Source: a virus
IMG/VR virus record: IMGVR_UViG_3300045988_079296
Span: 34,613 to 98,612 of that record
Direction: 5' to 3' (one strand)
Length of the DNA stretch: 64,000 nucleotides
Shown here: positions 1 through 64,000 of the stretch, in pieces
Numbering within the stretch: position 1 is the first letter of the stretch
Layout of the letters: each line of letters opens with the position of its first letter
Program-made: the position numbers and the translations under genes
The notes under the pieces: generated by a model
Databases searched by the model: none
The model's input: the letters and a program-made list of their open reading frames with translations, nothing else
What the model was told of the DNA's origin: nothing

Positions 1-364
1 TGTACCCTTTATTCTTTTTCAAGAACTTTCTTACCCATTCAACCAACGCATCTTCAATCTCGGTTAATGTCTCACGTCCGAAGTATTGATTCAGGTATTT
101 ATAAGCATTTTCCAAGGTGACTCCCTTCGGGTATGCCTTATTATACCCGTAATAACTTTCATCCTTGAAATCAAGCTCCAAATGATGATACGGGATATTT
201 AAAAACTCAAATAGCTTCGCATCCTCCGCTACTCTCTTCTCATCATTCTCAACGTTCAAAACTTGAACTTCATATTCGGGGAAGAATAGTACATGAGAAC
301 AGCAGAATAAAGCATCGTCCGAATGCGGAGCTACTATGAGATATTTTTGTTTTATTTTTCCCAT
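1..364 (-). CDS. PIG-L/LmbE-family deacetylase-like protein, 5' part only (continues past the window start)
   Basis: Not in the ORF track because no stop lies in the window. Own translation from ATG 364-362 reads MGKIKQKYLIVAPHSDDALFCCSHVLFFPEYEVQVLNVENDEKRVAEDAKLFEFLNIPYHHLELDFKDESYYGYNKAYPKG... and stays open to position 1. LIVAPHSDDA resembles the AHPDD(E) zinc-site motif of PIG-L/LmbE deacetylases. The start overlaps the radical SAM stop by 13 nt. Confidence 0.45.
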   Translation of the reverse strand, partial: MGKIKQKYLIVAPHSDDALFCCSHVLFFPEYEVQVLNVENDEKRVAEDAKLFEFLNIPYHHLELDFKDESYYGYNKAYPKGVTLENAYKYLNQYFGRETLTEIEDALVEWVRKFLKKNKGY

Positions 365-1308
365 TTCCTTCTTACGATAATAGGAGATAAAAAGCCATCT
401 TTGTGCACACTTTGTGCTAACTTCTTGACCTCTGGAGTTATCTCTGGCAAAGTCTCTTGACCCGAACTATCAGGCAAGAACCCTACACGCATACTAATAT
501 TCGTACAACCACTACAAGGTCGGAAGTTACGACTGTAATTGTAGAGCATAATTCTCGCAGCTCGAAAACGTTCATGATTCCAAAGCTCTACAATCCCCAT
601 GTCGTTGATATTAGCAATCGGATATTCCCCACGGAAGTCATCGCAACATAAAGAAACGTTGCCATCGTATCGGAAAGCTAATTCACGGAAAGGCATAGCA
701 CAACGCTTGTTGTTATACGACTTATCCAACGGAGCTGCTGCACCGCAATGATTGGCAAGTTTACGTGTTATCTTGTTGTCCTCCTTAATCGGTGGCAATA
801 ACAATATTCTCGGTTTCTTGTTGTTAGTGTACAACGGTATTCCCTTTTCATAGAATACAACGTTCCACGCCCCTTCGGGAAGTTTATTTACAAAATTCCA
901 ATCTCCCTCGTCCGTATAACAATCCACGATAAGATTGTTTATTCCAGCATCGAAAAGGCTCTCAACATATTCCTCTGTATTCTCGGCTCTATTTGCCGCA
1001 TAACCGTTCGTGTACATATGTAAAATAGCATTCGGCAATTCCTCTCGGAATATCTTTACTATTTCCATAATCTTCGGATTCAACGTTGGCTCTCCATGCT
1101 GAGCGAATACTATTTTGCTATTCCAACCTGCTTTAGCAATCTCGCTCGCTATTCTCTTTGCGGTTTTGATACTCATGTGATTCCAAGGTTTCGTTCCTTT
1201 TTCACGCATACCTCTCAACCCACAGAAAGAGCATCCCAAATTACATCCTTCGGTTGGTTCAATTAGCACCGTGAACGGTGCTTGTTGTACAATTTTCTTT
1301 TTAGCCAT
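352..1308 (-). CDS. Radical SAM enzyme with SPASM/twitch-like C-terminal domain
   Basis: 318 aa. EPTEGCNLGCSFCG gives the CxxxCxxC radical SAM cluster motif near the N-terminus. The C-terminal Cys-rich block (CAMPF...VSLCCDDF...RPCSGC) is typical of auxiliary-cluster SPASM/twitch domains. Confidence 0.85.
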   Translation of the reverse strand: MAKKKIVQQAPFTVLIEPTEGCNLGCSFCGLRGMREKGTKPWNHMSIKTAKRIASEIAKAGWNSKIVFAQHGEPTLNPKIMEIVKIFREELPNAILHMYTNGYAANRAENTEEYVESLFDAGINNLIVDCYTDEGDWNFVNKLPEGAWNVVFYEKGIPLYTNNKKPRILLLPPIKEDNKITRKLANHCGAAAPLDKSYNNKRCAMPFRELAFRYDGNVSLCCDDFRGEYPIANINDMGIVELWNHERFRAARIMLYNYSRNFRPCSGCTNISMRVGFLPDSSGQETLPEITPEVKKLAQSVHKDGFLSPIIVRRKWEK

Positions 1309-1309
1309 T

Positions 1310-2242
1310 TTACTTTGAAACTTTTATATTCAACTTTACTCCTTTTAACTTTGGATTTTTTGATACTTTCTTTATCGGAACTGTGAAAGCTCTCGTTTCA
1401 TCGCTCCAAGCAAAACCTTCCTTCTTATGGTTGATTGTGCAACGACAATATGGATGTATAGGAGATATGGTTGGAAGCCATTCTGCTACCTTCCTCCCGA
1501 TATTATTGCCGTTTGCTATAATGTCCTTTAGCTTGAATACAATCGGCTCGCTGTTTACGTCCTCTGGGTCGGTTAATAAAAGTTCTCTACAATGCTTACA
1601 AGCACCTGGGTAAACATCGAAGTACACCTCAGCATCCGCTCCGTAATTCTTCAAGATACTTTGCGCTCTTCCTGCGTTGAACGCTTCGTGAGTAAGATAG
1701 TAGGCTATTCTCAACCAATCTACTTCCCAATCCTTAGACGTATCAGCAAGGTCAGCCGCCAATCCTCTCGCTCCCATTCTTAGCTCGGTAGCCTTAATAG
1801 TCTTTTGACGTATCATTTGTTGAACGACAAGAGCTTGTTGTTGATTGTTCCGTAGAACGTTATTACTCAATCCCGTCCTCATTCGGTTGCCCAAACTCGT
1901 TATATCGGTGTAGGCTCTATTCTTTACCGTTTCCAAGGCAAACTCTTCCTCTTCGGTAAGAGGAATGAAGTTGCCCGATTTCAAGAACTTCTTGAATTGC
2001 GCATAAGACATATTTTGCGCTCTCTTATCTCCGATTGCTTCGGCAAGAATACCGAAAAGAAAAGCATGCTCAATTATTCCTTGAGCGTTCTTATACTTAT
2101 CCAAATCTACTCCTGAAGCAATCAATATATCCTTATCCGTCTGGGATAGATAGTCTAATCCCAACTGTCCTGCTATGAACAAAAGCTCGTACCGCTTGAG
2201 TATTGATAGCATGTCTTGTATTTGTCCTTGGCTATAAATCAT
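1310..2242 (-). CDS. Head morphogenesis / minor head protein (Mu F, SPP1 gp7-like)
   Basis: 310 aa. The C-terminal block YPGACKHCRELL...PIHPYCRCT resembles the conserved Cys/His region of Phage_Mu_F proteins. Lies in the same module as the portal. Confidence 0.7.
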   Translation of the reverse strand: MIYSQGQIQDMLSILKRYELLFIAGQLGLDYLSQTDKDILIASGVDLDKYKNAQGIIEHAFLFGILAEAIGDKRAQNMSYAQFKKFLKSGNFIPLTEEEEFALETVKNRAYTDITSLGNRMRTGLSNNVLRNNQQQALVVQQMIRQKTIKATELRMGARGLAADLADTSKDWEVDWLRIAYYLTHEAFNAGRAQSILKNYGADAEVYFDVYPGACKHCRELLLTDPEDVNSEPIVFKLKDIIANGNNIGRKVAEWLPTISPIHPYCRCTINHKKEGFAWSDETRAFTVPIKKVSKNPKLKGVKLNIKVSK

Positions 2243-2430
2243 TTCTTTACCTCCGTTTCTTTAACGGCAGAAGCAGTTGCTTTGGCCATGTACTTTAGAA
2301 CCTCTGCGACTGCTTCTGCGGTATTGTTATTCCAAACCTTTACAAATTCATTTTCGTAAGCGGTTACTGCGGGAAACGGAGAAGGAATGAAGTGGCCATT
2401 TTTTACAACTTCCTTCTTCGGCTTATCCAT
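2239..2430 (-). CDS. hypothetical protein (63 aa)
   Basis: Minus-strand ORF in the co-directional gene train. ATGA stop/start overlap with the Mu-F-like gene. No recognisable motif. Confidence 0.6.
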   Translation of the reverse strand: MDKPKKEVVKNGHFIPSPFPAVTAYENEFVKVWNNNTAEAVAEVLKYMAKATASAVKETEVKK

Positions 2431-2434
2431 ATTG

Positions 2435-3010
2435 TTAAAATTTAATTCCTAAATCAAACGTGTATCCATATTCGTCTCTTATTCTTAACCCTGATACGCC
2501 TATGATATATTTATTTTGAATATCCAACCCAAATTGTATCTTTTGAGCATCCAACTTTGGAGACGTACCGAACATTAACCAAGGTTGTAATTTAGGCACT
2601 TTGTAGATAGTTTCTGTCCTCGTGATAACCTTCCTTATAGGTTGAACGGTAGAAGTGGCAGAAAGCAGCTTATTTTCTTGTATAGATACATCTGCGATGA
2701 ACGTACCAAGCGTATCATTAGAGAAGTCCAATTTGTACTCTCTTTTCAAGTAATAGTCGCACCAAACTGCAAATAGAGCAGCGGTATCAGTCGGAACGGG
2801 AACTGGTCGGTCAACGGGAACTTCTACCCGATACGGAACTGGTCGGTCAATCGTATCATGTACGGCATACGGCTCTTTCTCCCATTTGACAACTTCCTTT
2901 ATCTCTGGAGCTGGTAGCTCAACGCTTGACCTCCCCCAAAGATAACCCAAGAACAGAGCTATGCCCACGACAATTAAAGCTCCTACGGAAATTTTGATTT
3001 TCTTATTCAT
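2435..3010 (-). CDS. membrane-anchored protein (possible lysis accessory/spanin-like)
   Basis: 191 aa. N-terminal TM helix ISVGALIVVGIALFLGYLWG. Repeated DRPVP motif encoded by a duplicated ggaactggtcggtcaa segment. Adjacent to the TM/coiled-coil and amidase-like genes. Confidence 0.6.
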   Translation of the reverse strand: MNKKIKISVGALIVVGIALFLGYLWGRSSVELPAPEIKEVVKWEKEPYAVHDTIDRPVPYRVEVPVDRPVPVPTDTAALFAVWCDYYLKREYKLDFSNDTLGTFIADVSIQENKLLSATSTVQPIRKVITRTETIYKVPKLQPWLMFGTSPKLDAQKIQFGLDIQNKYIIGVSGLRIRDEYGYTFDLGIKF

Positions 3011-3494
3011 TGCCTTTATTTAATTTAGCTTCGTAATCACTTACCAACTTTTCCAATTGATTGATACGTTGCTTGTAATTACTTTCAGCCTTGTTTGACT
3101 CTTCCTCGAAAGCTCGGTATTGACTTAACAACTCATCATACTTCTTTCGGTCATTCTCCCGTTGTTGCTCATAGTCAATCCTCATTTGATTGAGTTCTTC
3201 CCTAAAAGACTTAACTATGTTGTTGCTTAACTGCCTTTCGTTCTGAAATTCGGAGTACAGAGTATCATAACGTTGCTTCCACCAGATGTCCTTTGATTCA
3301 ACCTCTTTCTGGAGAACGTCATAACGTGCTTTCCAAAATTCATCGCTCTTGATGTCCGCATTTGCCGTTGCTTCTCGGACTGTCTGTTGATACTTCTTCC
3401 TATCCAACGCCCTTTGAACGCAGGCATAACCTATACTGCCTGCTCCAAACAGCAAAGATAAAATTGTTACGATATTACTTGTAATCCACTCCAT
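3003..3494 (-). CDS. membrane-anchored coiled-coil protein (possible holin/spanin-like)
   Basis: 163 aa. N-terminal hydrophobic helix IVTILSLLFGAGSIGYACV followed by a long E/K/R/Q-rich heptad-like region. Confidence 0.6.
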   Translation of the reverse strand: MEWITSNIVTILSLLFGAGSIGYACVQRALDRKKYQQTVREATANADIKSDEFWKARYDVLQKEVESKDIWWKQRYDTLYSEFQNERQLSNNIVKSFREELNQMRIDYEQQRENDRKKYDELLSQYRAFEEESNKAESNYKQRINQLEKLVSDYEAKLNKGNE

Positions 3495-3496
3495 GA

Positions 3497-4066
3497 CTAT
3501 TCTTTGTTATTCTTCACACGAGTTATCCTCATTTTTGCTTGTTTCACTCTTTTCTGATAGTCCTCAACATTATAATCGGAGCGTAAACAACGAACAATCT
3601 CGTCAGCAAAGGCTTGTATGATTTTCGGGAACGCTATGGAATAATGATTGAAGTCGCTTGGGTTGTTATACGTGCAAAGATAGAATATTGCTTTTGTGTC
3701 GGAGCTTATTTTGTTAAAGAACTTGAACCACTCCTTATGATATGAATCAACAAACTTAAAATCTCTCCAATGTATTCTCGGAGTTAATATATCCAAGTTG
3801 TTAGATAGATTGTAAGCAAAATCACGGCTTATGTAAGAGCAGTTGCGATTCAACGTCAGTCCGCATCCTTCCTTGCCGTCTCGGAAGAAGTCTATGGCTA
3901 TTGCAATTCCATACGTCTTATGCTGTCTGAAATAATTCAAAAGGTCATAAGCATTGTCCTCTACAACCTCAATCTTTCTTCTCCGAAGCTCTTCAGCAAG
4001 AGCCTTTTGGAATTGCTTCGCTGGCTTATCGAAGCGTTTTGTCGTCAAATAAACTATCTTACACAT
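3497..4066 (-). CDS. Amidase_3-like protein, possible endolysin (degenerate catalytic motifs)
   Basis: 189 aa. The layout YGIAIAIDFF...GCGL...SRDFAYNLSNNL...AIFYLCTYNNPSD loosely follows N-acetylmuramoyl-L-alanine amidase (Amidase_3) blocks, but the usual His/Glu ligands are not obvious. Sits next to two TM proteins. Confidence 0.3.
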   Translation of the reverse strand: MCKIVYLTTKRFDKPAKQFQKALAEELRRRKIEVVEDNAYDLLNYFRQHKTYGIAIAIDFFRDGKEGCGLTLNRNCSYISRDFAYNLSNNLDILTPRIHWRDFKFVDSYHKEWFKFFNKISSDTKAIFYLCTYNNPSDFNHYSIAFPKIIQAFADEIVRCLRSDYNVEDYQKRVKQAKMRITRVKNNKE

Positions 4067-4072
4067 AGTTGT

Positions 4073-4666
4073 TTATCTTTTTGGAGTGGCGTATGCAGTT
4101 GTTGCCGTTTCAGCACTCCCCTTTAACAATCCTTCCAAACGATTTATTTCATCCCTCTTCGCTTGACGTTCCTTTACAAGCTCATCTGCGTCATAGGGCA
4201 TGTTTTCCGCTTTGGTAATCAATGATTCATAGCACTTCATAACCTTATAGTCAGAACCCTCCAAATCATTCTTTAATGCTTGTATTCTGGCATTAACGGC
4301 TGAACGGTCATTCTGTACAACTTCCCACTTTTGTAATACCGTTTCACCTTCCTCTACATAATAAGGTCGGATTGAATCAAGCTCCGTTTTCTCTCCGTTG
4401 AACTCCGACGGTATGTATTCTTTGAACAGCTCCAACTCTTTCAAAAAAGCTGCATATTCATCTTCCAACCCCTTTCGGATAACTATCAATTGAAGTTCTT
4501 CAATAGTACGCTTATCGTCTTTTTTCTTCAATATAGGATTGATAATTTCATCCGTCACTCCGTTCTTCTCAAGAGACATTTCATATTGACTCTTGAGCCT
4601 TTGTTGTTCGGCTTCGTAATTGATAACCTGAACAGCGTATCTACTTTTAATGACTGCTTTTAACAT
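4073..4666 (-). CDS. hypothetical coiled-coil protein
   Basis: The tracked ORF 4073-4705 starts at TTG. The first ATG is 4666, 12 nt after the upstream stop. E/K-rich helical sequence. Confidence 0.6.
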   Translation of the reverse strand: MLKAVIKSRYAVQVINYEAEQQRLKSQYEMSLEKNGVTDEIINPILKKKDDKRTIEELQLIVIRKGLEDEYAAFLKELELFKEYIPSEFNGEKTELDSIRPYYVEEGETVLQKWEVVQNDRSAVNARIQALKNDLEGSDYKVMKCYESLITKAENMPYDADELVKERQAKRDEINRLEGLLKGSAETATTAYATPKR

Positions 4667-4677
4667 ATCTTTATAGT

Positions 4678-6585
4678 TTATCTTGTCCAACGTGCAAATA
4701 ACCAACCTCCTGATGATTGTCCTTCGCCCATAGCAATGGAAGCATTATACAAAAATACAGCAAGCCTTCTCGCTCCCCCGATATTTATATAATCAACATT
4801 TTCATTATCAACGATTTTCTTTCCATTCCCTTGAACCGCAATATTAGCAGAATTTACTTGATTGATAATAACAAACTGTCCTTCTGCTGGAGCGGTTGGA
4901 AGAAAGACGTTTTTATTTTCTTGATTCAAGCAAGAAACAAATGAACAATCCGTATCAAGATAAATATCAGTATCGCTCATTACTTGAGTACCAAATGAAA
5001 GTCCTCCACTCTTTAGTCTCGCAAAATAAGCATCAAATACGATATTGGAACTTAATGAACCCTTAACACAAAGAGCTGATAAAGCTGCTCCAACTCCTAC
5101 CGAATTATACACAAAGGGTGTTGTTCCTTGTCCGTTTACTACCATTGAAGCCGCACCGACAATATAATCAACTACGCTTCCCAAGAAAGTTCTTTCATAA
5201 GCAGGCAAGGTGAATTGCTGAGAAGTCGGTGTATTAACGCTTACTCCATCCCCCGCAGCATACATTCCCTTACTGTTTGTATCGACAATTCTCAATCCCG
5301 AAGTTTTACTCAAATAAACATCTACTTGACTGCCTGGGCTTGTTACATCCTTTCGGAAAGTCAAAGCTCCATTCTTAAAATCAAGCGTAGTTCTACGGGT
5401 GGAAGAACTACCATTTACAAATTCTCTTGAATTTACAACTCCATTAGTTATTAAACCAATCTGGTTTAGCTTTCCTTGAGCCTTCGCAAATGCTTCGTCA
5501 ATCGTATCTCCCGCAGCAATATCAGGAACAGTTCCTGCATAGTCCTTTGGCTCCCAATCGGAAGATATATTCAACGTACCGATATGAGAAAGCCAATATT
5601 GTAACTTTCTCAAAGCCGAATCAACCGTATCATTATTGTTTACCTTTTCGGGAACGGTTGATTCAGTGAAGTTCGTTGAAACTTTTATGCCCGTAGCATA
5701 TTTGAACTTATTTATGTATCTCTGAAACTTGCTGAGCACTGTATAGAGCGTATCTCCAGCTGCGGCATCCGTAGGCTCACCCCCTACTGAAAGTGCTGTA
5801 ATCTTCTTATTTAAGATGTTTGCGTCAGAAGTCTGCTGAGTTATCAAATTAGTCATTTGAGTAAGCAAAGCGGAGTAGTTATTTGCTATGTTCTCAATAG
5901 ACTGGTCTTGCACTTCTTGTTCCTTAACGTAGGTATCATGCAAAACTACACCGCCAGATTTATCTCCCAACTCCAAAAGAGCAGAACTGAAATTGAAATA
6001 AATTCCCTTGTTCCATTTCAGGTCGTTTCCCGTTACCGTAGAAAGAAGGGAACTCAACTTGAATTTAATCAGACGCATTGTATTTGAGTTTTCGCTTTCT
6101 CTGTCCTTACCGTATATGTAAGCGGTGTTGAAAGACGGCTCTGATACTTCTACAAATTCAAAGTTCAGCTTGGTAGTCTCGGAATTAAATTGACCGTTCT
6201 CCCCATCCAGAGTAAGGTTGTTTGAAGATACAAAGTAAGTCACATTACTTCCTAAATCATCTACAAGTAGATTTCCCGATACATCTACATATTGTATCTT
6301 TGTCTTAGTTATCGAAAGGGCAAGAACACTTCCCTTATCGGTAATGATAAAGAACTTACCAACGGATAACCCCGATTGTAATGCAATATTGCGTAGCTCG
6401 GTATAAGTTATCGTTGAAAGAATACCTTGGTCAAGTATGACCCAATCTTTTAGGTTGTAGTCATATACTTTGTGACATTGCTGAGACGGTGTACTATCCC
6501 ACCAAATTAATCTTACGTTCTGAGGTGGGGTAGTTCCAACGTGAATACCAGCGACTTGTCCTACATTTTTTGTATTTCCTGCCAT
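4678..6585 (-). CDS. large virion structural protein (tail fibre / receptor-binding-like)
   Basis: 635 aa, immediately downstream of the portal. N-terminus GIHVGTTPPQNVRLIWWDSTP...YDYNLKDWVIL resembles N-termini of phage fibre/collar proteins. Long beta-rich S/T/N/G-rich body. Confidence 0.45.
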   Translation of the reverse strand: MAGNTKNVGQVAGIHVGTTPPQNVRLIWWDSTPSQQCHKVYDYNLKDWVILDQGILSTITYTELRNIALQSGLSVGKFFIITDKGSVLALSITKTKIQYVDVSGNLLVDDLGSNVTYFVSSNNLTLDGENGQFNSETTKLNFEFVEVSEPSFNTAYIYGKDRESENSNTMRLIKFKLSSLLSTVTGNDLKWNKGIYFNFSSALLELGDKSGGVVLHDTYVKEQEVQDQSIENIANNYSALLTQMTNLITQQTSDANILNKKITALSVGGEPTDAAAGDTLYTVLSKFQRYINKFKYATGIKVSTNFTESTVPEKVNNNDTVDSALRKLQYWLSHIGTLNISSDWEPKDYAGTVPDIAAGDTIDEAFAKAQGKLNQIGLITNGVVNSREFVNGSSSTRRTTLDFKNGALTFRKDVTSPGSQVDVYLSKTSGLRIVDTNSKGMYAAGDGVSVNTPTSQQFTLPAYERTFLGSVVDYIVGAASMVVNGQGTTPFVYNSVGVGAALSALCVKGSLSSNIVFDAYFARLKSGGLSFGTQVMSDTDIYLDTDCSFVSCLNQENKNVFLPTAPAEGQFVIINQVNSANIAVQGNGKKIVDNENVDYINIGGARRLAVFLYNASIAMGEGQSSGGWLFARWTR

Positions 6586-6590
6586 ATCGT

Positions 6591-8324
6591 TTATGAATTT
6601 TTAAGTTCCATTTCCATAAAAGCATCGAACGCCTTTACAAAAGAATTTTCATCCGCTTTCTCCGTTCCTTCGTCCTCCGCTTCTTCCTCATCCCCCTCGG
6701 CATACAAGTCAAACGGGTTTTGCGCTTGGGCTTCTTCCTCTTCTCCGTCTGGAGTAGGTTGTCCACCGCCTTGAGGTTGACCTCCTTGTCCTGGCATACC
6801 TCCACCTAATCCTGCGGCTGCGTTCTTAGCTTGTTGCATATAAACCGTATTTTCAATAATATCTCCGTCAGGCAATGGGGACATTTCATACTTCTCACGT
6901 ATCTCGTTAATCGTAGCAATTGAGCCTACTTTCTTAATATCCATATCAAGTTCTTGTTCGATAGTCATACCGTTCAATCCCATGAATACTAATTCAAAGT
7001 CAGGGTGAATTTGCTCTACGATATATTTGTTTAGCTTTCTCTGGAGGAACTTGAGCATTGGGTACAATCCCTTGTCTTTGGAATGTTGAAGACGTTCCTC
7101 TTGACCTCCTTCAAACAATCCTTTATTCCCCGAAGAACGGCTGATGTCCCAACCTATCTCGGATGGGTCAATATTATAGATAGCGCAAGCCAACTTTATA
7201 AGGTATTCAATCCAAGAACTGTATTCCATATCTCGGTTGTTCTTCTGCAAATCTATCCACTCAACGTCTTGGTTTACAACGGGTGTTTTCCAACTCTGCA
7301 TTACTCCCGTTATCATAGACTGCCATTGCTGCTTAAACTGTTGTAGAGCTGCCTCGTTTACCGTTCCTTTTACTCTCAACATTCCCTTCGGAGCAGAACC
7401 CTGACTAAAGAACCTACGGTTGTATTCATCGCCCCATAGCATTGAAGTAACAACGTTGATAAGCTCTTCAAGCTCGGAACATCCGTAACCATTAGAGAAG
7501 ATTGAAGTTGAAGGATTGCGAACGCCAAAACAAAGCTCCCACGGGTAGAACTCCGATACTTTAGTATTTTGGTAAACTTGTACATAGGCAGGATAATAAC
7601 CATGAATTTTTGGTCCAAAATCCTCTCTATCTACGCCCCACAAACCCTTACCGCCTTCAAATATTCGGTTGTCCGTTTCGTAGTCTTTAGCAAAGTATGA
7701 GTTGGCAATTCGGAAAGAAGCGGCATCTGTAGCGACAAAGGACTCAACTTGACCTCTTCGGTTTCTCATAATCTCAAAGGTCATTTGGTCGTAAGTTAAT
7801 GAGTCCTCAACAATCTTTCGGATAAAGGTATCAAAGTCATCATGTTCCCAATCTCCTACGTTACCGCCATGAAGAAGGAAGTCGGTAATTGCATAGGCAA
7901 TTTTCTTATCCTTCGTGTCCATCTTTTGGTCAACTCCAAACTTCGGCTTCTTTCGGATAACGAACCCCGTTTGGTATTTGTTTTCTTGAGGCTCTGCGAA
8001 GTCGGCTATTTGGTTTTTCCTCGTTTTAATTATGGAGTTGATGATAGGGGTTTTGGACATCCTCTTTAACGTAGTGTATGTTAAGGAGAATGACTTGTCT
8101 TTGTATCCTAAATTTGAGTTGAACTCCAATGGGTCTATGAAAAACGCCTTTGGGCCAACCGTTCTTTCATCCCTATTTTGTATGCCGTTGATAGCCTTTT
8201 GAGCTCTCAATATATCATCGGGATGGTCTGAACGGATGGCTTTCTCAATCGTCCTCATATTTTTGACTTCCAGCTTCCTCTTAGCTAATTCAATAGCGTC
8301 AAGCTGTTTCCAATATTCAGCCAT
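6591..8324 (-). CDS. Portal protein
   Basis: 577 aa. The central block GYGCSELEELINVV...RRFFSQGSAPKGMLRVKG...QQFKQQWQSMITG...VEWIDLQKNNRDMEYSSWIEYLIKLACAIYNIDPSEIG follows the Phage_portal pattern. Low-complexity G/Q then acidic C-terminal tail. Confidence 0.75.
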   Translation of the reverse strand: MAEYWKQLDAIELAKRKLEVKNMRTIEKAIRSDHPDDILRAQKAINGIQNRDERTVGPKAFFIDPLEFNSNLGYKDKSFSLTYTTLKRMSKTPIINSIIKTRKNQIADFAEPQENKYQTGFVIRKKPKFGVDQKMDTKDKKIAYAITDFLLHGGNVGDWEHDDFDTFIRKIVEDSLTYDQMTFEIMRNRRGQVESFVATDAASFRIANSYFAKDYETDNRIFEGGKGLWGVDREDFGPKIHGYYPAYVQVYQNTKVSEFYPWELCFGVRNPSTSIFSNGYGCSELEELINVVTSMLWGDEYNRRFFSQGSAPKGMLRVKGTVNEAALQQFKQQWQSMITGVMQSWKTPVVNQDVEWIDLQKNNRDMEYSSWIEYLIKLACAIYNIDPSEIGWDISRSSGNKGLFEGGQEERLQHSKDKGLYPMLKFLQRKLNKYIVEQIHPDFELVFMGLNGMTIEQELDMDIKKVGSIATINEIREKYEMSPLPDGDIIENTVYMQQAKNAAAGLGGGMPGQGGQPQGGGQPTPDGEEEEAQAQNPFDLYAEGDEEEAEDEGTEKADENSFVKAFDAFMEMELKNS

Positions 8325-8375
8325 ATGTTCTACAATTTATTATTTTCTTGAATATCTATAACTGTAGATGTGTGA

Positions 8376-8413
8376 ACAAAAAGAAAGGAGACAACTTTTG
8401 ATATTGTCTCCTT
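8376..8413 (-). terminator. Rho-independent terminator after 8438-8968
   Basis: Arms aaggagacaa (8385-8394) and ttgtctcctt (8404-8413), 10 bp. On the minus strand followed by TCTTTTTG. Confidence 0.75.
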
Positions 8414-8437
8414 CTACAAGCCGTTAATTAATAGGAC

Positions 8438-8968
8438 TTAATTGGGCGGTGTAACAGTTATCGCAAGCGCAACTGCTTTATCCGCATCGGCTGTCCAAGT
8501 GCCTGGGTCACCGCTTGTAATAGCGGCATTACTCTGAGGAAGAGTAATTTTGTACTCAAAACCGTCAATGATTTTGAGAACCTTAGCAACTCCCGTATTA
8601 ACATCAACGGTGTCCTGAATAGGCTCTGCGCCTTCCTTCGTTCCCGACAAAGTGAGCTTGCAAGTCGTTGCTCCCGTAATGGTAGGAGTGATGGTCAAAT
8701 CGAAGGTTTCAGCACCCATAAGGATAACTTGCTCACCTCCGTAGATATAACCGTCAATAAGTCCTTGGTAAGTCTCAAACCACTCTTCCATTTCGGCTTT
8801 TGTGGTTACTGTGCCAGGCTTGAACGGCATAATTTTCTCAAAGATTGTTCCTTGAACTCCTTCTAACCACATGATTGTAAAGCGTTCCGAACCATCCTCA
8901 ATTATGTCCGTTCTTAGAGTTGCCTTGATTATAGGCTCGTCTTTAGTTACAAATACATAATCTCTCAT
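8438..8968 (-). CDS. hypothetical virion protein (beta-rich, Ig-like C-terminal half?)
   Basis: 176 aa, T/G/A/V-rich C-terminal half. Followed by a strong terminator, which suggests an abundant late product. Confidence 0.6.
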   Translation of the reverse strand: MRDYVFVTKDEPIIKATLRTDIIEDGSERFTIMWLEGVQGTIFEKIMPFKPGTVTTKAEMEEWFETYQGLIDGYIYGGEQVILMGAETFDLTITPTITGATTCKLTLSGTKEGAEPIQDTVDVNTGVAKVLKIIDGFEYKITLPQSNAAITSGDPGTWTADADKAVALAITVTPPN

Positions 8969-8994
8969 TTTTACTAAACTTTAAATGGTAAAAT

Positions 8995-9330
8995 TCAATT
9001 TACCTCTTTATAATTGTTTAGTGCTTCTTCAATCTTTTGGGTGACCGCTCCGTCAAAGATAATATACTTTGCTTCCAAAGTCTCGTGGATGATTATGGCT
9101 TCGTCCAAATACTCTATCAAAACCGTATTATCATCCAAACTCGTTATCTCTGGAGCTGTCTCCTTGATATTATCCCATAGAAGTTGAAAAGCTCGGATGC
9201 TTAGAGCATCTTCCATGATTGTATTAGACAGATACTTCATTCGGGGTACAGAAGTATCAATTTCAGCAGCCGCCAGTTGTAAATCGGTCTCCAACGGCTC
9301 TTGCATTGTTGTTAGCTTCTTTGAATACAT
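8995..9330 (-). CDS. hypothetical protein
   Basis: The tracked ORF 8995-9360 begins at TTG. The first ATG is 9330, 4 nt after the upstream TAG. Confidence 0.6.
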   Translation of the reverse strand: MYSKKLTTMQEPLETDLQLAAAEIDTSVPRMKYLSNTIMEDALSIRAFQLLWDNIKETAPEITSLDDNTVLIEYLDEAIIIHETLEAKYIIFDGAVTQKIEEALNNYKEVN

Positions 9331-9334
9331 AACG

Positions 9335-10438
9335 CTATAATGATTTTGTTTTCGGTACAAATTTACTTCGTTGCTTACCCTCTCCGATAATCATCTTCCA
9401 ATACTTCTGAAATTCGCAAAGCCACATTTCAATTTGGTGAAGAGTTATATTGGGCTCATCTGACGTGTAATATTCTCCGTCCTCCATATCCCAATACAGA
9501 TAGGGAAAGTTTTCTTTTTTCTCTTCGCTTATTCTTCCCAACCATTCTTCTGCCAAATCTCTTAACCAATATATGGCAGGTTTTTGTTCTCGGAGCGTAG
9601 AAAGGTTTGGATATATGAGACGAATGCCGATACTACACCCTGGCCCAACGTTCGTGAAGTCGTTTTGGTCAAACTTCATAAAACGTCTGCCCGTGTACTT
9701 CGGTATATATGTGAAGTCCTGATAGAACTCATGAGCAATAAAATCGGCTACCGCAGGGAACGTTTTCAAGTACTCAATAATCTCTTCTGGCTTCTTAGCG
9801 GTCATCACCTTAGCAATGAGCTTATCCATGTTCTTATGCAGATGCGGAATAACAACCCTTGTATAGCAATAGTCTCTCGGTTGACCAGGTGTTGCTTGAG
9901 AGTTAATCAAGTAAGCAGTTGTATAAGGGTTTTGCCCCGAACTACGAACGCCAGCAATGAAACGGCTGAACTCGTCCTCATCGTATTCATCCCAATCGGG
10001 TATGCCGTTCTTCCACTTTGTAGCCGCAATCAATTCGTCTTTCGATTGAGCTTGTTTTAATCCCGATTTCACTGGTGCTCCAAATAAGCTCGGTTGAAGT
10101 GTTTTTCCTTTCGGCTCAAACATAAACGTTTCGGGGCAATTAAAGAAGCGGAAAACCATCATCTTCCAAACCAAGTTCTTCAACGACAAACTTTCGTCAA
10201 GAAGAATGTTCTTGATTTGCCATTGACTATTTCGGTCAAGCTCCCGATACACGTTGGTGAACTTTGACTCTTGAAAAATCTTGTTCTTTGTCCAAGGTCG
10301 TTCTTTCCCGTCTATGAACCTCCGTTTCCATATAAGCTGGCGTTCATACATAGTCTCAAAGAACAAACGCAAATGAGGCTCGTACACCTCAAGATTTTCG
10401 TCAGGTAACTTATCGTACCATGCTGCATTTTCAAACAT
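9335..10438 (-). CDS. alpha-glutamyl/putrescinyl-thymine pyrophosphorylase (aGPT-Pplase)-like DNA base hypermodification protein
   Basis: 367 aa. The N-terminal block YERQLIWKRRFIDGKERPWTKNKIFQESKFTNVYRELDRNSQW matches my recollection of the aGPT-Pplase family signature (PWT...F.N.YRE.DR). Not verified by a profile search. Confidence 0.6.
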   Translation of the reverse strand: MFENAAWYDKLPDENLEVYEPHLRLFFETMYERQLIWKRRFIDGKERPWTKNKIFQESKFTNVYRELDRNSQWQIKNILLDESLSLKNLVWKMMVFRFFNCPETFMFEPKGKTLQPSLFGAPVKSGLKQAQSKDELIAATKWKNGIPDWDEYDEDEFSRFIAGVRSSGQNPYTTAYLINSQATPGQPRDYCYTRVVIPHLHKNMDKLIAKVMTAKKPEEIIEYLKTFPAVADFIAHEFYQDFTYIPKYTGRRFMKFDQNDFTNVGPGCSIGIRLIYPNLSTLREQKPAIYWLRDLAEEWLGRISEEKKENFPYLYWDMEDGEYYTSDEPNITLHQIEMWLCEFQKYWKMIIGEGKQRSKFVPKTKSL

Positions 10439-10439
10439 C

Positions 10440-10781
10440 TTATAAACTTTTAGTATTTAATCTCATAAAAAACTCTCGTTTGGCTTCCACATTACCCTTC
10501 TTCATTAAGTTCAAAAGAACTTTCTTGGGCATCTTTCGGAACGGTCTTTGTTTAGCGTTAATCAACTTCACAAACCTAACATCTAAGTTACAGCGTTGCG
10601 GGTTGCCGCTGGGGTAGAACTTACTGCATATGTTTGTAGATAACAAAGGACAATACCAATTGCCGTGGAAGCCAGTTATTTCAAATTTGGTTTTGCCCCA
10701 AACGCTATCATCGCTGTCTCGGACAATATCTCCATTCTTAAAATATTTCCAAACTTTTTGGTCTGTATTCTCGCTCGGCAT
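10440..10781 (-). CDS. hypothetical protein (113 aa)
   Basis: Minus-strand ORF starting 2 nt after the upstream stop. No recognisable motif. Confidence 0.6.
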   Translation of the reverse strand: MPSENTDQKVWKYFKNGDIVRDSDDSVWGKTKFEITGFHGNWYCPLLSTNICSKFYPSGNPQRCNLDVRFVKLINAKQRPFRKMPKKVLLNLMKKGNVEAKREFFMRLNTKSL

Positions 10782-10810
10782 AATTAATCATATTTTCCTT
10801 ATTAACGTTG

Positions 10811-10845
10811 AAAAAGAAAGCTCCGAACTTCGCAGCCCAGAGCTT
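10811..10845 (-). terminator. Rho-independent terminator after 10880-11533
   Basis: Minus-strand RNA AAGCUCUGGGC-UGCGAA-GUUCGGAGCUU (11 bp including G-U pairs) followed by UCUUUUU. Confidence 0.65.
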
Positions 10846-10879
10846 ACCCCATGTCCTCAAATTAAAACAAAGAACCTCC

Positions 10880-11533
10880 TTAAAAACGGAATGTAGCAAA
10901 CTGTTTAGGAGTCAACTCATACTCTTTTTCATCCTTTAGGCTTTGCACTACTCGGCATGCTTCCAAATCTACCATGACGTTACATACCGCTCGAACGCAA
11001 TCATTGTATTGGTTACGTGCCATTGCTTCGGCTTCGGTTTTAGCAAAATTGTACTTCTTTTCCATTTCGGCTGTGTGTTCGGCAGATAGAGTTTCAACCA
11101 TTCGGTCATCCGTTGATTTCATTCTCATTTCCTCCCAATCGTAAACCTTGAATGGAACTTCGATACGCAAGTCATCGGTCCACCAAGGGTTGATGTCCTT
11201 AGTAGGAGCTTGACCGCAAGATTTCAAACACTCGTTAGCTTCCTTTTTCTTAGTAGCTAATGCAGCATTAAGTTCGGGAATGAGGATGTCTGTAACGTTC
11301 TTCTTAATCTCCTTTCCAGTCTTGGTGACTTTGATATCACCTCCGTACTGAATGGCGTTCATAACGTCAGATTTCTCAATTTCTTGGGCAGCTACATCAA
11401 ACGGGTTGGCATCGCTTTCTCCCTTTTGAATAGCTTCCTCCGAAGGCTGATTAAGGTCACCTTCAAAACCTTTCAAGAGGTGAGCATGTTGTTTCGCTCT
11501 CGCTCCGTGAATTGCATCATGAATTTCGTTCAT
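10880..11533 (-). CDS. hypothetical protein (217 aa)
   Basis: ATG-initiated ORF followed by a hairpin/U-run terminator. Helical, E/K/A-rich. Confidence 0.65.
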   Translation of the reverse strand: MNEIHDAIHGARAKQHAHLLKGFEGDLNQPSEEAIQKGESDANPFDVAAQEIEKSDVMNAIQYGGDIKVTKTGKEIKKNVTDILIPELNAALATKKKEANECLKSCGQAPTKDINPWWTDDLRIEVPFKVYDWEEMRMKSTDDRMVETLSAEHTAEMEKKYNFAKTEAEAMARNQYNDCVRAVCNVMVDLEACRVVQSLKDEKEYELTPKQFATFRF

Positions 11534-11540
11534 TTCTTTG

Positions 11541-12515
11541 TTATTTTATTAAACTACCATAAAAATCTTCCAGTGTGTACGCCTTATTATAACTGTACGT
11601 GTTCTTGTTTGCGTTCACGTCATCAAGCATTATCTCAAGTAAGCTCTTACCGCTACGTGAGTGATAGTCCGTTTCGTTGTAAACAGATAGATTGAGCCAT
11701 GTTAGTTTTAAGTTGAAAAGAACCTTTCCCAATACATCTTCGTATTTCATGCCCGTAAACTCGGAGAACCTTCCAGCAATCCATTGACCCATGGTAATCA
11801 AATCAACGTCCTTCGGCTCTTTATACGGAGAAATTGATTCAATAAACTTCTCAAACCCCTTATCACCTATACCCTTCTTAACCTTCGGAACATTATCGGA
11901 TGTATCCCCCATGAGAACTTTATAAAGAAGAACCTCAAACGGCTTATTGGGAATGACTTGTATGTCCGTCTCCAAATATTCGTTCCAAAATACTTCCTTC
12001 TCTGGAATACAATACATCTTTAGGTTTTTAGAGTTATTGTTGAACAATGAAACGTTCTTGTTCATGATTTGCCTAATATCGGAGTCACCCGTAATTATTA
12101 CCAATTCCTCGTCCAAAATATATCCGAAGTAAAGTGACCAGACATAAAGAAGGTCATCGCCCTCTGCTCCCATGACCCTACTGACGATAATTCCCTTTTT
12201 CCGAAGAAGAGCCTCAAACATATCTAAACAAGTCAGAAAATGCTTGTAATATGGGTCTCTGACTTTGGTAAGAGCGTACTTATAATCATCGTAGATATTG
12301 TAACGCCAACTGGAAGAGTCAATAACAAACGCAACTCTCTTTATATCTCGGAACTTACCCAGAGCGAAGCACATATCAATTATGCACTTGCGCATGAGCA
12401 CTTGTTGTTTCTCCCTATCTTGGAGAACTTCTGCCATATCCTGCCCCTTGTAATAGGTTGAGAATACATTGAACGTCTTGTGGAATAAATAATTTCCGTC
12501 AAATAGTATATTCAT
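11541..12515 (-). CDS. 5'-3' exonuclease / flap endonuclease (T4 RNase H, FEN family)
   Basis: Motifs VAFVIDSSSWRYNIYDDYKYALTK, GAEGDDLLY, TGDSDIRQ and GDTSDNVPKVKKGIGDKGFEKF fit the PIN-like FEN fold. The tracked GTG start at 12569 lies inside the upstream terminator hairpin, so ATG 12515 is preferred. Confidence 0.8.
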   Translation of the reverse strand: MNILFDGNYLFHKTFNVFSTYYKGQDMAEVLQDREKQQVLMRKCIIDMCFALGKFRDIKRVAFVIDSSSWRYNIYDDYKYALTKVRDPYYKHFLTCLDMFEALLRKKGIIVSRVMGAEGDDLLYVWSLYFGYILDEELVIITGDSDIRQIMNKNVSLFNNNSKNLKMYCIPEKEVFWNEYLETDIQVIPNKPFEVLLYKVLMGDTSDNVPKVKKGIGDKGFEKFIESISPYKEPKDVDLITMGQWIAGRFSEFTGMKYEDVLGKVLFNLKLTWLNLSVYNETDYHSRSGKSLLEIMLDDVNANKNTYSYNKAYTLEDFYGSLIK

Positions 12516-12530
12516 GTTATATCCTTTTCT

Positions 12531-12569
12531 AAAATAAACCGTGGGGCAATCTCCGAAGAAACGCCCCAC
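12531..12569 (-). terminator. Rho-independent terminator after 12590-13375
   Basis: GC-rich arms gtggggc (12541-12547) and gccccac (12563-12569), with an inner UCU-UCGG-AGA extension. Followed on the minus strand by GGTTTATTTT. Confidence 0.7.
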
Positions 12570-12589
12570 AGTCTAACAACTAATTCAGA

Positions 12590-13375
12590 TTATTTAAGCA
12601 ACTTTACTTTTGATGTCTGAGCTTGCTTACTCTCAGATACTCCTTTATGAATTTGAGTGTTCTTTCCATCCTTTACTCCGAAAGCGAAGCAAGAGTCATG
12701 TTTGGCATTCGGTTGCTTTCTTCCCTTGGCATAACCTCCGAACTTTTGAGCTACATATGTATCAATCTCCGCTCCCGTCCGAACTACCAAGGCTGTAACC
12801 TTCGTGCCATAGTCCTTATCTTCGTTTTGCACCTTCTCACGGTCACTCTCTTCCTTGAACTTCATATCCAATCCTGCGGCACAACCTTCCAAATATCTCC
12901 GAAGGTATGTATCAAGTCCGATAGGTTTTACAAGATAGTCCATTGTTTCCTGATACTCCTTGTATCTGTTCTTCCCGAAGGCTATGAACTTCTCACACAG
13001 CATATTGTATAACCACTTAACGGTTTCCATGTTCTCTTCCTTACCGAAGAAAATCATGTTTTTGTCCTTTTGTTTCCCATAGCGGAATACCTTACAAAAG
13101 TTCCACTTACAAATAACGAACATCAACTTGAACTCCCAATCACCTCCGATAAACTTGAAGCGGTAGCAAGACATGATGTTTTCTTTAACAACGTCTCTTT
13201 CTTGCTCTTCCTGAGATACGTCACCCATAGTAAGGTTGTACTGAGTAAGCAGCCGTTGAATTGCGGCAGCCGCAGCATTTGCTTCGCCTTCGGAATTGAT
13301 TTTCTTTGCTCCTTCGTACAAACGCATTAACTTTTGAAGTTTCGTCTTAATCTTGTCTAAATTTGTTGCTTCCAT
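12590..13375 (-). CDS. DUF2786-like protein
   Basis: 261 aa. The N-terminal KLQKLMRLYEGAKKINSEGEANAAAAAIQRLLTQYNL resembles the DUF2786 helix-repeat motif. Driven by promoter P1 and followed by a terminator. Confidence 0.5.
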   Translation of the reverse strand: MEATNLDKIKTKLQKLMRLYEGAKKINSEGEANAAAAAIQRLLTQYNLTMGDVSQEEQERDVVKENIMSCYRFKFIGGDWEFKLMFVICKWNFCKVFRYGKQKDKNMIFFGKEENMETVKWLYNMLCEKFIAFGKNRYKEYQETMDYLVKPIGLDTYLRRYLEGCAAGLDMKFKEESDREKVQNEDKDYGTKVTALVVRTGAEIDTYVAQKFGGYAKGRKQPNAKHDSCFAFGVKDGKNTQIHKGVSESKQAQTSKVKLLK

Positions 13376-13388
13376 AACTTGATATTTT

Positions 13389-13406
13389 CAATTTGATTTA
13401 CAATTT
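13389..13406 (-). promoter_or_regulatory. conserved leader motif AAATTGTAAATCAAATTG (copy 1)
   Basis: Minus strand AAATTGTAAATCAAATTG, 13 nt before ATG 13375 and downstream of the P1 -7 box. Confidence 0.45.
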
Positions 13407-13422
13407 ATATTTCCAATTACAG

Positions 13423-13457
13423 TACAAAGATACGGACTATTTTTGTAACCGCAAAAT
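13423..13457 (-). promoter_or_regulatory. Bacteroidota sigma-A-type promoter P1 (TTTG-N19-TAtcTTTG) for 12590-13375
   Basis: Minus strand reads TTTGCGGTTACAAAAATAGTCCGTATCTTTGTA. The -7 box is at 13432-13425 and the -33 TTTG at 13455-13452, with exactly 19 nt between. Confidence 0.75.
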
Positions 13458-13484
13458 ATTTTGCCAACTTTTTTACGTTTTTAA

Positions 13485-13691
13485 CTAATTTTCTGCATTC
13501 CCGCAGTCCAAAGTGAAATTCTTTATCTCCGTTATGGATTTTATTTCGGCTCTTCCAAGAAGATTTATCAACGGCTCTACAAAGTCAGAAGCGCAAACCG
13601 TACTGGATTGGGTTGCCGTTCTCATCAACTCCAAAAATTGTTTCCCATCGCTCTCGCTAAATTCTAATTTTTGTGCAATTTCTATAATCAT
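13485..13691 (-). CDS. hypothetical protein (68 aa)
   Basis: ATG-initiated minus-strand ORF. The start codon sits at the 3' edge of an 8-bp hairpin. Confidence 0.55.
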   Translation of the reverse strand: MIIEIAQKLEFSESDGKQFLELMRTATQSSTVCASDFVEPLINLLGRAEIKSITEIKNFTLDCGNAEN

Positions 13692-13718
13692 ACCCGTAAA
13701 CGTTTAAATCTACGGGTA
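13691..13718 (-). other. 8-bp hairpin whose 3' arm ends in the start codon of 13485-13691
   Basis: Arms tacccgta (13691-13698) and tacgggta (13711-13718). On the minus strand TACCCGTA-N12-TACGGGTA then TG, so the A of the ATG is the last stem base. No U-run, so this is not a classical terminator. Confidence 0.3.
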
Positions 13719-13727
13719 TTATAAATG

Positions 13728-15209
13728 TCAAGCTACAAAGTCCTTGACGAACCCAAGATAATGTTTCGCCCTCGTATAAGCTACATAAACAAGATTGCTT
13801 TCTTGCTCTGCCATCCAAGGAACGTTCATGCAAGGCTTAAACCACAACTTATCTTCGCATATGATAAATACTCGGTCACTCTCCAACCCCTTCGATTTAT
13901 GAATGGTGCTTAGACAAATACCCGATTTATTTCCATCGGAGAAGATTGTTTCAATACGGTCAATAACTTCTTTGGCGGTTTGTAATCCTTCGGAAAGAAC
14001 CTCAATTGCTTTGACCTTATCTTCGTATCTTTTATAAACATCGCTCTCCCGTGCTTCCTTTTCGGTGCATTTCTGCTTGCTAACCACCTTTCCTATTATC
14101 CGTGATAATTCTCTCTGGAGACGTTCTTCCACGTCCTTAATCTGCTTGCGATTGGTCTTTTTAATCATATTAACGAGATTGGTTCCAATATCCCTTCCCT
14201 TAACATATGCTTTAACTCCCGAACTGATATATTTCATACATAAATCTACCAAAGGAGCTGTGAGACGGCAAAGCACCATATCTCCGTCTTGTATCTCGGA
14301 TAAAGTTGCATTGCGATTTACCATTCCCGAAGGAGCATTATCACGTGCTTCTATTTGGGGCACGATACTTTTGGCAAGGTCAATTATGTCCTTATCGCAA
14401 CGGTAGCATACCGATAACGGAAGTTTAACCGTGCCAGGAATTTTCTTTAACAAATTGAAACTCTCAACGTCCGCTCCTGCGAACCCGTATATTGCTTGTC
14501 TTGGGTCGCCTACTGCAATGAACCTTCCTCCGTTCGGCTTAACGCATTTCAAGAATAATTCCCGTTGAGCTGCATTAAGGTCTTGGCACTCGTCTATAAA
14601 TACCCAATCATATTTGAATATTTTCAATTGCTTAACGTTCGGGAAGTATATCATGTCGGTAAAGTCTATGAAAGCTGTTTCCCGTTCTCCCCATTGAATA
14701 CCTTTGAGAGCCAAATCGGCTTCGTTATCTAAGAGGTCAATATCATGCTTGTAAGAAAGGTCTTCAAGTTCAGCTACGGTCTTGACTAAATTACATCTGC
14801 CAAGGTCTATAAGTTTGAGAATATTTTGCTTCCAAGCTCCCATTTGCTCATCGGGAAGAGGAACTGACGGAACTAAGTTTGAATAATTTACTCCGTTATT
14901 AACCCAAACCCGATACTTATCATCTTGAATTTGACAATCTAAGTTTCTCATACATAAAGAAGCTCCAAGACTGTGTAAGGTCTTTATATCTACGTTGGGC
15001 ATATTCCCTATTTTGATTTTCAGCTCTTCCACGATAGCCTTATTGAAAGCCAAGAACAAAACTCTTTTCCCTTTCGGAATTTGTTTCAACGCTTCTACTA
15101 TTGTTGTAGATTTACCCGAACCCGCCACTGCGTCTATAACCGCATTGCCCTTACCTATCCGAATGTAGGTGTAAACAGTTCTTTGATATTTGCTTGGTAA
15201 AAATGCCAT
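13728..15209 (-). CDS. UvrD/PcrA-like SF1 DNA helicase (copy 1)
   Basis: Walker A AVAGSGKST, FIDECQDL, VGDPRQAIYGFAGA, LSVCYRC, LSTIHKSKGLE, VYVAYTRAK. Promoter P2 is 29 nt upstream. Confidence 0.9.
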   Translation of the reverse strand: MAFLPSKYQRTVYTYIRIGKGNAVIDAVAGSGKSTTIVEALKQIPKGKRVLFLAFNKAIVEELKIKIGNMPNVDIKTLHSLGASLCMRNLDCQIQDDKYRVWVNNGVNYSNLVPSVPLPDEQMGAWKQNILKLIDLGRCNLVKTVAELEDLSYKHDIDLLDNEADLALKGIQWGERETAFIDFTDMIYFPNVKQLKIFKYDWVFIDECQDLNAAQRELFLKCVKPNGGRFIAVGDPRQAIYGFAGADVESFNLLKKIPGTVKLPLSVCYRCDKDIIDLAKSIVPQIEARDNAPSGMVNRNATLSEIQDGDMVLCRLTAPLVDLCMKYISSGVKAYVKGRDIGTNLVNMIKKTNRKQIKDVEERLQRELSRIIGKVVSKQKCTEKEARESDVYKRYEDKVKAIEVLSEGLQTAKEVIDRIETIFSDGNKSGICLSTIHKSKGLESDRVFIICEDKLWFKPCMNVPWMAEQESNLVYVAYTRAKHYLGFVKDFVA

Positions 15210-15235
15210 AATCTTGAAATTTAAGTAGTTGTTGA

Positions 15236-15270
15236 TACAAAGGTACGGAGTAATTTTGTAACTACAAAAC
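15236..15270 (-). promoter_or_regulatory. Bacteroidota sigma-A-type promoter P2 for the UvrD-like helicase 13728-15209
   Basis: Minus strand reads TTTGTAGTTACAAAATTACTCCGTACCTTTGTA. The -7 box is at 15245-15238 and the -33 TTTG at 15268-15265, N19 spacing. Confidence 0.75.
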
Positions 15271-15305
15271 TTTTTGTCAATTATTTTTCTTTTTAACTTT
15301 GTTTA

Positions 15306-15341
15306 ACAAAAAGAGGAATAACTTCACAGTCACCCCTCCCT
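15306..15341 (-). terminator. possible terminator after 15369-15650
   Basis: Weak 6-bp stem (gaggaa 15312-15317, tccctc 15336-15341, one G-U) with an 18-nt loop, followed by CTTTTTG on the minus strand. Confidence 0.35.
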
Positions 15342-15368
15342 CGTTACAGCTTTACTATGGCAGTACAG

Positions 15369-15650
15369 CTATACATTTAAAATCAAATTGTCGCTTTTCA
15401 AAAGTCCTTCCAGCTTTTCTTCGGTAGGTATCCAGCCGCAAACAAAGACAATCGTTTCTCCTTGAGCTTTTGCAGCCTTATGCCAAGCATCTGATAGCTT
15501 CTTGAACCTTTGGTTGTGCATATAAAAATCGAAGTCTGAAACGGATATTTCCCACCAACTTCTATTCTTGTATGCGTAGGCAATCAAACCATCTTGCATT
15601 CCTTCTACCTTTTGGAGTATGCTCAAAATAAAATCTTCAATCTTCTTCAT
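15369..15650 (-). CDS. hypothetical protein (93 aa)
   Basis: ATG-initiated minus-strand ORF overlapping the upstream gene end by 14 nt. Confidence 0.6.
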   Translation of the reverse strand: MKKIEDFILSILQKVEGMQDGLIAYAYKNRSWWEISVSDFDFYMHNQRFKKLSDAWHKAAKAQGETIVFVCGWIPTEEKLEGLLKSDNLILNV

Positions 15651-16248
15651 ACATGAATTTGTTGAACTCTTCTTCTCCGATAACTAACTTCAACCGCTCG
15701 GATAACAAACTGAGGTGTACTTCCTCGTCCGCAATCAGCTTAGACGTTAATTGCATTGCTATCGTCATTGTCTTGGAATAGTTCTCCGATACTTCAGATA
15801 TTCTCGCTTGAATACCTTCGTAGAAACGGATTGTTTCTTGCTCGGCTGTTATCGCTATCTTCAACGCTTCTTCTGCGTCTTTCCCAACCTTTACGCCTGA
15901 GTTTACAAAACGTTGGTCTATCTTACCGCCTAACTTACGAATGAAGTCTGAAAGTTTATCGTAGTGCTTCATTTCAGTCATTCCAATACCCAACATCAGC
16001 TCTCCTATATCTTCAAAAGTCGCTTCTTGGGTAGTGTACATATGTATGGCTGTAAGCTCGGAGAAAGAGTTTGAACCGTTATGTATCGGATAGAACCATT
16101 CAGCTGCTACTCCGTCATCCGCTTTCGCCCCATCATACTCTGGATATTCATAATCGGGGTTTGAATAGCGCATAGCATTTACCAACCCGTCAGTAAGGTC
16201 GTCAAGTTGATTTTTGCTCAACGGCTTCATTTTCGCAAAGTCTTTCAT
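15637..16248 (-). CDS. ferritin-like di-iron carboxylate four-helix-bundle protein
   Basis: E...EMKH...E...EEVH spacing (SELTAIHMY, MTEMKHYDKL, AEQETIRFYEG, ADEEVHLSLL) fits the E / ExxH / E / ExxH di-iron pattern of rubrerythrin/ferritin-like proteins. The tracked start 16257 is TTG; the first ATG is 16248. Confidence 0.55.
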   Translation of the reverse strand: MKDFAKMKPLSKNQLDDLTDGLVNAMRYSNPDYEYPEYDGAKADDGVAAEWFYPIHNGSNSFSELTAIHMYTTQEATFEDIGELMLGIGMTEMKHYDKLSDFIRKLGGKIDQRFVNSGVKVGKDAEEALKIAITAEQETIRFYEGIQARISEVSENYSKTMTIAMQLTSKLIADEEVHLSLLSERLKLVIGEEEFNKFMYEED

Positions 16249-16441
16249 ATTCCTCAATTTTTCTTTGTTTATCTTCTTCGGTCATATTGCAAGTGCGTCC
16301 TATAATGTTACTTGATAATATCTTCACGCTTCCATCAGGCTGCTTTTGCATCATAGTTTCAACGGCAAAGTCGTTACCTTGACCGAAGTCAACCCCGATA
16401 AACAAACCTTTGCCGTTGGTGAATTGTTGGAACTGTCTCAT
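16202..16441 (-). CDS. hypothetical protein (79 aa)
   Basis: ATG shares one base with the dUTPase stop (TAATG overlap). Overlaps the next gene by about 47 nt. Confidence 0.55.
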   Translation of the reverse strand: MRQFQQFTNGKGLFIGVDFGQGNDFAVETMMQKQPDGSVKILSSNIIGRTCNMTEEDKQRKIEEYERLCENEAVEQKST

Positions 16442-16896
16442 TATTTCATTCCCGTGTGTCCATAACCTCCCGCACCTCTCTCGGAGTCACGCTGAAAGCC
16501 TTCTACTGGTTTCCATGTAGCTTGGAATAAACCGCCTGAGCCGTTGCACACCGCCTGAGCAATTCTCTCCCCTCTCTTAACAACAAACGTCTCGTTGCTG
16601 AGATTAATCAAAGGCACTCCAACTTCTCCTTGGTAGTCGGCATCTATTGTGCCAGGTGCGTTGATAACTGTTATGCCTTTCTTAACAGCCAAACCGCTTC
16701 TCGGTCTTATCTGCATTTCGGCATCCGTAGGTAGCTCAACATATACTCCCGTAGGAACAACGCAACGTTCCATGGGTTGAAGTACAATGTCATTAACGTT
16801 TGCAGCATACAAATCTGCTCCTGCCGAAAGTTCGGTTGCATAATAGGGAAGTTTACCAAAACCTTTGATAATAATTCTTACGTCTCTCTTTTCCAT
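16441..16896 (-). CDS. dut: dUTP diphosphatase (trimeric dUTPase)
   Basis: AGADLYA, RPRSGLAVKKGI, GTIDADYQGEV, GERIAQ and a C-terminal RGAGGYGHTG P-loop-like motif are the classical dUTPase motifs 1-5. Confidence 0.95.
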   Translation of the reverse strand: MEKRDVRIIIKGFGKLPYYATELSAGADLYAANVNDIVLQPMERCVVPTGVYVELPTDAEMQIRPRSGLAVKKGITVINAPGTIDADYQGEVGVPLINLSNETFVVKRGERIAQAVCNGSGGLFQATWKPVEGFQRDSERGAGGYGHTGMK

Positions 16897-16913
16897 TGTT
16901 GTTTATTTAATTG

Positions 16914-18584
16914 TTATAAAAATGTATATTTGAATCCCGTTGTTATCAAATTAGCTCCTAACTTAGCCAACCAGAAGCTGGATGAAATATCATCATGCTC
17001 TCCTACACTCTCCAATCCCTTATCCGTGAACGCCACAGAACCAAGGTCGGAGAATATGAGGTCTTTAACGTTGCGAGAATAGTCATCGCCTACGGGAATG
17101 TGGATTTTGCCACGCTCAAAGTCTATCGCCAAACCTGGCCAACCCGTCTTCAAGTCATACTTATCTATTCCCGTAGTATGTCCCACAACTGGAAGTCCTT
17201 GACGGTCACTCTCTTGTACGAATATTTGTTGGAATGTGTTTTGCTCCAATATCATCGTATCAGGTCTGAACCTTGCGTTGATACCTTTCAACGTCTGCAT
17301 TTGTTCGTTGAAAGTCATTCCCTTTTGGCGGTGGAAATTAAGCAACCATCTTTCTCCCGTCTCGTCATCTACTCCCCATGTACTGAACACGGTGTAGTCG
17401 GCTGCTACGTTAGCGGAGATTGCGAAGTCACAACCCGTTACAACTTTGTTAAACTTAATAGGGAAGTCATCACGATTTCTTACCAATACATAATTTTCCA
17501 TACGGAGTAAAGAACGCTCAAGAACCTTCAACGGGAAGATTGATGCTTCATTCGTAATAGGTCGGCATAAGTTCTCACGGGAAAAGATTATGTTACCTTG
17601 GGTTGACCTCTTATCTAACAAATCGAAGAAGCTCCAACGCTGTGGCCAAAGTATTCGTCCATCGGGAAAGATTGCAGGATATTCAATTACAAACCATCCT
17701 TTCTTGCTCTTCAAATCTCCGTATAAGTCGGCTGCGTGAAATGGAGTTCCAACGACTACTATTTGTCCACCTGGTACAAGCATGTTCATAATTACCGAAT
17801 GGAAATAGTCAATGCTCTTCTGCCTTTGTAGCTGACTGTATATGACGTTATCTTTCAGTCCGTCATCTACGACTATCCAGAAGGGGTGAGCACCACGTAC
17901 AGAGCTTCCAAACCCCTTACACGTCAATCTCGCTCCGTTCTTACATACGATATTCGTACTTGCCCACGCTCCGCTGTTTCTCGTATCGGGGAAAAGACGA
18001 TTGCGAAGAATGTCGTTGCTCTCTATCGTTCCCTTCAAAATCTCCATTAAGTCCACGGACTGCTGGAGTGAGAAGCTAAACAAATACCCACGATTGGAAT
18101 TTGCCTTCGTTGGTCTTGCCGAAAACACATTGCCTCTCGGCTTTGCGTAGGAATAAAGTTTCCAAGCAGCGTATGCGTTGGAGAAGTAGAAAGATTTACC
18201 GTGGTCACGGGCAGCTTCAATACAGAGCTTTCTATGACGGTGCACCAAATCTCCCCATTCCAAATGATGCCAAGATAGTTGGAAGTCTGGAATGACCGAA
18301 GTAATGAAGTATGTAAGGTTTCTTGTCCTTAAAGTTTCCTCAATACTCTCTGAAAGTCTCTCGGTGTACTTCGGGGAAAAGTCTATATCAGTCTTGCCCG
18401 TGTACATAACTTCAAAAGTGTCTCGGATTAAGTTATCAATAACAAAGTCCAAGTCACCCTCCGAACCTTCAAGAAGCTCGTTTATGCCTCTTTCGTCCAA
18501 ACCTTCTATAATTTCATCAACGACATTCAAACATTCCAATCGGTGCATTGGGGTTTGAAGTATCAATCCTGAGTCTGTAATCAT
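16914..18584 (-). CDS. terL: Terminase large subunit
   Basis: 556 aa. Walker A-like AARDHGKSF, Walker B PFWIVVDDG, and a C-terminal RNase-H-like nuclease with acidic residues (VTGCDFAIS, GEHDDISSSFW). Confidence 0.85.
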   Translation of the reverse strand: MITDSGLILQTPMHRLECLNVVDEIIEGLDERGINELLEGSEGDLDFVIDNLIRDTFEVMYTGKTDIDFSPKYTERLSESIEETLRTRNLTYFITSVIPDFQLSWHHLEWGDLVHRHRKLCIEAARDHGKSFYFSNAYAAWKLYSYAKPRGNVFSARPTKANSNRGYLFSFSLQQSVDLMEILKGTIESNDILRNRLFPDTRNSGAWASTNIVCKNGARLTCKGFGSSVRGAHPFWIVVDDGLKDNVIYSQLQRQKSIDYFHSVIMNMLVPGGQIVVVGTPFHAADLYGDLKSKKGWFVIEYPAIFPDGRILWPQRWSFFDLLDKRSTQGNIIFSRENLCRPITNEASIFPLKVLERSLLRMENYVLVRNRDDFPIKFNKVVTGCDFAISANVAADYTVFSTWGVDDETGERWLLNFHRQKGMTFNEQMQTLKGINARFRPDTMILEQNTFQQIFVQESDRQGLPVVGHTTGIDKYDLKTGWPGLAIDFERGKIHIPVGDDYSRNVKDLIFSDLGSVAFTDKGLESVGEHDDISSSFWLAKLGANLITTGFKYTFL

Positions 18585-18597
18585 ACCAAACGTCTTT

Positions 18598-18635
18598 AAA
18601 CAGCAAAAGCTAACAAAGATTGCTCCTTGTTAGCT
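18598..18635 (-). terminator. terminator-like hairpin between 18659-19423 and terL
   Basis: Arms agctaacaa (18608-18616) and ttgttagct (18627-18635), 9 bp. Followed by TTTGCTGTTT on the minus strand. Confidence 0.6.
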
Positions 18636-18658
18636 CCCACACTTATATTACCTTGTTG

Positions 18659-19423
18659 TTAGTATTCGATTGTGCCGTCAATATCGGCTTGTAACTTCCT
18701 ATAAAGTTCATCCTTTTCCTCCTTCGTCAAACTATCATCCGAATCAATCGAAGCCTTGTATCGCAAAATGTCGTTATTGAGAATTTTGCACATCGACAAT
18801 ACATCTGTCTTTATGGTATCTCTTTGAGCCTTCTTATTAAAGACAAGACGGAACTCATAATCACCTTTCGTAAACTCCAACAATCCGAATATTTGCAGAG
18901 CGTTCAAAGCGTTCGCTGCCTTCTGATGAGATAACTTCGTAGCCTTACAAAGTTGAGTTCTTGTAAATATGGTATGTTCCGCTTGTTCGATAGGAGTTGA
19001 ACCCGCAAGGATTAACCAAACTTGTTTTGCATTACGCTCGGATTGGATGCGGTTGGTTGCATCTGAAAGAAAGTTTGAGAGATTGTTTTTGTTTGCCGTT
19101 TCTCCTTTCGCATCAAGATAGTCGTCAATTATCTTATCTTCCAATATAACTACTTCCACCCCGTTCTCCTTTGCAGCCGAAGTAGCAATTTGAGCCACAG
19201 TCGGATGGAGACATGCCATAATCAATACTGACTGTTCTCTCGGTGGAACAGGTTTCTTGTATGTTTCCTCTTTAGGTGCTTGCTCTTCAAGTTTCGGAGC
19301 TTCTTCAACCTTCTTCCTCGTTCTCTTTGCAGGAAGTTCACCTGCGGCACGGGCAGCTTCAATTTCTGCCTTCGTTCTCCGTTTACGCTTCGGAGCTTCT
19401 GATTTGTTTTCCAATTCTGACAT
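18659..19423 (-). CDS. DNA-binding protein, small terminase candidate
   Basis: Basic N-terminus KRKRRTKAEIEAARAAGELPAKRTRKK and a wHTH-like LCKATKLSHQKAANALNALQIFGLLEF. Lies immediately upstream of terL, but a terminator-like hairpin lies between them. Confidence 0.35.
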   Translation of the reverse strand: MSELENKSEAPKRKRRTKAEIEAARAAGELPAKRTRKKVEEAPKLEEQAPKEETYKKPVPPREQSVLIMACLHPTVAQIATSAAKENGVEVVILEDKIIDDYLDAKGETANKNNLSNFLSDATNRIQSERNAKQVWLILAGSTPIEQAEHTIFTRTQLCKATKLSHQKAANALNALQIFGLLEFTKGDYEFRLVFNKKAQRDTIKTDVLSMCKILNNDILRYKASIDSDDSLTKEEKDELYRKLQADIDGTIEY

Positions 19424-19454
19424 AGTCTTTACAATTTACGATATTATACTTGTT

Positions 19455-20210
19455 TTATCTCTTAATGTATTTCAAAGTGTGACGTATCAAATAGTCGGCA
19501 GCAACTTGAGGTGTCTCAAATAAGTCCTTAACGCTTACATCTTGCATCAATGAATACTTATTAGGAGCTGGTGAAGGTTCAATATCTTCATCCATATCTT
19601 CATAATAAGCGTTCCAATCAATCCATTTTTGGTTTACAATCTCCAAGTTATACAGAATTGACTTGCCGTCCTCTCCGTAATGCAAGGAGATTATCTTGCC
19701 CTCAACAATACCTCCGTCTTTCAACGCAAATCTCATATCTCCTAAATTGGGGATAATTACTTGTCGTTTTACTTTGACGGCTGGAGAAGAGTGTTGATGC
19801 GCATCCTTGCGTGTGCTTGAGCGTTTTGGCTGAAGGTCGGAACTCTTTGATGCGGGATAACCTTCAAAGTCCTCCGCTTTCCGTTCTCCTACGGGAACAT
19901 AATACGACTTGCGTTCCGCTTTGGCTTCCTCGTGAATAGTCTTAACCAAATACTTAATGTCGGGAATGATTTGGGACTTAACCATGTAACGCTTCCCAGA
20001 CATTTCTCCTTCTTCCTCTACCAAACCTAATTTAGCAAGAGCCTTCATAACGTATGGAGCGTATTTCTTTTCTACTCCTGCGCTTTCAAGAATTTTACCA
20101 ATTGGTCTTTCCTTTACATTTATCCATACGTTCAAGTTGGATACATTTAAAATCTCTTCCAAAGCCAGCTCCAACGCTGCTCTTACTTCATCGACAGTTG
20201 CTCTTGCCAT
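19455..20210 (-). CDS. winged-helix DNA-binding protein-like
   Basis: The tracked ORF starts at TTG 20306 and reads through the conserved leader motif. ATG 20210 (MARATVDEV...) follows that motif directly. IGKILESAGVEKKYAPYVMKALAKLGLVEEEG is wHTH-like. Confidence 0.55.
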   Translation of the reverse strand: MARATVDEVRAALELALEEILNVSNLNVWINVKERPIGKILESAGVEKKYAPYVMKALAKLGLVEEEGEMSGKRYMVKSQIIPDIKYLVKTIHEEAKAERKSYYVPVGERKAEDFEGYPASKSSDLQPKRSSTRKDAHQHSSPAVKVKRQVIIPNLGDMRFALKDGGIVEGKIISLHYGEDGKSILYNLEIVNQKWIDWNAYYEDMDEDIEPSPAPNKYSLMQDVSVKDLFETPQVAADYLIRHTLKYIKR

Positions 20211-20221
20211 AATTATTACTA

Positions 20222-20240
20222 CAATTTGATTTACAATTTT
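20222..20240 (-). promoter_or_regulatory. conserved leader motif (copy 2)
   Basis: Minus strand AAAATTGTAAATCAAATTG, 11 nt before ATG 20210. Confidence 0.45.
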
Positions 20241-20271
20241 GTTAATATACAAATATAAACTTTGGCGACTT

Positions 20272-20946
20272 TTATTTTGGGTTTTTGCCTGCACATCTAA
20301 ACTCAAAGAACTCCTTGCCTTTCGTGCGCTCTCTTACTTCCTTTTCAACGCTCGCTTCTCCCTTCTTACTTCGGAGCTTCTTCATAAACCAACGGAGAAG
20401 GTCTGCGGTTGCTTCTACGTCATTCATAGCACCGTGAGCATCGGTTATCTTCAACTTGGCGTATCGGATTGCATCTGATAATGTAATTTTCTCGTTTCCG
20501 TTTACTCCCCAAGTAAGTTTAGTCAAAGTCATGGTATCAATAAAGTTATCTTGGAGTAATTGCCAAATACTTCCTTTCTTACAGTATTGGAAGGCCCATT
20601 CCAACATACGGTGGTCAAATGATATATTATGTCCTACCGATACCATGCGCCTTGCATCTTCCCATTTCGCCTTCGATTGATATTGTTTCCAAAGCTCATG
20701 AGTAGTACTGATGAACTCCTTGACTGGAATACCGTTCTTTATATCGGACATCGTTACCATGGTCTTATCCAAAGCAGCTTGTTCAATCTTTAGGTCGGCA
20801 TAAGGCTTGACAAATGTCTCGTATCGGTCAAGCTCCTTTAGCGTTGTTCCTTCGAGAATAATACAAGCATATTGAGTGATTGGGTTTTCTTCGGGTTTCA
20901 ATCCTCCCGTCTCGCAGTCGTGAACTATAAAATTACTTGTTATCAT
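20272..20946 (-). CDS. DnaQ-like DEDDh 3'-5' exonuclease (probable proofreading subunit)
   Basis: ExoI VHDCETGG, ExoII VGHNISFDHRML, ExoIII HGAMNDVEATADLL. Confidence 0.8.
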   Translation of the reverse strand: MITSNFIVHDCETGGLKPEENPITQYACIILEGTTLKELDRYETFVKPYADLKIEQAALDKTMVTMSDIKNGIPVKEFISTTHELWKQYQSKAKWEDARRMVSVGHNISFDHRMLEWAFQYCKKGSIWQLLQDNFIDTMTLTKLTWGVNGNEKITLSDAIRYAKLKITDAHGAMNDVEATADLLRWFMKKLRSKKGEASVEKEVRERTKGKEFFEFRCAGKNPK

Positions 20947-20955
20947 ATTACCTTT

Positions 20956-21004
20956 AAATTAAGAATACCGTAAACTTAGTAAATAAACCTTGTTCACGGT
21001 ATTC
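20956..21004 (-). terminator. possible terminator after 21028-21621
   Basis: Arms gaataccgt (20963-20971) and acggtattc (20996-21004), 9 bp, but a 24-nt loop and only a modest T-rich tail (TTAATTT). Confidence 0.4.
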
Positions 21005-21027
21005 GGGGATATGGAAAGATACAAAGA

Positions 21028-21621
21028 TTATTTCGTTTCTTCTCCTTCTACGGGTTGATGTTCGTTATTATCTGCTTCAGACGGTGCTTTATCTGCCTGC
21101 TCCGTGCCTTTCGTTTCTTCCGCAGCTTCTTCCTCGTTCTCTTCAAATTCTGCCTTTAAAACAGTTTGGTAGATGCCGCAATCTTCTTTGTTATCGCAGC
21201 TTTCGCAAGTTTCCTTGTTGAAAGTCATCCCTGGCAATATTACGCCGCTGGGGAACGGTCTCAAATGACCAACATATTTCTCGGCTTCACCCGTCATGTC
21301 TTCCCATGTACGTTGCTTAACTGCTTCGGAACGCCCATGACGCACGCCCTTGGCGTATGCTTCTTTGGCTATTGCGTCAACCTTCTCGCTCAAAAGCTCC
21401 GAACTCTTCTCAATGAGTTGCTCAACTTCCTTCTTTGACCAAGACTTCTTTTCAGCAAACATCTTCGGTTCAATCTCGGTCATGACTTGGTAAACTACGG
21501 CTGCACCTTCGGGGTTGTTACGTCTCTTGTACGTATGTGCGCTGAATTGAAGAGCTTGCCAAATTACTTCTCTCTGTCTCTCGTTGAGCAACATGCTCAA
21601 AATGAATCTTCTTAATTTCAT
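21028..21621 (-). CDS. hypothetical protein with acidic C-terminus
   Basis: 197 aa. C-terminal CESCDNKEDCG motif then an E-rich tail. ATGA overlap with the upstream gene. Confidence 0.6.
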   Translation of the reverse strand: MKLRRFILSMLLNERQREVIWQALQFSAHTYKRRNNPEGAAVVYQVMTEIEPKMFAEKKSWSKKEVEQLIEKSSELLSEKVDAIAKEAYAKGVRHGRSEAVKQRTWEDMTGEAEKYVGHLRPFPSGVILPGMTFNKETCESCDNKEDCGIYQTVLKAEFEENEEEAAEETKGTEQADKAPSEADNNEHQPVEGEETK

Positions 21622-21911
21622 TTCTTTTTGTTTTTATTGTTTAACGTATTGAATATATCCCAACCTGCTGTGTAAACCAAAGTCCACTGACCCTCTTCGT
21701 CCTTTCGTATTACCTTCACATACTTCTTTCGGAACTCCGCTGGCGGTGTATTAACCGTTGGATGTGAAACTTGCTCTTCAAACGGAGCTACTTTTACAAG
21801 CTCACCTTTCTTCCAAGGCTTCAAGAGGTGCTTGTTGTACGAACGCTTTTCAGGCTCTTCGTTTACTACCAAGAACTTTGGTAATGCTTCTTTGCTCGTG
21901 ATTGCTTTCAT
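21618..21911 (-). CDS. hypothetical protein (97 aa)
   Basis: ATG-initiated minus-strand ORF downstream of the HU terminator. Confidence 0.6.
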   Translation of the reverse strand: MKAITSKEALPKFLVVNEEPEKRSYNKHLLKPWKKGELVKVAPFEEQVSHPTVNTPPAEFRKKYVKVIRKDEEGQWTLVYTAGWDIFNTLNNKNKKK

Positions 21912-21951
21912 TATTAATATTGTTTAATCTTCTGGACTTATAAACTTTGGG

Positions 21952-21994
21952 CAAAAAGAAACTGGGCAGGAAGATAAACCTCCAAAACCCAGTT
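21952..21994 (-). terminator. terminator after the HU gene
   Basis: Arms aactggg (21960-21966) and cccagtt (21988-21994). Followed by TCTTTTTG on the minus strand. Confidence 0.5.
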
Positions 21995-22021
21995 CCCAAA
22001 AGCATATTGATGGAGCATGCT

Positions 22022-22327
22022 TTATTTCTTGCCTTTCTTAGCAGCCTTCTTCGGCTGGATGACCTTCTTCACCTTCGTAGAAGCCTTGAAGCCTACGGTG
22101 TGTGATTCGGGGATGTCCAACGCTTCGCCAGTCAACGGGTTGCGTCCTTTACGGGCAGTGAAGATAGAAGGTTTGAACTTACCCAATTCAGGGAAGTTTA
22201 CTTCATCGCCATTTTCTACTACTGCTTCAACAATAATCGGCTGCATTGCGTCAATTACGCTGTTTACTACATCTTGGGTGTGACCCGTCTGTTTTGCAAT
22301 CGCTTGCACTAATTCAAACTTTTTCAT
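22022..22327 (-). CDS. hup: HU/IHF-family DNA-binding protein
   Basis: ELVQAIAKQTGHTQDVVNSVIDAM...GKFKPSIFTARKGRNPLTGEALDIPESHTVGFKAS matches the HU fold signature (R.GRNP.TGE.I.I). Lys-rich C-terminal tail as in Bacteroidota HU. Confidence 0.9.
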   Translation of the reverse strand: MKKFELVQAIAKQTGHTQDVVNSVIDAMQPIIVEAVVENGDEVNFPELGKFKPSIFTARKGRNPLTGEALDIPESHTVGFKASTKVKKVIQPKKAAKKGKK

Positions 22328-22379
22328 CTTTACAATTTGTTAATTAAACAATATTCAAAACACTTTATAGTTGTTCTTT

Positions 22380-22823
22380 CTATACTTCGATAACGTTGAG
22401 TCCATTTTCTTTAAGGACTTCAAGCAATTTCTCCATTTTCTCGTCTCTTGCTTCCTCCGTCATAAACCAAAAGGATATATTGGTTTTCGTGATAAACTGA
22501 CCAGGCGTTAAGTCCTTGTTTATGGTTATACCGAACTCCCAGTGAGCCTTCGGTTTTTCCACAAAACGCATATCATACTCCATGGTATGGAAGTCATAAG
22601 CTGATATGGTTACTCCGAACTCTTTGAAGTGCAGAACGGTCTTGGAAAGCCGTTTCTTTTCTTCCTCTCCATTGTCCCAATCATCGTCTTGACCTTCGGC
22701 TTCCTCTTCTTCCTCGTCCTCATCAATATCGCCAATTAAACCTTTCTTTGGTTTAGCAGCGTGTTTACGGGTAAACTTTGGTTTTCCGCTATCTTCGGGA
22801 ATTTGACTCAATCGTACTTTCAT
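22380..22823 (-). CDS. hypothetical protein with acidic insert
   Basis: ATG 22823 forms an ATGA overlap with the upstream stop; the tracked start is 22835. Contains DEDEEEEEAEGQDDDWDNGEEE. Confidence 0.6.
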   Translation of the reverse strand: MKVRLSQIPEDSGKPKFTRKHAAKPKKGLIGDIDEDEEEEEAEGQDDDWDNGEEEKKRLSKTVLHFKEFGVTISAYDFHTMEYDMRFVEKPKAHWEFGITINKDLTPGQFITKTNISFWFMTEEARDEKMEKLLEVLKENGLNVIEV

Positions 22824-23011
22824 TTGTCTAACCAATTTTTGAATTTCTTACTCTTCTTGGAATATAAAACTATTAAAGCCATGATGAACAAAAACAAATA
22901 GGTTGATAATAAAACCCAACCTGCATCGTTTGTCATCAAATATACGATTGTATTGCTTAATAGCCAAATTAAAGCATAGCAATTTACAAACTTATCTCTA
23001 TTTGTTTTCAT
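22820..23011 (-). CDS. small membrane protein (2 TM)
   Basis: 63 aa with two hydrophobic helices (YALIWLLSNTIVYLM, WVLLSTYLFLFIMALIVLY). Confidence 0.6.
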   Translation of the reverse strand: MKTNRDKFVNCYALIWLLSNTIVYLMTNDAGWVLLSTYLFLFIMALIVLYSKKSKKFKNWLDK

Positions 23012-23577
23012 AACAATCCTTGTTCTCTAAATTCTGATAAAACATTATTTTGAGCTCTTATGAACTCTGTTGACATCGCCCATGCTTCTTCGCTTAACAT
23101 TCTTATGCCTGCTCCGTAGAAGTCCCAAAAGTATGTATCAATGGCGGTCTGAACTCCGTACACTTCATAGTTCACATTCTCTCGTCTCAGCGGTATCGTT
23201 ACCATGATATTGTAATCGGAGATATGAACTGTTAAACCTTGTATGCTTCCTTCTCCGATAACTTTAACAAATTTAATTGTATGCTGAAACTCTCGTCCAT
23301 TAAGTTTATCTACAAAACAACGACTTCTCGCAGAAAGCTCCGAAGAAGTTAAACCGCCCGTTCCTGCTTTGTTTGGGTCGGGTAACATTTCTACTATCGT
23401 TTGTACCATAATCTGGGATAGTAGGACTTTGCGACTTCCAAACAATTTGTCATTCAAATATCCTATTTTGGTAAGAGCCGCTGAAAGTTCTCTCTTCAAA
23501 CTGCGTCTTTCATTTCTGAAGTTCTCAAGTTCGTCTCGGAGAACCCACCGTGCTATTCGTTTTACAATTTTCTTCAT
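23008..23577 (-). CDS. hypothetical protein
   Basis: The tracked ORF begins at GTG 23634. The first ATG is 23577 (MKKIVKRIARW...). Confidence 0.6.
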   Translation of the reverse strand: MKKIVKRIARWVLRDELENFRNERRSLKRELSAALTKIGYLNDKLFGSRKVLLSQIMVQTIVEMLPDPNKAGTGGLTSSELSARSRCFVDKLNGREFQHTIKFVKVIGEGSIQGLTVHISDYNIMVTIPLRRENVNYEVYGVQTAIDTYFWDFYGAGIRMLSEEAWAMSTEFIRAQNNVLSEFREQGLL

Positions 23578-23765
23578 AACGTTCAATCTATATCTGGGAA
23601 TAAAAAAAACTGAGGTGAATAACTTTGACGTCACTCACCCCCTTATATACCAAGAAAAGTGCCCAAAAGAAGTATATTCAATTCTTTTATGGTTTAAATC
23701 TTGATATGCCCTTACGTACATATGCGCTCGCTACGCTCGCAATAAAACCCCCTTAAAACAACCCC

Positions 23766-23937
23766 CTATTTGCCAATGTTCTCTTGTAGCTTCGCCAAAT
23801 CTGATTGGAACTTAATTAATCCGTCTTTGAGAACGGGAATTGGGTGACTGGTGTAGTTCGGCTCTCTTCCTTCGATAATGTCTTGAAGGACTTTGATGTC
23901 TCTTTTCCAGTTGTTTGATTTGTTTCGTTTTGTCCAT
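23766..23937 (-). pseudogene. small coiled-coil protein gene interrupted by an apparent +1 frameshift
   Basis: ATG 23937 gives MDKTKQIKQLEK, then junk. The next frame is open for 65 codons with no usable start (...WKRDIKVLQDIIEGREPNYTSHPIPVLKDGLIKFQSDLAKLQENIGK*, TAG at 23768-23766). Removing one A from the A4 run (plus T4 23903-23906) joins them into a 56-aa ORF. Confidence 0.45.
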
Positions 23938-24022
23938 AACTTCGATATTTGCTTGCTACAAGATTATCATACCGTGTGAAGGTCTTTTATCCTCCCTTAT
24001 CGGTTAATCGTCAGCAAAGTGG

Positions 24023-24271
24023 TTAAACAATTTGTATTTCGTATCTTTTAGCCAGTTTCGCTCTTGCTTTAAATATCCGCTCCCGTCTATTCATTGCATA
24101 GCTGATTTGACTCTCTATCGTTCCGTCAATCCAACAAGCTCCCTTGAGGATATTTTCACGGTCTTTAGGTTTGAAGCTGTTCGCTCTTGCTACCAATCCC
24201 AAGAAGCGTTCTTGCTTCGTTATCTCCCATGACATCTTCTTGATAACCTTTTCAGCCGTTTCAATCTTCAT
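24023..24271 (-). CDS. hypothetical protein (82 aa)
   Basis: ATG-initiated minus-strand ORF. Last gene before the 445-bp non-coding region. Confidence 0.6.
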   Translation of the reverse strand: MKIETAEKVIKKMSWEITKQERFLGLVARANSFKPKDRENILKGACWIDGTIESQISYAMNRRERIFKARAKLAKRYEIQIV

Positions 24272-24410
24272 CCTCTTCTATTTTGTTTAATTTCTTCCGA
24301 AGAGTAGAATTGTAAAAAGCAATCCTTTTCATCTTTACGGTGCTTTTGAGAAAACTCCAGCATTTACCTTGTCGTTTAGCTATTTTTGCTTTTTTGTTTT
24401 CGCTCGCCAT
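24261..24410 (-). CDS. small basic protein (49 aa, below the track cutoff)
   Basis: Own translation: MASENKKAKIAKRQGKCWSFLKSTVKMKRIAFYNSTLRKKLNKIEEDED*. The ATG is 4 nt after the upstream TAA. Overlaps the next start by 11 nt. Confidence 0.45.
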   Translation of the reverse strand: MASENKKAKIAKRQGKCWSFLKSTVKMKRIAFYNSTLRKKLNKIEEDED

Positions 24411-24414
24411 AATA

Positions 24415-24612
24415 TTATCCCCAAATTACATAATTAAGAAAATCTACAACTCCATCCCACCAATCGAAGAATGGGAACATAACGTATCTGATGAACAACC
24501 AAGATAACGTTCCGTAGGTTATGCACTGCCAAATCTTTCTATACTTCGGTTTAAGAACCTTCTTTCCAAACCGTCCGTCAATTGCGTATAATACTTTCAT
24601 AATCGTTTTCAT
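24415..24612 (-). CDS. small membrane protein (65 aa)
   Basis: ATG 24612 forms an ATGA overlap with the upstream stop (MKTIMKVLYAIDGRF...WLFIRYVMFPFFDWW). The longer tracked ORF 24415-24756 overlaps the upstream gene out of frame. Confidence 0.55.
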   Translation of the reverse strand: MKTIMKVLYAIDGRFGKKVLKPKYRKIWQCITYGTLSWLFIRYVMFPFFDWWDGVVDFLNYVIWG

Positions 24613-24797
24613 GACAATTCTGAATTGATAATCTTTTGCGTTTCTCTCTTCTCTATCTTCCTCACAATCTTGCGAAGAATTTTTCTGTACTTCGTTCTTC
24701 CTCTCCGAACTCCTTTGCATTGACCTTTCCAGTCGCATAGTTCTATGAAGTCCCAACCGAAGTGAACTGAAATTTGTTTATAATTCCTTCTTTTCAT
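24609..24797 (-). CDS. small basic Cys-containing protein (62 aa)
   Basis: ATG 24797 forms a TAATG overlap with the upstream stop (MKRRNYKQISVHFGWDFIELCDWKGQCKGVRRG...). Shares a GQCKG motif and a 14-nt DNA match with the shifted frame of 24988-25339. Confidence 0.55.
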   Translation of the reverse strand: MKRRNYKQISVHFGWDFIELCDWKGQCKGVRRGRTKYRKILRKIVRKIEKRETQKIINSELS

Positions 24798-24982
24798 TAT
24801 TTCTTGAGCTTTGAGATAATTAACGTTGTTAACAAAATTCCTACCAAACAAGCAACTCCGATTAAAGAGCATTTCAGATTGAACTCAAAGAAAGCTCCGA
24901 TACTTCCCCAAATGAACTTGATGTAGAAGTAGCTCCCTAATAGAGCTACCAAAACTATGATTGCTAAACTTCTTCCTTTCAT
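24797..24982 (-). CDS. small membrane protein (61 aa, 2 TM)
   Basis: MKGRSLAIIVLVALLGSYFYIKFIWGSIGAFFEFNLKCSLIGVACLVGILLTTLIISKLKK. ATG 24982 lies 5 nt after the TAA that closes the shifted frame of the upstream gene. The track fuses it into a 180-aa ORF. Confidence 0.55.
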   Translation of the reverse strand: MKGRSLAIIVLVALLGSYFYIKFIWGSIGAFFEFNLKCSLIGVACLVGILLTTLIISKLKK

Positions 24983-24987
24983 GACGC

Positions 24988-25339
24988 TTATTTCTTGTAA
25001 ATGAATATATACCCGTCTTTGCCTTTGCATTGACCGCTTTCGCAAGATACGAACTCCACTGAATAAATCTCGGTTGCGGCTTCCAACGTTTTTGCGTTCG
25101 TCACTTACAGCCCATTCGTCTATCAATTTCACATCGGTCTTAACTGAACGTCCAGTTGTGTATCGGTTTTCTGACCTTGTTCCTTCTATCCCGTACCAAT
25201 CTACAAGCTGTTTTGCGTAGTTCCAAATTGCATCACCCTTCTTTGTAGGTGCTCCGAAGTCACATGCGTCTCCATAAATTTTAACGCTTCTCTTTGTAAT
25301 TTCTTCTACGGCTTTGTAGCCTTCTCTGTAAACTGCCAT
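24988..25339 (-). pseudogene. hypothetical protein gene with apparent +1 frameshift at an A5 run
   Basis: Frame 0 reads MAVYREGY...EWAVSDERKN. After the A5 run (plus T5 25089-25093) the +1 frame reads ...TLEAATEIYSVEFVSCESGQCKGKDGYIFIYKK* (TAA at 24990-24988). That frame carries the same GQCKG motif as the neighbouring paralog, while frame 0 gives low-quality sequence (RKRSMQRQRRVYIHLQEISV). Confidence 0.5.
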
Positions 25340-25364
25340 ATCTTTGTATTTTTAATGTTTCTGT

Positions 25365-25399
25365 TACAAAGGTAAGGACTATTTTCCAAACGGCAAAAA
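25365..25399 (-). promoter_or_regulatory. Bacteroidota sigma-A-type promoter P3 for the 24415-25339 small-gene operon
   Basis: Minus strand reads TTTGCCGTTTGGAAAATAGTCCTTACCTTTGTA. The -7 box is at 25374-25367 and the -33 TTTG at 25397-25394. Its 33-nt core is identical to P5. Confidence 0.75.
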
Positions 25400-25434
25400 G
25401 AAAAGCGAAGAATTTTGGTAAAAACTTCGCTTTT
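25394..25434 (-). terminator. Rho-independent terminator after 25460-25885 (abuts promoter P3)
   Basis: Arms aaagcgaag (25402-25410) and cttcgcttt (25425-25433). Followed by TCTTTTTG, which overlaps the P3 -33 element. Confidence 0.7.
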
Positions 25435-25459
25435 TAACGTTTTGGCGGTATTTATTAAC

Positions 25460-25885
25460 TTATTTTGCCATTCTCACAACTATCTCCACATCTGAAAAGT
25501 CGCTTGCAAAAGAACAAGAACGAATATCATAGGAATGACTTCCAGTGTTAATCGTAGTAAGCACCAAAGGATAATAAGTCAACACGCTTAACTCGGTAGG
25601 AGCGGATGTCAAAGCATAAGACGTTACAAGGTTTGAAGCTGCCTGACCTCCGAAGCGTTCAGATACTATTTTAACCGTCATAGGAACGTCAGAGGATGCT
25701 TGTATGCTCACTTCTGTCTCCGTCTTTAAGGAGATTATGAGATTCAAGTTTCCTATCTTAGCATTGATGGGAGCGGTCTTTAAGTTTCCGTTTAAAACTA
25801 TCGGCTTGTAACTTACAAAGTCCAATCCTCCTTCTACTCCATTGTCAATCTCTTCTCCCGTATATGCGCTTTGATAATCTTCCAT
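25460..25885 (-). CDS. hypothetical beta-rich protein (virion-type?)
   Basis: 141 aa, S/T/V-rich, followed by a strong terminator. Confidence 0.6.
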   Translation of the reverse strand: MEDYQSAYTGEEIDNGVEGGLDFVSYKPIVLNGNLKTAPINAKIGNLNLIISLKTETEVSIQASSDVPMTVKIVSERFGGQAASNLVTSYALTSAPTELSVLTYYPLVLTTINTGSHSYDIRSCSFASDFSDVEIVVRMAK

Positions 25886-26043
25886 TATTGTTTAACTTTA
25901 AATTTGTTTCCTCCTTTTGTCGCAAAAGTTTCACCGCTGGAAGTTTTCAAATATCCCTTTCCTTCAACTGGCGGAGAAGTGCTTGGTTTGAGTTTTGTGC
26001 TTCCGCTCAACTTACCAATTGAACCTAACTTACCAACTCTCAT
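25885..26043 (-). CDS. small Lys/Gly/Ser-rich protein (52 aa, below the track cutoff)
   Basis: Own translation: MRVGKLGSIGKLSGSTKLKPSTSPPVEGKGYLKTSSGETFATKGGNKFKVKQ*. The ATG is 4 nt after the upstream TGA. TAATG overlap with the next start. Confidence 0.5.
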   Translation of the reverse strand: MRVGKLGSIGKLSGSTKLKPSTSPPVEGKGYLKTSSGETFATKGGNKFKVKQ

Positions 26044-26047
26044 GGCA

Positions 26048-26311
26048 TCAATACATTACGTTAATAGAACCCGAAACAAGTTCCAATTTAGAGTCAATGT
26101 AGAAATATTCCGTTTCTCCTTCGGATATTACTACACCATCACCTGGCTGGTTTTCCAAGCGAATAACGGCATCACCGCCAGTCGCCTTAACTCGGATAAA
26201 CTGATTGGGAGTTATTTGCTCTACAACTCCTGCTGCGCTTACGTTCAAACCCATACTTAGACGGGCAACTTGTACGGAGCGACTGTTTGCATCTACATAA
26301 AGACTTTTCAT
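26048..26311 (-). CDS. hypothetical protein (87 aa)
   Basis: The tracked ORF starts at TTG 26347, inside the upstream terminator. ATG 26311 (MKSLYVDANSRSV...) is preceded by TTTGTAAAAAT. Confidence 0.6.
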   Translation of the reverse strand: MKSLYVDANSRSVQVARLSMGLNVSAAGVVEQITPNQFIRVKATGGDAVIRLENQPGDGVVISEGETEYFYIDSKLELVSGSINVMY

Positions 26312-26323
26312 ATTTTTACAAAT

Positions 26324-26361
26324 TAAAAAAGGAGTATAAAACCCCAATGTTGTTATACTCC
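26324..26361 (-). terminator. Rho-independent terminator after the lipoprotein gene
   Basis: Arms ggagtataa (26331-26339) and ttatactcc (26353-26361), 9 bp. Followed by TTTTTT on the minus strand. Confidence 0.75.
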
Positions 26362-26372
26362 TTTAATAGTTG

Positions 26373-26615
26373 TTATTGTTTGACTCTTATCCTGGGCGGG
26401 TTATGCTCGTCCAGCGTGTTCCCGTCCTTCCTCATTTCGTACCGAAGTGTATCAAAACCCAATTCCACACGTTCATATTTCCAAACTCTCATAATTACGG
26501 TTGTATCTGTTCTTGATACTTCCTCTTTGTACGTTACTTTCGTTGGGTCTTTGTCGGAACATTCCGTCAGGAATAAGAACCCAAGAAAGCATAAACATAG
26601 AAAATACATTTTCAT
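26373..26615 (-). CDS. putative lipoprotein
   Basis: Signal peptide MKMYFLCLCFLGFLFLTEC, then CSDKD. The acidic residues just after the Cys resemble the Bacteroidota surface-lipoprotein export signal. Confidence 0.5.
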   Translation of the reverse strand: MKMYFLCLCFLGFLFLTECSDKDPTKVTYKEEVSRTDTTVIMRVWKYERVELGFDTLRYEMRKDGNTLDEHNPPRIRVKQ

Positions 26616-26773
26616 AGGTCGTGTATTTTTAATCCGTTAATAACTTCCCAACCTTCGGAGCGGAGTTTGTCTTCAACTTTGTCTCGGCTCTCCGCTTCCA
26701 CTTCGGTCTTTTGTAACTTGATTTGTTCTTTTCGGCTTCTACTACCGAAAAATTTGACTTTAAACTTCTTCAT
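26612..26773 (-). CDS. small charged protein (53 aa, below the track cutoff)
   Basis: Own translation: MKKFKVKFFGSRSRKEQIKLQKTEVEAESRDKVEDKLRSEGWEVINGLKIHDL*. ATGA overlap with the lipoprotein start. Confidence 0.45.
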   Translation of the reverse strand: MKKFKVKFFGSRSRKEQIKLQKTEVEAESRDKVEDKLRSEGWEVINGLKIHDL

Positions 26774-26987
26774 ATTCTACATCAATTGCTCTTGCTTTCA
26801 TTTTGTCCAAACTCGCTCTTTGTTCTGGTGTGAACCGCTTCTTCGGCTCTCCTTCCCATTTCTCTTCGGGTTGAGTATTATCGTAGTAAGTACGATTGCG
26901 CCAAGTCTCTCTTGACATGTTATCACTCATTCCCGAAGTCCTGTACATAAATTCAAACCATTCATCTATCCAATCGAACCTTCCCAT
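26760..26987 (-). CDS. hypothetical protein (75 aa)
   Basis: ATG-initiated minus-strand ORF overlapping the upstream gene end by 26 nt. Confidence 0.55.
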   Translation of the reverse strand: MGRFDWIDEWFEFMYRTSGMSDNMSRETWRNRTYYDNTQPEEKWEGEPKKRFTPEQRASLDKMKARAIDVEYEEV

Positions 26988-28209
26988 ATTTAAACCATTT
27001 ATTTTCGATAACTTTGATGTAATAATCCCTTACCCAAGTTGGACTTGCCGTTGCGTAGAAAGCATCGCTATCGCAGAAGTTATCCCAAAACGGCTTCCCG
27101 AACCCGATACGGACAAACTCTTCATCCAATATATCCTCACAACGTGTTTGCATTACATGCCATCCTTCTTCTCCAAGGGTCATAGACTTCAAGCGGTCTA
27201 TAATGCGTGACAAACTGCCCCCTTGAACCCGTTCAGTGTATAAGATAGGACTTACAATGCCCATAGCAGCAAGATAGTCGGTGAGGTTCATTCCCGTTGG
27301 TATCTCGTCTTTAAAGCATCCTACGGGCACGGAAAGCTCTTGTAATGACGCAATCTTATTGTCCCATACTTCCTTATTCAAGTTTATCCATTCCCGAACG
27401 TCTGGACGGGTATCGTAAATGTTGAAATAGCGTTCTTTCTCTGCTGCATTTGGGTAAATAACCAAGTACGGTATTCCCAAGGCTTTGAATATCTTCCTTG
27501 CTTCGGGATGCATGGCACAAACGATAATTCTGCCCCGTTGAAGCTCCTTCGATATTTTGCGAGCATAGTTGATTGGAAACTCTGGATTGATGATACCCTT
27601 CTCTTTGTCTAAGTAGTAATGTTCTGAAAAGAAACAATCTACAAATCGGCTATCTACGTTTGTCAAGAATGTTTTACCAATCCCTGGATAACCACATATT
27701 GCTCTGATAGTGCCTTGCTTAAACGCTTCTTGTATAGCAAGACGGTTTGTTGTTACTTCCATAATAATGCTATGATTAAAAAGGATTGCTAAAACTCCGC
27801 ATAATATCCATGCTTTCTTATCGGAGCTTTTAACTACATGTTGAATGTGCGCTCCTGCCGCTTTGAGTTCTTGAACCTCTTCATCCAAGAATAGGTCATT
27901 ACCATTATTCCACTTGATTATTGCTTTTCTACAAGCATCGTTCAACGGCTTCATAAGTTCTTCGGGATAACCATATGAAAGGTCATAACGGGCATCGCCT
28001 TTGTGTACTTCGCCAAACATAGCTTGACCAGTCTCTGGGCTTCCTCTGAATTGCCATTCCGTTCTTAGAAAGCCAGGCACTGTTTTAGCGGTTATGAAAT
28101 AAATACCATCCTCATCATCCATAGATACTTTGGTAATGATAGGAGCGGTTGAGAAGTATTTCTGTAATATCTTCTCCGCTTGTTCTTTGTTACAATGTAT
28201 TACTGACAT
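26962..28209 (-). CDS. P-loop NTPase / nucleotide-kinase-like protein with N-terminal extra domain
   Basis: Walker A ICGYPGIGKTFL in mid-protein, followed by a kinase-like core (IIVCAMHPEARKIF...GIPYLVIYPN). ATG 28209 is preferred over the tracked TTG 28257 and is preceded by TTGTAAAAC, whose TAA is the upstream stop. Confidence 0.55.
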   Translation of the reverse strand: MSVIHCNKEQAEKILQKYFSTAPIITKVSMDDEDGIYFITAKTVPGFLRTEWQFRGSPETGQAMFGEVHKGDARYDLSYGYPEELMKPLNDACRKAIIKWNNGNDLFLDEEVQELKAAGAHIQHVVKSSDKKAWILCGVLAILFNHSIIMEVTTNRLAIQEAFKQGTIRAICGYPGIGKTFLTNVDSRFVDCFFSEHYYLDKEKGIINPEFPINYARKISKELQRGRIIVCAMHPEARKIFKALGIPYLVIYPNAAEKERYFNIYDTRPDVREWINLNKEVWDNKIASLQELSVPVGCFKDEIPTGMNLTDYLAAMGIVSPILYTERVQGGSLSRIIDRLKSMTLGEEGWHVMQTRCEDILDEEFVRIGFGKPFWDNFCDSDAFYATASPTWVRDYYIKVIENKWFKYGKVRLDR

Positions 28210-28223
28210 GATTCGATTTTGTT

Positions 28224-28436
28224 TTACAATAATCCAGCTTTTACCATTTCTCGGCAATCCTTACAAACCTTAGTGGGCGGCGTTACATAATTTTCAGGCA
28301 AAGTGTCTGAAAGGTGACCGCAATATTTGCAATAAAAGTACATCGGAGAACCCGCAGGCAATAAGTTGTTATTCTTTTGCTCAGGTTGATTTTTTAAGCG
28401 TTCTTCAAACGCTCTCTTCATTTCTTCCTTTTCCAT
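28224..28436 (-). CDS. small zinc-ribbon protein
   Basis: Two CxxC pairs (FYCKYCGH ... CKDCREM). ATG 28436 directly follows the conserved leader motif; the tracked start 28442 is TTG. Confidence 0.6.
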   Translation of the reverse strand: MEKEEMKRAFEERLKNQPEQKNNNLLPAGSPMYFYCKYCGHLSDTLPENYVTPPTKVCKDCREMVKAGLL

Positions 28437-28439
28437 ATT

Positions 28440-28458
28440 CAATTTGATTTACAATTTT
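28440..28458 (-). promoter_or_regulatory. conserved leader motif (copy 3)
   Basis: Minus strand AAAATTGTAAATCAAATTG, 3 nt before ATG 28436. Confidence 0.45.
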
Positions 28459-28472
28459 GTTAATTAACTTTG

Positions 28473-28676
28473 TTAAACTCTTTGGGTCGCAAACTCAATT
28501 CTGAATTTCTTATTCTTCAAAGTTGGTCGCTTCTCCAATACAAACTTCTCGACTTCCTTTATGTCGATAGGAAATAAAGGACAATAATGGTAAGGAATTT
28601 GAGTCAAGAACTTCTCCCCTACCATTATATCAAGATAAATCACTTTCAACCCACTATTCTCCATCCCGTTTCCCAT
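28473..28676 (-). CDS. hypothetical protein (67 aa)
   Basis: Minus-strand ORF with alternative ATGs at 28676 and 28664. Overlaps the upstream gene end. Confidence 0.5.
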   Translation of the reverse strand: MGNGMENSGLKVIYLDIMVGEKFLTQIPYHYCPLFPIDIKEVEKFVLEKRPTLKNKKFRIEFATQRV

Positions 28677-28870
28677 TCCTTACCTTGGCGGTGAGCCCAA
28701 AAATCATCTGCTGGTATCTGTAAGCCTTCTTCGTCTATATAGAAGTTTGACCCATCTTCTTCACAATAACCTCCCCAAATGTACTCTCCTTCTCCGAAAA
28801 ATCGGTGGGCAACTTTATACCCACCTTGTTCCATAGCCGCAATAGCAGCTTCTTTTGTCATATCTTCCAT
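28646..28870 (-). CDS. small protein, weakly DUF2829 (Tad2)-like
   Basis: 74 aa. EAAIAAMEQGGYKVAHRFFGEGEYIW...DEEGLQIPADDFW...GWRIV loosely follows the DUF2829 layout (A..AL..G.KV.R..W ... DW.iv). Confidence 0.3.
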   Translation of the reverse strand: MEDMTKEAAIAAMEQGGYKVAHRFFGEGEYIWGGYCEEDGSNFYIDEEGLQIPADDFWAHRQGKEWETGWRIVG

Positions 28871-29103
28871 TATTCAAGTCCTTTTAGAAATATGCGCCCA
28901 ATTGAGCTTGGTGAATAAATCTTAGTAGTATTGGGATATTGACCTATAAAAGATACATTTGTCAAAGGTCTCCACTTTGATTCCCAAATGCTTCCTCCGT
29001 CCATTTCTTTGAGCTTCTCATATATTTTTAGGCAATCTTCGGCATCCTTCTTATGCTCTTCCATCTTCAATTGCTTCTGTAAGCTATCATATAACTTTCC
29101 CAT
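28870..29103 (-). CDS. hypothetical protein (77 aa)
   Basis: ATG-initiated ORF sharing one base with the upstream stop. Confidence 0.55.
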   Translation of the reverse strand: MGKLYDSLQKQLKMEEHKKDAEDCLKIYEKLKEMDGGSIWESKWRPLTNVSFIGQYPNTTKIYSPSSIGRIFLKGLE

Positions 29104-29104
29104 A

Positions 29105-29554
29105 TCAAGATATTGTTTTACGCCATAACTCGTTCAGTTCCTTCTCCGATACTTCAACAGAGGTGTCTGGGTAGGTTAATACCAATTGCTTAGCGAAGTT
29201 GATATGATTGTGACCAAAATCTCCCATGCCTACGCTATTCATTTCTTGGGCATCCGATAGATGACTCATAATAGCCATTTGTACCTGAATATGGCGTTCT
29301 CCCTTCGCTCTCGGAACTTCGTCAGTTATCCACTTGCGCTCCGTTAAATCCACGTCATAGGCTTGTTGAACTACTTCTACGATTTTGCCCGTATATCCGC
29401 AAATACCTTCCCATTCCAACCAAATCTTGAGTAGGTCATATCCGCTCTTTTCTTCCAATTCTTCTTGAGTGTACTTTGGGTCATCGCTCCAATCAGCGGT
29501 TACATTCTCCAAAATCCAATCTATCAATTCCGCTCTGTTTTCTGTTGTTGCCAT
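29105..29554 (-). CDS. hypothetical protein
   Basis: ATG 29554 (MATTENRAELIDW...) follows the leader-motif variant AAATCGTAAAACAAATTG. The tracked start 29635 overlaps the upstream ORF. Confidence 0.55.
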   Translation of the reverse strand: MATTENRAELIDWILENVTADWSDDPKYTQEELEEKSGYDLLKIWLEWEGICGYTGKIVEVVQQAYDVDLTERKWITDEVPRAKGERHIQVQMAIMSHLSDAQEMNSVGMGDFGHNHINFAKQLVLTYPDTSVEVSEKELNELWRKTIS

Positions 29555-29558
29555 AATA

Positions 29559-29744
29559 TCAATTTGTTTTACGATTTTTGTTATTAACCTTGGGGCAAGT
29601 GGCGTATTTACAAGAACCTCCTGCGTTCCCTTCATTTGTGCAAGTCGCTCTTGCTATCTTAGAAGCATCCCTCACCCATTTAAGATGAGGGCATGAATCT
29701 TGCTTCTTGTAAAAGTCCTTAACCTTTTCTTGCTCTGATTTCAT
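29559..29744 (-). CDS. small Cys-rich protein (61 aa)
   Basis: Five Cys residues in 61 aa (positions 18, 35, 45 and 50 among them), with no CxxC pairs (SCPHLKW...ATCTNEGNAGGSCKYATCPK). ATGA overlap with the upstream gene. Confidence 0.5.
   Translation of the reverse strand: MKSEQEKVKDFYKKQDSCPHLKWVRDASKIARATCTNEGNAGGSCKYATCPKVNNKNRKTN
29560..29579 (-). promoter_or_regulatory. conserved leader motif, variant (copy 4)
   Basis: Minus strand AAAAATCGTAAAACAAATTG, 5 nt before ATG 29554. Overlaps the end of the upstream ORF. Confidence 0.4.
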
Positions 29745-30220
29745 ATTTTGTTCTTGTTATAGATTATCGGATAAATCGAAGTATAAAAACCTTCTTTGGA
29801 AACAATATCAACTACGGTATTTTGCTCATATTCTCCCAACGCCATATATTCTTCTTGACTTGGGTCTCTTCCTAAAGCAAGCTCCATAGTGATATCAGCG
29901 TACTTTTCGCCTACCTTATTCCAAGCATGCTCAATTCCGAACGTTCCGCAGCAAGTCATTTTCCCCTCAACATATTTAACCTCTGGAAAGATATGAGCGA
30001 ACAAAGTTGCATTACGATAGCATTCTTTCACTTGAGGCTTGACGAACGTCTTTATTGCTTTAATCTCGTCTGGGGAAAATACTTTGGATAGTCTTACAAC
30101 CTCAACGCTCCTTGCGTCTTTTAGCATTTGATTGTAGAACTCCTTTTGTCTCCCTTCCATAAAACCTGCAAAGGTGCGGAGTTCTACAATCAGACTATTC
30201 TCTTTTACTTCGGTGCTCAT
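29741..30220 (-). CDS. transglutaminase-like / papain-fold cysteine peptidase-like protein
   Basis: ECYRNATLFAHIF...GIEHAWNKVGEKYADIT gives Cys...His(AW)...Asp spacing similar to the transglutaminase core. Confidence 0.35.
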   Translation of the reverse strand: MSTEVKENSLIVELRTFAGFMEGRQKEFYNQMLKDARSVEVVRLSKVFSPDEIKAIKTFVKPQVKECYRNATLFAHIFPEVKYVEGKMTCCGTFGIEHAWNKVGEKYADITMELALGRDPSQEEYMALGEYEQNTVVDIVSKEGFYTSIYPIIYNKNKI

Positions 30221-31515
30221 TTCTTGATAAGTCCTTCGGGTATGTAATCAATTCCGTATCTCTTAAACATCGCTGTAACGCTATCTATGTTACAAGCCTT
30301 GCGGTCTCCATCCTTCTCAAAGAACTTTTGGTCAGCGGTTATGGTATAACCTTTCATGATAAGTTTGAACGCTTCCTTTTGTGCATCGCTCGGCTTCTTG
30401 TTACCTTTAGCGGTCTTAACGGGAAGAGCTATAAATTCAGCAATTGTAAGCTGTTTCGGAGCTTCGGGTGAGTTCTTCTTCGTCTCACCCTTCTTCGTTT
30501 GCTTAGCATTGCTCTTTCCAGCCTTCGCTGCTTTCGTAGCAGTCTGCTTCTTATCCGCTTTCTTAGTCTCGGACTTCGGAGCGGTTTCAGTCTTTGGCTT
30601 CGCTCCCGTCTTTTGCTTCATCGTTGGGATAGTACGCCAATCAAATTTTCCTGGTTGGTATTCCGTCCACATCCATTTACCATTCTTGTGAATGTCACCT
30701 ACCTTCTTGGTTGACTTCGGAGCAGAAGCGGTCTTTGCCTCTTCCTGCTTGTCCTCTTTTTTCGGCTCTGCCTTCTTGGTAGCCTTCGTTGTCTTCTTAG
30801 CTTTCGGAGCTTCATCAACGATACCTGCTGCTTCCAAACCTGCCTTGGTTATTGTTCCGTCAAAGTAAGAGTCACCGTTGGATGCTAAAACCATACCTTT
30901 AGAGCAAAGTGAAGACATCGTGCCTGAAAGTGAGCTTGTACTTCTCGCCCTTTCCAGTTTGAGTTCGGATAGAACAAACGCATCATCCTCACCGTAATGT
31001 TTTGCGTTCACCGCCATAGCTTGAAGAACTTCCAACTCATTCTTGGTCAGTTTCACTTCTTCGGTCTTTACTTCCTCAGCCTTGGGTTGAGCCTTCTTAG
31101 CGGTTGCTGATTTACCCATACCTTTCTGAAGTTCCACAGTTACCGCTTTCTTGCCCTTGGTAGCTTTCTCAACAAGCTCTTTTTGAGCCTTGGTTAGCTT
31201 CGCTTTCTTCGGAGCTTCTTCCACTGCCTTCTTACATGCTTCCTTAGCATCTGCGAAGTTTACCAAACGACTGGTAAGGATAGCTTTGATGTCCTCGTTC
31301 GTTACTTCGGAGTCATCAAGCATCTTAACCAATTCAAACTCGTTATCCCAATTTTCAAGAATATACGCTGCTTGTAGCTTCGCTTCCTTGGCGGCTGGTC
31401 TCTTACCCTTAGACAGACTTGCCATCTTTACACTTTTCAGTTCGTTCAATTTAACGATACGGCTGTCCATTACTTCGTTTACGTTCTCGGCTGTTTGATT
31501 TGCTGTTGCTTTCAT
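30217..31515 (-). CDS. Lys/Ala/Glu-rich protein (histone-H1-like low-complexity linkers around small globular segments)
   Basis: 432 aa with long K/A/E/T-rich tracts (KKAQPKAEEVKTEEVK, KAKKTTKATKKAEPKKEDKQEEAK, KKADKKQTATKAAKAGKSNAKQTKKGETKK). Driven by promoter P4. Confidence 0.65.
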   Translation of the reverse strand: MKATANQTAENVNEVMDSRIVKLNELKSVKMASLSKGKRPAAKEAKLQAAYILENWDNEFELVKMLDDSEVTNEDIKAILTSRLVNFADAKEACKKAVEEAPKKAKLTKAQKELVEKATKGKKAVTVELQKGMGKSATAKKAQPKAEEVKTEEVKLTKNELEVLQAMAVNAKHYGEDDAFVLSELKLERARSTSSLSGTMSSLCSKGMVLASNGDSYFDGTITKAGLEAAGIVDEAPKAKKTTKATKKAEPKKEDKQEEAKTASAPKSTKKVGDIHKNGKWMWTEYQPGKFDWRTIPTMKQKTGAKPKTETAPKSETKKADKKQTATKAAKAGKSNAKQTKKGETKKNSPEAPKQLTIAEFIALPVKTAKGNKKPSDAQKEAFKLIMKGYTITADQKFFEKDGDRKACNIDSVTAMFKRYGIDYIPEGLIKK

Positions 31516-31601
31516 AATTCTGAATATTAAGTTGTTTATAAATTATCTGTTTATTGTTTCTAACTTTGTAACCTTTAACAGTTGTTCCGTTATGATTACG
31601 T

Positions 31602-31636
31602 TACAAAGGTACGAACAATAAATTAATCTACAAAAC
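31602..31636 (-). promoter_or_regulatory. Bacteroidota sigma-A-type promoter P4 for the Lys-rich protein gene 30217-31515
   Basis: Minus strand reads TTTGTAGATTAATTTATTGTTCGTACCTTTGTA. The -7 box is at 31611-31604 and the -33 TTTG at 31634-31631, N19 spacing. Confidence 0.75.
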
Positions 31637-31704
31637 TTTTTCCAAATTATTTTTGGTAAATCGCCAATATTTAACTTTTCTTGGTAACTTTTTAACTAAA
31701 CGCC

Positions 31705-31741
31705 AATAAAAAAGCTCCGATTTATCGCAAACCAGAGCTTT
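31705..31741 (-). terminator. Rho-independent terminator after 31798-32331
   Basis: Arms aaagctc (31711-31717) and gagcttt (31735-31741). Followed by TTTATTGG, preceded by a second hairpin ttgaca/tgtcaa. The stem sequence is almost the same as the terminator at 10811-10845. Confidence 0.7.
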
Positions 31742-31797
31742 CTCGGTTGACAGTCCTGCAACGTCTTGTCAAACCATTATTATGAAAATAGTCTATG

Positions 31798-32331
31798 TTA
31801 CAATATCTCTCGCATCACCAACATAGTATATCGTTCTTCAACGCTTTGTTTCATTTCCGTATCGCCTGCATTGATAGCCTTCAATTGGGCTTGAGCTTCC
31901 TTCTCTTCCATTCCCAAGAGATAAACCATATACTCATAATCCCGAATGTCTTGTATCGTAATAGTAGGAGTTACAACCGTACCAATAAGATTGCACGTAA
32001 ATAGAACATGACAACGGTTATTGCCTGGGCGGTTATCTCTCGCCACTACCATATATTTGAATCCCGTCATTGCGTTCATCGGGGTTATCTCCTTAATCAC
32101 CCACCCGTTCCGTAGGATAACGGCAGGAGTAGGTTTCATTCGTTTCCAAGCAATTTCTGCCACTCTACGCTTCAACTCTTCGTAGGATAGTTCAGAAGCC
32201 TTCTTAACCTTCAGCAAGCGGTTTAAACCGAATGTATCAATCATCTTCTGACGGGTGAACCGTATCATGTAGAATAAAGAGCCTGCAATAATCAGCGTCA
32301 CAAGCGCACAGAGTAATAATGTAAGTGTCAT
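31798..32331 (-). CDS. membrane-anchored protein
   Basis: 177 aa. N-terminal TM helix LTLLLCALVTLIIAGSLFYMI. Followed by tandem hairpins. Confidence 0.6.
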   Translation of the reverse strand: MTLTLLLCALVTLIIAGSLFYMIRFTRQKMIDTFGLNRLLKVKKASELSYEELKRRVAEIAWKRMKPTPAVILRNGWVIKEITPMNAMTGFKYMVVARDNRPGNNRCHVLFTCNLIGTVVTPTITIQDIRDYEYMVYLLGMEEKEAQAQLKAINAGDTEMKQSVEERYTMLVMREIL

Positions 32332-32558
32332 AATGTTTCCCTTTCGTATTTAATTGTTAATTTAAGTTTTGTTTGCTCTTCGGGCATTGGTATTTCTTCG
32401 TAGGTGAAATTGACCTCCGCTTCTGCTCCAACTTCCCGTTTGACTTCTCTCCGATACTCTTCCAAGTCCTTGACTTTGGCGGTACGCTTATCAAGATGCC
32501 TATGACCATTCTGGGTGATATGCGTCCTGCGGATTGCATAATAATACTTTTGTTCCAT
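32328..32558 (-). CDS. hypothetical protein (76 aa)
   Basis: ATG-initiated ORF, ATGA overlap downstream. Confidence 0.55.
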   Translation of the reverse strand: MEQKYYYAIRRTHITQNGHRHLDKRTAKVKDLEEYRREVKREVGAEAEVNFTYEEIPMPEEQTKLKLTIKYERETL

Positions 32559-32559
32559 T

Positions 32560-32757
32560 TTAGTTTACAATTTTAATGTTCCTTTTGTACGGTATTATAA
32601 TTGTTCCAACGTAAGGATACAAGCCGCCTTCACCTTGTACGATAGTTCTGATGCGGTAGGTTTTGGCGTATTCACCAAGAACTTCTACGGGCATAGAGAA
32701 ATTGCCGTAATACAATATTGCCCTTTTAGGCTCGGAGTATTCTTGATAAGTTGCCAT
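32560..32757 (-). CDS. hypothetical protein (65 aa)
   Basis: ATG-initiated ORF tightly packed between neighbours. Confidence 0.55.
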   Translation of the reverse strand: MATYQEYSEPKRAILYYGNFSMPVEVLGEYAKTYRIRTIVQGEGGLYPYVGTIIIPYKRNIKIVN

Positions 32758-32760
32758 GGC

Positions 32761-32952
32761 TCAATCCTCGTCCAACATAAAGAGGTCGCTGAAATGACTC
32801 TTCCTCTCTTCTTGCTTACCTATATAGATACCAAGACATAGCCATTCAAACTCAAATTCCCGATTGTGTATATTTATATTCAACGCAGGAAGGATTGCCC
32901 AAAACTCCTTCGGTGTGAAGTCAATACTCACTTTTAGTTCTATTCTTTTCAT
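32761..32952 (-). CDS. hypothetical protein (63 aa)
   Basis: ATG 32952 forms an ATGA overlap with the upstream stop. The tracked start 32961 is TTG. Confidence 0.55.
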   Translation of the reverse strand: MKRIELKVSIDFTPKEFWAILPALNINIHNREFEFEWLCLGIYIGKQEERKSHFSDLFMLDED

Positions 32953-33137
32953 TCTTCCCAAACTATTGCTGTATATACTTCCGTTTCTATCTCCGACAAA
33001 TGTATCGCCGTACCATCTACAATGATATACAAATCTCCATCATCATCGGCAAATACTTCGCTTTCCGCCAAATCTTCTCGGCTCAAGTCTCTTACAACAT
33101 CGCCTTCTTCAATTAATCTTCCATTAACGTCTTTCAT
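32949..33137 (-). CDS. hypothetical acidic protein (62 aa)
   Basis: ATG-initiated ORF, ATGA overlap with the sigma gene stop. Confidence 0.55.
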   Translation of the reverse strand: MKDVNGRLIEEGDVVRDLSREDLAESEVFADDDGDLYIIVDGTAIHLSEIETEVYTAIVWEE

Positions 33138-33625
33138 CTTGTTAATACTTTTTGTAATTTCTTTCTTGCCATATGTATTCGGCTCTTAACTGTTCCCAGT
33201 GGTACTCCAAAGATTTCCGCCATACGTTCGTAGGTATAACCGCAAATCAAGTAGTTCATTGCAATTCTTTCTCCCTCTGGCAGAGCGTCAATTGCCTCTC
33301 GTATATCAAGAACTTTGGAAAGGTCATCCGTATCAGGAGCGTACAATTCAAGCCGTCCAAATATGTCTGCTCCTTCCGTCTCGCTTTCTACGACAAAGCC
33401 TTGTCTGGATGACCTCCGATACTCGTTAATGAACAAATTGCGCATTATGGTCAATCCCCAACCCAAGAGGTTTGAACCTTCCTCAAACTTATCCTTATTT
33501 CGTAGCATCTTCTCAACCGTATCATTACAAAGGTCAAGAGCGTTGTCCATACTATGAGGATAGTAGAACTTGGCTTGACGTACAAGACGGTCATACAATG
33601 CTGCTATTTCTTGCTCGAAGTCCAT
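33134..33625 (-). CDS. ECF-type sigma-70 family factor
   Basis: Region 2 (DLCNDTVEKMLRNKDKFEEGSNLLGWGLTIMRNLFINEYRR) and region 4 HTH (LPEGERIAMNYLICGYTYERMAEIFGVPLGTVKSRIHMARKKL). Confidence 0.85.
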   Translation of the reverse strand: MDFEQEIAALYDRLVRQAKFYYPHSMDNALDLCNDTVEKMLRNKDKFEEGSNLLGWGLTIMRNLFINEYRRSSRQGFVVESETEGADIFGRLELYAPDTDDLSKVLDIREAIDALPEGERIAMNYLICGYTYERMAEIFGVPLGTVKSRIHMARKKLQKVLTR

Positions 33626-33632
33626 ACGCTGA

Positions 33633-33651
33633 CTCTCTCTCTCTCTCTCTC
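33633..33651. repeat. (CT)9 / (GA)9 dinucleotide microsatellite between 33650-33847 and the ECF sigma gene
   Basis: Plus strand ctctctctctctctctctc. On the minus strand the upstream TGA stop is its first unit, and it ends 8 nt before the sigma ATG. Confidence 0.95.
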
Positions 33652-33847
33652 AACCTTCGGTCTTGTCTTCATTACTCTTCTTAGCTAAATGTCTAAATAT
33701 AGCTTTACCAACGCAACGTAATTGCTCATCGTTCATAGCCACAAGAAAGCTATAACTCCAACCGTTTAACGATATTCCCATTTCGGTCAAATCTTTTTGA
33801 TGCTTGGGGGTTTGAAACTTGACCTTTATGCCTACTTTCTTATTCAT
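33650..33847 (-). CDS. hypothetical protein (65 aa)
   Basis: Its TGA stop abuts the (GA)9 tract and is in frame with the sigma-factor ATG 27 nt downstream. Confidence 0.55.
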   Translation of the reverse strand: MNKKVGIKVKFQTPKHQKDLTEMGISLNGWSYSFLVAMNDEQLRCVGKAIFRHLAKKSNEDKTEG

Positions 33848-34037
33848 ACATTTTCTTATCGCTTGGAACTAATGTAACCTTACCGCACTTTTGACAATGC
33901 AAGGTCGTTATGGTTACTTCTCCCACGGGTTGATAAACTTTCTTCCGAACTCCCATTATATTGAATCTTTCTCGCTTTAAAGTTTCCCAACGGTGGAAAC
34001 AAAAGGCTTGCTTGATTAATCTCTTTAGTGTCTTCAT
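33840..34037 (-). CDS. small zinc-ribbon-like protein
   Basis: 65 aa with CFHRW ... CQKCGK. Confidence 0.55.
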   Translation of the reverse strand: MKTLKRLIKQAFCFHRWETLKRERFNIMGVRKKVYQPVGEVTITTLHCQKCGKVTLVPSDKKMYE

Positions 34038-34237
34038 ACTCTTTTAAGTGTAGTTATTTGCTTTGTAACTTTGTCTTCCAATATAGCTACTTTGACTGTT
34101 TCGTCAATCCATTGCTCCGCTTCCATCCTTCTTTTCAGAGGAACTTTCATATCAGCAAAAGCGTGTTGAGCCCAAGGCATACCTTCGATAAAGAAGAATA
34201 GACTCAACTCATATCTACTTTGTTGTTTATTCGCCAT
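34034..34237 (-). CDS. hypothetical protein (67 aa)
   Basis: ATGA-type overlaps on both sides. Confidence 0.55.
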   Translation of the reverse strand: MANKQQSRYELSLFFFIEGMPWAQHAFADMKVPLKRRMEAEQWIDETVKVAILEDKVTKQITTLKRV

Positions 34238-34445
34238 CAGGAGCTACGTTGTATTTGATTTCATACTCTTGACTTAATCTCTCCAGTTCGTCTAATTCAA
34301 CAACCCAAAGATAGGGGATGTCTCTTTTGGCTTCTATGAACCTATTCATGGCATTGCGTAAATCTACAATGCGCTTTTGGCGGCATTCTTCTTCCCAAAT
34401 AAATCTCGGCTTAACTCCCAATGGAGGTTTTTCTTCCTTTTCCAT
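34227..34445 (-). CDS. hypothetical protein (72 aa)
   Basis: ATG-initiated ORF preceded by ATTGTAAATAAAG. Confidence 0.55.
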   Translation of the reverse strand: MEKEEKPPLGVKPRFIWEEECRQKRIVDLRNAMNRFIEAKRDIPYLWVVELDELERLSQEYEIKYNVAPDGE

Positions 34446-34453
34446 ATCAATCT

Positions 34454-34696
34454 TTATTTACAATATCCAAATCTCTTTTCTACATCCCACTGGGTGAGGT
34501 TACTTCTTACTTTGCCCCTCCCTAATTTCTTTCCGCAACAGCCACATCTACGTTCTTCCCAAAGGTCGTATCTGAGGTGATGCGTATAAGAACCTTTCTT
34601 GAGAACTTTGTACTTTGGCTTAGCATACTCCGTACATATATGCTCATAATACGGATGCTTGCACCAAAGACGTTTTATGTACTTCCAAAGTTTCAT
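34454..34696 (-). CDS. small Cys/His-rich protein
   Basis: ATG 34696 forms an ATGA overlap with the stop of the DUF6527-like frame. WCKHPYYEHIC ... RRCGCCGKKLG. Confidence 0.55.
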   Translation of the reverse strand: MKLWKYIKRLWCKHPYYEHICTEYAKPKYKVLKKGSYTHHLRYDLWEERRCGCCGKKLGRGKVRSNLTQWDVEKRFGYCK

Positions 34697-35086
34697 GTCC
34701 AAACAATCTTATTAGCTCTTACAAAGTAATGAGCTTTATTAGGGCAATGTTTATTTAGCAAACTCGGATTAAAAGTAACCAAGTCGCCTTCTCTCTTATA
34801 CGTCCAATCCATATCGGAATGTTCTGTAACGGATATTGGAATATGAACTTTATTACCGCAGCCGCAAGGACAAAGATGAGTTGAGCACTCGCATTCCCTC
34901 GCTTACATACAATACTCCATAATGTAGCTTCTCTGGAAAGAACTCGCAAAAGACGGTATGATAAAACTTGTCAATCTTATTAGCAATTAACTCGTTGTAG
35001 TCGTACACCGATTTCATGACTTCCTCTTCCGACATAGGAACTATATGGCCATCTGTGAACTTATAACCAAAGTCTTTCTTTGTCAT
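34693..35086 (-). pseudogene. DUF6527-like Cys-rich protein gene with apparent +1 frameshift
   Basis: Frame A from ATG 35086 reads MTKKDFGYKF...FPEKLHYGVLYVSEG. The +1 frame is open from 34902 and reads (E)CECSTHLCPCGCGNKVHIPISVTEHSDMDWTYKREGDLVTFNPSLLNKHCPNKAHYFVRANKIVWT* (TGA 34695-34693). The joined sequence reproduces the layout I recall for DUF6527 (GvLYVS..., C.CGCG, W, PS, C..H.f...). The shift must lie within 34890-34902 (GAGGGAATG). Confidence 0.5.
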
Positions 35087-35099
35087 ACTATTCTTGTTT

Positions 35100-36341
35100 T
35101 CATTTCTTCTTTTTCTTAAATTGACCAAAGTAGTCTTTATTCTTAACCTTGTCTGCATTACGTTTCAGTTTGGACGGTGGAATTTTATCCTTTCCGCTTC
35201 CCTTGCCTCTCTCAATAGGCTCAAATATATCTTCGCTCGCTCCTTCCTTCGCAATCTCCGCTTCGGCATCAAAAGCGGCATTGCGTTTCTCCAAGTCTGC
35301 TTTTTGCTTCCGTATCTTCTTCAAGAACATTTCTTTGGTACGCTCGGCTGACGTCTTTTCCTGCTCTGTAACGTCCTCCGCTTTAATATCCTGAACTTCC
35401 CTACCAGATTGCCTTTCGATTGCTGTAAAGTCATACGCCATTGATGAAGGATACACCATTTCTGCATTCTCGTCATACTCTCCCGATATATCCACGAACT
35501 TCGCATAATATGAGTTATGAAGTCCAGCAATAAGTTTTCCCAAATCAAAGTTCATTCTTGCCGCTACACGCCCCAAGATAACTTCCTTGAGGTTTATAGT
35601 ACGCAAGATTTCCTTTTGGATATGGTTCTGAATAGTAACCTCAATATTTACATCCAAAGCTCCGTTAATGTTCAAGATGTCTCCTTCGGCTTCCTTCCGT
35701 ATTTGTTCCAACGTCCGTAGCATGCAATTGTACGCATCAATGGAGTTGAGCGCAATATATCTCGCTTTCATCTTAGAGTACATCCAACCCAGTTCGTCAA
35801 GTCTTGGTCTCTTATTGTAAAGTCTGACATCGGTTATCTTATTGCGGTATTCCTCACGCTTCCTTTCTATCTCTACAATATTCTGCTTCAAGACTTTCTT
35901 TACATCATCCTCGTCTATTGCTATTCCATTATCCTCTCCAAGTATTTTTACAACCTCTGGAATAGTGAACATACGCCCAAGGAGTTCCATTATATCTTCC
36001 TCGAAAGGAGAACGCTTCAAAACTGGCTTCCCATTAGTAGATTTCTTTCCTCCATTACAACCCATCCTACCATACGCCATCGCCTTGGCTACGCTCCTTT
36101 TGGAATTTAGAGTTATCCATTTCTTTTTGAGCTCCAATATATCTTCTTGTTCTTTGGGACTCAAATGGGCTATGAAAGTTTTGAGCCTATGAGGTAGCAT
36201 TGCTATATTGATTTCTTCTCCCGTAGATACAGTTTGTATTGGGTTTGTCAATATAGGATGCTTACAATAGGCTACCCACTTCAAATACTCTTTGGGGTTT
36301 ACAACGTCCTCTGGGATAGGTATTCTTTTTCTTTCTTCCAT
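35100..36341 (-). CDS. hypothetical protein with HTH-like segment
   Basis: 413 aa. FTIPEVVKILGEDNGIAIDEDDVKKVL is HTH-like. Coiled-coil middle and a K-rich C-terminus. A small terminase or regulator role cannot be decided. Confidence 0.65.
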   Translation of the reverse strand: MEERKRIPIPEDVVNPKEYLKWVAYCKHPILTNPIQTVSTGEEINIAMLPHRLKTFIAHLSPKEQEDILELKKKWITLNSKRSVAKAMAYGRMGCNGGKKSTNGKPVLKRSPFEEDIMELLGRMFTIPEVVKILGEDNGIAIDEDDVKKVLKQNIVEIERKREEYRNKITDVRLYNKRPRLDELGWMYSKMKARYIALNSIDAYNCMLRTLEQIRKEAEGDILNINGALDVNIEVTIQNHIQKEILRTINLKEVILGRVAARMNFDLGKLIAGLHNSYYAKFVDISGEYDENAEMVYPSSMAYDFTAIERQSGREVQDIKAEDVTEQEKTSAERTKEMFLKKIRKQKADLEKRNAAFDAEAEIAKEGASEDIFEPIERGKGSGKDKIPPSKLKRNADKVKNKDYFGQFKKKKK

Positions 36342-36368
36342 ATTTTATTTACAATTAGTTTTACAATA

Positions 36369-36376
36369 CAAACGTA
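36369..36376 (-). promoter_or_regulatory. possible weaker -7 box (TACGTTTG) upstream of 35100-36341
   Basis: Minus strand has TACGTTTGTA 28 nt before the ATG, but TCTA instead of TTTG at the -33 position. Confidence 0.3.
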
Positions 36377-36413
36377 TTATAATTGCTATTGTTTGTAGAA
36401 GAATAGCGTATCT

Positions 36414-36668
36414 TTACGTTTTGTGATATTCTTTCTTTAATCGTAAACGACGCAAGTGTATTACTATTGCAGGATGCGTTGGTAATATAGGTTCATACTC
36501 TGATATACGAATAATTTCCCAATCATCTTTCTTATCTATTGCGTTAGCTATTGCGTAGCGTTTGAGTTTAGAGAAAAGAAAGATGCGGAACTCTTTTGTA
36601 TTGTCTTTTTTGAGCTCCGCAGTTTCGTCATAACTTAGAATGAGTTTCTTTAGTTTTGCTTCTGTCAT
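36414..36668 (-). CDS. hypothetical protein (84 aa)
   Basis: ATG-initiated ORF with an ATGA overlap upstream. Confidence 0.55.
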   Translation of the reverse strand: MTEAKLKKLILSYDETAELKKDNTKEFRIFLFSKLKRYAIANAIDKKDDWEIIRISEYEPILPTHPAIVIHLRRLRLKKEYHKT

Positions 36669-37249
36669 TTTCTTTTTAGAATATTTTCAAACTTCTTTCC
36701 GTATTTCTCGTAATAAGCAAGCATTTGTTCCAATCTTTGGGCGGGAACTCTTTTTGATTCTTCTCTCTCGGAATTTCTTTCAAAACAAAGCCATAAAGGA
36801 ACATCAAAGAAGCTCTTGTACTCTATTTCTACATAATCCCGATACTTAGAATTATCAATTGCTTTCTTTATCAATTCTGCTCCTGACGAATATATGTTTG
36901 TATCATCTACAATAACGTCCATGTGGTTACTTTGGTCTATTGCACAAACTGTTATCTTTCTCCGTATATCTTGAAGCATTGGCGGTTGAGGCAATTCCTT
37001 CCTTGCCGTCTCAACTATCTCTCTTTTTGTTAAGTCATCCGCAAGAGGTTTTAAAAGTTCCAACGCCAATTCCTTCGCTTCCTCAAATTGGTCTGCCGTT
37101 AGGGGTTGGCGAACACTACCTGCTTTGAAGGAAGGATAACGGCTGCAAGTCATCGAAGCTCTGTCAGACGTTATGCAAATTGTTATTGACCTCCCTTCTT
37201 CCTCGCATACAAAGAATTGATTATTTACATGATAATAAGTCTTTTCCAT
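36665..37249 (-). CDS. hypothetical protein
   Basis: ATG 37249 (MEKTYYHVNNQFF...) lies 2 nt after the upstream TAG. The tracked start 37414 overlaps 163 nt of the upstream gene. Confidence 0.6.
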   Translation of the reverse strand: MEKTYYHVNNQFFVCEEEGRSITICITSDRASMTCSRYPSFKAGSVRQPLTADQFEEAKELALELLKPLADDLTKREIVETARKELPQPPMLQDIRRKITVCAIDQSNHMDVIVDDTNIYSSGAELIKKAIDNSKYRDYVEIEYKSFFDVPLWLCFERNSEREESKRVPAQRLEQMLAYYEKYGKKFENILKRK

Positions 37250-37251
37250 AC

Positions 37252-37794
37252 CTACATTTTGTTTAATATTCCATATATTACTTTCGTTTTCAAATAACCT
37301 TGTATCTCCCTTTGATAATGATAACCATCTTCCAATGGCGTCAATTCTTTCGTAGGTAGGAGCTGGGTTGCCATAGCAAAGTCTATCTTTGGAAGTCCGC
37401 AACCGTTCAACCAACGCTCTATCTTATCCGATACCTCAGCCCAAACTCCACCTCGCTTCAAGAGGTCGTGAAACTCTTCTATCAGCATCCGCTTTGCTTC
37501 TTTGGTTTGGAGACTTCCCGACATACATACTTTCTTACCCCAAGGAGTGTCTTTCATTATGATTATCGCTTTCGGTCTTGCACTATTCGGACTAAAAAGC
37601 AATTTCCAATACTTTTCGTCATTGTAGAGCAACTTATCTACGTTCCGATATAAGAACCCTTCAGACGTTCCCGAATATGACTCAGAAAGCATTGTAATCA
37701 CTTCGTCAAGATATTTCCTTTTCTCGTACCGATTATTCAAAATGATTGAACTGGTCTCTCTCTCTCTCTCTCTTGACTCTTCAATTCTCGCCAA
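37252..37794 (-). CDS. hypothetical protein; may be the C-terminal part of a (GA)n-interrupted gene
   Basis: The tracked ORF starts at TTG 37794. The first ATG is only at 37692. The frame is open through the (GA)9 tract and would join ORF 37737-38723 if one GA unit were lost. Confidence 0.55.
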   Translation of the reverse strand: MARIEESRERERETSSIILNNRYEKRKYLDEVITMLSESYSGTSEGFLYRNVDKLLYNDEKYWKLLFSPNSARPKAIIIMKDTPWGKKVCMSGSLQTKEAKRMLIEEFHDLLKRGGVWAEVSDKIERWLNGCGLPKIDFAMATQLLPTKELTPLEDGYHYQREIQGYLKTKVIYGILNKM

Positions 37795-38723
37795 ATATTC
37801 ATCTTTGGAACTATTATATGATTTGGGTCAATTTCTCCGTTCTTGCCATTATATAGAGGTCGGTGGTTAAACATATTAATGTACTCAACGTCCACTATAA
37901 CTTCTTGTTCGTTACAAAACTCCATTTCCATCTTTGGGTGATTATGAAGTCGGTGAGGTCTTTTAGCTGGTATGAATTCAACTTCCGTTCCTTCGGTTAT
38001 CGTAATAGGTTGACCGCTCTTCAATTGTTTATTCCATTCTTCGGCAAATTTATCAATTTCCTCTTTTGTAACGTTTTCGGGATTAATCTTCAATATGAAA
38101 TGGCCAGTTGGGTTTGTTATTCCATTATTCTTTCCAATAGCTCCTAATACCCATAACTTTTGTCTTTCAATCCATTCCATCTGCTGCTTTTTAGTTCGGA
38201 TATTATCAGGCATAAGGTCATCCAAATCGTCCATTATCATGAAGTTTGGTTTCTCGTTACCTCTTGCATATCTCCCCAATTCGGGCATTCCTTTTATTAC
38301 CGCATCGTCATATCCGTGAGGCTCGCGCATGGAATGAAACGTTGGCTCAAATATCGGCTCGTTCAAATATTCTCTTCGGAACTCGTCAGGAGATTTCCGC
38401 TTCATAGCTTCGGCAAACGAATTAATTGGATTTACGCCTTGATGCATCCATTCCATTTGTCTCTTAATCATATTATCCATAGCCTTAGCGTGGAATGCTA
38501 TTTGCTCTCGGATAATACGATTAACCAAACGTTTTGTCCATTTATTTCTCTTCGCTCCGTCTTTGAGCTTTACACGCTGATGATACGTCATTATCATTTT
38601 AGTAACCGAAGCAATCATTTCATTTGGGTATCTCCAATGCGGCTGAGTTTGCTCTATACATTCAATCTTATGGAACTCTTTCTTGAGCTTCCTTGGTATC
38701 TTTCTTCCTTTTAACTTTCCCAT
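37737..38723 (-). CDS. hypothetical protein (328 aa)
   Basis: ATG-initiated. The C-terminus ...LKSQERERERPVQSF* is encoded across the (GA)9 tract. Confidence 0.65.
   Translation of the reverse strand: MGKLKGRKIPRKLKKEFHKIECIEQTQPHWRYPNEMIASVTKMIMTYHQRVKLKDGAKRNKWTKRLVNRIIREQIAFHAKAMDNMIKRQMEWMHQGVNPINSFAEAMKRKSPDEFRREYLNEPIFEPTFHSMREPHGYDDAVIKGMPELGRYARGNEKPNFMIMDDLDDLMPDNIRTKKQQMEWIERQKLWVLGAIGKNNGITNPTGHFILKINPENVTKEEIDKFAEEWNKQLKSGQPITITEGTEVEFIPAKRPHRLHNHPKMEMEFCNEQEVIVDVEYINMFNHRPLYNGKNGEIDPNHIIVPKMNIWRELKSQERERERPVQSF
37755..37773. repeat. (TC)9 / (GA)9 dinucleotide microsatellite in the overlap of ORFs 37737-38723 and 37252-37794
   Basis: Plus strand tctctctctctctctctct. Encodes ERERER in one ORF and RERERE in the other. 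Confidence 0.95.
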
Positions 38724-39118
38724 CCCTTTGGCAGTATTATGTTTTCTTGTATTCCCAAATTCTTCTCCGCTTCACGGAATAGAGGAATGATTTCACTTTC
38801 CTCAAAACCTGCTATGCCGCATCCTATCTTAGTTACCAAGAAGTCCTTTTCAGGCATCGTCTTAGCATCCAAATAAAGTCGCATAATGCTCGTACCGATT
38901 GCTGAAAGACTCATCTTGTTACCTTCGGTTGTTAGAGTAGGTATTGCCCAACTTCTTCCAGTCAATCCTACATTTACGCCCCATTCAGCTCCGAACTCCT
39001 TATGAGCTTGCGCTGCTGCACCTCCGAAGTGTCTGCCGCCCATATTAGAACCAAATACAAATATTTCGTTGTCTCGCAGTTTAGACACTTGCTTCGGTGT
39101 ATGTTTTCTTCGTTTCAT
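38711..39118 (-). CDS. A1S_2505-family phage protein-like (SLOG/LOG-like fold?)
   Basis: NEIFVFGSNMGGRHFGGAAAQAHKEFGAEWGVNVGLTGRSWAIPT ... VTKIGCGIAGF matches my recollection of this family (IFVFGSN..G.HG.GAA..A...GA..G...G..G.SYAIPT...IGCGLAG). ATG 39118 is preferred because the tracked extension encodes a terminator hairpin. Confidence 0.5.
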   Translation of the reverse strand: MKRRKHTPKQVSKLRDNEIFVFGSNMGGRHFGGAAAQAHKEFGAEWGVNVGLTGRSWAIPTLTTEGNKMSLSAIGTSIMRLYLDAKTMPEKDFLVTKIGCGIAGFEESEIIPLFREAEKNLGIQENIILPKGWES

Positions 39119-39154
39119 ATTTCTATTCTGTTTGATTATGTTTAGTAACCTTGG

Positions 39155-39190
39155 ATAAAAAGAAAGAGCTACTTTCACAAGCAACTCTTT
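39155..39190 (-). terminator. terminator after 39217-39636
   Basis: 10-bp stem on the minus-strand RNA (two G-U pairs) between 39163-39172 and 39181-39190. Followed by CTTTTTATCC. Confidence 0.55.
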
Positions 39191-39216
39191 CCGAAAATAA
39201 ATCATTTGGTAAATAA

Positions 39217-39636
39217 TCAACTTTTCTTAAACTCTATTCCTAACATCTTACAAGTTGTTTCGTTGTAATAGTAGTATTCCCATATCTCTTGATTTCGGCA
39301 TATGAATCCATTACTTTGTACCCCTCTCAAAATAGTCTTAGTATATTCCAAACCATTATCTGAAAGTCTTGCTAAGTTTCTGCTCTCGCTTATTGTTACG
39401 GGTTGAACGGCTATTAACTTACCATGAGAAATAACGGCTACCAAGTCACCGTTTGATAATTCGCTCGGAATAAAGCGTTCATGGAACGAACTCTCAGAGC
39501 GTACATAGTCGCTACCTTCTTTGTTTACGTCCGTATAATTAACCGCATTAACCCAACTGCCGTCTGCATTCTTCATCTTCGGGTATTTTATAACCCGATA
39601 CACGTTGCCTTTGTAATACCAAACCTTATTGTTCAT
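39217..39636 (-). CDS. hypothetical protein (139 aa)
   Basis: ATG-initiated, ATGA overlap upstream, terminator downstream. Confidence 0.6.
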   Translation of the reverse strand: MNNKVWYYKGNVYRVIKYPKMKNADGSWVNAVNYTDVNKEGSDYVRSESSFHERFIPSELSNGDLVAVISHGKLIAVQPVTISESRNLARLSDNGLEYTKTILRGVQSNGFICRNQEIWEYYYYNETTCKMLGIEFKKS

Positions 39637-40010
39637 GATTTCAAACTTTCTTGATAAATGATTAATTCTTCTTTCTCTTTGGCAGTTAATTCCAATTTGA
39701 AGTCCTTCGGCAAAAGGTTTTCATATTCCTTCTTTTCGGGTTGTCTTGACCAAGAAGGAGTGTCAACATCCATTTCGTATTGAACCAACTCCCAATCGGC
39801 TTCTTTTATACCGCAACTTTGTATTTGGATTAATGCCATAGTTTTGGCTATCTCTAATTTGGTCTGACCTCGCCAACCAAACTCTGGAAAGGAAGTCATG
39901 CTCAACTGTCTGCCTCCGATACTCGGAGAAACAAGGTGTTGAAGATACATAACCCTCCCTTGTTTATCAATCGTTCTAAAACAATAGAACTTACTTTTTA
40001 TTGCTTCCAT
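39633..40010 (-). CDS. hypothetical protein
   Basis: First ATG at 40010 (MEAIKSKFYCFRT...). The tracked start 40094 is TTG. Confidence 0.55.
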   Translation of the reverse strand: MEAIKSKFYCFRTIDKQGRVMYLQHLVSPSIGGRQLSMTSFPEFGWRGQTKLEIAKTMALIQIQSCGIKEADWELVQYEMDVDTPSWSRQPEKKEYENLLPKDFKLELTAKEKEELIIYQESLKS

Positions 40011-40137
40011 TTTCTTTCCCTTTTTGTTCCTTCTTAACTTTGGGGACTGGAATGAACTTTCTTGGTTGTCTCGAAAGGTCTTCACCCTTCTCAATGTTTA
40101 GCTCGTTGTCTTGAGCTTTCTTCTTAATATCTTCCAT
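39991..40137 (-). CDS. small Lys-rich ORF (48 aa), possibly the displaced N-terminus of the next gene
   Basis: Own translation: MEDIKKKAQDNELNIEKGEDLSRQPRKFIPVPKVKKEQKGKENGSNKK*. The ATG is 1 nt after the helicase TAG. Removing one A from the A5 run (plus T5 40021-40025) fuses it in frame to MEAIKSKFY... Confidence 0.35.
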   Translation of the reverse strand: MEDIKKKAQDNELNIEKGEDLSRQPRKFIPVPKVKKEQKGKENGSNKK

Positions 40138-40138
40138 A

Positions 40139-41629
40139 CTATCTACTTATTTTAATTTGTTGTTTTATATCCTTATTAAACACATTTCCCCATACATATA
40201 CAAGGGAAGTCTTTGCCCTTGTAATAGCTACATACTTGAGATTATTTTCTTGCTCGTATTGCCAAGGTTGGGTTGCATACTTACTCGGTATCAGTTCAGG
40301 GGCAAGAAAGAATATCTTATCATTTTCCAACCCTTTCGCCTTATGTATCGTGCTTAGCAGTATTCCTTTAACCTCGTCAGAGAAAATATTGCTAATCAAA
40401 CTCCGTAGCTCCTTAACAGTATCTACTTCTTCACAAAGGCACTGAATAACTTCAATCTTTTGCATCAATGTCTCCATCTTCGGGTGCAAGCTCGGCTTCT
40501 TTACTCCACGTTGCTTTAGTTTGTTATGTAGATGCTCCTTCTCCAAGTCAAGATTTTTTAACAATCCGTCAACCGTTTTCCCTCCCGTCTTACTTATCAA
40601 CGCCAATATTCCTTCTCCGATTTCCTTGCCTCTTATCTTTGACTTAATCTTATTCTTCATCAGCCAAAGATATGCTTGTATCAACGGTTTCAAATTACGG
40701 CACAATATCCAATCTCCATAATCAAGCTCTAACAAACTTCCGTCTCTCACTTCTCCCTCAATAGCGTGCGGAGCATAAGAGATTTCAGGAACAATCTTTT
40801 GAGCTTCCTGAACGATACTCTTGGCGCAACGGTACGATACTGAAAGGGGCAGTTTGATTGCCCGTCCGTTTATCTCCGCAAGTCGCTCGTAGCTTTCGGC
40901 ATCCGCTCCAGCAAAACCATAAATTGCTTGTCGCTTATCTCCTACCGTTATCAACCTTCCATTCCTCGTCAAGCAACGCTTTATAAACTCATGTTGACAA
41001 CGGGAAAAGTCTTGGCTTTCATCGCAAAATACATACTCATACTTTCTAAAACGGATAGAGCCGTCAACAACGGGTTGATATATCATATCCATAAAGTCAA
41101 ACTGACTCTTATCCTTCTGCATGAGCGTGAATGCTTCCATTGCCACCTTCGCTTCTATCTCGGATATATTCAGGTCATAATGCTCCGCTATCCACTCAAT
41201 TGACTCTTGATTATTCTCCAAAAGGTTACAACGCAATAGGTCAAGAATTTTCGGTATGATAAAGAAGAACCAACCCCGTTGTTTATCTCCAATATCATCC
41301 TTCATTCGCTTCAATACTTGCTCCGTTTTAGCAATGCCCTTATTTGGGTTCATCTTCGCTCGGCTTCCGTATCGGCAGAGGATAGAACGCCAACCGCAAG
41401 AATGTATCGTCATTATCTCGGCATCCCTTCGGGTATTACGGTCTTTGAGCTCATCTACAATTGAGTTATTAAATGCAAGGAACAGGGAAGTTGCCTTGTC
41501 GGGAACGTATTTCAACAATTCCAATAACACGGTTGTCTTCCCTGAACCTGCAACAGCAGAAATATTTATATCTCGCTTAGTTAGCTTGAATGTTTTGTAA
41601 ATAGCTTCTTGATATTTACTCGGTTTCAT
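40139..41629 (-). CDS. UvrD/PcrA-like SF1 DNA helicase (copy 2)
   Basis: AVAGSGKTT, FCDESQDF, VGDKRQAIYGFAGA, LSVSYRC, LSTIHKAKGLE, KYVAITRAK. Clear paralog of 13728-15209. Confidence 0.9.
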   Translation of the reverse strand: MKPSKYQEAIYKTFKLTKRDINISAVAGSGKTTVLLELLKYVPDKATSLFLAFNNSIVDELKDRNTRRDAEIMTIHSCGWRSILCRYGSRAKMNPNKGIAKTEQVLKRMKDDIGDKQRGWFFFIIPKILDLLRCNLLENNQESIEWIAEHYDLNISEIEAKVAMEAFTLMQKDKSQFDFMDMIYQPVVDGSIRFRKYEYVFCDESQDFSRCQHEFIKRCLTRNGRLITVGDKRQAIYGFAGADAESYERLAEINGRAIKLPLSVSYRCAKSIVQEAQKIVPEISYAPHAIEGEVRDGSLLELDYGDWILCRNLKPLIQAYLWLMKNKIKSKIRGKEIGEGILALISKTGGKTVDGLLKNLDLEKEHLHNKLKQRGVKKPSLHPKMETLMQKIEVIQCLCEEVDTVKELRSLISNIFSDEVKGILLSTIHKAKGLENDKIFFLAPELIPSKYATQPWQYEQENNLKYVAITRAKTSLVYVWGNVFNKDIKQQIKISR

Positions 41630-41989
41630 TTACAATCTTCTTTTCTTCTCATCGCCCATTTGTTGCCATTTAAACCATACGGCATTCTTGTGGAACTGGC
41701 ATTGCACTACGGGTGAATCATCAATTACTTTGTTATACGCTGCAATGAATGAACTACGGTTCATGTAGTTCATCGCTTGCTTATTTAAGAACTCTGTAAT
41801 ATTAATGCCAGTTACCGTATTGAAGTCCACTGATTGGGCACTATTGAAGAATGACTCTGTCCACTCGTACACGCTGAAGAAAGCGCAAGAGTTATCGGGC
41901 AAGATAACTTGAAGGATAGCACAACCCTCCAATACCAATGATTCAATCGCTTTTTGGAATAGCGTAAAATCTACTTGTTGTTGATTCAT
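41630..41989 (-). CDS. hypothetical protein (119 aa)
   Basis: ATG-initiated, abuts the helicase start, ATGA overlap upstream. Confidence 0.6.
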   Translation of the reverse strand: MNQQQVDFTLFQKAIESLVLEGCAILQVILPDNSCAFFSVYEWTESFFNSAQSVDFNTVTGINITEFLNKQAMNYMNRSSFIAAYNKVIDDSPVVQCQFHKNAVWFKWQQMGDEKKRRL

Positions 41990-42609
41990 AATTCTCCTTT
42001 CTCTTGTAATTCAATTAACATTTCTTTTATATGCTTTAAACACTTGGAATATTCGGCAGATGTTACTTCGGGATTATCCCTCAAGAACTCGGATGTTTTC
42101 TGACCGTTCATTCGGCTGCGGCTTATCCTTATTTCAAGCTCCGTAAAATTCATATTTTCCATTAGAATTTCGGCTGTATTCGGCTTCTCATCTTCTCGTA
42201 GGTCGGGATGACAGACGGTGATTGCTTCGGTCAGTTCTACTTTGTCGTTGACCAACGCTCTCTGGTAGTGCTTGAAGAAATAACGGGATAACGCCTTGTT
42301 GTAATAGAAATAAAAACTATTGGATGGAAGCACTTTGTATTTTTCTACACATTTGTTGAATATCAAGAAGCACTCCGATACCAATTCATCCCTTTCAGGC
42401 AAATCGTCTTTCAACGGAGTATTCCCCAAAAGATTGAGAAAGTTAGTGACGTTCTTAACAACTATGTCTTTCATCATACGGAATACCAAATTTGAGAAAG
42501 CCAAACGCCTTCTCTCGGTATTACCGAACTTTATCATTACAATAAATTTATTGACCACCTTGGGTCTGTAATGATAATCAGTCTTAAATATTTCATGCTC
42601 CAATCCCAT
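41986..42609 (-). CDS. divergent sigma-70-like factor
   Basis: Region-2-like DELVSECFLIFNKCVEKYKV...FYFYYNKALSRYFFKHYQR and region-4-like FTELEIRISRSRMNGQKTSEFLRDNPEVTSAEYSKCLKHIKEML. Confidence 0.5.
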   Translation of the reverse strand: MGLEHEIFKTDYHYRPKVVNKFIVMIKFGNTERRRLAFSNLVFRMMKDIVVKNVTNFLNLLGNTPLKDDLPERDELVSECFLIFNKCVEKYKVLPSNSFYFYYNKALSRYFFKHYQRALVNDKVELTEAITVCHPDLREDEKPNTAEILMENMNFTELEIRISRSRMNGQKTSEFLRDNPEVTSAEYSKCLKHIKEMLIELQEKGEL

Positions 42610-42615
42610 AACGCT

Positions 42616-42954
42616 TTATTGACCTTTTTTGTACTTCTTCATTTGCTCCATTGCTTCGTGTAGTTGATGTTCTTTAAACGGCTTGACCTTCTTCTCATAA
42701 TGGTCATGAGAGCGTTTTTTAAGCATTTCCTGCTTTTGTTCTTTGGATGCTGAGCCGTACTTACCAACCTCAATATTTTTCTCGGATAGCGGAATATTTG
42801 CGTTTGGGTTTATTTCCTCACGTATCTCTCCGCACTTCGGACAAGGAGCAACTGTTGCTTGAAGATGTCCGTTGACAACTTTATACGTTACAGAGCTATA
42901 TTCATCTTCAACTCCACAACGTTCACAATTTTCGTTTCTACAAATAAATTTCAT
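42616..42954 (-). CDS. zinc-ribbon protein
   Basis: CRNENCERCG ... CPKCGE, then a K/E-rich tail. Confidence 0.6.
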   Translation of the reverse strand: MKFICRNENCERCGVEDEYSSVTYKVVNGHLQATVAPCPKCGEIREEINPNANIPLSEKNIEVGKYGSASKEQKQEMLKKRSHDHYEKKVKPFKEHQLHEAMEQMKKYKKGQ

Positions 42955-43463
42955 ATTTTCTCCTTAATTCTTGCATATTCAACAATCAAAAGAGCATCTG
43001 ATATGTCTAACCATTCGCCCTTCTTTACAATACCAAATTTAGCCCCAACGCTCGGATAGAGTTGTTGTGCTCGTTCCATTAATTTAGTTTTCCATTGGTT
43101 AGTAGTTTTCTTCCCTTTAGAACCAAGTTGCAAGGCTTTCTGCCATACTTGAGGCGGTGTTTCGATAGTCTTAATCTTTCTGCATAAAAGAGCCATTTCC
43201 AACCATCCAAAACCCTTTCCGAACGTAAACATAGCTTGACCGCCCTGACCTGGCATTCCTTGTACCTTTTCAAGATAGCAAATAGCATTCTTTTGATACT
43301 TAGAAATAACCAATAAGATACCCATTGGAGTTTCAGGCATCTTACCGACATATATAACTTCGTCTCGGTCTATCGAATAGACTACTATACCACCGTTCTT
43401 GCCAGGGTCAATTGCTATTATCTTCTTATCTTTCAGGTATTTAACCCAATCTTTATCCTCCAT
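42951..43463 (-). CDS. RuvC-like Holliday junction resolvase
   Basis: IIAIDPGKNGG (Asp 1), CYLEKV (Glu), WLDISDALLIVEYA (Asp 3/4), as in phage RuvC-family resolvases. Confidence 0.7.
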   Translation of the reverse strand: MEDKDWVKYLKDKKIIAIDPGKNGGIVVYSIDRDEVIYVGKMPETPMGILLVISKYQKNAICYLEKVQGMPGQGGQAMFTFGKGFGWLEMALLCRKIKTIETPPQVWQKALQLGSKGKKTTNQWKTKLMERAQQLYPSVGAKFGIVKKGEWLDISDALLIVEYARIKEKI

Positions 43464-43498
43464 CTATGATATAAGTTTACATGTTATACATTTAGGTA

Positions 43499-45370
43499 TT
43501 AACTTTGTAAATTTTCAACGTATCGTGCTATATTACGCTCCTTAACCACAAACAATTTATTCTCACTGTTGAAAGTTTCGGAGACGTTTTGGGTTATCAT
43601 GAGAATTGTAACGCCAAGTTTCTCGAATATCTTGATAATATTCTCTTGACCCTTTGAATCAACTCCGTGAAAGCATTCATCGAAACAAAGAAGGTTCAAG
43701 CCTTTTCCGTTCGTAGATAAATTGATAAGATGTTGTATTCCCAATACTCCTGCAAGGTTTACACGCCCTTTCTCACCTCCTGACTTAGCCTTGAAGGTCT
43801 CTGCCGTAGTTCCATCGGACTGGATAAATACGTCAATCTTTTCCCGAACCTCGCCAGACTTCAAGACGGTGAACCCCGATATACTTACAGACAAGTCAAC
43901 GTCAAACTTCCGAAGGAATGAATTTGTTATTCCCTCTATGACTTTGATACTCTTATTCGCAAGGTAGGTAGTAAAACCAGAACGCCCCATATGGAATTGC
44001 CAGAAACGTATCATATCCAACTCTTCCGTGAGCTTAGCAATCTGTTTTAGCTTCGGCTCAATCTCCGCTTCTGTTTGTTTAATCTTCTCTTGTACGGCTT
44101 TTAGTTGCTTGTTATCCTTCTTCCTTGTTTTTAGTTCTACCAACTCCATGCAAAGGTTGGTATCTTTATTCTTCAAGTCAACAACTTCTTCTTTCTTTCT
44201 TCGGAGCTTTCGTTCATATTGAGCTTTCTCTTCCTCTAAGTCATCAAGAAGTTCTTGACCTCGTTCGCCTTCTTCTATCTTTGTTTTGAGCTTCTTTAGC
44301 TTGACTCTTCTTGCTTCCAATTTCTTTTCAATCTTCGGCAAGGTTTGTTCCGCTTCCTTGATAAGCTCTCTTGCTTCTTCGGCTGATACGTCAAAGTCAT
44401 TTTCCTCAACAATCTCTTCTCCGCACTTCGGACAAACAACGACTTCATCCAATACTCCTTGAAGTTTCTTTTTGATAGTCTTTGTCTCTGAAAGTTCTTC
44501 CTCCAGTTCTTCTATCTCGGTACGGACTTGTTTGCGTTGCTTCTTTAACTCCGTTACATCTTCTACCGTAATAGCGGCAATTTGTTCCTCTCTTATCTGA
44601 ATTGACTTCTCCAACTTCTTGACTTGCGCTTCGGCTTCCGTCCGTTCTTCTCGTACCTCGTCAATCCTCCCGTTCAGTTCCTCTATAAGTTCATCGGTAT
44701 TGTCTTGTTTTACCAATTCCTCTGCTTGCTCTTCATAGATTTCCTTTCTCGTGGATAATTCCCCTACCTCGTCAGAAACAATCTTGTAATCTGCTTCTTT
44801 TTCTTTCAATCGCATCGAAAGTTCTTCCAAGACTGGATTAACCATATCGGCTGAGGTGATGCGGTTCATTATCTCCTTTTTGTCTCCGTCCGAAGCCGTG
44901 AAGAACGTGTACCGATTATCTTGGCTTATTATGAAGTAACGCAACAAGTCCTCTCGGTTAATTCCTATCAACTCATATACTCGGTCATTAGCTTCCGCAA
45001 CCTTCGTTATTTGCTTGTTGAGTTTATCATCTTCATACAACTCCACTTTAACGGGTTTGTTGCCTCGGTAAAACCTTCTTACAATTCGGAGCTTCTTTTT
45101 TAAGGTTGGATTGAATAGAGAAAAGTCCACGCAACATTCTTCTTCCTCTCGGTTGATGAATGCTTCCTTCTTAACCTCTCTCAAACTCTCGTTGGTAAGA
45201 GCTATGGCAATACCTTCAAGCAACGTTGTTTTCCCAGCTCCGTTATTCTCCATGCCACGGTCAGTGTTGTTTTTTCCGAAGATAACGGTACACTGGTTGT
45301 TCTTGAACTTATACTCGGAATATTTATGAGCAAACAAATTCTCAATCGTTATTTTATCAGGACACCACAT
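43499..45370 (-). CDS. Rad50/SbcC-like (T4 gp46-like) recombination ATPase
   Basis: Walker A NNGAGKTTLLEG, long coiled coil with a zinc-hook CPKCGE, ABC signature SGGEKGRVNLAG, Walker B LLCFDECFHGVD. Confidence 0.85.
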   Translation of the reverse strand: MWCPDKITIENLFAHKYSEYKFKNNQCTVIFGKNNTDRGMENNGAGKTTLLEGIAIALTNESLREVKKEAFINREEEECCVDFSLFNPTLKKKLRIVRRFYRGNKPVKVELYEDDKLNKQITKVAEANDRVYELIGINREDLLRYFIISQDNRYTFFTASDGDKKEIMNRITSADMVNPVLEELSMRLKEKEADYKIVSDEVGELSTRKEIYEEQAEELVKQDNTDELIEELNGRIDEVREERTEAEAQVKKLEKSIQIREEQIAAITVEDVTELKKQRKQVRTEIEELEEELSETKTIKKKLQGVLDEVVVCPKCGEEIVEENDFDVSAEEARELIKEAEQTLPKIEKKLEARRVKLKKLKTKIEEGERGQELLDDLEEEKAQYERKLRRKKEEVVDLKNKDTNLCMELVELKTRKKDNKQLKAVQEKIKQTEAEIEPKLKQIAKLTEELDMIRFWQFHMGRSGFTTYLANKSIKVIEGITNSFLRKFDVDLSVSISGFTVLKSGEVREKIDVFIQSDGTTAETFKAKSGGEKGRVNLAGVLGIQHLINLSTNGKGLNLLCFDECFHGVDSKGQENIIKIFEKLGVTILMITQNVSETFNSENKLFVVKERNIARYVENLQS

Positions 45371-46451
45371 ACTTAACTTGCTTTATCAAATCCAACCCAT
45401 ACTTGAACTTATCTCCCTTTATCTTGCTTTCGGAACAGAAGCGGATGAAGTCTTGCTTTAATGTTTTTGTATCGTAACTCAACACCTCTTCGTTTTCGCT
45501 TATCTCCATGGCTTCAATTTGTTCTTCGGCTTCAAATTTACAATCAATACCGTACTTGGTTTGTATTTCTACCATATTGATTTTATGAGCATCCGCTCTC
45601 TTACCCCGAAAAACGAACCTCACAAAGTCCTCCCGTTCTTCATCGCCATACTTCTCCAGTAAGTTCATCAACGTCTCTTTATCGTTTACGTCAATAGCCT
45701 CCTTGATATACTTCGGGAACTTAGACGGGATGAACTTCGTACTTCCATCGTCAAATATGACTGTGAAGCCTTTGTCTGTTATATTCTCGCCATAATTGTT
45801 CTGATAAGCCGAACCCGTATATATAACATTATCCGACAGCTTACTTGCGTTATGATAGTGACCAATCAGTACCTTAGTCCAATTCTCAAACATAGACGGC
45901 TTAATCAAAGACTTTACAGCCGTACCGTCATTGTTTAGAACTCCGTCAAACCCCGAATGAGTTATGAGTATTTTCGGATAACTCTCATCAATGTCTCCAT
46001 CTTTGTAGTTTTCCTCAATTTCCTCTTCTATCTTTTCAAATTCCTCCAACCACTTCTCGTCTTTGAAATAGGGAATGAACGCCAAAACCACCCCGCCAAT
46101 AATCCTGCGACTACCAGAGCGGTAAAGATGAACACACCGATCAGAATAAACATCCAAATAACTCTTCTCATCGTCTGAATCCGTTTTATCATGATTGCCT
46201 GGAATGAGGTGAATTTCCATTTCCGCTTCCTCAATCATTTGTAGTATTTCTTTCCAATCCGTTAAACAAGACAGAGGTTGCCCCGAACGGTTGGTGAATA
46301 TATCCCCTCCGCAAATTATACGGTCAGTTCCATAATCAATGCAAAGATTGATAAGCTGACTAAATATATATTTAACCAACTTACCATTATCTTTGTCCAA
46401 ATGTGGGTCATTGATAAGTATTCCAATTGCTTCTTTCTTACTTTTCTTCAT
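45357..46451 (-). CDS. Mre11/SbcD-like (T4 gp47-like) nuclease
   Basis: Calcineurin-like phosphoesterase motifs INDPHLD, CGGDIF, IPGNHDK, ITHSGFDG, IGHYHNA. Start choice is uncertain: ATG 46451 or 46484, tracked TTG 46502. Confidence 0.85.
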   Translation of the reverse strand: MKKSKKEAIGILINDPHLDKDNGKLVKYIFSQLINLCIDYGTDRIICGGDIFTNRSGQPLSCLTDWKEILQMIEEAEMEIHLIPGNHDKTDSDDEKSYLDVYSDRCVHLYRSGSRRIIGGVVLAFIPYFKDEKWLEEFEKIEEEIEENYKDGDIDESYPKILITHSGFDGVLNNDGTAVKSLIKPSMFENWTKVLIGHYHNASKLSDNVIYTGSAYQNNYGENITDKGFTVIFDDGSTKFIPSKFPKYIKEAIDVNDKETLMNLLEKYGDEEREDFVRFVFRGKRADAHKINMVEIQTKYGIDCKFEAEEQIEAMEISENEEVLSYDTKTLKQDFIRFCSESKIKGDKFKYGLDLIKQVKYVVS

Positions 46452-46467
46452 ACCCTTAATAACGCTG

Positions 46468-47598
46468 TTAATCCTCTTCTTCATCCTCCAATCCCTTGGC
46501 AAGTGAAGCCTTTAATTCAAGAAGGTCGTTTTGCATTGACTTCTTAATTTTAGCATGTAGGATTAGTAAGAACTTGTCGTGGTCTTGATACAACTGAAAT
46601 AACTCTCTCGGAGAACTCCATGAAAGTTTACCCTTCATGAACGTCATCTTCTTTGCCCCTTCTTTCTTCAATATACCTACCTCCAAGGCATAGTCAATAT
46701 CTTCTTGGGATAGGATAACTCCATAACCAAGCAATATTCGTATGTCGGTTGCTTTACGGCTTCCGAAGTCGTTTTTGACAACCTTTACTTTGGTTATCTG
46801 AGCAACCTCTACATCGTCCAGTTTCTCGGACTTAATAAGCGTTGTTGAAAGACGAATTGTTGGCATAAGTTCTACCCATTCACCTCCCGTACTTTTCTTG
46901 CTCTTGATAAATGAGCCAGGTGCGGTATTGTCGTATTGGTGATTAAGCATTACAAAATGTATAACATGAGAATACATTTCTGACGTGAGATATTTTGCGA
47001 ACTTCTTGGCTTCCTTGGCAAAAGCCATCATCTTCTCATTTTTCAACTCCAAGTCTTCAACGTCATCCCCCTTAGCAAGAGCTTTCTCCATTAACTTGAT
47101 ATTCTCTTCCATAGTGTCAAACTCCGCTTTCGACAAGGTAGCTCCAAGACTATCCCACATAAAGAAGAATTTTGGTTTTAACTTCTCCGCTTTCAAGACT
47201 TCGGTTGCATCGTTTATCAGCTTCTTAACAAGCATAAACATCGCTTCCACATACTTAATCTTGATTATGATTATCCGCTTTACTGGGATACCAAGTTGAA
47301 TAGCATAATCCTTATTGTCTCGGTTTTCGCTGGAAAGAATAACGGCAATGCCATCATCGGGGTTTTCCCTTAGAAAGTTCTTCATCGCCATAAGTCCTAT
47401 GGTTGTTTTACCGCTTCTACTTGGCCCAGCAATCTCTATTATTCCCGTAGGTAGTCCGAACGTGCGAAGGTTGTAATCAAGCGTAGGACTGCCTGTGTGT
47501 GCCCAGCTTTTGATTTCCTTGAATCCGTCCTTATCGGAGAACTTTATGACATCATCGGAGTTGAACCGCCCAACGATTTTATCAATTAATTTATTCAT
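46468..47598 (-). CDS. RecA/UvsX-like recombinase
   Basis: Walker A GPSRSGKTT and Walker B FFFMWDSLG. ATG 47598 follows TTGTAAAAC. The tracked TTG start lies in the upstream terminator. Confidence 0.75.
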   Translation of the reverse strand: MNKLIDKIVGRFNSDDVIKFSDKDGFKEIKSWAHTGSPTLDYNLRTFGLPTGIIEIAGPSRSGKTTIGLMAMKNFLRENPDDGIAVILSSENRDNKDYAIQLGIPVKRIIIIKIKYVEAMFMLVKKLINDATEVLKAEKLKPKFFFMWDSLGATLSKAEFDTMEENIKLMEKALAKGDDVEDLELKNEKMMAFAKEAKKFAKYLTSEMYSHVIHFVMLNHQYDNTAPGSFIKSKKSTGGEWVELMPTIRLSTTLIKSEKLDDVEVAQITKVKVVKNDFGSRKATDIRILLGYGVILSQEDIDYALEVGILKKEGAKKMTFMKGKLSWSSPRELFQLYQDHDKFLLILHAKIKKSMQNDLLELKASLAKGLEDEEED

Positions 47599-47611
47599 AA
47601 TATTTTGTTTT

Positions 47612-47649
47612 ACAAAAAGAGCCAACAATATATTGCTACTGTCGGCTCT
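47612..47649 (-). terminator. Rho-independent terminator after the gp32-like SSB gene
   Basis: Minus-strand AGAGCCGACA-loop-TGTTGGCTCT (10 bp, one G-U; plus 47618-47627 and 47640-47649). Followed by TTTTTG. Confidence 0.75.
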
Positions 47650-47675
47650 CTTTTTTAGTTATCAATATGAAGGAA

Positions 47676-49037
47676 TTATTTCTTGCCGTTCAACTTACTG
47701 CGAATGTCCTTCATTGTAAGTTTTGCTTTTGGCTTTTCTTCTTCCTCATCGTCCTCTTCTTCGGTTTCATCTTCACCCTCTTCGTCAGAGTCATCCATGG
47801 CTTCTCGGATAGCTTCACGCAGGTCATCGTCTGACATAGACTTCTTAACCGATACTTCCAAACCTTGCTCTTTTATGTACTTCTTGAGCTCGCTTCTGTC
47901 CATATCGTCCAAGCCGTCATCCTCCGCTTCTGTTTCCTCTTCTTCGCTCTCTTCCTCTTCGTCATCATCTTCTTCCTCGTCCTCTGGCTCTTCTACTTTC
48001 TTTTTGCCCTTCGGAGCTGCTTTGGAAGATTTCTTGGCGGGTTTTTCTTCCTCTTCTTCATCATCGCTGTCGTCCTCATCTTCTTCCTCTTCTTTCTTGG
48101 AAGTCTTTTTGGACGTTACTTTCTTTGAGGTTTTCTTTTTTGGCTTTTCTTCTTCCTCATCGTCCTCTGCGTCATATTGGGCTTTCACCTCTTCTACGAT
48201 AGCCAACCAATCTTCGTCCTCGAACATTTCCAGTTCATGTTCTTCGTCAAAGTTCTGCAAGCCTTCCAAAGCACGTTCAAAGTCTCTCATGCCGTAGGTC
48301 GGGATAACCTCTGAAAGTGGTTTAAGGGTCATGAAATACTCAATTTCCTCGTCTGTAAGAGGTCTTGGAGATACCTTTTTGGGGAAGGTAGTTTCATAGT
48401 AATTTTCGCCCTTCTTCTTGTTCGGCTTCTTCATGTACTTAACCATGATTGGCAAACCTTCATCGGGGTCAGTGAACGGGTCAACTTCAATCGGCTCGTC
48501 CTCATCTTCGGAGAATGCAAGTTTGTTCATCTGGTCACGAACCATTTTCTTGAACTCCCACAATTTAGCTCTCAACTCTTCGTCAGCCACTACCTTATCA
48601 GCGTAGCACAACCAAGTGTACTGCGGGCTCAATGAATCTTGTCCTGAGAAGCATTCCAATTTGTCCGCATCCTTCTTCCACTTGTTCTTAGCGAACTTGA
48701 TGAACTCGGCGCAAATATCCTTCTCCGTACCTCCGTGAACTACGGAGTCAAGAACCGTTCCACGTCCTTGTTCGCCATCGTTGCGTTCGTAGGTTATCCA
48801 GTAACACTTCTTGGCTACATAGAAGTTTTCCTCACCAGGGTGACCAGGGAAGATACGAATTTTGATTGTCTTACCGTCCTCCAAGTTCAGATACTCGTTA
48901 CTTTGAACGCCAACCATTTCGTTGTCTTCGTCCACTACCTTCTTCAATTTCTTGATTGAAGTAGGTTTTAATGCGGCTCTTAAATCACCGCCTTTTGATG
49001 CATTTTTCTTTGCCATAGCTTTCTTAAAATCTACCAT
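47676..49037 (-). CDS. gp32-like ssDNA-binding protein with long acidic/basic C-terminal extension
   Basis: The N-terminal 280 aa follow the T4 gp32 layout (GKTIKIRIFPG..., KLWEFKKMVRDQMNKL, IEVDPFTDPDEGLPIMVKYMKK). The C-terminus is polyampholyte with a HeH/Rho-N-like module DRSELKKYIKEQGLEVSVKKSMSDDDLREAIREAM. Strong terminator downstream. Confidence 0.55.
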   Translation of the reverse strand: MVDFKKAMAKKNASKGGDLRAALKPTSIKKLKKVVDEDNEMVGVQSNEYLNLEDGKTIKIRIFPGHPGEENFYVAKKCYWITYERNDGEQGRGTVLDSVVHGGTEKDICAEFIKFAKNKWKKDADKLECFSGQDSLSPQYTWLCYADKVVADEELRAKLWEFKKMVRDQMNKLAFSEDEDEPIEVDPFTDPDEGLPIMVKYMKKPNKKKGENYYETTFPKKVSPRPLTDEEIEYFMTLKPLSEVIPTYGMRDFERALEGLQNFDEEHELEMFEDEDWLAIVEEVKAQYDAEDDEEEEKPKKKTSKKVTSKKTSKKEEEEDEDDSDDEEEEEKPAKKSSKAAPKGKKKVEEPEDEEEDDDEEEESEEEETEAEDDGLDDMDRSELKKYIKEQGLEVSVKKSMSDDDLREAIREAMDDSDEEGEDETEEEDDEEEEKPKAKLTMKDIRSKLNGKK

Positions 49038-49052
49038 TTAAAATATTGTTAT

Positions 49053-49574
49053 TTAATCTCCAATCAGTTTTTTCGTTCTCTTTATAAGAACGTTGTTCAC
49101 TCTACCTTCGATAACTGAATCAGCAATATCTCCTTGCTGAACCGTCAAACTTAATTTATCCAGTTTCTCGGACTTATCCTTGGCTGACCAAAAGATAGAG
49201 TTCATATAATCTCTCGTCTTTTGTTTTTCAAGATAACTTCTGCGCATAGCTTGATAACCTTTCTCCAATAAAACCGCAGTATTGACTGCATCTACGCTCG
49301 GAGCTTTACCATTTCGGTCAGCAAGTTTGATACGCAAACTCTCCTTGAGTTTTGCTTCGGTTACTTCCAAGTTCAATTTAGCAAGAGCAACTTGATTTTC
49401 GGCTTCCGCAAGTAATTGACCAAAACGGTTTACAATGACTGGGAAGGTTATCATTTCGCCAATAAGGTTTGAATAATCAATCTTTAATAGGCTATCAACG
49501 TCCACATCCTCGTCAAATTCATCAAACTTCAAAACGTAGGTTTGACTGCCTATGGTAATTACTTTCTTGTCCAT
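49053..49574 (-). CDS. hypothetical protein, UvsY-like recombination mediator candidate
   Basis: 173 aa, helical. Sits directly upstream of the gp32-like and UvsX-like genes. Only weak resemblance to the UvsY layout. Confidence 0.3.
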   Translation of the reverse strand: MDKKVITIGSQTYVLKFDEFDEDVDVDSLLKIDYSNLIGEMITFPVIVNRFGQLLAEAENQVALAKLNLEVTEAKLKESLRIKLADRNGKAPSVDAVNTAVLLEKGYQAMRRSYLEKQKTRDYMNSIFWSAKDKSEKLDKLSLTVQQGDIADSVIEGRVNNVLIKRTKKLIGD

Positions 49575-49576
49575 AC

Positions 49577-49885
49577 TTATTCTTTTTCTTGTTCTTCTTT
49601 TTCCTCTTCTTCAAGAATGTGTAACCCGATAACGGCATAACCGATAATGTCCTTTAGAGTGTCTTGGATGCTCTCAAAATTCGGCTCTTCTCCCTTTAAT
49701 CGGTTTTCCACCATGTTTCTTAACCTTGATGTTTTGTCCCAAATATGAACCATGTTGCCGTTCATACCCAAATCAAAACTCGCTCCTTTGTAGTCTTTGT
49801 TTTTCTTTAACAAGATTTCAGTCATGCCATCAAAGATGCCATTGATACTTTCTCTCGTCATTTCTTCACCTTTCTTCTTACTCAT
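49577..49885 (-). CDS. DUF1599-like all-alpha protein (nucleotide-modification-associated family)
   Basis: KKNKDYKGASFDLGMNGNMVHIWDKTSRLRNMV matches the K..DYG...G....i.DK..R pattern I recall for DUF1599. Confidence 0.45.
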   Translation of the reverse strand: MSKKKGEEMTRESINGIFDGMTEILLKKNKDYKGASFDLGMNGNMVHIWDKTSRLRNMVENRLKGEEPNFESIQDTLKDIIGYAVIGLHILEEEEKEEQEKE

Positions 49886-50519
49886 CGTTAAATAAGTTTT
49901 TTAAATTATACAATTCGGTTATGTTAATCTCCACATCGGGGAAATTTATTTTCAAACTGTTTATAACAGCATCAACCGCTTTCGGGAAATTTTGTTTTGC
50001 TCTCTCCCATTGTTCATCCAATCCTCTATTACCCAATGAACGTTCTCTTTTCATATAGAAGTAAAGAGCCATCCAATCGCATAGTTTAGCGAACTTCTTT
50101 TCAGGCTCTGGGCAAGCGCAAACCATAGATAACATCATATTTGATGCATCGGTATCTGTTCCGTGTTCGTCTGTTTCCTTGAACTCCCTTAACGCTATAT
50201 GCTTTGATAGATTGTCAAGAACTCTTCTGACTTCCTCTCCGTTGTAGTCGTTATACTTAGTTTCATGGGACATATCCCGAAGTATCAATGCTTCATCCCA
50301 ATCGTGGAAGATAGCTCTTGAAACTACATCCAACTTAAACAATAATACCTTCGGGTCAATACTATGACCAAATACATCCTCCAATAAAACTCTTGCGAAT
50401 ACCGCATCTTTATAAGAGTGTTGACTCACGCTTTCTTCCTTGAAAACGTCCATTTCCTGCCACTGCTTAATATTATCAAGTCTGTGCAGATACTTACTTT
50501 TGATAATCTTGTTTAACAT
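49878..50519 (-). CDS. HD-domain phosphohydrolase (YfbR-like 5'-deoxynucleotidase-like)
   Basis: SVSQHSYKDAVFARVLL (His) and AIFHDWDEALILRDMSHETK (HD...E...D) fit the HD superfamily metal site. Preceded by the conserved leader motif. Confidence 0.6.
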   Translation of the reverse strand: MLNKIIKSKYLHRLDNIKQWQEMDVFKEESVSQHSYKDAVFARVLLEDVFGHSIDPKVLLFKLDVVSRAIFHDWDEALILRDMSHETKYNDYNGEEVRRVLDNLSKHIALREFKETDEHGTDTDASNMMLSMVCACPEPEKKFAKLCDWMALYFYMKRERSLGNRGLDEQWERAKQNFPKAVDAVINSLKINFPDVEINITELYNLKNLFNDE

Positions 50520-50521
50520 TT

Positions 50522-50537
50522 CAATTTGATTTACGAT
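50522..50537 (-). promoter_or_regulatory. conserved leader motif, variant (copy 5)
   Basis: Minus strand ATCGTAAATCAAATTG, 2 nt before ATG 50519. The TAA inside the motif is the dnaE stop codon. Confidence 0.45.
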
Positions 50538-53500
50538 ATTATATAAATTTTTGTTCTTTCGTCTGAATAAAGAACCTTTTGATTTTTGAACTTATCCTTC
50601 TTGACCCGTCCGCAAATTGCCACTACTCGGTTTTTATACTCCGATATATTTTCAGGAAGTCTATCCACCGCATCTGGCCAAAGTGTAACAGGTATGATGG
50701 TATTATTACAGTCTATATTAACGCTGACCATCGTTCCGTTCTTAATTTGACGCTCTTGGTAGTAGATTAACTTGCCTGCTATTGTGGCTTCTCTGCCCTC
50801 CTTAGTGTTCGCAAATTCAAAGTCATTAACGTATAACTTTGCCACTCTCTTATTTGGAATAGCATCCCTAATCATTGTTTCATAATCTACCTCTCCAAAC
50901 CCAGTAAGACGTTTCTGTTCAAATACCCAAAATGAGTTTTTGTTAGCTTCTTCGGTCTGATACTCCTTAGCAATATCCGCTTTCTTATACTCGGCAAACC
51001 ATTGCAACAACTTTTTCCTATCTCTTGGGTTTTTCAAGTTTTCTACAATGTCGAAAGCTCCAGCAACAATCAGACGTTCTATGACTTTCTTGTTTACTTT
51101 GGACGGAACTCTTTCCACGAACTCTTCAAGAGAAAAGAACTTGCCCCCCTTCTCCCGTTCTTCGATAATATACGGCACAACTTTCTCTCCAACGTCCTTA
51201 ATCTTTGTTAAGCTAAAGAAGATGCGTTGTTCCTTCGGGTCACAAGTAAAGGTTTGAGCTGAGAAGTTCACATCAGGCGGTCTTATCTCAATTTCCGCTC
51301 CCGTCTTTTTAAGCTCTGCAAGTCGGTATGGCACTTCACCTTCTTTAGAGAATTGCAGAGCTGTTGTCCAAAATTCCAACGGGTAGTTTACTTTCATATA
51401 TTGACTCCAATACGACATTATGGAATATGCCGCAGCATGAGACTTATTAAAACCATAACCAGAGAAGGCAAGAAGTTTAGCCCAAACTTTCTCGGCATAC
51501 TCGTCTGGCTTCTCAATCTTGTTTTTCCTTAATAGCTCGCTGTAACCTTTCTTGAATTTCTCTCCGTAGGATGATAGTGTTTTAACATCCTTCTTTTTTA
51601 TGGTAGTTCGGAGAATATCTGATTCAACCTCCGTCAATCCTCCTACCACAACGCCCTTCATGATTTGCTCTTGATAGACGTATAATCCAAAAGTTTCTGC
51701 CGTTATCTCTTCCATACCGAAGTCGTATGTTGGTTTCTTCTTTCCGTTCTTAATATCGGCAAAATCAGAGTGAGCGTTGAGCTCCATTGGGCCAGGTCGG
51801 AATAGAGCGGTCATGGCTATGAGTTGAGCCAACGTATCGGGTTTCACTTGTCTTGAGTAGTTCATAAGTCCTTGCGTACCGAACTGAAAGACATCTTCAT
51901 TCCAACCTCTCTTAAAGTATTTGAATGTTTCCTCGTCATCAAGCGGAATAGCGTTCCAATCAATCTTCTTTCCGTAATTCTTTTGGATTAATACTTCCAT
52001 GTTCTTGAACTTATCTAATTGGTTTAATCCCAATATATCCTCTTTCAAGAAGCCAGACTTGTCTATGTATTTACCTTCCCACTCCGACACTAAGACACCG
52101 TCAATCATCTTAACGGGCATCCATTCCCATATATCAATCGGTCTATTCGTACCGTCCACAGTATGTTTCGGAACTATGATTGCGGCTGAAGGGTGAACGG
52201 ATGCCGCCTTGCATTGCAACATGCCATACTTCGTTAGATGTACAATATCGGGGTTTTCTTGAACGAACTTAAACAACGCTTTCGATTTACTGGCATACTC
52301 AAGCAAGTCGCCCCAAGTGTATTCAATTTGGTCGTCAATATCCTTCGTTAGTTTATTCATGGTATCAAATGGAATACCCTTGACTTTCCCGAAGTCCTTC
52401 AAACAAGTCTTCAATTTCATTCGGGTGTACGTTCCGATACTGCATGTATAATCATAACCATATTTTTCCTTGATATAATTCTTAACCGCATCACGGTGTT
52501 CGGTTGGAAAGTCAACGTCAATATCGGGCATACTATCCGCTGATTTGGCTCGCTCTCCCGATACACGTGTCTCATTCAAGAAACGTTCAAACATTAATCC
52601 GTACTTCAACGGGTCAACATCCGTAATATGTAAGCAATAAGCTACAAGACTACCGCAAACCGAACCACGCCCAGTACCAACCATTATACCTCGTTTCTTA
52701 CACCAATTGATTATATCCCAAAGTATCATAAAGTAGTCCACAAGGTCGTTGGGAACAATTACGTTACATTCGATTTCCAAACGTTTCATGTATATCGCCA
52801 ATTCTTTCTTGGGAAGATGCCCCAACCTTTCGTTTGCCCCCTTCTCTACCATATCAAAGAATAACCCAACGGCATCATCTACCTCAAACGCAGGTAGTTT
52901 CTTTTCTCCGCTCGGTATCTTGAAGTCAACCTTATCAACTAACAAGGTTGCATTCTCAATGCCTTCTACGATAGTTTGGAATAACGGCTCAACCTCTTCC
53001 AACCAATCGGAATATTCCTCAAAGGTTTCTCCACAAGTCTTGAAGTATTGGTTTATAGCTTCGGGTGCGGCTTTTCCTAACACTTTGTTGATAACGCCTT
53101 TCAACTCGTGCATTTCTCGGTCAAGATAATAGGAGTCATTTATCAATATCGGCTTCAATAGCTTCTTATAGTTACAAATATATGTATCTATGTTTTCCAA
53201 GTGCTTCTTGAAGAGATTATCAGAGACGAACTCAACGGTGTCCACCTGATAATAAACTCTTGTAAAATGCTTCTTATACTTTGCTATGAGCTTGATAGTT
53301 TCCTTCTTATCGTCTTTAATGTAGTTGAACTCTGACTCCTTCGGGATAACGCAAACCAAACCTTTCCCAAGTTCCAACAATTCGCTCTCTGGGATGAAAC
53401 CATTATACGTTACATTAACAGCCTTATTTATCAACAAAAGGTTTTTCCAACCTTCGTAATTCAGTATGTAAAACTTTAATTCAAACGTTTCTTGGTTTTG

Positions 53501-54070
53501 TTTATCTTTTGAATAGTCCTTCGCTACCGTTATTGTTTCACCGATAACGGACTTCACGCCATACTTATCGCAGAAGGTCTGAAAGGATAACGCTCCAGCC
53601 AACGTATTTCGGTCACATATCCCCAACGCCTTAACTCCAACAAACTTTGCTTTCTTTGCCCATGTATCGCAACCTCCCGAACCATTCAATATTTCATATT
53701 CGGTATGTACACCAAGATGTGCAAAGTCCATTATGTACTCTTCGCTAATTTTACCAAGATACTTGAAGTCCAAGAATTGTGGCTTGAAGATAATTTCGTT
53801 GTATCGGTTTTTATCCTTCTTTATTCCCGAATAATAGAACTTGCTTCCAAATTCAAAGAGGATGTATTTGACTTTCCCCTCGTCCAGCATATCAAATTCT
53901 TCATCTGAAAGGATAAACCCAAAGTCCTCGTCAATTATTTTACCATCAAAAGGATGAAGATACAAAAAGTCTCCAACCTCTTCGATAGAGATAATATCAG
54001 AGCCGTCCAACGTTGACTCTGATATTACCATGTGATTATCTTCTATCCACTTTTGTAGATTTTCCGTCAT
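50531..54070 (-). CDS. dnaE: DNA polymerase III alpha subunit (DnaE-type, PHP domain)
   Basis: 1179 aa. PHP motifs HLGVHTEYEILNG and GICDRNTLAGA; palm GTGRGSVCGSLVAYCLHITDVDPLKYGLMFERFLN, MPDIDVDF, HPSAAII, FNKSHAAAYS. Confidence 0.95.
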   Translation of the reverse strand: MTENLQKWIEDNHMVISESTLDGSDIISIEEVGDFLYLHPFDGKIIDEDFGFILSDEEFDMLDEGKVKYILFEFGSKFYYSGIKKDKNRYNEIIFKPQFLDFKYLGKISEEYIMDFAHLGVHTEYEILNGSGGCDTWAKKAKFVGVKALGICDRNTLAGALSFQTFCDKYGVKSVIGETITVAKDYSKDKQNQETFELKFYILNYEGWKNLLLINKAVNVTYNGFIPESELLELGKGLVCVIPKESEFNYIKDDKKETIKLIAKYKKHFTRVYYQVDTVEFVSDNLFKKHLENIDTYICNYKKLLKPILINDSYYLDREMHELKGVINKVLGKAAPEAINQYFKTCGETFEEYSDWLEEVEPLFQTIVEGIENATLLVDKVDFKIPSGEKKLPAFEVDDAVGLFFDMVEKGANERLGHLPKKELAIYMKRLEIECNVIVPNDLVDYFMILWDIINWCKKRGIMVGTGRGSVCGSLVAYCLHITDVDPLKYGLMFERFLNETRVSGERAKSADSMPDIDVDFPTEHRDAVKNYIKEKYGYDYTCSIGTYTRMKLKTCLKDFGKVKGIPFDTMNKLTKDIDDQIEYTWGDLLEYASKSKALFKFVQENPDIVHLTKYGMLQCKAASVHPSAAIIVPKHTVDGTNRPIDIWEWMPVKMIDGVLVSEWEGKYIDKSGFLKEDILGLNQLDKFKNMEVLIQKNYGKKIDWNAIPLDDEETFKYFKRGWNEDVFQFGTQGLMNYSRQVKPDTLAQLIAMTALFRPGPMELNAHSDFADIKNGKKKPTYDFGMEEITAETFGLYVYQEQIMKGVVVGGLTEVESDILRTTIKKKDVKTLSSYGEKFKKGYSELLRKNKIEKPDEYAEKVWAKLLAFSGYGFNKSHAAAYSIMSYWSQYMKVNYPLEFWTTALQFSKEGEVPYRLAELKKTGAEIEIRPPDVNFSAQTFTCDPKEQRIFFSLTKIKDVGEKVVPYIIEEREKGGKFFSLEEFVERVPSKVNKKVIERLIVAGAFDIVENLKNPRDRKKLLQWFAEYKKADIAKEYQTEEANKNSFWVFEQKRLTGFGEVDYETMIRDAIPNKRVAKLYVNDFEFANTKEGREATIAGKLIYYQERQIKNGTMVSVNIDCNNTIIPVTLWPDAVDRLPENISEYKNRVVAICGRVKKDKFKNQKVLYSDERTKIYIIS

Positions 54071-55266
54071 AGCTTACCAAGATATTTATGCTTCATTGGT
54101 TTACTTAACCTTGCTGCAAAGAAGTTCTTTGCTAATATCGACATATCCCAACCGTCCGCACCTTCGGCTTCCAACAACTCAATCTCGGCAATAGCGGTCT
54201 TTCTTATCGCATCCTTTTCAAGAGCCGTTTTTGCAAGCGTCATTTTCTGCTTGTAGAGCACGTATATCTTCAAGAGCTGATAAACGTTATAAAAGTAAGT
54301 TGAAAACTCTTGTAGCTGCTTAATTTCATCTTGTACGTCAGTCTCTCCGTTCTTTACCCTCATAAGGTTTTCGATAACGATATTCAAGTGAGCATCTACC
54401 TCTCTGAGACGGTTGACCGCTACTTCGTGAGAGAACGCAAAGTCCATCGGTCTTGCTTCGGCTTCGGTTGCCTCATAGAGCGAATGACCCATGCCTTGTT
54501 GTTGGTATATCTCGTCCATCTTTTGAGCCGTACCATTCCAATCATAAATATGTAAGCTCTGGGAGTTGTGAGTTTGCGTTCCTAACTCAATACCTAAACA
54601 ACGGCACATTATCTCGGTAAGGAAGGAGAATTGGAATATGTTCGTAGGCAATCCCCAATGAAGGTCGTTACTTCGGTTTGCGATAGTAGTTATCAATTTG
54701 CCCTTCCGAACTTTCAACTTTATGAGGTCATTGCACGGTATATCCTTACTTTTTGCCCCAAGGTCAAAACTTGGATTCCAAATCGCCATTACAACTTGTC
54801 TGGTATTCATATTCTCGGATAACAAACGAACCGCATCTGCTACTTGGTCATATCCTTGAGCTGCCGTTACTCCGTTCTCATATTTATCCTCCGTCCGAAT
54901 ACCCCAGTGGCGAAGTCTGAACCCGTAAGGAGCGTGGAATGTTTTGCCATCATCAGAAAAGTCTTTCATTCGTGCGTTGAAGATTTCCAAAAATTCCAAA
55001 TCTTTTCTTCCTACGGCTATCCACATAGCTTCGGCAAGAAGGAAGAAGATGTTTATATCTCTTCCATAACCGCCAACACACCTCGCAATGGGATTGGTGA
55101 TAATAGTTTTGATGTCTAATAATTCTTTAGCATCCCCAGCACGGCTCTCTTCGCTTTCTTGGTTGTTCAAGATGTAGTTATTAATCACTGGATAGAGTGC
55201 TCCAAATTCCTCCACTTTTGCTACTCCGTAGTCAGGCAGGAAACAATTTGTCTTTGGTAGTCCCAT
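54067..55266 (-). CDS. divergent thymidylate-synthase-fold enzyme (dUMP hydroxymethylase candidate) with about 130-aa C-terminal extension
   Basis: ThyA-fold blocks YGFRLRHWG, YDQVADAVRLL, RQVVMAIWNPSFDL...DIPCNDL (catalytic Cys), NRSNDLHWGLPTNIFQFSFL, SLHIY. Asn in PTN suggests uracil rather than cytosine specificity. ATGA overlap with dnaE. Confidence 0.75.
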   Translation of the reverse strand: MGLPKTNCFLPDYGVAKVEEFGALYPVINNYILNNQESEESRAGDAKELLDIKTIITNPIARCVGGYGRDINIFFLLAEAMWIAVGRKDLEFLEIFNARMKDFSDDGKTFHAPYGFRLRHWGIRTEDKYENGVTAAQGYDQVADAVRLLSENMNTRQVVMAIWNPSFDLGAKSKDIPCNDLIKLKVRKGKLITTIANRSNDLHWGLPTNIFQFSFLTEIMCRCLGIELGTQTHNSQSLHIYDWNGTAQKMDEIYQQQGMGHSLYEATEAEARPMDFAFSHEVAVNRLREVDAHLNIVIENLMRVKNGETDVQDEIKQLQEFSTYFYNVYQLLKIYVLYKQKMTLAKTALEKDAIRKTAIAEIELLEAEGADGWDMSILAKNFFAARLSKPMKHKYLGKL

Positions 55267-55337
55267 GTCAACACTTAATTTTATTGTTATTAATTCAATT
55301 TATCTCTCTTCGTTATCTCTATAACTTTGTAACGGTG

Positions 55338-55377
55338 GAGAAAAGAAAAAGGAGATACTTTTCAGCACCTCCCTTTT
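55338..55377 (-). terminator. terminator after 55399-56715
   Basis: Minus-strand AAAAGGGAG-loop-CTCCTTTTT (9 bp, one G-U; plus 55346-55354 and 55369-55377). Followed by CTTTTCTCC. Confidence 0.5.
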
Positions 55378-55398
55378 CAACGGGTTTTTTGAGACAGC

Positions 55399-56715
55399 TT
55401 ATTTCTTTTTAACTGTTTTCTTTGCGGCAGGTTTTGCGGCTTTGGCAGATTTCTTCGGAGCAGGTTTTTCATCCTCGTCCTCCTCTTCTTCCTCTTCAGG
55501 CTCTTCTACTTTCTTGCCTTTCTTAGCAGGTTTCGCCTTTGCTTTCGGCTTTTCCTCTTCGTCCTCATCTTCTTCCTCTTCTTCGGCTTCCTCCTGCTTA
55601 GCAGACTTCTTTCCAGCTTTGTTGTCTTTCTTCAAGCCTTCTTCCATTTTCTTGCGGTTGTCGCCCAATTTCTTGTCGATACCTCCAACCAACTTGTCCA
55701 TGTCTTCCTTAACGGCTTTGATGATTTCAATTGCTTCGCTGGTTTCGATAGCCTTGATGACTGGAGCACCGTTCCAACATTTTTCAAATTCCACTTCGGC
55801 TTTTTCAAGAACTTCGTACTTGTTGTTCAAGATGAGAAGGAACAGATTGCAGGTCATTACCTGATTTTTGCCTTCGCCCTTCAACGTACAATTCTCAAGA
55901 CTGATAACCGAACGGTTGGAATTTTTACCTTTATGTTTGATAGTCAAACCAGCGGCAATCCATGCGTAGATATAATCCTTTTCGGGGAACAACTTCTTCA
56001 AGAAGTCAAAATGTTCTCTGTCCTCTTCGTTGTTCTTCGGGTCAAGTTTTGTACCTCTCTTGGAAGGAGCTTTGGCAGCTTTCTTCTCTTCCTTCTTCGG
56101 CTCAGCTTTCTTTCCAGACTTCGGAGCTTCTTTGGTTTCGGTTTTACCCTTGGCGGCAGCGGCTTTCTTCGGAGCAGGTTTTTCTTCCTCTTCTTCGGCT
56201 TCTTCCTCATCGCCCATAGCTTCACGAATTTTCTCACGGATGTCGTCATCTGACCAAGACTTCTTCACGGAGATTTCCAGCTCATTTTCCTTGATAAAGG
56301 TTTTCAGCTCGCTTCTGTCCATTGAATCAAGCTCATCGCCTTCTTCCTCGTTTTCCTCTTCATCGTCCTCATCTTCTTCCTCTTCTTCGGGTTCAGGCTC
56401 AGGCTCAGGTTGCTTTTTGGAAGCAGCTTTCTTACCAGTAGCCTTCTTGGCAGGTTTTTCTTCTTCCTCTTCAACCTCTTCAGCTAAAGCGTCATTTTCT
56501 TCTTCCTCGCTACCTTCGTTGTCGTCATCGTCACCTGCTTCGACAAATGATTCAGCAATTTCTACCAGAGTAGTGATGTCCTCATCGTCCATCTGTTCAA
56601 TACCATTCTCTTCCAGAATTTCCAGCAATTTTGGTCTTGCTGCTTCGTCTGTTGTTGCGTTAATGCCTAATGCCTTAACTCTCTTTGCCACATTGGCGGT
56701 CAATTTTGTTGCCAT
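55399..56715 (-). CDS. polyampholyte protein with HeH/Rho-N-like module (paralogous module to the SSB tail)
   Basis: 438 aa with E/D-rich and K/A-rich tracts. DRSELKTFIKENELEISVKKSWSDDDIREKIREAM is near-identical to the module in 47676-49037. Central globular segment of about 130 aa. Confidence 0.65.
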   Translation of the reverse strand: MATKLTANVAKRVKALGINATTDEAARPKLLEILEENGIEQMDDEDITTLVEIAESFVEAGDDDDNEGSEEEENDALAEEVEEEEEKPAKKATGKKAASKKQPEPEPEPEEEEEDEDDEEENEEEGDELDSMDRSELKTFIKENELEISVKKSWSDDDIREKIREAMGDEEEAEEEEEKPAPKKAAAAKGKTETKEAPKSGKKAEPKKEEKKAAKAPSKRGTKLDPKNNEEDREHFDFLKKLFPEKDYIYAWIAAGLTIKHKGKNSNRSVISLENCTLKGEGKNQVMTCNLFLLILNNKYEVLEKAEVEFEKCWNGAPVIKAIETSEAIEIIKAVKEDMDKLVGGIDKKLGDNRKKMEEGLKKDNKAGKKSAKQEEAEEEEEDEDEEEKPKAKAKPAKKGKKVEEPEEEEEEDEDEKPAPKKSAKAAKPAAKKTVKKK

Positions 56716-56757
56716 CTTTTTTACGATTTTAATTGTTTATAACTAATATTTGTCTAA

Positions 56758-57408
56758 TTATTCCTCATCAAGACTGTACGTTGCGAACGTTCTCCGTAGC
56801 TGTTGCAATTCGTTTCCGTATTTCTTGATTAAGAAGTTACATTGCATTTCTATTATATCTGCTACTCCAAACGGCTCGTCACCACTGTCCAAGATTTCTT
56901 TTCTTTGCGCCTTCTCTTTGGCGTTGTTAAAGTAAACTTTGGTAAGAATTTTATTGCTATGTCCACGGAGATAAAGACTGAATATTGCTCGTTCTTTTCC
57001 CGTTAAACCTTCCAATAAGTCAATCCCGTTAATAACGAACTTGTTAAGCTCTGGAACTACCTCGTTATCATCTTCCACGCCAAAGTCGTAATTAATCTCA
57101 TCAATCCGTACTTTGTAATTCTCTCTTGAAATGTACTTCATGAAGTCTCGCATCTTATTAGCGCATGCTGCTTCTAAGTAATATTTCAAAGGAACTGGCT
57201 TGGCATAACCTTCTTTCCGATATTTCAACCAACGCTTACCGTAGCTCTTTATTGACGTGAATATCTTTATTCGGAACTCTTGTACCAAATCATCGAACTC
57301 GTAAGAAAGTTGTTCGTATGAATAGATACGGCTTGCGTAACGTTTGGCAAGATATTCATATCTATGGTACAAAATTTCAGAAATTTTTTGTTTATTATCC
57401 ATCGCCAT
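56758..57408 (-). CDS. divergent sigma-70-like factor (early)
   Basis: Region-2-like DDLVQEFRIKIFTSIKSY...PLKYYLEAACANKMRDFMKY and region-4-like LTGKERAIFSLYLRGHSNKILTKVY. Host-type promoter P5 lies 28 nt upstream. Confidence 0.55.
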   Translation of the reverse strand: MAMDNKQKISEILYHRYEYLAKRYASRIYSYEQLSYEFDDLVQEFRIKIFTSIKSYGKRWLKYRKEGYAKPVPLKYYLEAACANKMRDFMKYISRENYKVRIDEINYDFGVEDDNEVVPELNKFVINGIDLLEGLTGKERAIFSLYLRGHSNKILTKVYFNNAKEKAQRKEILDSGDEPFGVADIIEMQCNFLIKKYGNELQQLRRTFATYSLDEE

Positions 57409-57411
57409 TTA

Positions 57412-57429
57412 CAATTTGATTTACGATTT
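57412..57429 (-). promoter_or_regulatory. conserved leader motif, variant (copy 6)
   Basis: Minus strand AAATCGTAAATCAAATTG followed by TAA then ATG 57408. Lies between the P5 -7 box and the start codon. Confidence 0.45.
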
Positions 57430-57433
57430 ATAG

Positions 57434-57468
57434 TACAAAGGTAAGGACTATTTTCCAAACGGCAAAAT
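57434..57468 (-). promoter_or_regulatory. Bacteroidota sigma-A-type promoter P5 for the sigma-like gene 56758-57408
   Basis: Minus strand reads TTTGCCGTTTGGAAAATAGTCCTTACCTTTGTA. The -7 box is at 57443-57436 and the -33 TTTG at 57466-57463. Confidence 0.75.
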
Positions 57469-57473
57469 ATTTT

Positions 57474-57537
57474 TATAAAAAAGTTGATTTTACCCAAAGA
57501 TTTAACTTTTGTTAAGTTTTCCTCAGGTAAAACCAAC
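57474..57537 (-). terminator. long hairpin/terminator after 57564-58004
   Basis: 12-bp arms gttgattttacc (57483-57494) and ggtaaaaccaac (57526-57537), with one mismatch/G-U. Followed by TTTTTTAT on the minus strand, directly upstream of P5. Confidence 0.5.
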
Positions 57538-57563
57538 TCTAAATTGGGTTTTCGTGGCGTTCC

Positions 57564-58004
57564 TTACAATATCCTGCAAACCTCGTCTTGGGTTGCTTCT
57601 TCGTACCTTTCATGCTTAATATTATATAACGTCAATTTGCCATCCTCCGATACTTGGTCAAGCAACCAAATCTCTCCTTTAAAAGAGAACTCATTGCCGA
57701 CTGCGTAATAATTCAAGCGGTCATTCTCGTCCAATTCAAATCTCGGCTTCCCTATTATGGTGAACAATTCGTCTTGGACTTGCTTTAATGTAACGTTGTC
57801 ATTAAAGATACTATTCAAACGGTTTCTTTTTGCTATACTTTCAATCTTTTCCTTTTTATAACCCATTACCCTTTTATAATAGGCTTTGTCCTTCGGGTTG
57901 AAGTATATCTTCCTCCGAAAGTCAGCAAGCAAATACTCCTTCTGCAACTGCAAGAAGTATTCAGCAACCGATAAATTTCTTGTCTTATTCCTCTCCATTG
58001 TCAT
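57564..58004 (-). CDS. hypothetical protein (146 aa)
   Basis: ATG-initiated, ATGA overlap with the primase stop, terminator-like hairpin downstream. Confidence 0.6.
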   Translation of the reverse strand: MTMERNKTRNLSVAEYFLQLQKEYLLADFRRKIYFNPKDKAYYKRVMGYKKEKIESIAKRNRLNSIFNDNVTLKQVQDELFTIIGKPRFELDENDRLNYYAVGNEFSFKGEIWLLDQVSEDGKLTLYNIKHERYEEATQDEVCRIL

Positions 58005-58975
58005 TTCAATTTTCCTATCACATCCAAATTAAACTCTCTCGGCTGTTTAAGGTTATTGAAAACCTCCAAAGCCTCATCCGTTGTACATTCGTCAATATCT
58101 TTTTTCATTGTATAAGTAATACTTGTATTGAAATATTCCTCCAACTCCAAACCATATTTTTTAATATCTTTGAGAGCGTCAAAGTCATATAACAAAACAA
58201 CATTCTCTACACCCCTCATGATAAGTTTCCTGCGTTGTTCCTCGCTTATCTTCTTACCGAACGTACAAACGCATTTTATTTCGTCAATATCCCAAAGCTG
58301 GAGAACCTTGTCAACCGCTATCTTGTCAAATATACCTTCTACCAATATAACGGTTTCCGTCTTATCTTTTATTATTTCGTCATACCCAAATAACAATTGA
58401 CCGAACTCCGTATTGGAACTATTATTATATCGGAGCTTATCTGATGGAACTCGTTTTGCTCCGTAACGTCCCAAGAACCCTCTCACCTCTCCATTATCGT
58501 ATATTGGGATGATAACATAATTCTTGTATTTACGGTACAAATCAGTAGCTCCGATATTATAACGCTTGCAATCTTCGGGTGTAATGCCTCTATCCAATAA
58601 ATACGGTGTGCTTTTAGCACTTATCTTCCACCCCACAGGTAACTTCTTCACGGGAAGAAGTTCCAATGCTTCTTCGTGCTCTTCCATTTCCTCTTCAAGT
58701 AACAACTTAATGCTCTTGATTTGCTCTCTATCTTCTACCGTAGCACCGCCAAGAAGGTAGGTTTTATTTAATTGTTTGAGAAGTTTGTAGATACTCCCGT
58801 ACTCACCGCACTTCTTACAATCCCAAAGTTGAGTTTCCTTAGATATATAGAAGTGTTGAGCCTTACCGCAGAAAGGACAATCGCAAATGTATTGCCCCCT
58901 TCGGTTTAAGGTTGGATTGATAAGAAGGTCTTTCAAATCCGCATCATCAATCTTCCTCGTTCTCTTCTTTTTCAT
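58001..58975 (-). CDS. dnaG: DnaG-type DNA primase (zinc finger + TOPRIM)
   Basis: Zinc finger CDCPFCGKAQHF...CKKCGE. TOPRIM VILVEGIFDKIAV and VVLLYDFDA. Confidence 0.8.
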   Translation of the reverse strand: MKKKRTRKIDDADLKDLLINPTLNRRGQYICDCPFCGKAQHFYISKETQLWDCKKCGEYGSIYKLLKQLNKTYLLGGATVEDREQIKSIKLLLEEEMEEHEEALELLPVKKLPVGWKISAKSTPYLLDRGITPEDCKRYNIGATDLYRKYKNYVIIPIYDNGEVRGFLGRYGAKRVPSDKLRYNNSSNTEFGQLLFGYDEIIKDKTETVILVEGIFDKIAVDKVLQLWDIDEIKCVCTFGKKISEEQRRKLIMRGVENVVLLYDFDALKDIKKYGLELEEYFNTSITYTMKKDIDECTTDEALEVFNNLKQPREFNLDVIGKLK

Positions 58976-60323
58976 CCCAATCGGTGTTTAACGTTCTTAC
59001 ACGGTCATAGAACCTCGCATAAGCAAAGTTGTTACAAATATGTATTGGGTCGCCATTCTTATAGTCTCGGAGCTTATCTGTATGAATGCGCATGATTTCC
59101 TCTCGCATTTCATCACGGGTTTGGTTAATCGTAATGAATATATCGAAAGGTCTGATTTTACCTTTATCCTCCGACAGTTGAGCACGGGTGATAACGAATT
59201 GGGGGTCATTCTTTTGTTCCTCCGCTATATTACTGGATTGGGTTGCCGTATGAACTACCGCATTAAACTCCATCGCCAAGGTCTTCATTCCCTTCGCAAG
59301 TTTAGCTTGTCGGAAACGTTCATCTTTTGGCATATAAAGAATACCATCGCCAACCTCTAACAACTCCAAGTAGTCTATGATAATAACGTCTATCTTACCA
59401 TAGATTTTCTCCATTTCTTTCAGCTCCCTACGAACGTCAACAAGGCTCTTACCTCCCCATTTCTCTTCGGAGCTTACAATAACATCGGACTTGCGCAACT
59501 TCTTAATGATACGTTGCGTTACTTTCATCTTTTTATCCGATATATTGCCTTGCTTAACGTCTTGATAAAGCGTTCCTGTCCAAGCTGCATCGTAACGATT
59601 CAAACATTGCTCTTTCGTTCCTTCCAACTGGAAGTGGGCTACCCTGAACCCCTGCCTTGCGGCTGATATCCCAAGAGAAGTCAAACATTGACTCTTACCA
59701 GATCCTGAATCTCCTAACCAAAGAACGCATTCACCCGTCTCTGGGCCACCGAACTCTCCGCCCAAACGATAATCAATTTCATCAATTCCCGTAGGTATCT
59801 TGAAACGAAAGTTGTAATCTTCGCTCTTTCTCTTCGCTTGTCGCTCGGAGAAGTCCGCAAAGACGGTTTCAAACTTCGGCTTCATTATGGAGAATTTGGA
59901 AAAGTCCTCGGCATACTTAACGAATGTATCATATGCTTTGTCCTTTTCTCCACGGTTGTATATATCCGCTATCTTATCATTAACTTCAATGAACTTCATA
60001 CGCTTGATGAAGTCCTCAAAGCTCTTCATCAAATCATCCTCGAAGTTATCTTCATCATCAAACTCAACATCGACTATCTCTCCCAACAAATCAAGAACCT
60101 TCTCTGAATCAGCAAACTGTTGTTGAGCTATACCGATTGTTGGCGTTCTTCCCGTCCTATCATAATGCTTAACCGCCCATTGCCATAACTGTTTTTCAGC
60201 TTCTGTTTGTAAGAAGGAGAATTTCAGATACTCACGTATTGTATCAAAAACTCCCCTTCTTTGGAACGCAGCCGCAAATAGCTCGTTGATATAATTACTC
60301 GTCAAAGAATTATTTCTTGCCAT
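58947..60323 (-). CDS. dnaB: DnaB-family replicative helicase
   Basis: Walker A WLGDSGSGKSQ, Walker B VIIIDYLE, RecA-like core with HTATQSS. N-terminal helical domain. Confidence 0.85.
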   Translation of the reverse strand: MARNNSLTSNYINELFAAAFQRRGVFDTIREYLKFSFLQTEAEKQLWQWAVKHYDRTGRTPTIGIAQQQFADSEKVLDLLGEIVDVEFDDEDNFEDDLMKSFEDFIKRMKFIEVNDKIADIYNRGEKDKAYDTFVKYAEDFSKFSIMKPKFETVFADFSERQAKRKSEDYNFRFKIPTGIDEIDYRLGGEFGGPETGECVLWLGDSGSGKSQCLTSLGISAARQGFRVAHFQLEGTKEQCLNRYDAAWTGTLYQDVKQGNISDKKMKVTQRIIKKLRKSDVIVSSEEKWGGKSLVDVRRELKEMEKIYGKIDVIIIDYLELLEVGDGILYMPKDERFRQAKLAKGMKTLAMEFNAVVHTATQSSNIAEEQKNDPQFVITRAQLSEDKGKIRPFDIFITINQTRDEMREEIMRIHTDKLRDYKNGDPIHICNNFAYARFYDRVRTLNTDWDEKEENEED

Positions 60324-60906
60324 AACCTCTCTTTACATATATTTTTGGATATTGTTTTTCAAGCAATTCCTTACATTCTCCTTTAAATTTACATACGGTA
60401 CAAAGAGAACTGCGATGGTGAAATAGCGTTGTGTTAGCTATGCACCAAGCATATCCCCGTTCCGTATTGTGATAAGCCTTTTTGAAGTTTTCTTCGGCAG
60501 GTCTTATCTTCTGAATTAACTCTGCTATCTTAGACGTTCGGTTGACTTTAGGTTTGTAAATTCCCAATTTCTTTATGTGTCCTTGGACAATCCTTCGGTT
60601 TGTGGTTGGGTCAAAAGCTCTATAACGTTTTATAGCAGCTTTACCAAACATCCACCCGAACCGAACTGAACGTGAGTAGTCTTTTTCAGTACCCGTATTG
60701 AACCAACTTTGAAAGCCGTATTCAAGAAAGGTATTGATAAAGTCCGTTCCGATAATATTGGTATCAAACTCGTCTATGAATGCTTGCCAAGCGGCAACAT
60801 CGGCATCGTTGCATTTATAGTTCACCCTTCGCTTGGTAATATTCTCAAGCATATCTATGAACATATCAACCGCCTGACGATATAATTGTCTTTCTTTTCT
60901 TGTCAT
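60310..60906 (-). CDS. hypothetical protein (helicase-associated position)
   Basis: 198 aa between the SF2 helicase and DnaB. C-terminal Cys cluster CTVCKFKGEC. Confidence 0.6.
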   Translation of the reverse strand: MTRKERQLYRQAVDMFIDMLENITKRRVNYKCNDADVAAWQAFIDEFDTNIIGTDFINTFLEYGFQSWFNTGTEKDYSRSVRFGWMFGKAAIKRYRAFDPTTNRRIVQGHIKKLGIYKPKVNRTSKIAELIQKIRPAEENFKKAYHNTERGYAWCIANTTLFHHRSSLCTVCKFKGECKELLEKQYPKIYVKRGYGKK

Positions 60907-62396
60907 TCTTTTCTAAACCATTTCTTCAACCAACGCTCCAAAGTCTCGTAGCAATCATCAACTCCTGAATCAAGTATTCCTACACGTTTCTCCCCGATAG
61001 CGTCAATATAGGTCTGTAACCTTGCTTCTGAATGCTCGGAAAAGTAAGCGTCAAACTCATCGAAGAAGTCTATGATTGCGGAACGGTCTTTGTCCTTCGT
61101 AGCTCCAAGAACACGCCCTTTCTTTTGAACCGTATTGGCATCCTCAAGTCCTCCGTCCACGTTTATCATAACCTCAACGGCTGGAAGTGTTACGCCCTTC
61201 TTGAATATTCCCGAAGCCGACAAAAACCCTCCCTTGCCATCAAGAAATTCATTCTTTGCCGCTTCCCTCTCGTCACCCGAATGGTCACCGCAGATAAAAG
61301 GTATTCCCGTAAGCTCTTCCAACTTGTATCCATGCTCTTTCGATTGGAAAATCAATAAAGTCTTTAGGTTCAACCTTCGTAGTATTTTCAGAACTGCTCG
61401 CAATACTCCGTTCCGATACGCTGAATGGAATATCAAATCTTTTCGATATTGGTCATAATCATCAACCTTCGTATCATACTCCAAATTGTTATGGTTTACC
61501 AAAAGCATGAAAACCTTATAATCTGAAAGAACCTTTCTTTTGCGCAGCTTTTCTTCGGTTATTGTATAAAGAACATCCCCACTCCATTCCTTGAGTTTCA
61601 AGTTTTGAACCAAAGCTCCTGACCGATATGGAGTTGCTGAAAGACAAAGTTGATATTCCAAACCCTTACATTTCTTGTATGTATCTAACTTAGCATCAGA
61701 ACAATTGTCATGTATCTCGTCTATCGTTAAAAACTTCAATTCACGCAAATACTTCAACAAAGCGTTCTTCTTTTTCTTGTCCTTACAACGCTTCGACAAC
61801 GTACTTTGTACCGTTTGTATCATACCTACTGTCACACGTTGTGTCACATCTATCTTGCCTGCTCTTATCTCCCCTACTTCGATACCTCCGTAACGTTCAA
61901 AGAACTCTTTCAAGTCTCCAACCGCTTGATTAAACAAGGTTGTATTGTCTGTAAGGAATAAGAAGTTACCCGTATCAGTAGCCAAGAATATTCGGCAAAT
62001 CTCGGATGCTATGAATGTTTTTCCGCCACGTGTTGGCACAACGATTATCCCGAACCTTTTACGGAAGAACGCTTCAACCGCTCGCTGCTGGTGAATGTAC
62101 TTTCCCGTCATTCGGTCATCAATCTTTACTCCTTCGGGCATAGCATAAACATAGTCCTCAACCTCGTAGCCCAACCCCTTTTTATTGAGATAACGTTCAA
62201 GAGTTGGCAACATGCCTATTCCAAACGTTAATTTCTTTCTATCAAATTTGCGAATAATGCTACTATACGCAAATGGGTCTGGGTTACGAAAAGACAACGC
62301 CTTTGCTACATGTCGAATACCCTCACGTGTTGATAACTTAAAAGAGTATGTACTGTTATTTATCCGATTGATTTTTACAATAGTTTCCATTATCAT
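60903..62396 (-). CDS. SF2 DEAD/DEAH-box helicase (UvsW-like)
   Basis: Motif I VVPTRGGKTF, II LTIDEIHD, III LSATPYR, V GIFKKGVTLPAVEVMINVDG, VI QKKGRVLG. The about 100-aa N-terminal extra domain and overall size resemble T4 UvsW. Confidence 0.8.
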   Translation of the reverse strand: MIMETIVKINRINNSTYSFKLSTREGIRHVAKALSFRNPDPFAYSSIIRKFDRKKLTFGIGMLPTLERYLNKKGLGYEVEDYVYAMPEGVKIDDRMTGKYIHQQRAVEAFFRKRFGIIVVPTRGGKTFIASEICRIFLATDTGNFLFLTDNTTLFNQAVGDLKEFFERYGGIEVGEIRAGKIDVTQRVTVGMIQTVQSTLSKRCKDKKKKNALLKYLRELKFLTIDEIHDNCSDAKLDTYKKCKGLEYQLCLSATPYRSGALVQNLKLKEWSGDVLYTITEEKLRKRKVLSDYKVFMLLVNHNNLEYDTKVDDYDQYRKDLIFHSAYRNGVLRAVLKILRRLNLKTLLIFQSKEHGYKLEELTGIPFICGDHSGDEREAAKNEFLDGKGGFLSASGIFKKGVTLPAVEVMINVDGGLEDANTVQKKGRVLGATKDKDRSAIIDFFDEFDAYFSEHSEARLQTYIDAIGEKRVGILDSGVDDCYETLERWLKKWFRKE

Positions 62397-62691
62397 AGTC
62401 CTTTCTCAATTGCGATACGGTGTAATCGCTATCAAAATGTTTGACTACTTTATATATGCCCGTTGTATCGGTCTTTGCCAAATAACCAACCTTCTCGGAC
62501 ATATTGCGTGCGCAATCAAAGGTCGCTGGTGAAAATAAATCAAAGCCTTTATGATACCTTTCGTTCATTTCGGGAATTGAGCGCAAACCGCATTCAATAT
62601 AAAACAACATTTCTTGCCTTGTAATAATACTTCCAATTTCTTTGGAGTTGACCAAATCTCGGAATATGCTCCAAACCGTTTTCTTTTTCAT
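62356..62691 (-). CDS. hypothetical protein (111 aa)
   Basis: First gene after the 335-bp non-coding region. ATG-initiated. Confidence 0.6.
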   Translation of the reverse strand: MKKKTVWSIFRDLVNSKEIGSIITRQEMLFYIECGLRSIPEMNERYHKGFDLFSPATFDCARNMSEKVGYLAKTDTTGIYKVVKHFDSDYTVSQLRKDYDNGNYCKNQSDK

Positions 62692-62970
62692 CGTCTTTTG
62701 AATTTTACTTGGGGTGAGAAAGCAAAGAAAGTTTGACCCCCGTTCCCCCTTTGTTGAACAATATGTTTACTTGGGTATGAGTACTCAGTTGTCAGAAATT
62801 TACCCCCGTTTGATAAAGGACAGAGCTGAGATTTATTCGTTGCGTTACTGGAAAGGTCGTTCACGCTTATCGTATAACTTTGAAAATCGTAAGAGCCTAA
62901 AATTTGATTGCTCCCGTGCTTTTCTTTAACGTTGAACCTCTCGTATCACTTTCCTACCTTCGGGTGCTTA

Positions 62971-63006
62971 GCAAAAGAGAAAGGGAGCAGAAATGTTCCC
63001 TTTCTC
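62971..63006 (-). terminator. Rho-independent terminator after 63027-63998
   Basis: Arms gagaaaggga (62977-62986) and tccctttctc (62997-63006), 10 bp. Followed by TTTTGC on the minus strand. Confidence 0.75.
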
Positions 63007-63026
63007 GCTTTCGTATAACTCCGCTT

Positions 63027-63998
63027 TTACTTCGTCTTCAAAACTATGTAATTTGCTTCGTCCGTATTATAGTTCACAAAGAACTGACCATTTTGGATTG
63101 TACTGGTAAGGAGTTGTGCCCCGTCCGTTTGTTCTACGATTTCCAGCCCAAGTCCTTCCATAAAGTCGGGAACGTTGATTCCAATCCTGCTTTGCACCGA
63201 TTGGCAATGGGCATAGATTACATATTGCTCACCATCCTTATACCAATACACCTGTCCTACGTTATCGGAAGGGTCAAAGTAACTAACATAGTAGTTAATT
63301 TCTTTGAAGTAAGTATTCGGGAAGTTGTAACCATCATCCGCAAACGGAGCAGTATTAACAGCCGCAATATAGAACTTGTTCGTATTACTTGGACTGAAAC
63401 TTCCTAATCTTTGATGACCATCCGTGCTGGTAGCTATCGGAATATTTTGCCTTCTCTTTTCTTCTATGGTATCTCCACTTACAAGACTCAAGCCAGCCGC
63501 CATGCCGATAAGATAATCATCCGCATTTGGGTCTTGTAAGAACCCTATCTGACGGTCAATCAGTTTATCAACATCTTTTAAGTAAGTATCATTTCTCCAA
63601 TAACCATAACTTGTTGAAGAAGTTGAAGGAGAATTAAAAGGCTTGTCAATTTCAACTCCATCCCTTGCCGCAGCCTTCGGTATCATGAACATAGCCTTGT
63701 AACTACCTTTATCAAAGAAGAATTGTTGTTGACAAGCTCCATAACTTTGACATTCAATCTTTCTTCTGACGTCCACCGTAGTATTTACACAAACGGTTGA
63801 GCCCTTGAAATTATATGACCAAGTAAATCTCGCCAATTCCAAAGCTCCTTCTAAGTTCGGAGTACCAACTACACCTGGGGTTGGGAACCAATTGTTTTGA
63901 GCAACCGTAGATGGGTCATAACCAATTTGGCTCTCCGATACTTGGAAGTCATCACACCAATAGTCTCCTTCAGCCGCAATCATATTGCCGTCAATCAT
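63027..63998 (-). CDS. beta-rich virion-type protein; may extend beyond the window end
   Basis: 323 aa from ATG 63998, and the reading frame could continue upstream out of the window. Followed by a strong terminator, so it is probably the last gene of a late operon. Confidence 0.6.
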   Translation of the reverse strand: MIDGNMIAAEGDYWCDDFQVSESQIGYDPSTVAQNNWFPTPGVVGTPNLEGALELARFTWSYNFKGSTVCVNTTVDVRRKIECQSYGACQQQFFFDKGSYKAMFMIPKAAARDGVEIDKPFNSPSTSSTSYGYWRNDTYLKDVDKLIDRQIGFLQDPNADDYLIGMAAGLSLVSGDTIEEKRRQNIPIATSTDGHQRLGSFSPSNTNKFYIAAVNTAPFADDGYNFPNTYFKEINYYVSYFDPSDNVGQVYWYKDGEQYVIYAHCQSVQSRIGINVPDFMEGLGLEIVEQTDGAQLLTSTIQNGQFFVNYNTDEANYIVLKTK

Positions 63999-64000
63999 AT

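What the first reader, a model, noticed from the sequence alone, without database searches (positions are those of the whole stretch)
1..64000. Near-complete avoidance of GATC and total absence of CCGG
I read the whole window for these tetranucleotides. GATC occurs only twice (46139-46142 and 59701-59704). CCGG does not occur at all: none of the several hundred ccg trinucleotides is followed by g. GCGC has the same base composition as CCGG and occurs a couple of dozen times. TCGA, ACGT, GTAC, AGCT and CATG are common. From mononucleotide composition I would roughly expect about 200 GATC and several tens of CCGG; this is an estimate, not a computation. Depletion this strong is the classic footprint of selection by GATC-specific (MboI/DpnII/Sau3AI-type) and CCGG-specific (HpaII/MspI-type) restriction systems in the host range. 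It is notable in a phage that may also modify its thymines, because CCGG contains no T.
Basis: seen in the sequence. Interest (0 to 1): 0.65.

Follow-up and report, generated by a model that had tools for sequence, protein, structure and literature searches.

The report
Phage genome purged of restriction sites
This is part of a roughly 100-kb uncultivated gut phage whose DNA has been almost completely cleared of GATC, CCGG, CTAG, CGCG and about twenty other short sequences that bacterial restriction enzymes cut, a well-known phage defence seen here in an unusually complete form.

Summary
GATC occurs twice (46139, 59701) and CCGG never in 64 kb. With protein sequences and codon usage held fixed, about 170 and 99 are expected.

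CTAG (0 vs 72) and CGCG (1 vs 84) are also erased. GGCC, TCGA and GCGC are depleted. 33 of 64 hexamer palindromes are absent. CGNCG, GGNNCC and GTMKAC are almost gone, as are a few asymmetric words. ACGT, AGCT, CATG and AACGTT are normal, so this is site-specific, not general palindrome avoidance.

The sites are removed by context-dependent synonymous codon choice. They are kept out in wild strains: 1233 SNPs created 2 forbidden tetramers where 49 are expected.

The avoided set changes between close relatives. One sub-lineage keeps GATC, CCGG, CGCG and GCGC and carries a C5 DNA methyltransferase.

The best explanation is classical selection by host Type II restriction systems, probably in gut Bacteroidales. 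The host is not identified.

The window also carries thymine-hypermodification genes, but T-containing sites are purged too, so "CCGG has no T" does not explain the pattern.

This is a new member of a known kind, of moderate interest.

The parts
1..64000 (.). Window-wide elimination or depletion of specific short palindromes, plus a few asymmetric words. Observed vs expected: GATC 2/170, CCGG 0/99, CTAG 0/72, CGCG 1/84, GGCC 13/78, TCGA 68/211, GCGC 41/89, CGNCG 6/120, GGNNCC 3/77, GTMKAC 0/41, CTRYAG 2/40, RGCGCY 0/25, AAGCTT 0/35, GAATTC 1/34, CTTAAG 0/28, TTCGAA 0/28, ATCGAT 0/18, GTATAC 0/17, GTTAAC 1/19, GAGGAG 1/46, GAGATG 0/32.
   Evidence: Exact counts and Markov expectations. Codon-shuffle null.
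46139..46142 (.). One of the two residual GATC sites. It lies in the ORF 45357-46502 (minus strand) as the codons GAT CGG (Asp-Arg) and could be removed by a synonymous change.
59701..59704 (.). The second residual GATC site, in the DnaB-like helicase gene (GGA TCT). It is polymorphic in the wild: strains L012 and L013 have GCTC here.
38324..38327 (.). The only CGCG in the window (codons CGC GAG in ORF 37737-38723).
37974..37979 (.). The only GAATTC in the window (expected 34).
24828..24833 (.). The only GTTAAC in the window (expected 19). It is destroyed by an A>G change in strains L001, L004 and L005.
54067..55266 (-). Thymidylate-synthase-family enzyme, a candidate dUMP hydroxymethylase. 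Context for possible thymine modification.
   Evidence: Pfam PF00303, E = 5.5e-24. PHROG thymidylate synthase, E = 6e-70.
9335..10438 (-). 5-hmdU DNA kinase homologue, the signature enzyme of post-replicative thymidine hypermodification. It is conserved in every related locus that covers this position.
   Evidence: Pfam PF18723 HMUDK_hel, E = 3e-49. tblastn across the clade, 42-94% identity.
49878..50519 (-). YfbR-like HD-domain 5'-deoxynucleotidase, possibly a dTMP or dNMP scavenger. The next gene, 49577-49885, has a DUF1599 'nucleotide modification associated' domain.
   Evidence: Pfam PF12917, E = 1e-12, and PF07659, E = 4e-5.
16441..16896 (-). dUTPase.
   Evidence: Pfam PF00692, E = 1.5e-24.
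352..1308 (-). Radical SAM / SPASM enzyme of unknown role. It may belong to the base-modification pathway.
   Evidence: Pfam PF04055 and PF13186.
16914..18584 (-). Large terminase. Used as the marker to collect strains and relatives.
   Evidence: PHROG 38..
50531..54070 (-). DnaE-type DNA polymerase III alpha. Its nearest cultured relatives are phages of Bacteroidota hosts.
   Evidence: PHROG 405, E = 2e-207. tblastn.

Best explanation
The window is about two thirds of a roughly 99-kb virulent-type tailed phage found in human-gut metagenomes. Its host is probably a member of Bacteroidales.

[quoted passage not shown] Any mutation that creates such a site exposes incoming unmethylated phage DNA to cleavage, so it is removed.

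Because 94% of the DNA is coding, sites are kept out by choosing synonymous codons according to the neighbouring codon. Where the phage lineage carries its own methyltransferase, or meets other hosts, the same sites are tolerated.

Shown: the depletion, its site specificity, the codon mechanism, the population-level purging and the variation between lineages.
Inferred: that restriction enzymes are the selective agent, and which enzymes they are.
For: 1. Size and specificity. GATC 2 vs 170, CCGG 0 vs 99, CTAG 0 vs 72, CGCG 1 vs 84 under a null that keeps proteins and codon usage. The seven most depleted tetramers (each pooled with its reverse complement) are all palindromes. ACGT, AGCT, CATG, GCNGC, GTNAC and most Type IIS sites are normal, and AACGTT is enriched.

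2. About 25 separate motifs are significantly purged, including classic six-cutter sites: AAGCTT, GAATTC, CTTAAG, TTCGAA, ATCGAT, GTATAC, GTTAAC, CTGCAG.

3. Codon mechanism. Asp = GAT in 1/112 cases before a C-initial codon vs 61% elsewhere. Ile = ATC in 0/310 after a G-ending codon vs 28%. Pro = CCG in 0/192 before G vs 38%. Codons ending in CC occur 0/1155 times before Gly. Control contexts for ACGT and CATG are unaffected.

4. Ongoing purging. The same phage was assembled independently from many metagenomes (its terminase is indexed in 29 blocks of the collection). Those strains, 92-99.9% identical, keep the depletion. Of 1233 distinct SNPs, 49 would create GATC, CCGG, CTAG or CGCG if placed at random. 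Only 2 such sites exist in the strains. Several would-be creating SNPs come with an adjacent second change. Control words give 159 observed vs 152 expected. The GATC at 59701 is itself polymorphic.

5. Lineage-specific spectra in 80 relatives. L051, L053 and L055 keep GATC (60/78), CCGG (50/33) and CGCG (34/32) but lack CTAG. L039 also lacks ACGT and AGCT. L090 lacks CATG. L027 keeps GATC and CTAG.

6. The three loci that keep GATC, CCGG, CGCG and GCGC are the only ones carrying a C5 DNA methyltransferase (PF00145, E = 8e-89). It is intact in L053 and L055. No methyltransferase was found in the window.

7. Host context. The nearest cultured relatives infect Bacteroides, Chryseobacterium and Cellulophaga. 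A 97-kb relative is binned in a Bacteroidales MAG. Bacteroides phage crAss001 also lacks GATC (0/97) and CTAG (2/141). GATC and CTGCAG methylation motifs occur in all five Bacteroides fragilis-group species, whose genomes carry 2-38 methyltransferase genes each (PMC10333322).

8. Elimination of orthodox Type II sites in non-temperate dsDNA phages is an established phenomenon (PMC6286503).
Against: - The host is not identified, and no restriction enzyme with a matching specificity was shown to exist in it.
- The phage carries a thymine-hypermodification gene set. In hydroxymethylcytosine coliphages, base modification goes with a lack of site avoidance (2.4% vs 55.8% of host sites; PMC6286503). 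Strong avoidance here is therefore not what that precedent predicts.
- A single 373-aa C5 methyltransferase is unlikely to protect four different sites. The methyltransferase correlation may partly reflect a different host.
- A few avoided words have no enzyme I can name: GAGATG, ACAGG, MGGCC, CGNCG.
- About 16 kb of the genome was not examined.
Confidence: 0.85

Rival explanations
1. Modification-dependent nucleases (DpnI-like Type IIM or Type IV) drive part of the avoidance, rather than classical restriction-modification. Progeny methylated by one host's orphan methyltransferase (Dam-type GATC, or C5 methylation of CCGG or CGCG) would be cut in the next host. Losing the site is then the only safe state.
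For: GATC methylation is found in all five Bacteroides fragilis-group species, and most Type II methyltransferases there are orphans (PMC10333322). GATC, as a Type IIM site, is under-represented in all 46 phages whose hosts encode such nucleases (PMC6286503). Complete erasure rather than mere reduction would suit a situation where neither the methylated nor the unmethylated state is safe.
Against: It cannot be separated from classical restriction by sequence alone. It would not explain some twenty six-cutter sites. The methyltransferase-carrying relatives keep the sites, which argues that methylation protects rather than sensitises.
Confidence: 0.1
2. The depletion is an intrinsic bias, not defence evasion. 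Candidates are mutation or repair bias (for example very-short-patch-type repair removing CTAG), DNA-structural avoidance of palindromes, or a by-product of codon and amino-acid usage.
For: CTAG is rare in many bacterial genomes. The phage encodes an SbcC-like protein next to a metallophosphatase-family ORF, an arrangement like the SbcCD palindrome nuclease. A6/T6 runs are also depleted, 33 vs 146, which shows that some non-restriction constraints exist.
Against: The codon-shuffle null removes codon and amino-acid effects, and the depletion remains. Many palindromes are normal or enriched: ACGT, AGCT, CATG, AACGTT and pure A/T hexamers. Relatives with 88-95% identical terminase differ from 0 to about 60 GATC per 21 kb, and in which words are missing. 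That is incompatible with a shared intrinsic bias.
Confidence: 0.03
3. The phage uses its own site-specific nucleases against host DNA and must therefore lack those sites itself.
For: Some phages degrade host DNA. Several ORFs in the window have no annotation.
Against: No restriction-endonuclease-like domain was detected in the window. About 25 different specificities would need about as many nucleases.
Confidence: 0.02
4. Assembly, library or sequencing artefact.
For: None found.
Against: The same pattern appears in independent assemblies from ENA, Logan and IMG/VR samples, and in regions outside the window.
Confidence: 0.005

Closest known systems
Restriction-site avoidance in virulent dsDNA phages: T7 and other coliphages, Staphylococcus phage K (no GATC), and the survey by Rusinov et al. 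2018 (PMC6286503)
   Same: Near-total loss of orthodox Type II palindromic sites in a phage that shows no temperate features in the window. My own controls show GATC 6/125 in T7 and 0/116 in phage K.
   Different: The breadth is greater. Four tetramers are erased here against one each in T7 and phage K. 33 of 64 hexamer palindromes are absent against 19 of 64 in the 40-kb T7 genome and 22 of 64 in 50 kb of phage K. A few asymmetric words are also purged in both orientations, which the 2018 survey found to be rare.
Bacteroides phage crAss001 (MH675552)
   Same: A gut Bacteroides phage of about 100 kb that also lacks GATC (0/97) and CTAG (2/141) and is depleted in TCGA. This is consistent with shared host-group pressure.
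   Different: It is unrelated in sequence. It additionally lacks ACGT, which is normal here. CpG-containing sites are too rare in it to test. No thymine-modification genes are known for it. It shows no sparing of TG-containing hexamers.
Phages with 5-hmdU-derived thymidine hypermodification: M6, ViI, phiW-14 (PMC5889632, PMC8989533, PMC6449724)
   Same: The window encodes a 5-hmdU DNA kinase homologue, a thymidylate-synthase-family enzyme, a dUTPase and an HD-domain nucleotidase. In those phages the modification blocks 48-71% of Type II enzymes.
   Different: Whether this phage's DNA is modified is unknown. No pyrophosphorylase or transferase step was detected in the window. Here chemical protection, if present, coexists with massive site avoidance.
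Bacillus phage SPO1 (5-hydroxymethyluracil DNA) and its scarcity of GGCC sites. From memory (Reeve et al. 1980, Mol Gen Genet), not checked here.
   Different: Not tested with these tools. In the present phage T-containing sites are purged as strongly as T-free ones.

Membership tests
Restriction-site avoidance driven by Type II R-M systems | Short palindromic words far below a composition-, codon- and protein-matched expectation | tested here: met
   GATC 2/170, CCGG 0/99, CTAG 0/72, CGCG 1/84. No shuffle out of 300 comes near these values.
Restriction-site avoidance driven by Type II R-M systems | Site-specific rather than general: only some palindromes are affected and most non-palindromic words are unaffected | tested here: met
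   ACGT, AGCT, CATG, GTNAC, GCNGC and pure A/T hexamers are about 0.8-1.1 of expectation, and AACGTT is 1.5. The seven most depleted tetramers, pooled with their reverse complements, are all palindromes.
Restriction-site avoidance driven by Type II R-M systems | Sites removed without changing proteins (synonymous, context-dependent codon choice) | tested here: met
   Fisher p from 1e-10 to 1e-41 for GAT|C, G|ATC, CCG|G, C|CGG, CTA|G, CGC|G and C|GCG. Controls are not affected.
Restriction-site avoidance driven by Type II R-M systems | Continuing purifying selection against new sites | tested here: met
   2 real new sites against 49 expected from 1233 SNPs. Control words give 159 vs 152.
Restriction-site avoidance driven by Type II R-M systems | The host encodes nucleases with the avoided specificities | not testable with these tools
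   The host is not identified and REBASE is not available. Indirect support only: GATC and CTGCAG methylation motifs occur in all five Bacteroides fragilis-group species (PMC10333322), and a relative is binned in a Bacteroidales MAG.
Restriction-site avoidance driven by Type II R-M systems | Avoidance is relaxed where the phage has another protection, such as its own methyltransferase | tested here: inconclusive
   L051, L053 and L055 keep GATC, CCGG, CGCG and GCGC, and they alone carry a C5 methyltransferase. One methyltransferase is unlikely to cover four motifs, and only 21 kb per relative was seen.
5-hmdU-derived thymidine hypermodification system | 5-hmdU DNA kinase | tested here: met
   PF18723, E = 3e-49, at 9335-10438. 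Conserved across the clade.
5-hmdU-derived thymidine hypermodification system | dUMP hydroxymethylase supplying 5-hmdUTP | tested here: inconclusive
   A thymidylate-synthase-family protein is present. Whether it is a hydroxymethylase or an ordinary thymidylate synthase was not resolved.
5-hmdU-derived thymidine hypermodification system | Downstream transferase (aGPT-pyrophosphorylase type) and tailoring enzymes | tested here: not met
   No such Pfam family was hit in the window. Only a radical SAM/SPASM enzyme is a candidate tailoring step. About 16 kb of the genome is unseen.
5-hmdU-derived thymidine hypermodification system | Modified thymidine actually present in virion DNA | not testable with these tools
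   Needs LC-MS or long-read kinetics on phage DNA.

The most novel reading that the evidence does not exclude
The avoided set is the negative image of what a thymine hypermodification can protect. The 5-hmdU DNA kinase is conserved in every clade locus that covers its position. Hypermodified-T phages are reported to resist enzymes whose sites contain TG or TC.

In this window, hexamer palindromes containing TG/CA are spared (1 of 13 eliminated, pooled obs/exp 0.67). Mixed hexamers without TG are purged (15 of 21 eliminated, obs/exp 0.23).

The contrast recurs in distant clade members but not in crAss001 or T7. If real, the sequence specificity of a DNA hypermodification, and a two-layer anti-restriction strategy, could be read from sequence alone.
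Probability: 0.12. Interest if true: 0.65.

Novelty: new member of a known kind. Interest (0 to 1): 0.36.

Why it matters
Restriction-site avoidance is textbook, so the finding does not change what is known. It is nonetheless a clean and extreme natural example in an abundant, uncultivated gut phage clade.
- About 25 motifs are purged.
- Purging can be seen acting on present-day strain polymorphism.
- Close relatives have switched which motifs they avoid, one of them together with gain of a methyltransferase.

This makes the clade a good data set for two uses. One is measuring how fast phage genomes track host restriction repertoires. The other is inferring the restriction repertoire, and hence the host range, of uncultivated phages from their missing words. 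The coexistence with a thymine-hypermodification gene set also bears on whether chemical protection and site avoidance are alternatives or complements.

Tried and rejected
- A megablast of 12 kb against the 50,697 phage records gave no hit. Only distant protein relatives exist among cultured phages.
- Literature searches for restriction-site avoidance in Bacteroides phages and for gut phages with a 5-hmdU DNA kinase found no report on this clade.
- Pfam and PHROG scans of essentially all 92 ORFs found no DNA methyltransferase, restriction nuclease or known anti-restriction protein in the window.
- The 'T-free site' idea is rejected as a general rule. GATC, CTAG and many T-containing hexamers are purged as completely as CCGG and CGCG.
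- All 41 residual GCGC sites read TGCGC, which looked like evidence for protection by a flanking modified T. It follows trivially from avoidance of RGCGCY plus CGCG, so I dropped it.
- Residual GGCC sites are not explained by unavoidable Trp-Pro codons. Only 3 of 13 are.
- Internal Shine-Dalgarno avoidance as the cause of GAGGAG loss is rejected. GGAGG itself is not depleted, and the reverse complement is also absent.
- My single-SNP count of 'site-creating' changes (10) overstated the true number. Inspection showed adjacent compensating changes, and only 2 real sites exist.
- TG-sparing fails for CTGCAG and CTGTAG (CTRYAG 2 vs 40) and for lineage L090 (CATG 0/37). I keep it only as a low-probability reading.

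Full report
**1. Observation**

The window is 40.2% G+C. It contains GATC exactly twice (46139, 59701) and CCGG never, although CCG occurs 648 times and CGG 691 times.

Expected counts:
- GATC: 219, 227 and 178 under mononucleotide, first-order and second-order Markov models.
- CCGG: 98, 110 and 171 under the same models. The z-scores are about -16 and -17.5.

94% of the window is coding and all 92 retained ORFs lie on the minus strand. I therefore built a stricter null: synonymous codons were permuted among all positions of the same amino acid, which keeps every protein and the global codon usage. This gives 170 +/- 10 GATC and 99 +/- 8 CCGG. The minima over 300 shuffles were 138 and 82.

**2.

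Observed vs expected from the codon shuffles:

| Motif | Observed | Expected |
|---|---|---|
| CTAG | 0 | 72 |
| CGCG (at 38324) | 1 | 84 |
| GGCC | 13 | 78 |
| TCGA | 68 | 211 |
| GCGC | 41 | 89 |
| CGNCG | 6 | 120 |
| GGNNCC | 3 | 77 |
| GTMKAC | 0 | 41 |
| CTRYAG | 2 | 40 |
| RGCGCY | 0 | 25 |
| GGWCC | 2 | 26 |
| AAGCTT | 0 | 35 |
| GAATTC | 1 | 34 |
| CTTAAG | 0 | 28 |
| TTCGAA | 0 | 28 |
| ATCGAT | 0 | 18 |
| GTATAC | 0 | 17 |
| GTTAAC | 1 | 19 |

- The seven most depleted tetramers, each pooled with its reverse complement, are all palindromes.
- 33 of 64 hexamer palindromes are absent, 459 occurrences in total against 949 expected.
- A few asymmetric words are missing in both orientations: GAGGAG/CTCCTC 1 vs 46, GAGATG/CATCTC 0 vs 32, ACAGG/CCTGT 8 vs 54.
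- ACGT, AGCT, CATG, GTNAC, ACNGT, GCNGC, pure A/T hexamers and most Type IIS sites sit near expectation. AACGTT is enriched, 51 vs 35.
- One-mutation neighbours of the forbidden words are enriched: CCGA/TCGG 573 vs 335, and GATA.

The depletion is therefore motif-specific, not a general dislike of palindromes.

**3. What the sequence is**

PHROG and Pfam scans identify a tailed phage:
- a DnaE-type polymerase, a DnaB-like helicase, primase, RecA-like and SbcC-like proteins;
- two UvrD-like helicases, the large terminase and the portal;
- two sigma-factor-like proteins and an HU protein.

There is no nucleotide-level match among 50,697 phage records. The nearest cultured relatives, at 31-38% amino-acid identity, infect Bacteroides, Chryseobacterium, Cellulophaga and Tenacibaculum.

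The identical terminase is indexed in 29 blocks of the public metagenome collection, on contigs up to 99.6 kb. One ENA gut contig of 98.6 kb is 100% identical to the window over 21.7 kb. A relative with 87% identical terminase sits on a 97-kb contig binned into a Bacteroidales MAG. A gut Bacteroidales host is likely but not shown.

**4. How the sites are kept out**

| Codon and context | In context | Elsewhere |
|---|---|---|
| Asp = GAT before a codon starting with C | 1 of 112 | 61% |
| Ile = ATC after a codon ending in G | 0 of 310 | 28% |
| Pro = CCG before a codon starting with G | 0 of 192 | 38% |
| Arg = CGG after a codon ending in C | 0 of 233 | 10% |
| Leu = CTA before a codon starting with G | 0 of 462 | 10% |
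| any codon ending in CC before Gly | 0 of 1155 | 662 of 18816 |

Control contexts that would form ACGT or CATG show no such effect. The residual GATC, CGCG, GAATTC and GTTAAC sites all lie in ORFs and could be removed synonymously.

**5. Selection is still acting**

- Twelve strain-level loci, mostly 92-99.9% identical to the window with two identical, keep the depletion. This includes about 18 kb outside the window.
- The GATC at 59701 is polymorphic: two strains have GCTC.
- There are 1233 distinct SNPs against the window. If they fell at random, with the same base change and codon position, 49 would create GATC, CCGG, CTAG or CGCG.
- Only two such sites really exist in the aligned parts of the strains.
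- Several SNPs that would create a site are accompanied by a neighbouring change that avoids it. One example is GGTC to ATATC rather than GATC.
- For control tetramers, 159 creations were observed against 152 expected.

**6. The avoided set differs between relatives**

I retrieved 80 IMG/VR loci with 53-95% terminase identity, on contigs up to about 107 kb, many of them 97-101 kb.

Observed/expected, first-order Markov:

| Locus (terminase identity) | Kept | Missing or depleted |
|---|---|---|
| L051, L053, L055 (88-92%) | GATC 60/78, CCGG 50/33, CGCG 34/32 | CTAG 0/52, GGCC 3/26 |
| L014 (95%) | CCGG 42/27 | GATC 0/44 |
| L039 | – | also ACGT 1/45, AGCT 5/73 |
| L033, L034 | GATC, CTAG | ACGT, TGCA |
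| L027 | GATC, CTAG | – |
| L090 | – | CATG 0/48 |

A sub-clade with 51-54% G+C always lacks CTAG but ranges from 8 to 74 GATC per roughly 80 expected.

Such rapid, motif-by-motif switching is what changing host restriction repertoires predict. A shared mutational bias does not predict it.

L051, L053 and L055 are the only loci carrying a C5 cytosine DNA methyltransferase (PF00145, E = 8e-89). It is intact in L053 and L055. In L051 it is frameshifted by a third copy of an 8-bp repeat. No methyltransferase was detected in the window.

**7. Context from controls and literature**

- With the same null, Bacteroides phage crAss001 lacks GATC (0/97), CTAG (2/141) and ACGT (0/26). T7 has GATC 6/125 and phage K has 0/116.
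- Rusinov et al. 2018 found that elimination of orthodox Type II sites is common in non-temperate dsDNA phages. Complete or near-complete elimination occurs in about one tenth of genomes (PMC6286503).
- Tisza et al. 2023 report 2-38 methyltransferase genes per Bacteroides fragilis-group genome. GATC and CTGCAG were the only motifs seen in all five species (PMC10333322). Both are erased here.

**8. Thymine modification**

The window carries these genes:
- a 5-hmdU DNA kinase homologue (PF18723, E = 3e-49);
- a thymidylate-synthase-family enzyme and a dUTPase;
- a YfbR-like HD nucleotidase next to a DUF1599 protein;
- a radical SAM/SPASM enzyme.

The kinase is conserved in every clade locus that covers that position.

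It does not explain the pattern. T-containing sites are purged as completely as T-free ones. In hydroxymethylcytosine coliphages, modification goes with almost no site avoidance, so the coexistence here is mildly unusual.

One post hoc regularity remains. Flodman et al. 2019 reported that sites resistant in hypermodified-T phages contain TG or TC (PMC6449724).
- In the window, hexamer palindromes containing TG/CA are spared: 1 of 13 eliminated, against 15 of 21 mixed hexamers lacking TG. Fisher p = 4e-4.
- The contrast recurs in distant clade members.
- It does not appear in crAss001 or T7.
- It fails for CTGCAG and CTGTAG, and for lineage L090.

I treat it as a low-probability lead.

**9. Verdict**

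The best explanation is classical restriction-site avoidance in an uncultivated gut phage clade (confidence about 0.85). The selective agents are inferred, not identified. It is a new member of a known kind. Its value lies in the completeness of the purge, the visible ongoing selection, and the natural experiment offered by close relatives with different avoided sets.

Noticed in passing
window 54067-55266, 9335-10438, 49577-50519, 16441-16896, 352-1308 (all minus strand): A gene set typical of 5-hmdU-derived thymidine hypermodification: a thymidylate-synthase-family enzyme, a 5-hmdU DNA kinase, an HD nucleotidase plus a DUF1599 protein, a dUTPase and a radical SAM/SPASM enzyme. No pyrophosphorylase or transferase step was found in the window.
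   Followed up: partly
window-wide: Hexamer palindromes containing TG/CA are spared (1 of 13 eliminated) while mixed hexamers lacking TG are purged (15 of 21). The contrast is also seen in distant clade members but not in crAss001 or T7. Exceptions are CTGCAG, CTGTAG and lineage L090.
   Followed up: partly
window-wide: Asymmetric words are purged in both orientations: GAGGAG/CTCCTC 1 vs 46, GAGATG/CATCTC 0 vs 32, ACAGG/CCTGT 8 vs 54. GGAGG itself is not depleted. This may reflect Type IIS, IIG or III enzymes.
   Followed up: partly
window-wide: Residual GGCC (13 sites) occurs only as TGGCCA, TGGCCC/GGGCCA or GGGCCT. AGGCC (1 vs 47) and CGGCC (0 vs 37) are erased. I cannot match this MGGCC-like pattern to a known enzyme.
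   Followed up: no
window-wide: Runs of six A or six T are 4-fold depleted (33 vs 146). This is probably slippage avoidance and unrelated to restriction.
   Followed up: no
L051 2930-3010; L053 and L055 at the same place: The C5 DNA methyltransferase of the relatives that keep these sites contains a tandem 8-bp repeat, CGCCAAGG. There are two copies in L053 and L055 (intact ORF) and three in L051 (frameshift). This could be an on/off switch or an assembly difference.
   Followed up: partly
L001 16095-16862; L004 16098-16802; L005 13019-13723; L006 7567-7977 and 12404-13108: Strain-variable extra ORFs of 136-255 aa with no Pfam hit are inserted next to the flap endonuclease or the terminase gene in otherwise near-identical strains. 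They are absent from the window and may be mobile or homing elements.
   Followed up: no
L011 4979-9370 (just beyond window position 64000): A 1463-aa tail-fibre-like protein with a weak Mtd_N hit (major tropism determinant), which hints at a target of a diversity-generating retroelement.
   Followed up: no
L034 871-2802, 10464-11330, 12802-15478; L036 20613-21488: Some relatives carry GroES/GroEL-like and anaerobic-ribonucleotide-reductase-like ORFs (identified by eye from the translations). They also carry a TET-associated glycosyltransferase homologue (PF20691, E = 2e-10), which suggests different DNA-modification chemistry within the clade.
   Followed up: partly
window 13728-15209 and 40139-41629 (minus strand): Two paralogous UvrD-like helicases, both hitting PHROG 1967, in one phage genome.
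   Followed up: no
window 47676-49037 and 55399-56715 (minus strand): Two proteins with long acidic and lysine-rich low-complexity tails share a near-identical internal motif (…MDRSELK.[FY]IKE..LE[IV]SVKKS.SDDD[IL]RE.IREAM…).
   Followed up: no
L069 and L075 (IMGVR_UViG_3300029572_000001, 199 kb): One IMG/VR contig holds two diverged copies of the terminase locus about 100 kb apart. It is probably a chimeric assembly or concatemer of two related genomes.
   Followed up: no
L095 (DZBD01000067.1): A 13-kb contig with a 77% identical terminase is binned in a Sulfuricurvum MAG from a non-gut sample (isolate label 'SulCav'). The clade may therefore not be restricted to gut Bacteroidales, or the binning is wrong.
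   Followed up: no
L007 (Bacteroides phage DAC16, 120001-170000): This distant cultured relative has only 23.8% G+C. It shows GATC depletion (10 vs 74) but keeps CTAG (50 vs 82), a different avoidance profile from the window.
   Followed up: partly

Follow-up and report, generated by a model that had tools for sequence, protein, structure and literature searches.

A clade-1 aGPT-Pplase and a dUMP-hydroxymethylase-like ThyA homolog occur in one phage genome without a recognizable 5-hmdU DNA kinase or AADT

Results

The gene at 9335..10438 encodes a clade-1 aGPT-Pplase

The window, by which we mean the whole 64-kb stretch of phage DNA that was analyzed, carries on its minus strand an ATG-to-stop ORF (9335..10438) encoding a protein of 367 amino acids, the N terminus of which contains the string YERQLIWKRRFIDGKERPWTKNKIFQESKFTNVYRELDRNSQW. 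The initial annotation had assigned this product to the aGPT-Pplase superfamily from that string, and profile searches bore the assignment out. The protein matched PF18723, named "HMUDK_hel" in the Pfam copy used, with an E value of 3.4e-50 (171.4 bits, cutoff 25 bits) in two stretches, the better of which covers model positions 94–278 of 281, and it matched phrog_2396 of PHROG over residues 20–359 (E = 6.8e-47); an NCBIfam search with the 367-aa protein returned no match. As a calibration, M6 gp55, the C-terminal part of SP10 gp186, the ViI-like "Pplase1," and the YungSlug protein all matched PF18723, as did proteins labeled aGPT-Pplase clade 1 in GenBank and BFVD records; PF18724 was matched by M6 gp51 and PF18748 by M6 gp54. 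Thus, the product of 9335..10438 belongs to clade 1 of the aGPT-Pplase superfamily; it is a paralog of the AADTs but is not itself an AADT. Compared with recognized clade-1 proteins (M6 gp55, ViI-like proteins such as Guerrero gp129, the C-terminal domain of SP10 gp186, and PhiW-14 C9DG43), the full-length profile match is significant, although the window protein is only 22–27% identical to clade-1 members from cultured phages and carries a lineage-specific insertion of ∼30 residues (approximately 109–137) with low pLDDT.

The residues R33, N62, R65, D68, F233, G267, C341, and K345 occur in the window protein as well as in 90/90 diverse homologs, and the first four of them lie within the N-terminal block that contains the string above. 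The same invariant residues are kept in comparisons with M6 gp55, SP10 gp186C, and the ViI-like and YungSlug proteins. Among the same diverse homologs, Glu342 is conserved in 88/90 and Glu337 in 85/90, as against 90/90 for Cys341, and a GPG loop is conserved in clade-1 proteins. The AlphaFold2 model of the protein (pLDDT 91.7) predicts an all-α, HhH-glycosylase-like fold. When this model was compared with BFVD using Foldseek, it matched SP10 gp186 (E = 2e-13, TMq 0.71), proteins of phiRSL1 and PhiW-14, and an entry named "Pplase1 clade 1"; overall, recognized clade-1 members share the predicted fold at TMq 0.55–0.71. A sequence search of the PDB with the protein and with a clade-1 profile gave nothing meaningful (a match to MakB was spurious), and Foldseek found no PDB chain at E ≤ 1e-3; its weak top matches, which serve for orientation only, show some fold resemblance to QNG1, OGG1, and AlkA.

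The window protein has the E-x3-C spacing of the clade-2 motif but no significant sequence match to clade 2

The initial annotation further credited this gene with the attachment of amines or amino acids. That activity, as shown by Lee et al., belongs to clade 2 (PF18724: M6 gp51, ViI gp247, and PhiW-14 gp109), and the claim was not supported by comparison. The clade-1 paralog M6 gp55 is dispensable for the in vitro reaction, the need for ViI gp160 was left open by the original authors, and the literature consulted on these enzymes reports no activity for any clade-1 protein. PF18724 did not match the 367-aa protein at E ≤ 1, an A3-based AADT profile did not match the ORF, and BLASTP against M6 gp51 was nonsignificant (E = 2.3), compared with E = 1e-13 against M6 gp55.

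Some resemblance is nevertheless seen in fold and motif spacing. Like the AADT/DADT proteins (M6 gp51, PaMx11 gp46/PUGT, ViI gp247, PhiW-14 gp109, and SH-Ab 15599 Pplase2), the window protein is predicted to be all-α and HhH-glycosylase-related, although it has no significant sequence match to them and TM-scores reach only 0.35–0.46. AADTs form the second fold class behind clade 1 in BFVD (prob 0.96–0.98), and PaMx11 gp46 ranked 2–4 among 350,542 PDB chains when the clade-1 model was searched with Foldseek. The clade-2 catalytic motif is E-T-x-x-C, in which a metal-ligand Glu-Thr lies upstream of the nucleophile Cys (PMC11472151, PMC13458397); residues E222/T223/C226 of 15599 and E243/T244/C247 of M6 map onto these published ligands and nucleophile. 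The comparison covered this motif among the clade-2 invariants, which also include D22, D24, P25, Y27, R97, R98, and R101. In the window protein, Glu337 and Cys341 on a C-terminal helix form an E-x3-C arrangement with spacing equal to that of the metal-ligand Glu and nucleophile Cys, but the Thr of the metal site is replaced by Met338 and, across the clade-1 family, mostly by His. The clade-1 and clade-2 E-x3-C motifs were superposed by hhalign only marginally (P = 0.033, Prob 1.5%). From this motif correspondence alone, we infer a catalytic role for Cys341.

Genes for a predicted pre-replicative 5-hmdU supply lie elsewhere in the window

The divergent ThyA-fold enzyme, dUTPase, HD, and DUF1599 genes named in the initial annotation were all confirmed by profile matches, and, as it had stated, the parts are scattered, spreading over ∼54 kb and all on the minus strand. 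The ThyA-fold gene (54067..55266; PF00303, 5.5e-24) encodes 399 amino acids and is a predicted dUMP hydroxymethylase (5-hmdUMP synthase). Its best phage matches are the SP10 dUMP hydroxymethylase (39% identity, 3e-48) and M6 gp58 (9e-38), whereas canonical thymidylate synthases (TS) reach only 1e-6 to 1e-9. Residues that distinguish hydroxymethylase from TS have been described (PMC13326640): the homolog has the catalytic Cys, Asn at the N177 position, Asp at D169, and D-I-P-C where the canonical enzyme has L143-A-P-C. Both the best matches and these diagnostic residues support a dUMP-hydroxymethylase-like assignment, and a ThyA homolog of this type likewise accompanies recognized clade-1 members in their genomes.

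The dUTPase gene lies at 16441..16896 (minus strand; PF00692, 1.1e-25). An HD-domain, YfbR-like 5′-deoxynucleotidase is encoded at 49878..50519 (minus strand; PF12917, 2.5e-13), a family also matched by M6 gp59, the neighbor of the M6 hydroxymethylase, and a DUF1599 gene lies at 49577..49885 (minus strand; PF07659, 3.1e-6; phrog_1485), whose domain Pfam describes as "nucleotide modification associated domain 1." The genes for the ThyA homolog, the polymerase, the HD protein, and DUF1599 adjoin one another, whereas the clade-1 gene sits beside the portal gene, ∼44 kb from the ThyA homolog and not clustered with it. Overall, it is likely that the DNA of this phage contains modified thymidine, derived from 5-hmdU.

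Known kinase, AADT, and tailoring enzymes were not detected in the scanned genome

The initial annotation took the expected parts of the pathway to be present. However, its defining enzymes, 5-HMUDK and AADT, were undetectable in the genome scanned, which comprised the 64-kb window plus a further ∼34 kb rebuilt from its relatives (for ∼24 kb of the genome, the check was made solely in a relative sharing 82% nucleotide identity). Neither the 5-hmdU DNA kinase family PF18748 nor the AADT family PF18724 was found among the ORFs of the window or in the reconstructed remainder. Kinase probes (M6 gp54, the SP10 kinase, those of the related loci L200, L214, L204, and L167, and a profile of these) gave no significant ORF, and phmmer, hmmsearch, and tblastn runs with queries from M6, SP10, and L200 uncovered no cryptic kinase, AADT, PLP enzyme, or Nmad5, while the positive controls of the kinase and AADT searches worked. 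PLP decarboxylase, SplB-like radical-SAM, FAD lyase, and acetyltransferase tailoring genes were likewise absent across the scanned genome, and no glycosyltransferase was found in it. In this the window genome differs from M6, ViI, and PhiW-14, which have both a PF18748 kinase and a clade-2 paralog, from SP10, which has a PF18748-type kinase, and from the AADT systems generally, in which a partner kinase is present.

The P-loop kinase-like gene that the initial annotation placed at 26962–28209 stood in part. The Walker A motif (GYPGIGKT) is there and the protein matches phrog_4182, a family of unknown function, but Pfam assigned no family to the 431-aa ORF, and the conserved unit comprises only residues ∼162–431 (26962..27774, minus strand), matching homologs of 237–298 amino acids that also lack a Pfam family. 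In the AlphaFold2 model (core pLDDT 70–88, overall 56), the top folds were guanylate, adenylate, gluconate, and thymidylate kinases, all with E > 1e-3. With this weakly NMP-kinase-like predicted fold, the protein is a candidate hmdUMP kinase or unrecognized base kinase. We rejected the 431-aa ORF as a 5-HMUDK: apart from the Walker A motif it resembles no 5-HMUDK, its structural model is weak, and the predicted fold is like that of NMP kinases only in a generic way. Also rejected as a kinase was the ORF at 36665–37414, with a sub-threshold C-terminal AAA_33 match (E = 5.6e-4, 20.7 versus 27 bits) and no Walker A motif.

Similarly, of the "tailoring-type enzymes" proposed for positions 1–1308, a radical-SAM/SPASM enzyme (352..1308, minus strand; PF04055 and PF13186) was confirmed, but its tailoring role was not. 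The gene is present in 8/79 related loci, its similarity to M6 gp53 is nonsignificant (E = 0.073), and it is probably an accessory gene outside the modification system. The partial ORF at 1–351 has a PIG-L-like N terminus only, below threshold (E = 0.065), and the pair was rejected as tailoring enzymes on these grounds.

Relatives carry modification genes beside the clade-1 gene

In the window, the clade-1 gene sits between TerL and the portal gene, with no kinase, AADT, or FkbM methyltransferase beside it. Directly upstream lie a 113-aa gene (10440–10781) and then a 217-aa gene (10880–11533), both on the minus strand, without Pfam or PHROG match, and syntenic in 54/79 and 51/79 related loci, respectively; directly downstream lies a small conserved gene (8995..9360, minus strand). 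In L200, a relative of the same phage family, the row reads kinase, AADT, FkbM methyltransferase, clade-1, portal, and the slot of the first three genes is the one filled in the window by the 113-aa and 217-aa genes (10440..11533). The L200 AADT scores 26.9 bits against the 26.2-bit cutoff of PF18724, and the L200 kinase only E = 0.0047 against PF18748, which indicates that divergent kinases can escape detection. An FkbM methyltransferase abuts the clade-1 gene in 16 loci, including relatives at ∼90% identity, and in the closest relatives it is inserted between the clade-1 gene and the counterpart of the 8995..9360 gene. In the loci L205–L213, the ThyA homolog and dUTPase genes lie <3 kb from the clade-1 gene.

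The nearest cultured relatives of the TerL protein are Bacteroides thetaiotaomicron phages (38% identity), and the host is probably a member of the Bacteroidota. Unlike cultured carriers of clade-1 genes, this is a Bacteroides-phage-related, contractile-tailed gut phage of ∼98 kb; consistent with the initial annotation, a clade-1 gene seems to be missing from all cultured Bacteroides phages in the phage collection, and megablast found no close nucleotide relative among deposited phages.

Discussion

Taken as a whole, the initial interpretation, hypermodified thymidine in the phage DNA, is partly supported. The gene set resembles several known systems in part. HTVC023P-type pelagiphages have a reported partner set of TS, Pplase1, and 5′-deoxynucleotidase, in which neither a kinase nor clade 2 is named (PMC9599517). 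PhiJL001 encodes a clade-1 protein and a hydroxymethylase, and its first 50 kb yielded neither a kinase nor an AADT; within those 50 kb, PhiJL001 is a precedent for clade 1 and hydroxymethylase without kinase or AADT. In the window phage, too, a hydroxymethylase-like ThyA homolog, a clade-1 protein, and a 5′-deoxynucleotidase occur in one genome. However, the genes of those phages cluster near PolA and are often accompanied by a glucosyltransferase, whereas here 44 kb separates the clade-1 and ThyA genes, the polymerase is of the PolIII-α type, and no glycosyltransferase was found. The window phage resembles the SPO1-type "hmU phages" in its predicted pathway to 5-hmdU before replication (hydroxymethylase, dUTPase, and nucleotidase); SPO1 is reported to be without aGPT-Pplase homologs, and the presence of a conserved clade-1 enzyme in the window phage therefore suggests an additional reaction at the polymer level.

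The explanation that we favor, and to which we give about an even chance, is that 5-hmdU is made before replication and the clade-1 enzyme then acts on the DNA polymer. The ThyA homolog would make 5-hmdUMP from dUMP furnished by the dUTPase, which would also prevent dUTP from entering DNA; the HD nucleotidase may lower the dTMP pool, and the P-loop NMP-kinase-like protein may help phosphorylate 5-hmdUMP, such that the phage would replicate with 5-hmdU replacing T. After replication, the clade-1 enzyme would flip the base out, Cys341 would attack C6, and Glu337, which corresponds in position to the metal-ligand Glu of clade 2, would help expel the C5 substituent as leaving group; an exocyclic methylene would form and be resolved by a nucleophile or hydride. 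T, 5-hmdU, and a new adduct are all candidates for the final base. Because no kinase is recognizable, the clade-1 enzyme would use either unactivated 5-hmdU or the product of an unrecognized activating enzyme; to our knowledge, there is no precedent for this fold acting on unphosphorylated 5-hmdU. Also weighing against the favored explanation, phages outside the four known hypermodifying groups, such as phiRSL1, Aeromonas phage 31, and Microbacterium phage Lucky3, encode clade-1 homologs too, and the gene by itself may be a weak predictor. A more specific proposal is that the enzyme acts alone, without base kinase or AADT, converting 5-hmdU to an undescribed thymidine derivative through attack of Cys341 at C6 and loss of the hydroxyl, and that relatives elaborate this product with FkbM methyltransferases or with kinase and AADT. 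We consider this proposal unlikely; if true, it would provide the first function for clade 1 and a kinase-independent route to hypermodified thymidine.

Two other readings, each of which we regard as improbable, keep the link to 5-hmdU. One is the canonical pathway, in which a divergent kinase, for example that at 26962–27774, phosphorylates 5-hmdU and the clade-1 protein itself attaches an amine or amino acid. SP10, a producer of α-glutamylthymine, encodes a fusion of kinase and clade-1 domain; a second aGPT-Pplase paralog was not detected in SP10, and the AADT profile finds none in the 11-kb SP10 locus, which suggests that clade 1 may itself be the transferase. YungSlug also has a kinase and a clade-1 gene close together, and the window P-loop protein, with its NMP-kinase-like predicted fold, could fill the kinase role. 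However, no ORF was significant against PF18748 or any of the kinase probes, the P-loop protein shares nothing with these beyond Walker A, its gene is 17 kb away from that of the clade-1 protein, PLP, FAD, acetyltransferase, and SplB-type radical-SAM tailoring genes are missing, and no transferase activity of clade 1 is on record. The other reading is that there is no hypermodification: 5-hmdU DNA, as in SPO1, or plain T is packaged, and the clade-1 protein restores some thymine on the polymer or recognizes 5-hmdU DNA noncatalytically. SP10, PhiW-14, M6, and ViI do turn part of their 5-hmdU into thymine after replication by an enzyme that the literature consulted does not name, clade 1 is the sole component common to all four phages without an assigned role, and in the presence of borohydride M6 gp51 gives thymidine by way of the same methylene intermediate. 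The absence of every known partner enzyme from the window agrees with this reading, as does the treatment of PF18723 by Pfam as the helical part of a kinase. Against thymine restoration, no reductant-binding domain is recognizable in the clade-1 protein, and the methyltransferases, kinase, and AADT beside the gene in relatives look like base elaboration; the invariant Cys, two conserved Glu residues, and GPG loop favor catalysis over mere binding.

We consider it very improbable that the gene is unrelated to base modification, as a small terminase/packaging or host-DNA glycosylase-like protein alongside an ordinary thymidylate synthase. The position between TerL and portal, a weak match to phrog_800 "terminase small subunit" (3.8e-11), the annotation of the Klebsiella phage FKP14 homolog as small terminase, and the weak resemblance to QNG1, OGG1, and AlkA are all in keeping with such a role. 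Yet M6 gp54, an experimentally proven 5-hmdU DNA kinase, is itself labeled "terminase small subunit" in RefSeq, and the phrog_800 match spans only profile positions 324–472 of 511, which would suit a profile made from kinase-plus-clade-1 fusions. We rejected the small-terminase reading, the label having probably been propagated from the misannotated M6 gp54. Further, the ThyA homolog bears the residues diagnostic of hydroxymethylases and falls with those of SP10 and M6, and across lineages the clade-1 gene neighbors ThyA homologs, dUTPase, kinase, AADT, and methyltransferases.

The favored explanation, action of the clade-1 enzyme on 5-hmdU-containing DNA, bears on a family that accompanies every characterized thymidine-hypermodifying phage and to which the literature consulted assigns no role. 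The related loci constitute a natural experiment in one syntenic slot, with clade 1 alone in the window, clade 1 with an FkbM methyltransferase in relatives at ∼90% identity, and clade 1 with kinase, AADT, and methyltransferase in L200. A match to PF18723 by itself should not be read as "amino-acid:DNA transferase," and calling members of this family "terminase small subunit" or "kinase helical domain" also looks misleading. If the phage DNA carries 5-hmdU or a derivative, this would bear on restriction evasion in Bacteroidota, on the recovery of these phages by sequencing and cloning methods, and on the supply of enzymes for DNA labeling. The lineage is abundant in metagenomes: the identical clade-1 protein occurs on >22 contigs, and clusters of close homologs hold hundreds of members.

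Family assignment of the clade 1 gene

The initial annotation had read an aGPT-Pplase-type gene at 9335–10438, and this was borne out: the ATG-start ORF of 367 amino acids on the minus strand (9335..10438), which carries the N-terminal string quoted there, matched Pfam PF18723 with 171 bits (cutoff, 25 bits; E = 3.4e-50) and also PHROG 2396, which cannot be ascribed to chance; an NCBIfam scan of the ORF returned no match. The Pfam copy used names PF18723 "HMUDK_hel, 5-hmdU DNA kinase, helical domain," and we calibrated such names against the literature by scanning reference phage proteins with the same library. M6 gp51 matched PF18724 ("ADDT, amino acid:DNA transferase") and M6 gp54, the proven 5-hmdU DNA kinase, matched PF18748. 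PF18723 was matched by M6 gp55, the C-terminal half of SP10 gp186, a gene of the Salmonella phage Guerrero annotated "Pplase1 ... clade 1" and a homolog from the Bacillus phage YungSlug. Because the window protein aligned with M6 gp55 (E = 1e-13) and not significantly with M6 gp51 (E = 2.3), it is a clade 1 aGPT-Pplase, and this family assignment is secure.

The attachment of amines or amino acids, with which the initial annotation had also credited the family, belongs instead to the sister clade: the demonstrated transferases (M6 gp51, PaMx11 gp46, ViI gp247, PhiW-14 gp109 and SH-Ab 15599 Pplase2) are all of clade 2, the amino acid:DNA transferases (AADTs), M6 gp51 having been demonstrated to be a glycine:DNA transferase by Lee et al. 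2021 (PMC8989533). Omission of gp55 from the minimal reconstitution of the M6 pathway had no effect, the need for ViI gp160 was left open by its authors, and our literature search found no activity assigned to clade 1. The label "terminase small subunit" on the family is probably a propagated misannotation; RefSeq still applies it to M6 gp54 (L003:13686–14249), and phrog_800 and the clade 1 genes of some Klebsiella phages (FKP14, L002:5917–7110) bear it as well.

Conservation, motif and predicted structure

The clade 1 family is large, with 2,342 representative clusters at a threshold of E ≤ 1e-3. When 90 diverse homologs were aligned, R33, N62, R65, D68, F233, G267, C341 and K345 were invariant, and E337, E342 and the GPG loop were at least 90% conserved. 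The clade 2 enzymes have an invariant E-T-x-x-C motif, which covers the published metal ligands (E222/T223) and the conserved Cys (226) of 15599, and on which the M6/PaMx11 nucleophile Cys247 likewise falls. The window protein carries E337-x3-C341 in the corresponding C-terminal helix, and hhalign of clade 1 against clade 2 superposed the two motifs, with marginal statistics (P = 0.033). The clade 1 protein has probably kept the Cys/Glu chemistry.

The AlphaFold2 model of the protein (pLDDT 91.7, pTM 0.90) was confident except for residues ∼109–137, a lineage-specific insertion. Structure searches of BFVD retrieved SP10 gp186 (TMq 0.71), phiRSL1, PhiW-14 and an entry named "Pplase1 clade 1," followed by AADTs with probabilities of 0.96–0.98 and TM-scores of only about 0.4. 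Nothing significant was found in the PDB, where the weak top matches were QNG1/DUF2419, PaMx11 gp46 and, through local HhH similarity, OGG1 and AlkA. Together, these searches place the protein on a branch of its own within the HhH-glycosylase-like assemblage.

A predicted 5-hmdU nucleotide pathway and its missing partners

To survey gene content, every window ORF of 45 or more amino acids was scanned with Pfam, either on its own or within concatenated sequences tracked by coordinate maps. The dUTPase, ThyA-fold enzyme, HD/YfbR-like nucleotidase and DUF1599 protein listed in the initial annotation were all recovered, as was a radical-SAM/SPASM enzyme. The best phage match of the ThyA homolog was the SP10 dUMP hydroxymethylase (39% identity, E = 3e-48), followed by M6 gp58 (E = 9e-38) and ViI-like enzymes, whereas canonical phage thymidylate synthases reached only 1e-6 to 1e-9. 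Diagnostic positions (PMC13326640) were read at the motif level only, from an alignment including an approximate sequence of Escherichia coli ThyA. The window enzyme keeps the catalytic Cys, has Asn at the N177 position, indicating dUMP rather than dCMP specificity, and has Asp at D169, indicating that it is not a 5-hydroxy-C synthase. Three residues before the Cys it has Asp (D-I-P-C) in place of L143 of ThyA (L-A-P-C), an equivalence counted in register from the Cys because MAFFT placed a gap at the site; this acidic hydroxymethylase signature is common to SP10, M6 and YungSlug. M6 gp59 matched the same model as the window HD 5'-deoxynucleotidase. The most economical reading of these sequences is that the ThyA homolog, dUTPase, HD 5'-deoxynucleotidase and DUF1599 protein would form a 5-hmdU nucleotide pathway. 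In this phage 5-hmdU probably takes the place of T at the level of the nucleotides; once in DNA, the base would probably be processed by the clade 1 enzyme. The result may be thymine, 5-hmdU left as it is, or a new adduct.

The gene immediately downstream of that for the ThyA homolog encodes the replicative polymerase (50531–54070, minus strand), a 1179-amino acid protein of the PolIII-alpha type, unusual in phages, with PHP, DNA_pol3_alpha, finger and HHH_6 domains. The block of PolIII-alpha, ThyA, HD and DUF1599 genes is bracketed by two paralogous, extremely acidic proteins of 453 and 438 amino acids (47676–49037 and 55399–56715, minus strand), which lack Pfam matches and share the motif DRSELK.[YF]IKE..LE[IV]SVKKS.SDDD[IL]RE.IREAM.

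Neither the 5-hmdU DNA kinase family (PF18748) nor the AADT family (PF18724) was found by Pfam among these window ORFs. In reverse complement, the window corresponds to the initial 64 kb of a 98,610-bp ENA scaffold; the next 10 kb was taken from a second scaffold with identical proteins (L012), and the remainder from an IMG/VR relative with about 82% nucleotide identity, which closes the circle onto the other end of the window. This out-of-window third of the genome encodes lysis and contractile-tail functions (GH108, M23 peptidase, baseplate J, sheath initiator and GDSL tail protein) and likewise lacks a kinase and an AADT. Local searches, for which the queries were the kinase, AADT, PLP, rSAM and Nmad5 proteins of M6 and SP10, three proteins of a same-family relative (kinase, AADT and methyltransferase) and profiles derived from these, were negative as well, and the M6, SP10 and L200 controls were detected. 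The known pathway is incomplete here, without a recognizable kinase, AADT or tailoring enzyme.

Two weak kinase-like candidates are left. The P-loop protein has an invariant GYPGIGKT and a conserved unit at about residues 162–431 of its 431-amino acid ORF; it cannot be called a 5-hmdU DNA kinase, having no Pfam family and a kinase-like fold (most like guanylate, adenylate, gluconate and thymidylate kinases) only in a poorly modeled core. Almost all of its homologs start near residue 162–166, and the N-terminal ∼161 codons (28257–27775) form an extension with pLDDT <50; probably translation starts within the ORF, or its upstream portion is an element of its own. Nor can the ORF at 36665–37414 be so called, as it matches AAA_33 only below threshold and lacks a Walker A motif.

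The window (G+C about 40%, GC skew negative throughout) has essentially all its credible genes on the minus strand. They further include a ResIII/DEAD helicase, DnaB, primase, RecA, FEN exonuclease, Mre11/Rad50-like proteins, two UvrD helicases, a DEDDh exonuclease, an ECF sigma factor, HU, TerL (by PHROG) and the portal protein. The sole stretch with its longest ORFs on the plus strand, ∼25870–26915, may be non-coding or regulatory, as these ORFs look spurious. The radical-SAM/SPASM gene and the one after it, which encodes a 228-amino acid protein, separate the head module from the tail module (window 1–1308; L012:10945–11631); the 228-amino acid protein has a PIG-L/LmbE-like "APHSDDALF" N terminus (sub-threshold, E = 0.065).

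Gene neighborhood and comparison with other phages

We fetched 79 IMG/VR loci with a clade 1 gene (37–90% identity). The conserved block order was FEN, u217, u113, clade 1, u121 and portal, where the u genes are conserved hypothetical genes; the rSAM gene, present in only 8 of the 79, is accessory. The locus L200 comes from the same phage family as the window (portal E = 3e-188), and upstream of its clade 1 gene the slot is filled by a P-loop kinase that resembles thymidylate kinases and matches PF18748 weakly, an AADT with a PF18724 score above cutoff, and an FkbM methyltransferase (2848–3546); further kinase homologs occur in L214, L215, L204 and L167. FkbM methyltransferases (PF05050) directly adjoin clade 1 in 16 loci (L138:11116–12165 and 15 others), and one lies near it at L214:3516–4232. 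In the closest relatives of the window (about 90% identity) the gene is inserted between clade 1 and u121, and the window cleanly lacks it. A class-I methyltransferase flanks clade 1 in L203 and L205–L213, and the latter also have a ThyA homolog and dUTPase within 3 kb of it. Because kinase, AADT, methyltransferase and ThyA genes thus neighbor clade 1 in relatives, the gene is embedded in a variable DNA modification island, of which the window phage has the minimal form.

L205–L213 are a separate lineage of ∼50-kb contigs with the row clade 1, class-I SAM methyltransferase, dUTPase and short ThyA homolog (e.g. L205:9896–14114). In this homolog the N177 position is occupied by Asp (dCMP-type) and the run up to the Cys reads D-T-P-C, residues that suggest that clade 1 may also be tied to a modified-cytosine pathway. 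L203 encodes a protein with an S-adenosylmethionine-synthetase N-domain near clade 1. The otherwise near-identical contigs L006–L011 differ in whether they carry GIY-YIG/SegE-type homing-endonuclease genes at sites adjoining TerL/dUTPase and the FEN gene (relatives of window ∼11.5–18.6 kb); the window copy lacks them.

Among cultured phages, M6, ViI and PhiW-14 combine kinase, AADT and clade 1; SP10 and YungSlug have kinase and clade 1 with no clade 2 paralog detected; and PhiJL001, in its first 50 kb, has clade 1 and a hydroxymethylase with no kinase or AADT found. The window shares this third configuration, so its arrangement has precedent. PhiJL001 (L217:12271–16120) carries clade 1 (gp18/19), a glucosyltransferase (gp22) and an SPO1-like dUMP hydroxymethylase (gp24), as well as a dCMP deaminase, and may be a suitable experimental model of clade 1-only systems. 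A TS homolog, Pplase1 and a 5'-deoxynucleotidase are reported as partners in HTVC023P-type pelagiphages (PMC9599517).

Host and abundance

Judged by TerL, the closest phages in culture were SJC03 and DAC16-23 of Bacteroides thetaiotaomicron (38% identity); a human-faecal phage contig came next. "Bacteroides" was absent from the organism names listed for the 399 phage records matching the clade 1 protein, and we infer from the counts that the gene is missing from six Bacteroides phages. The identical clade 1 protein was found on at least 22 contigs, and its close-homolog clusters have hundreds of members.
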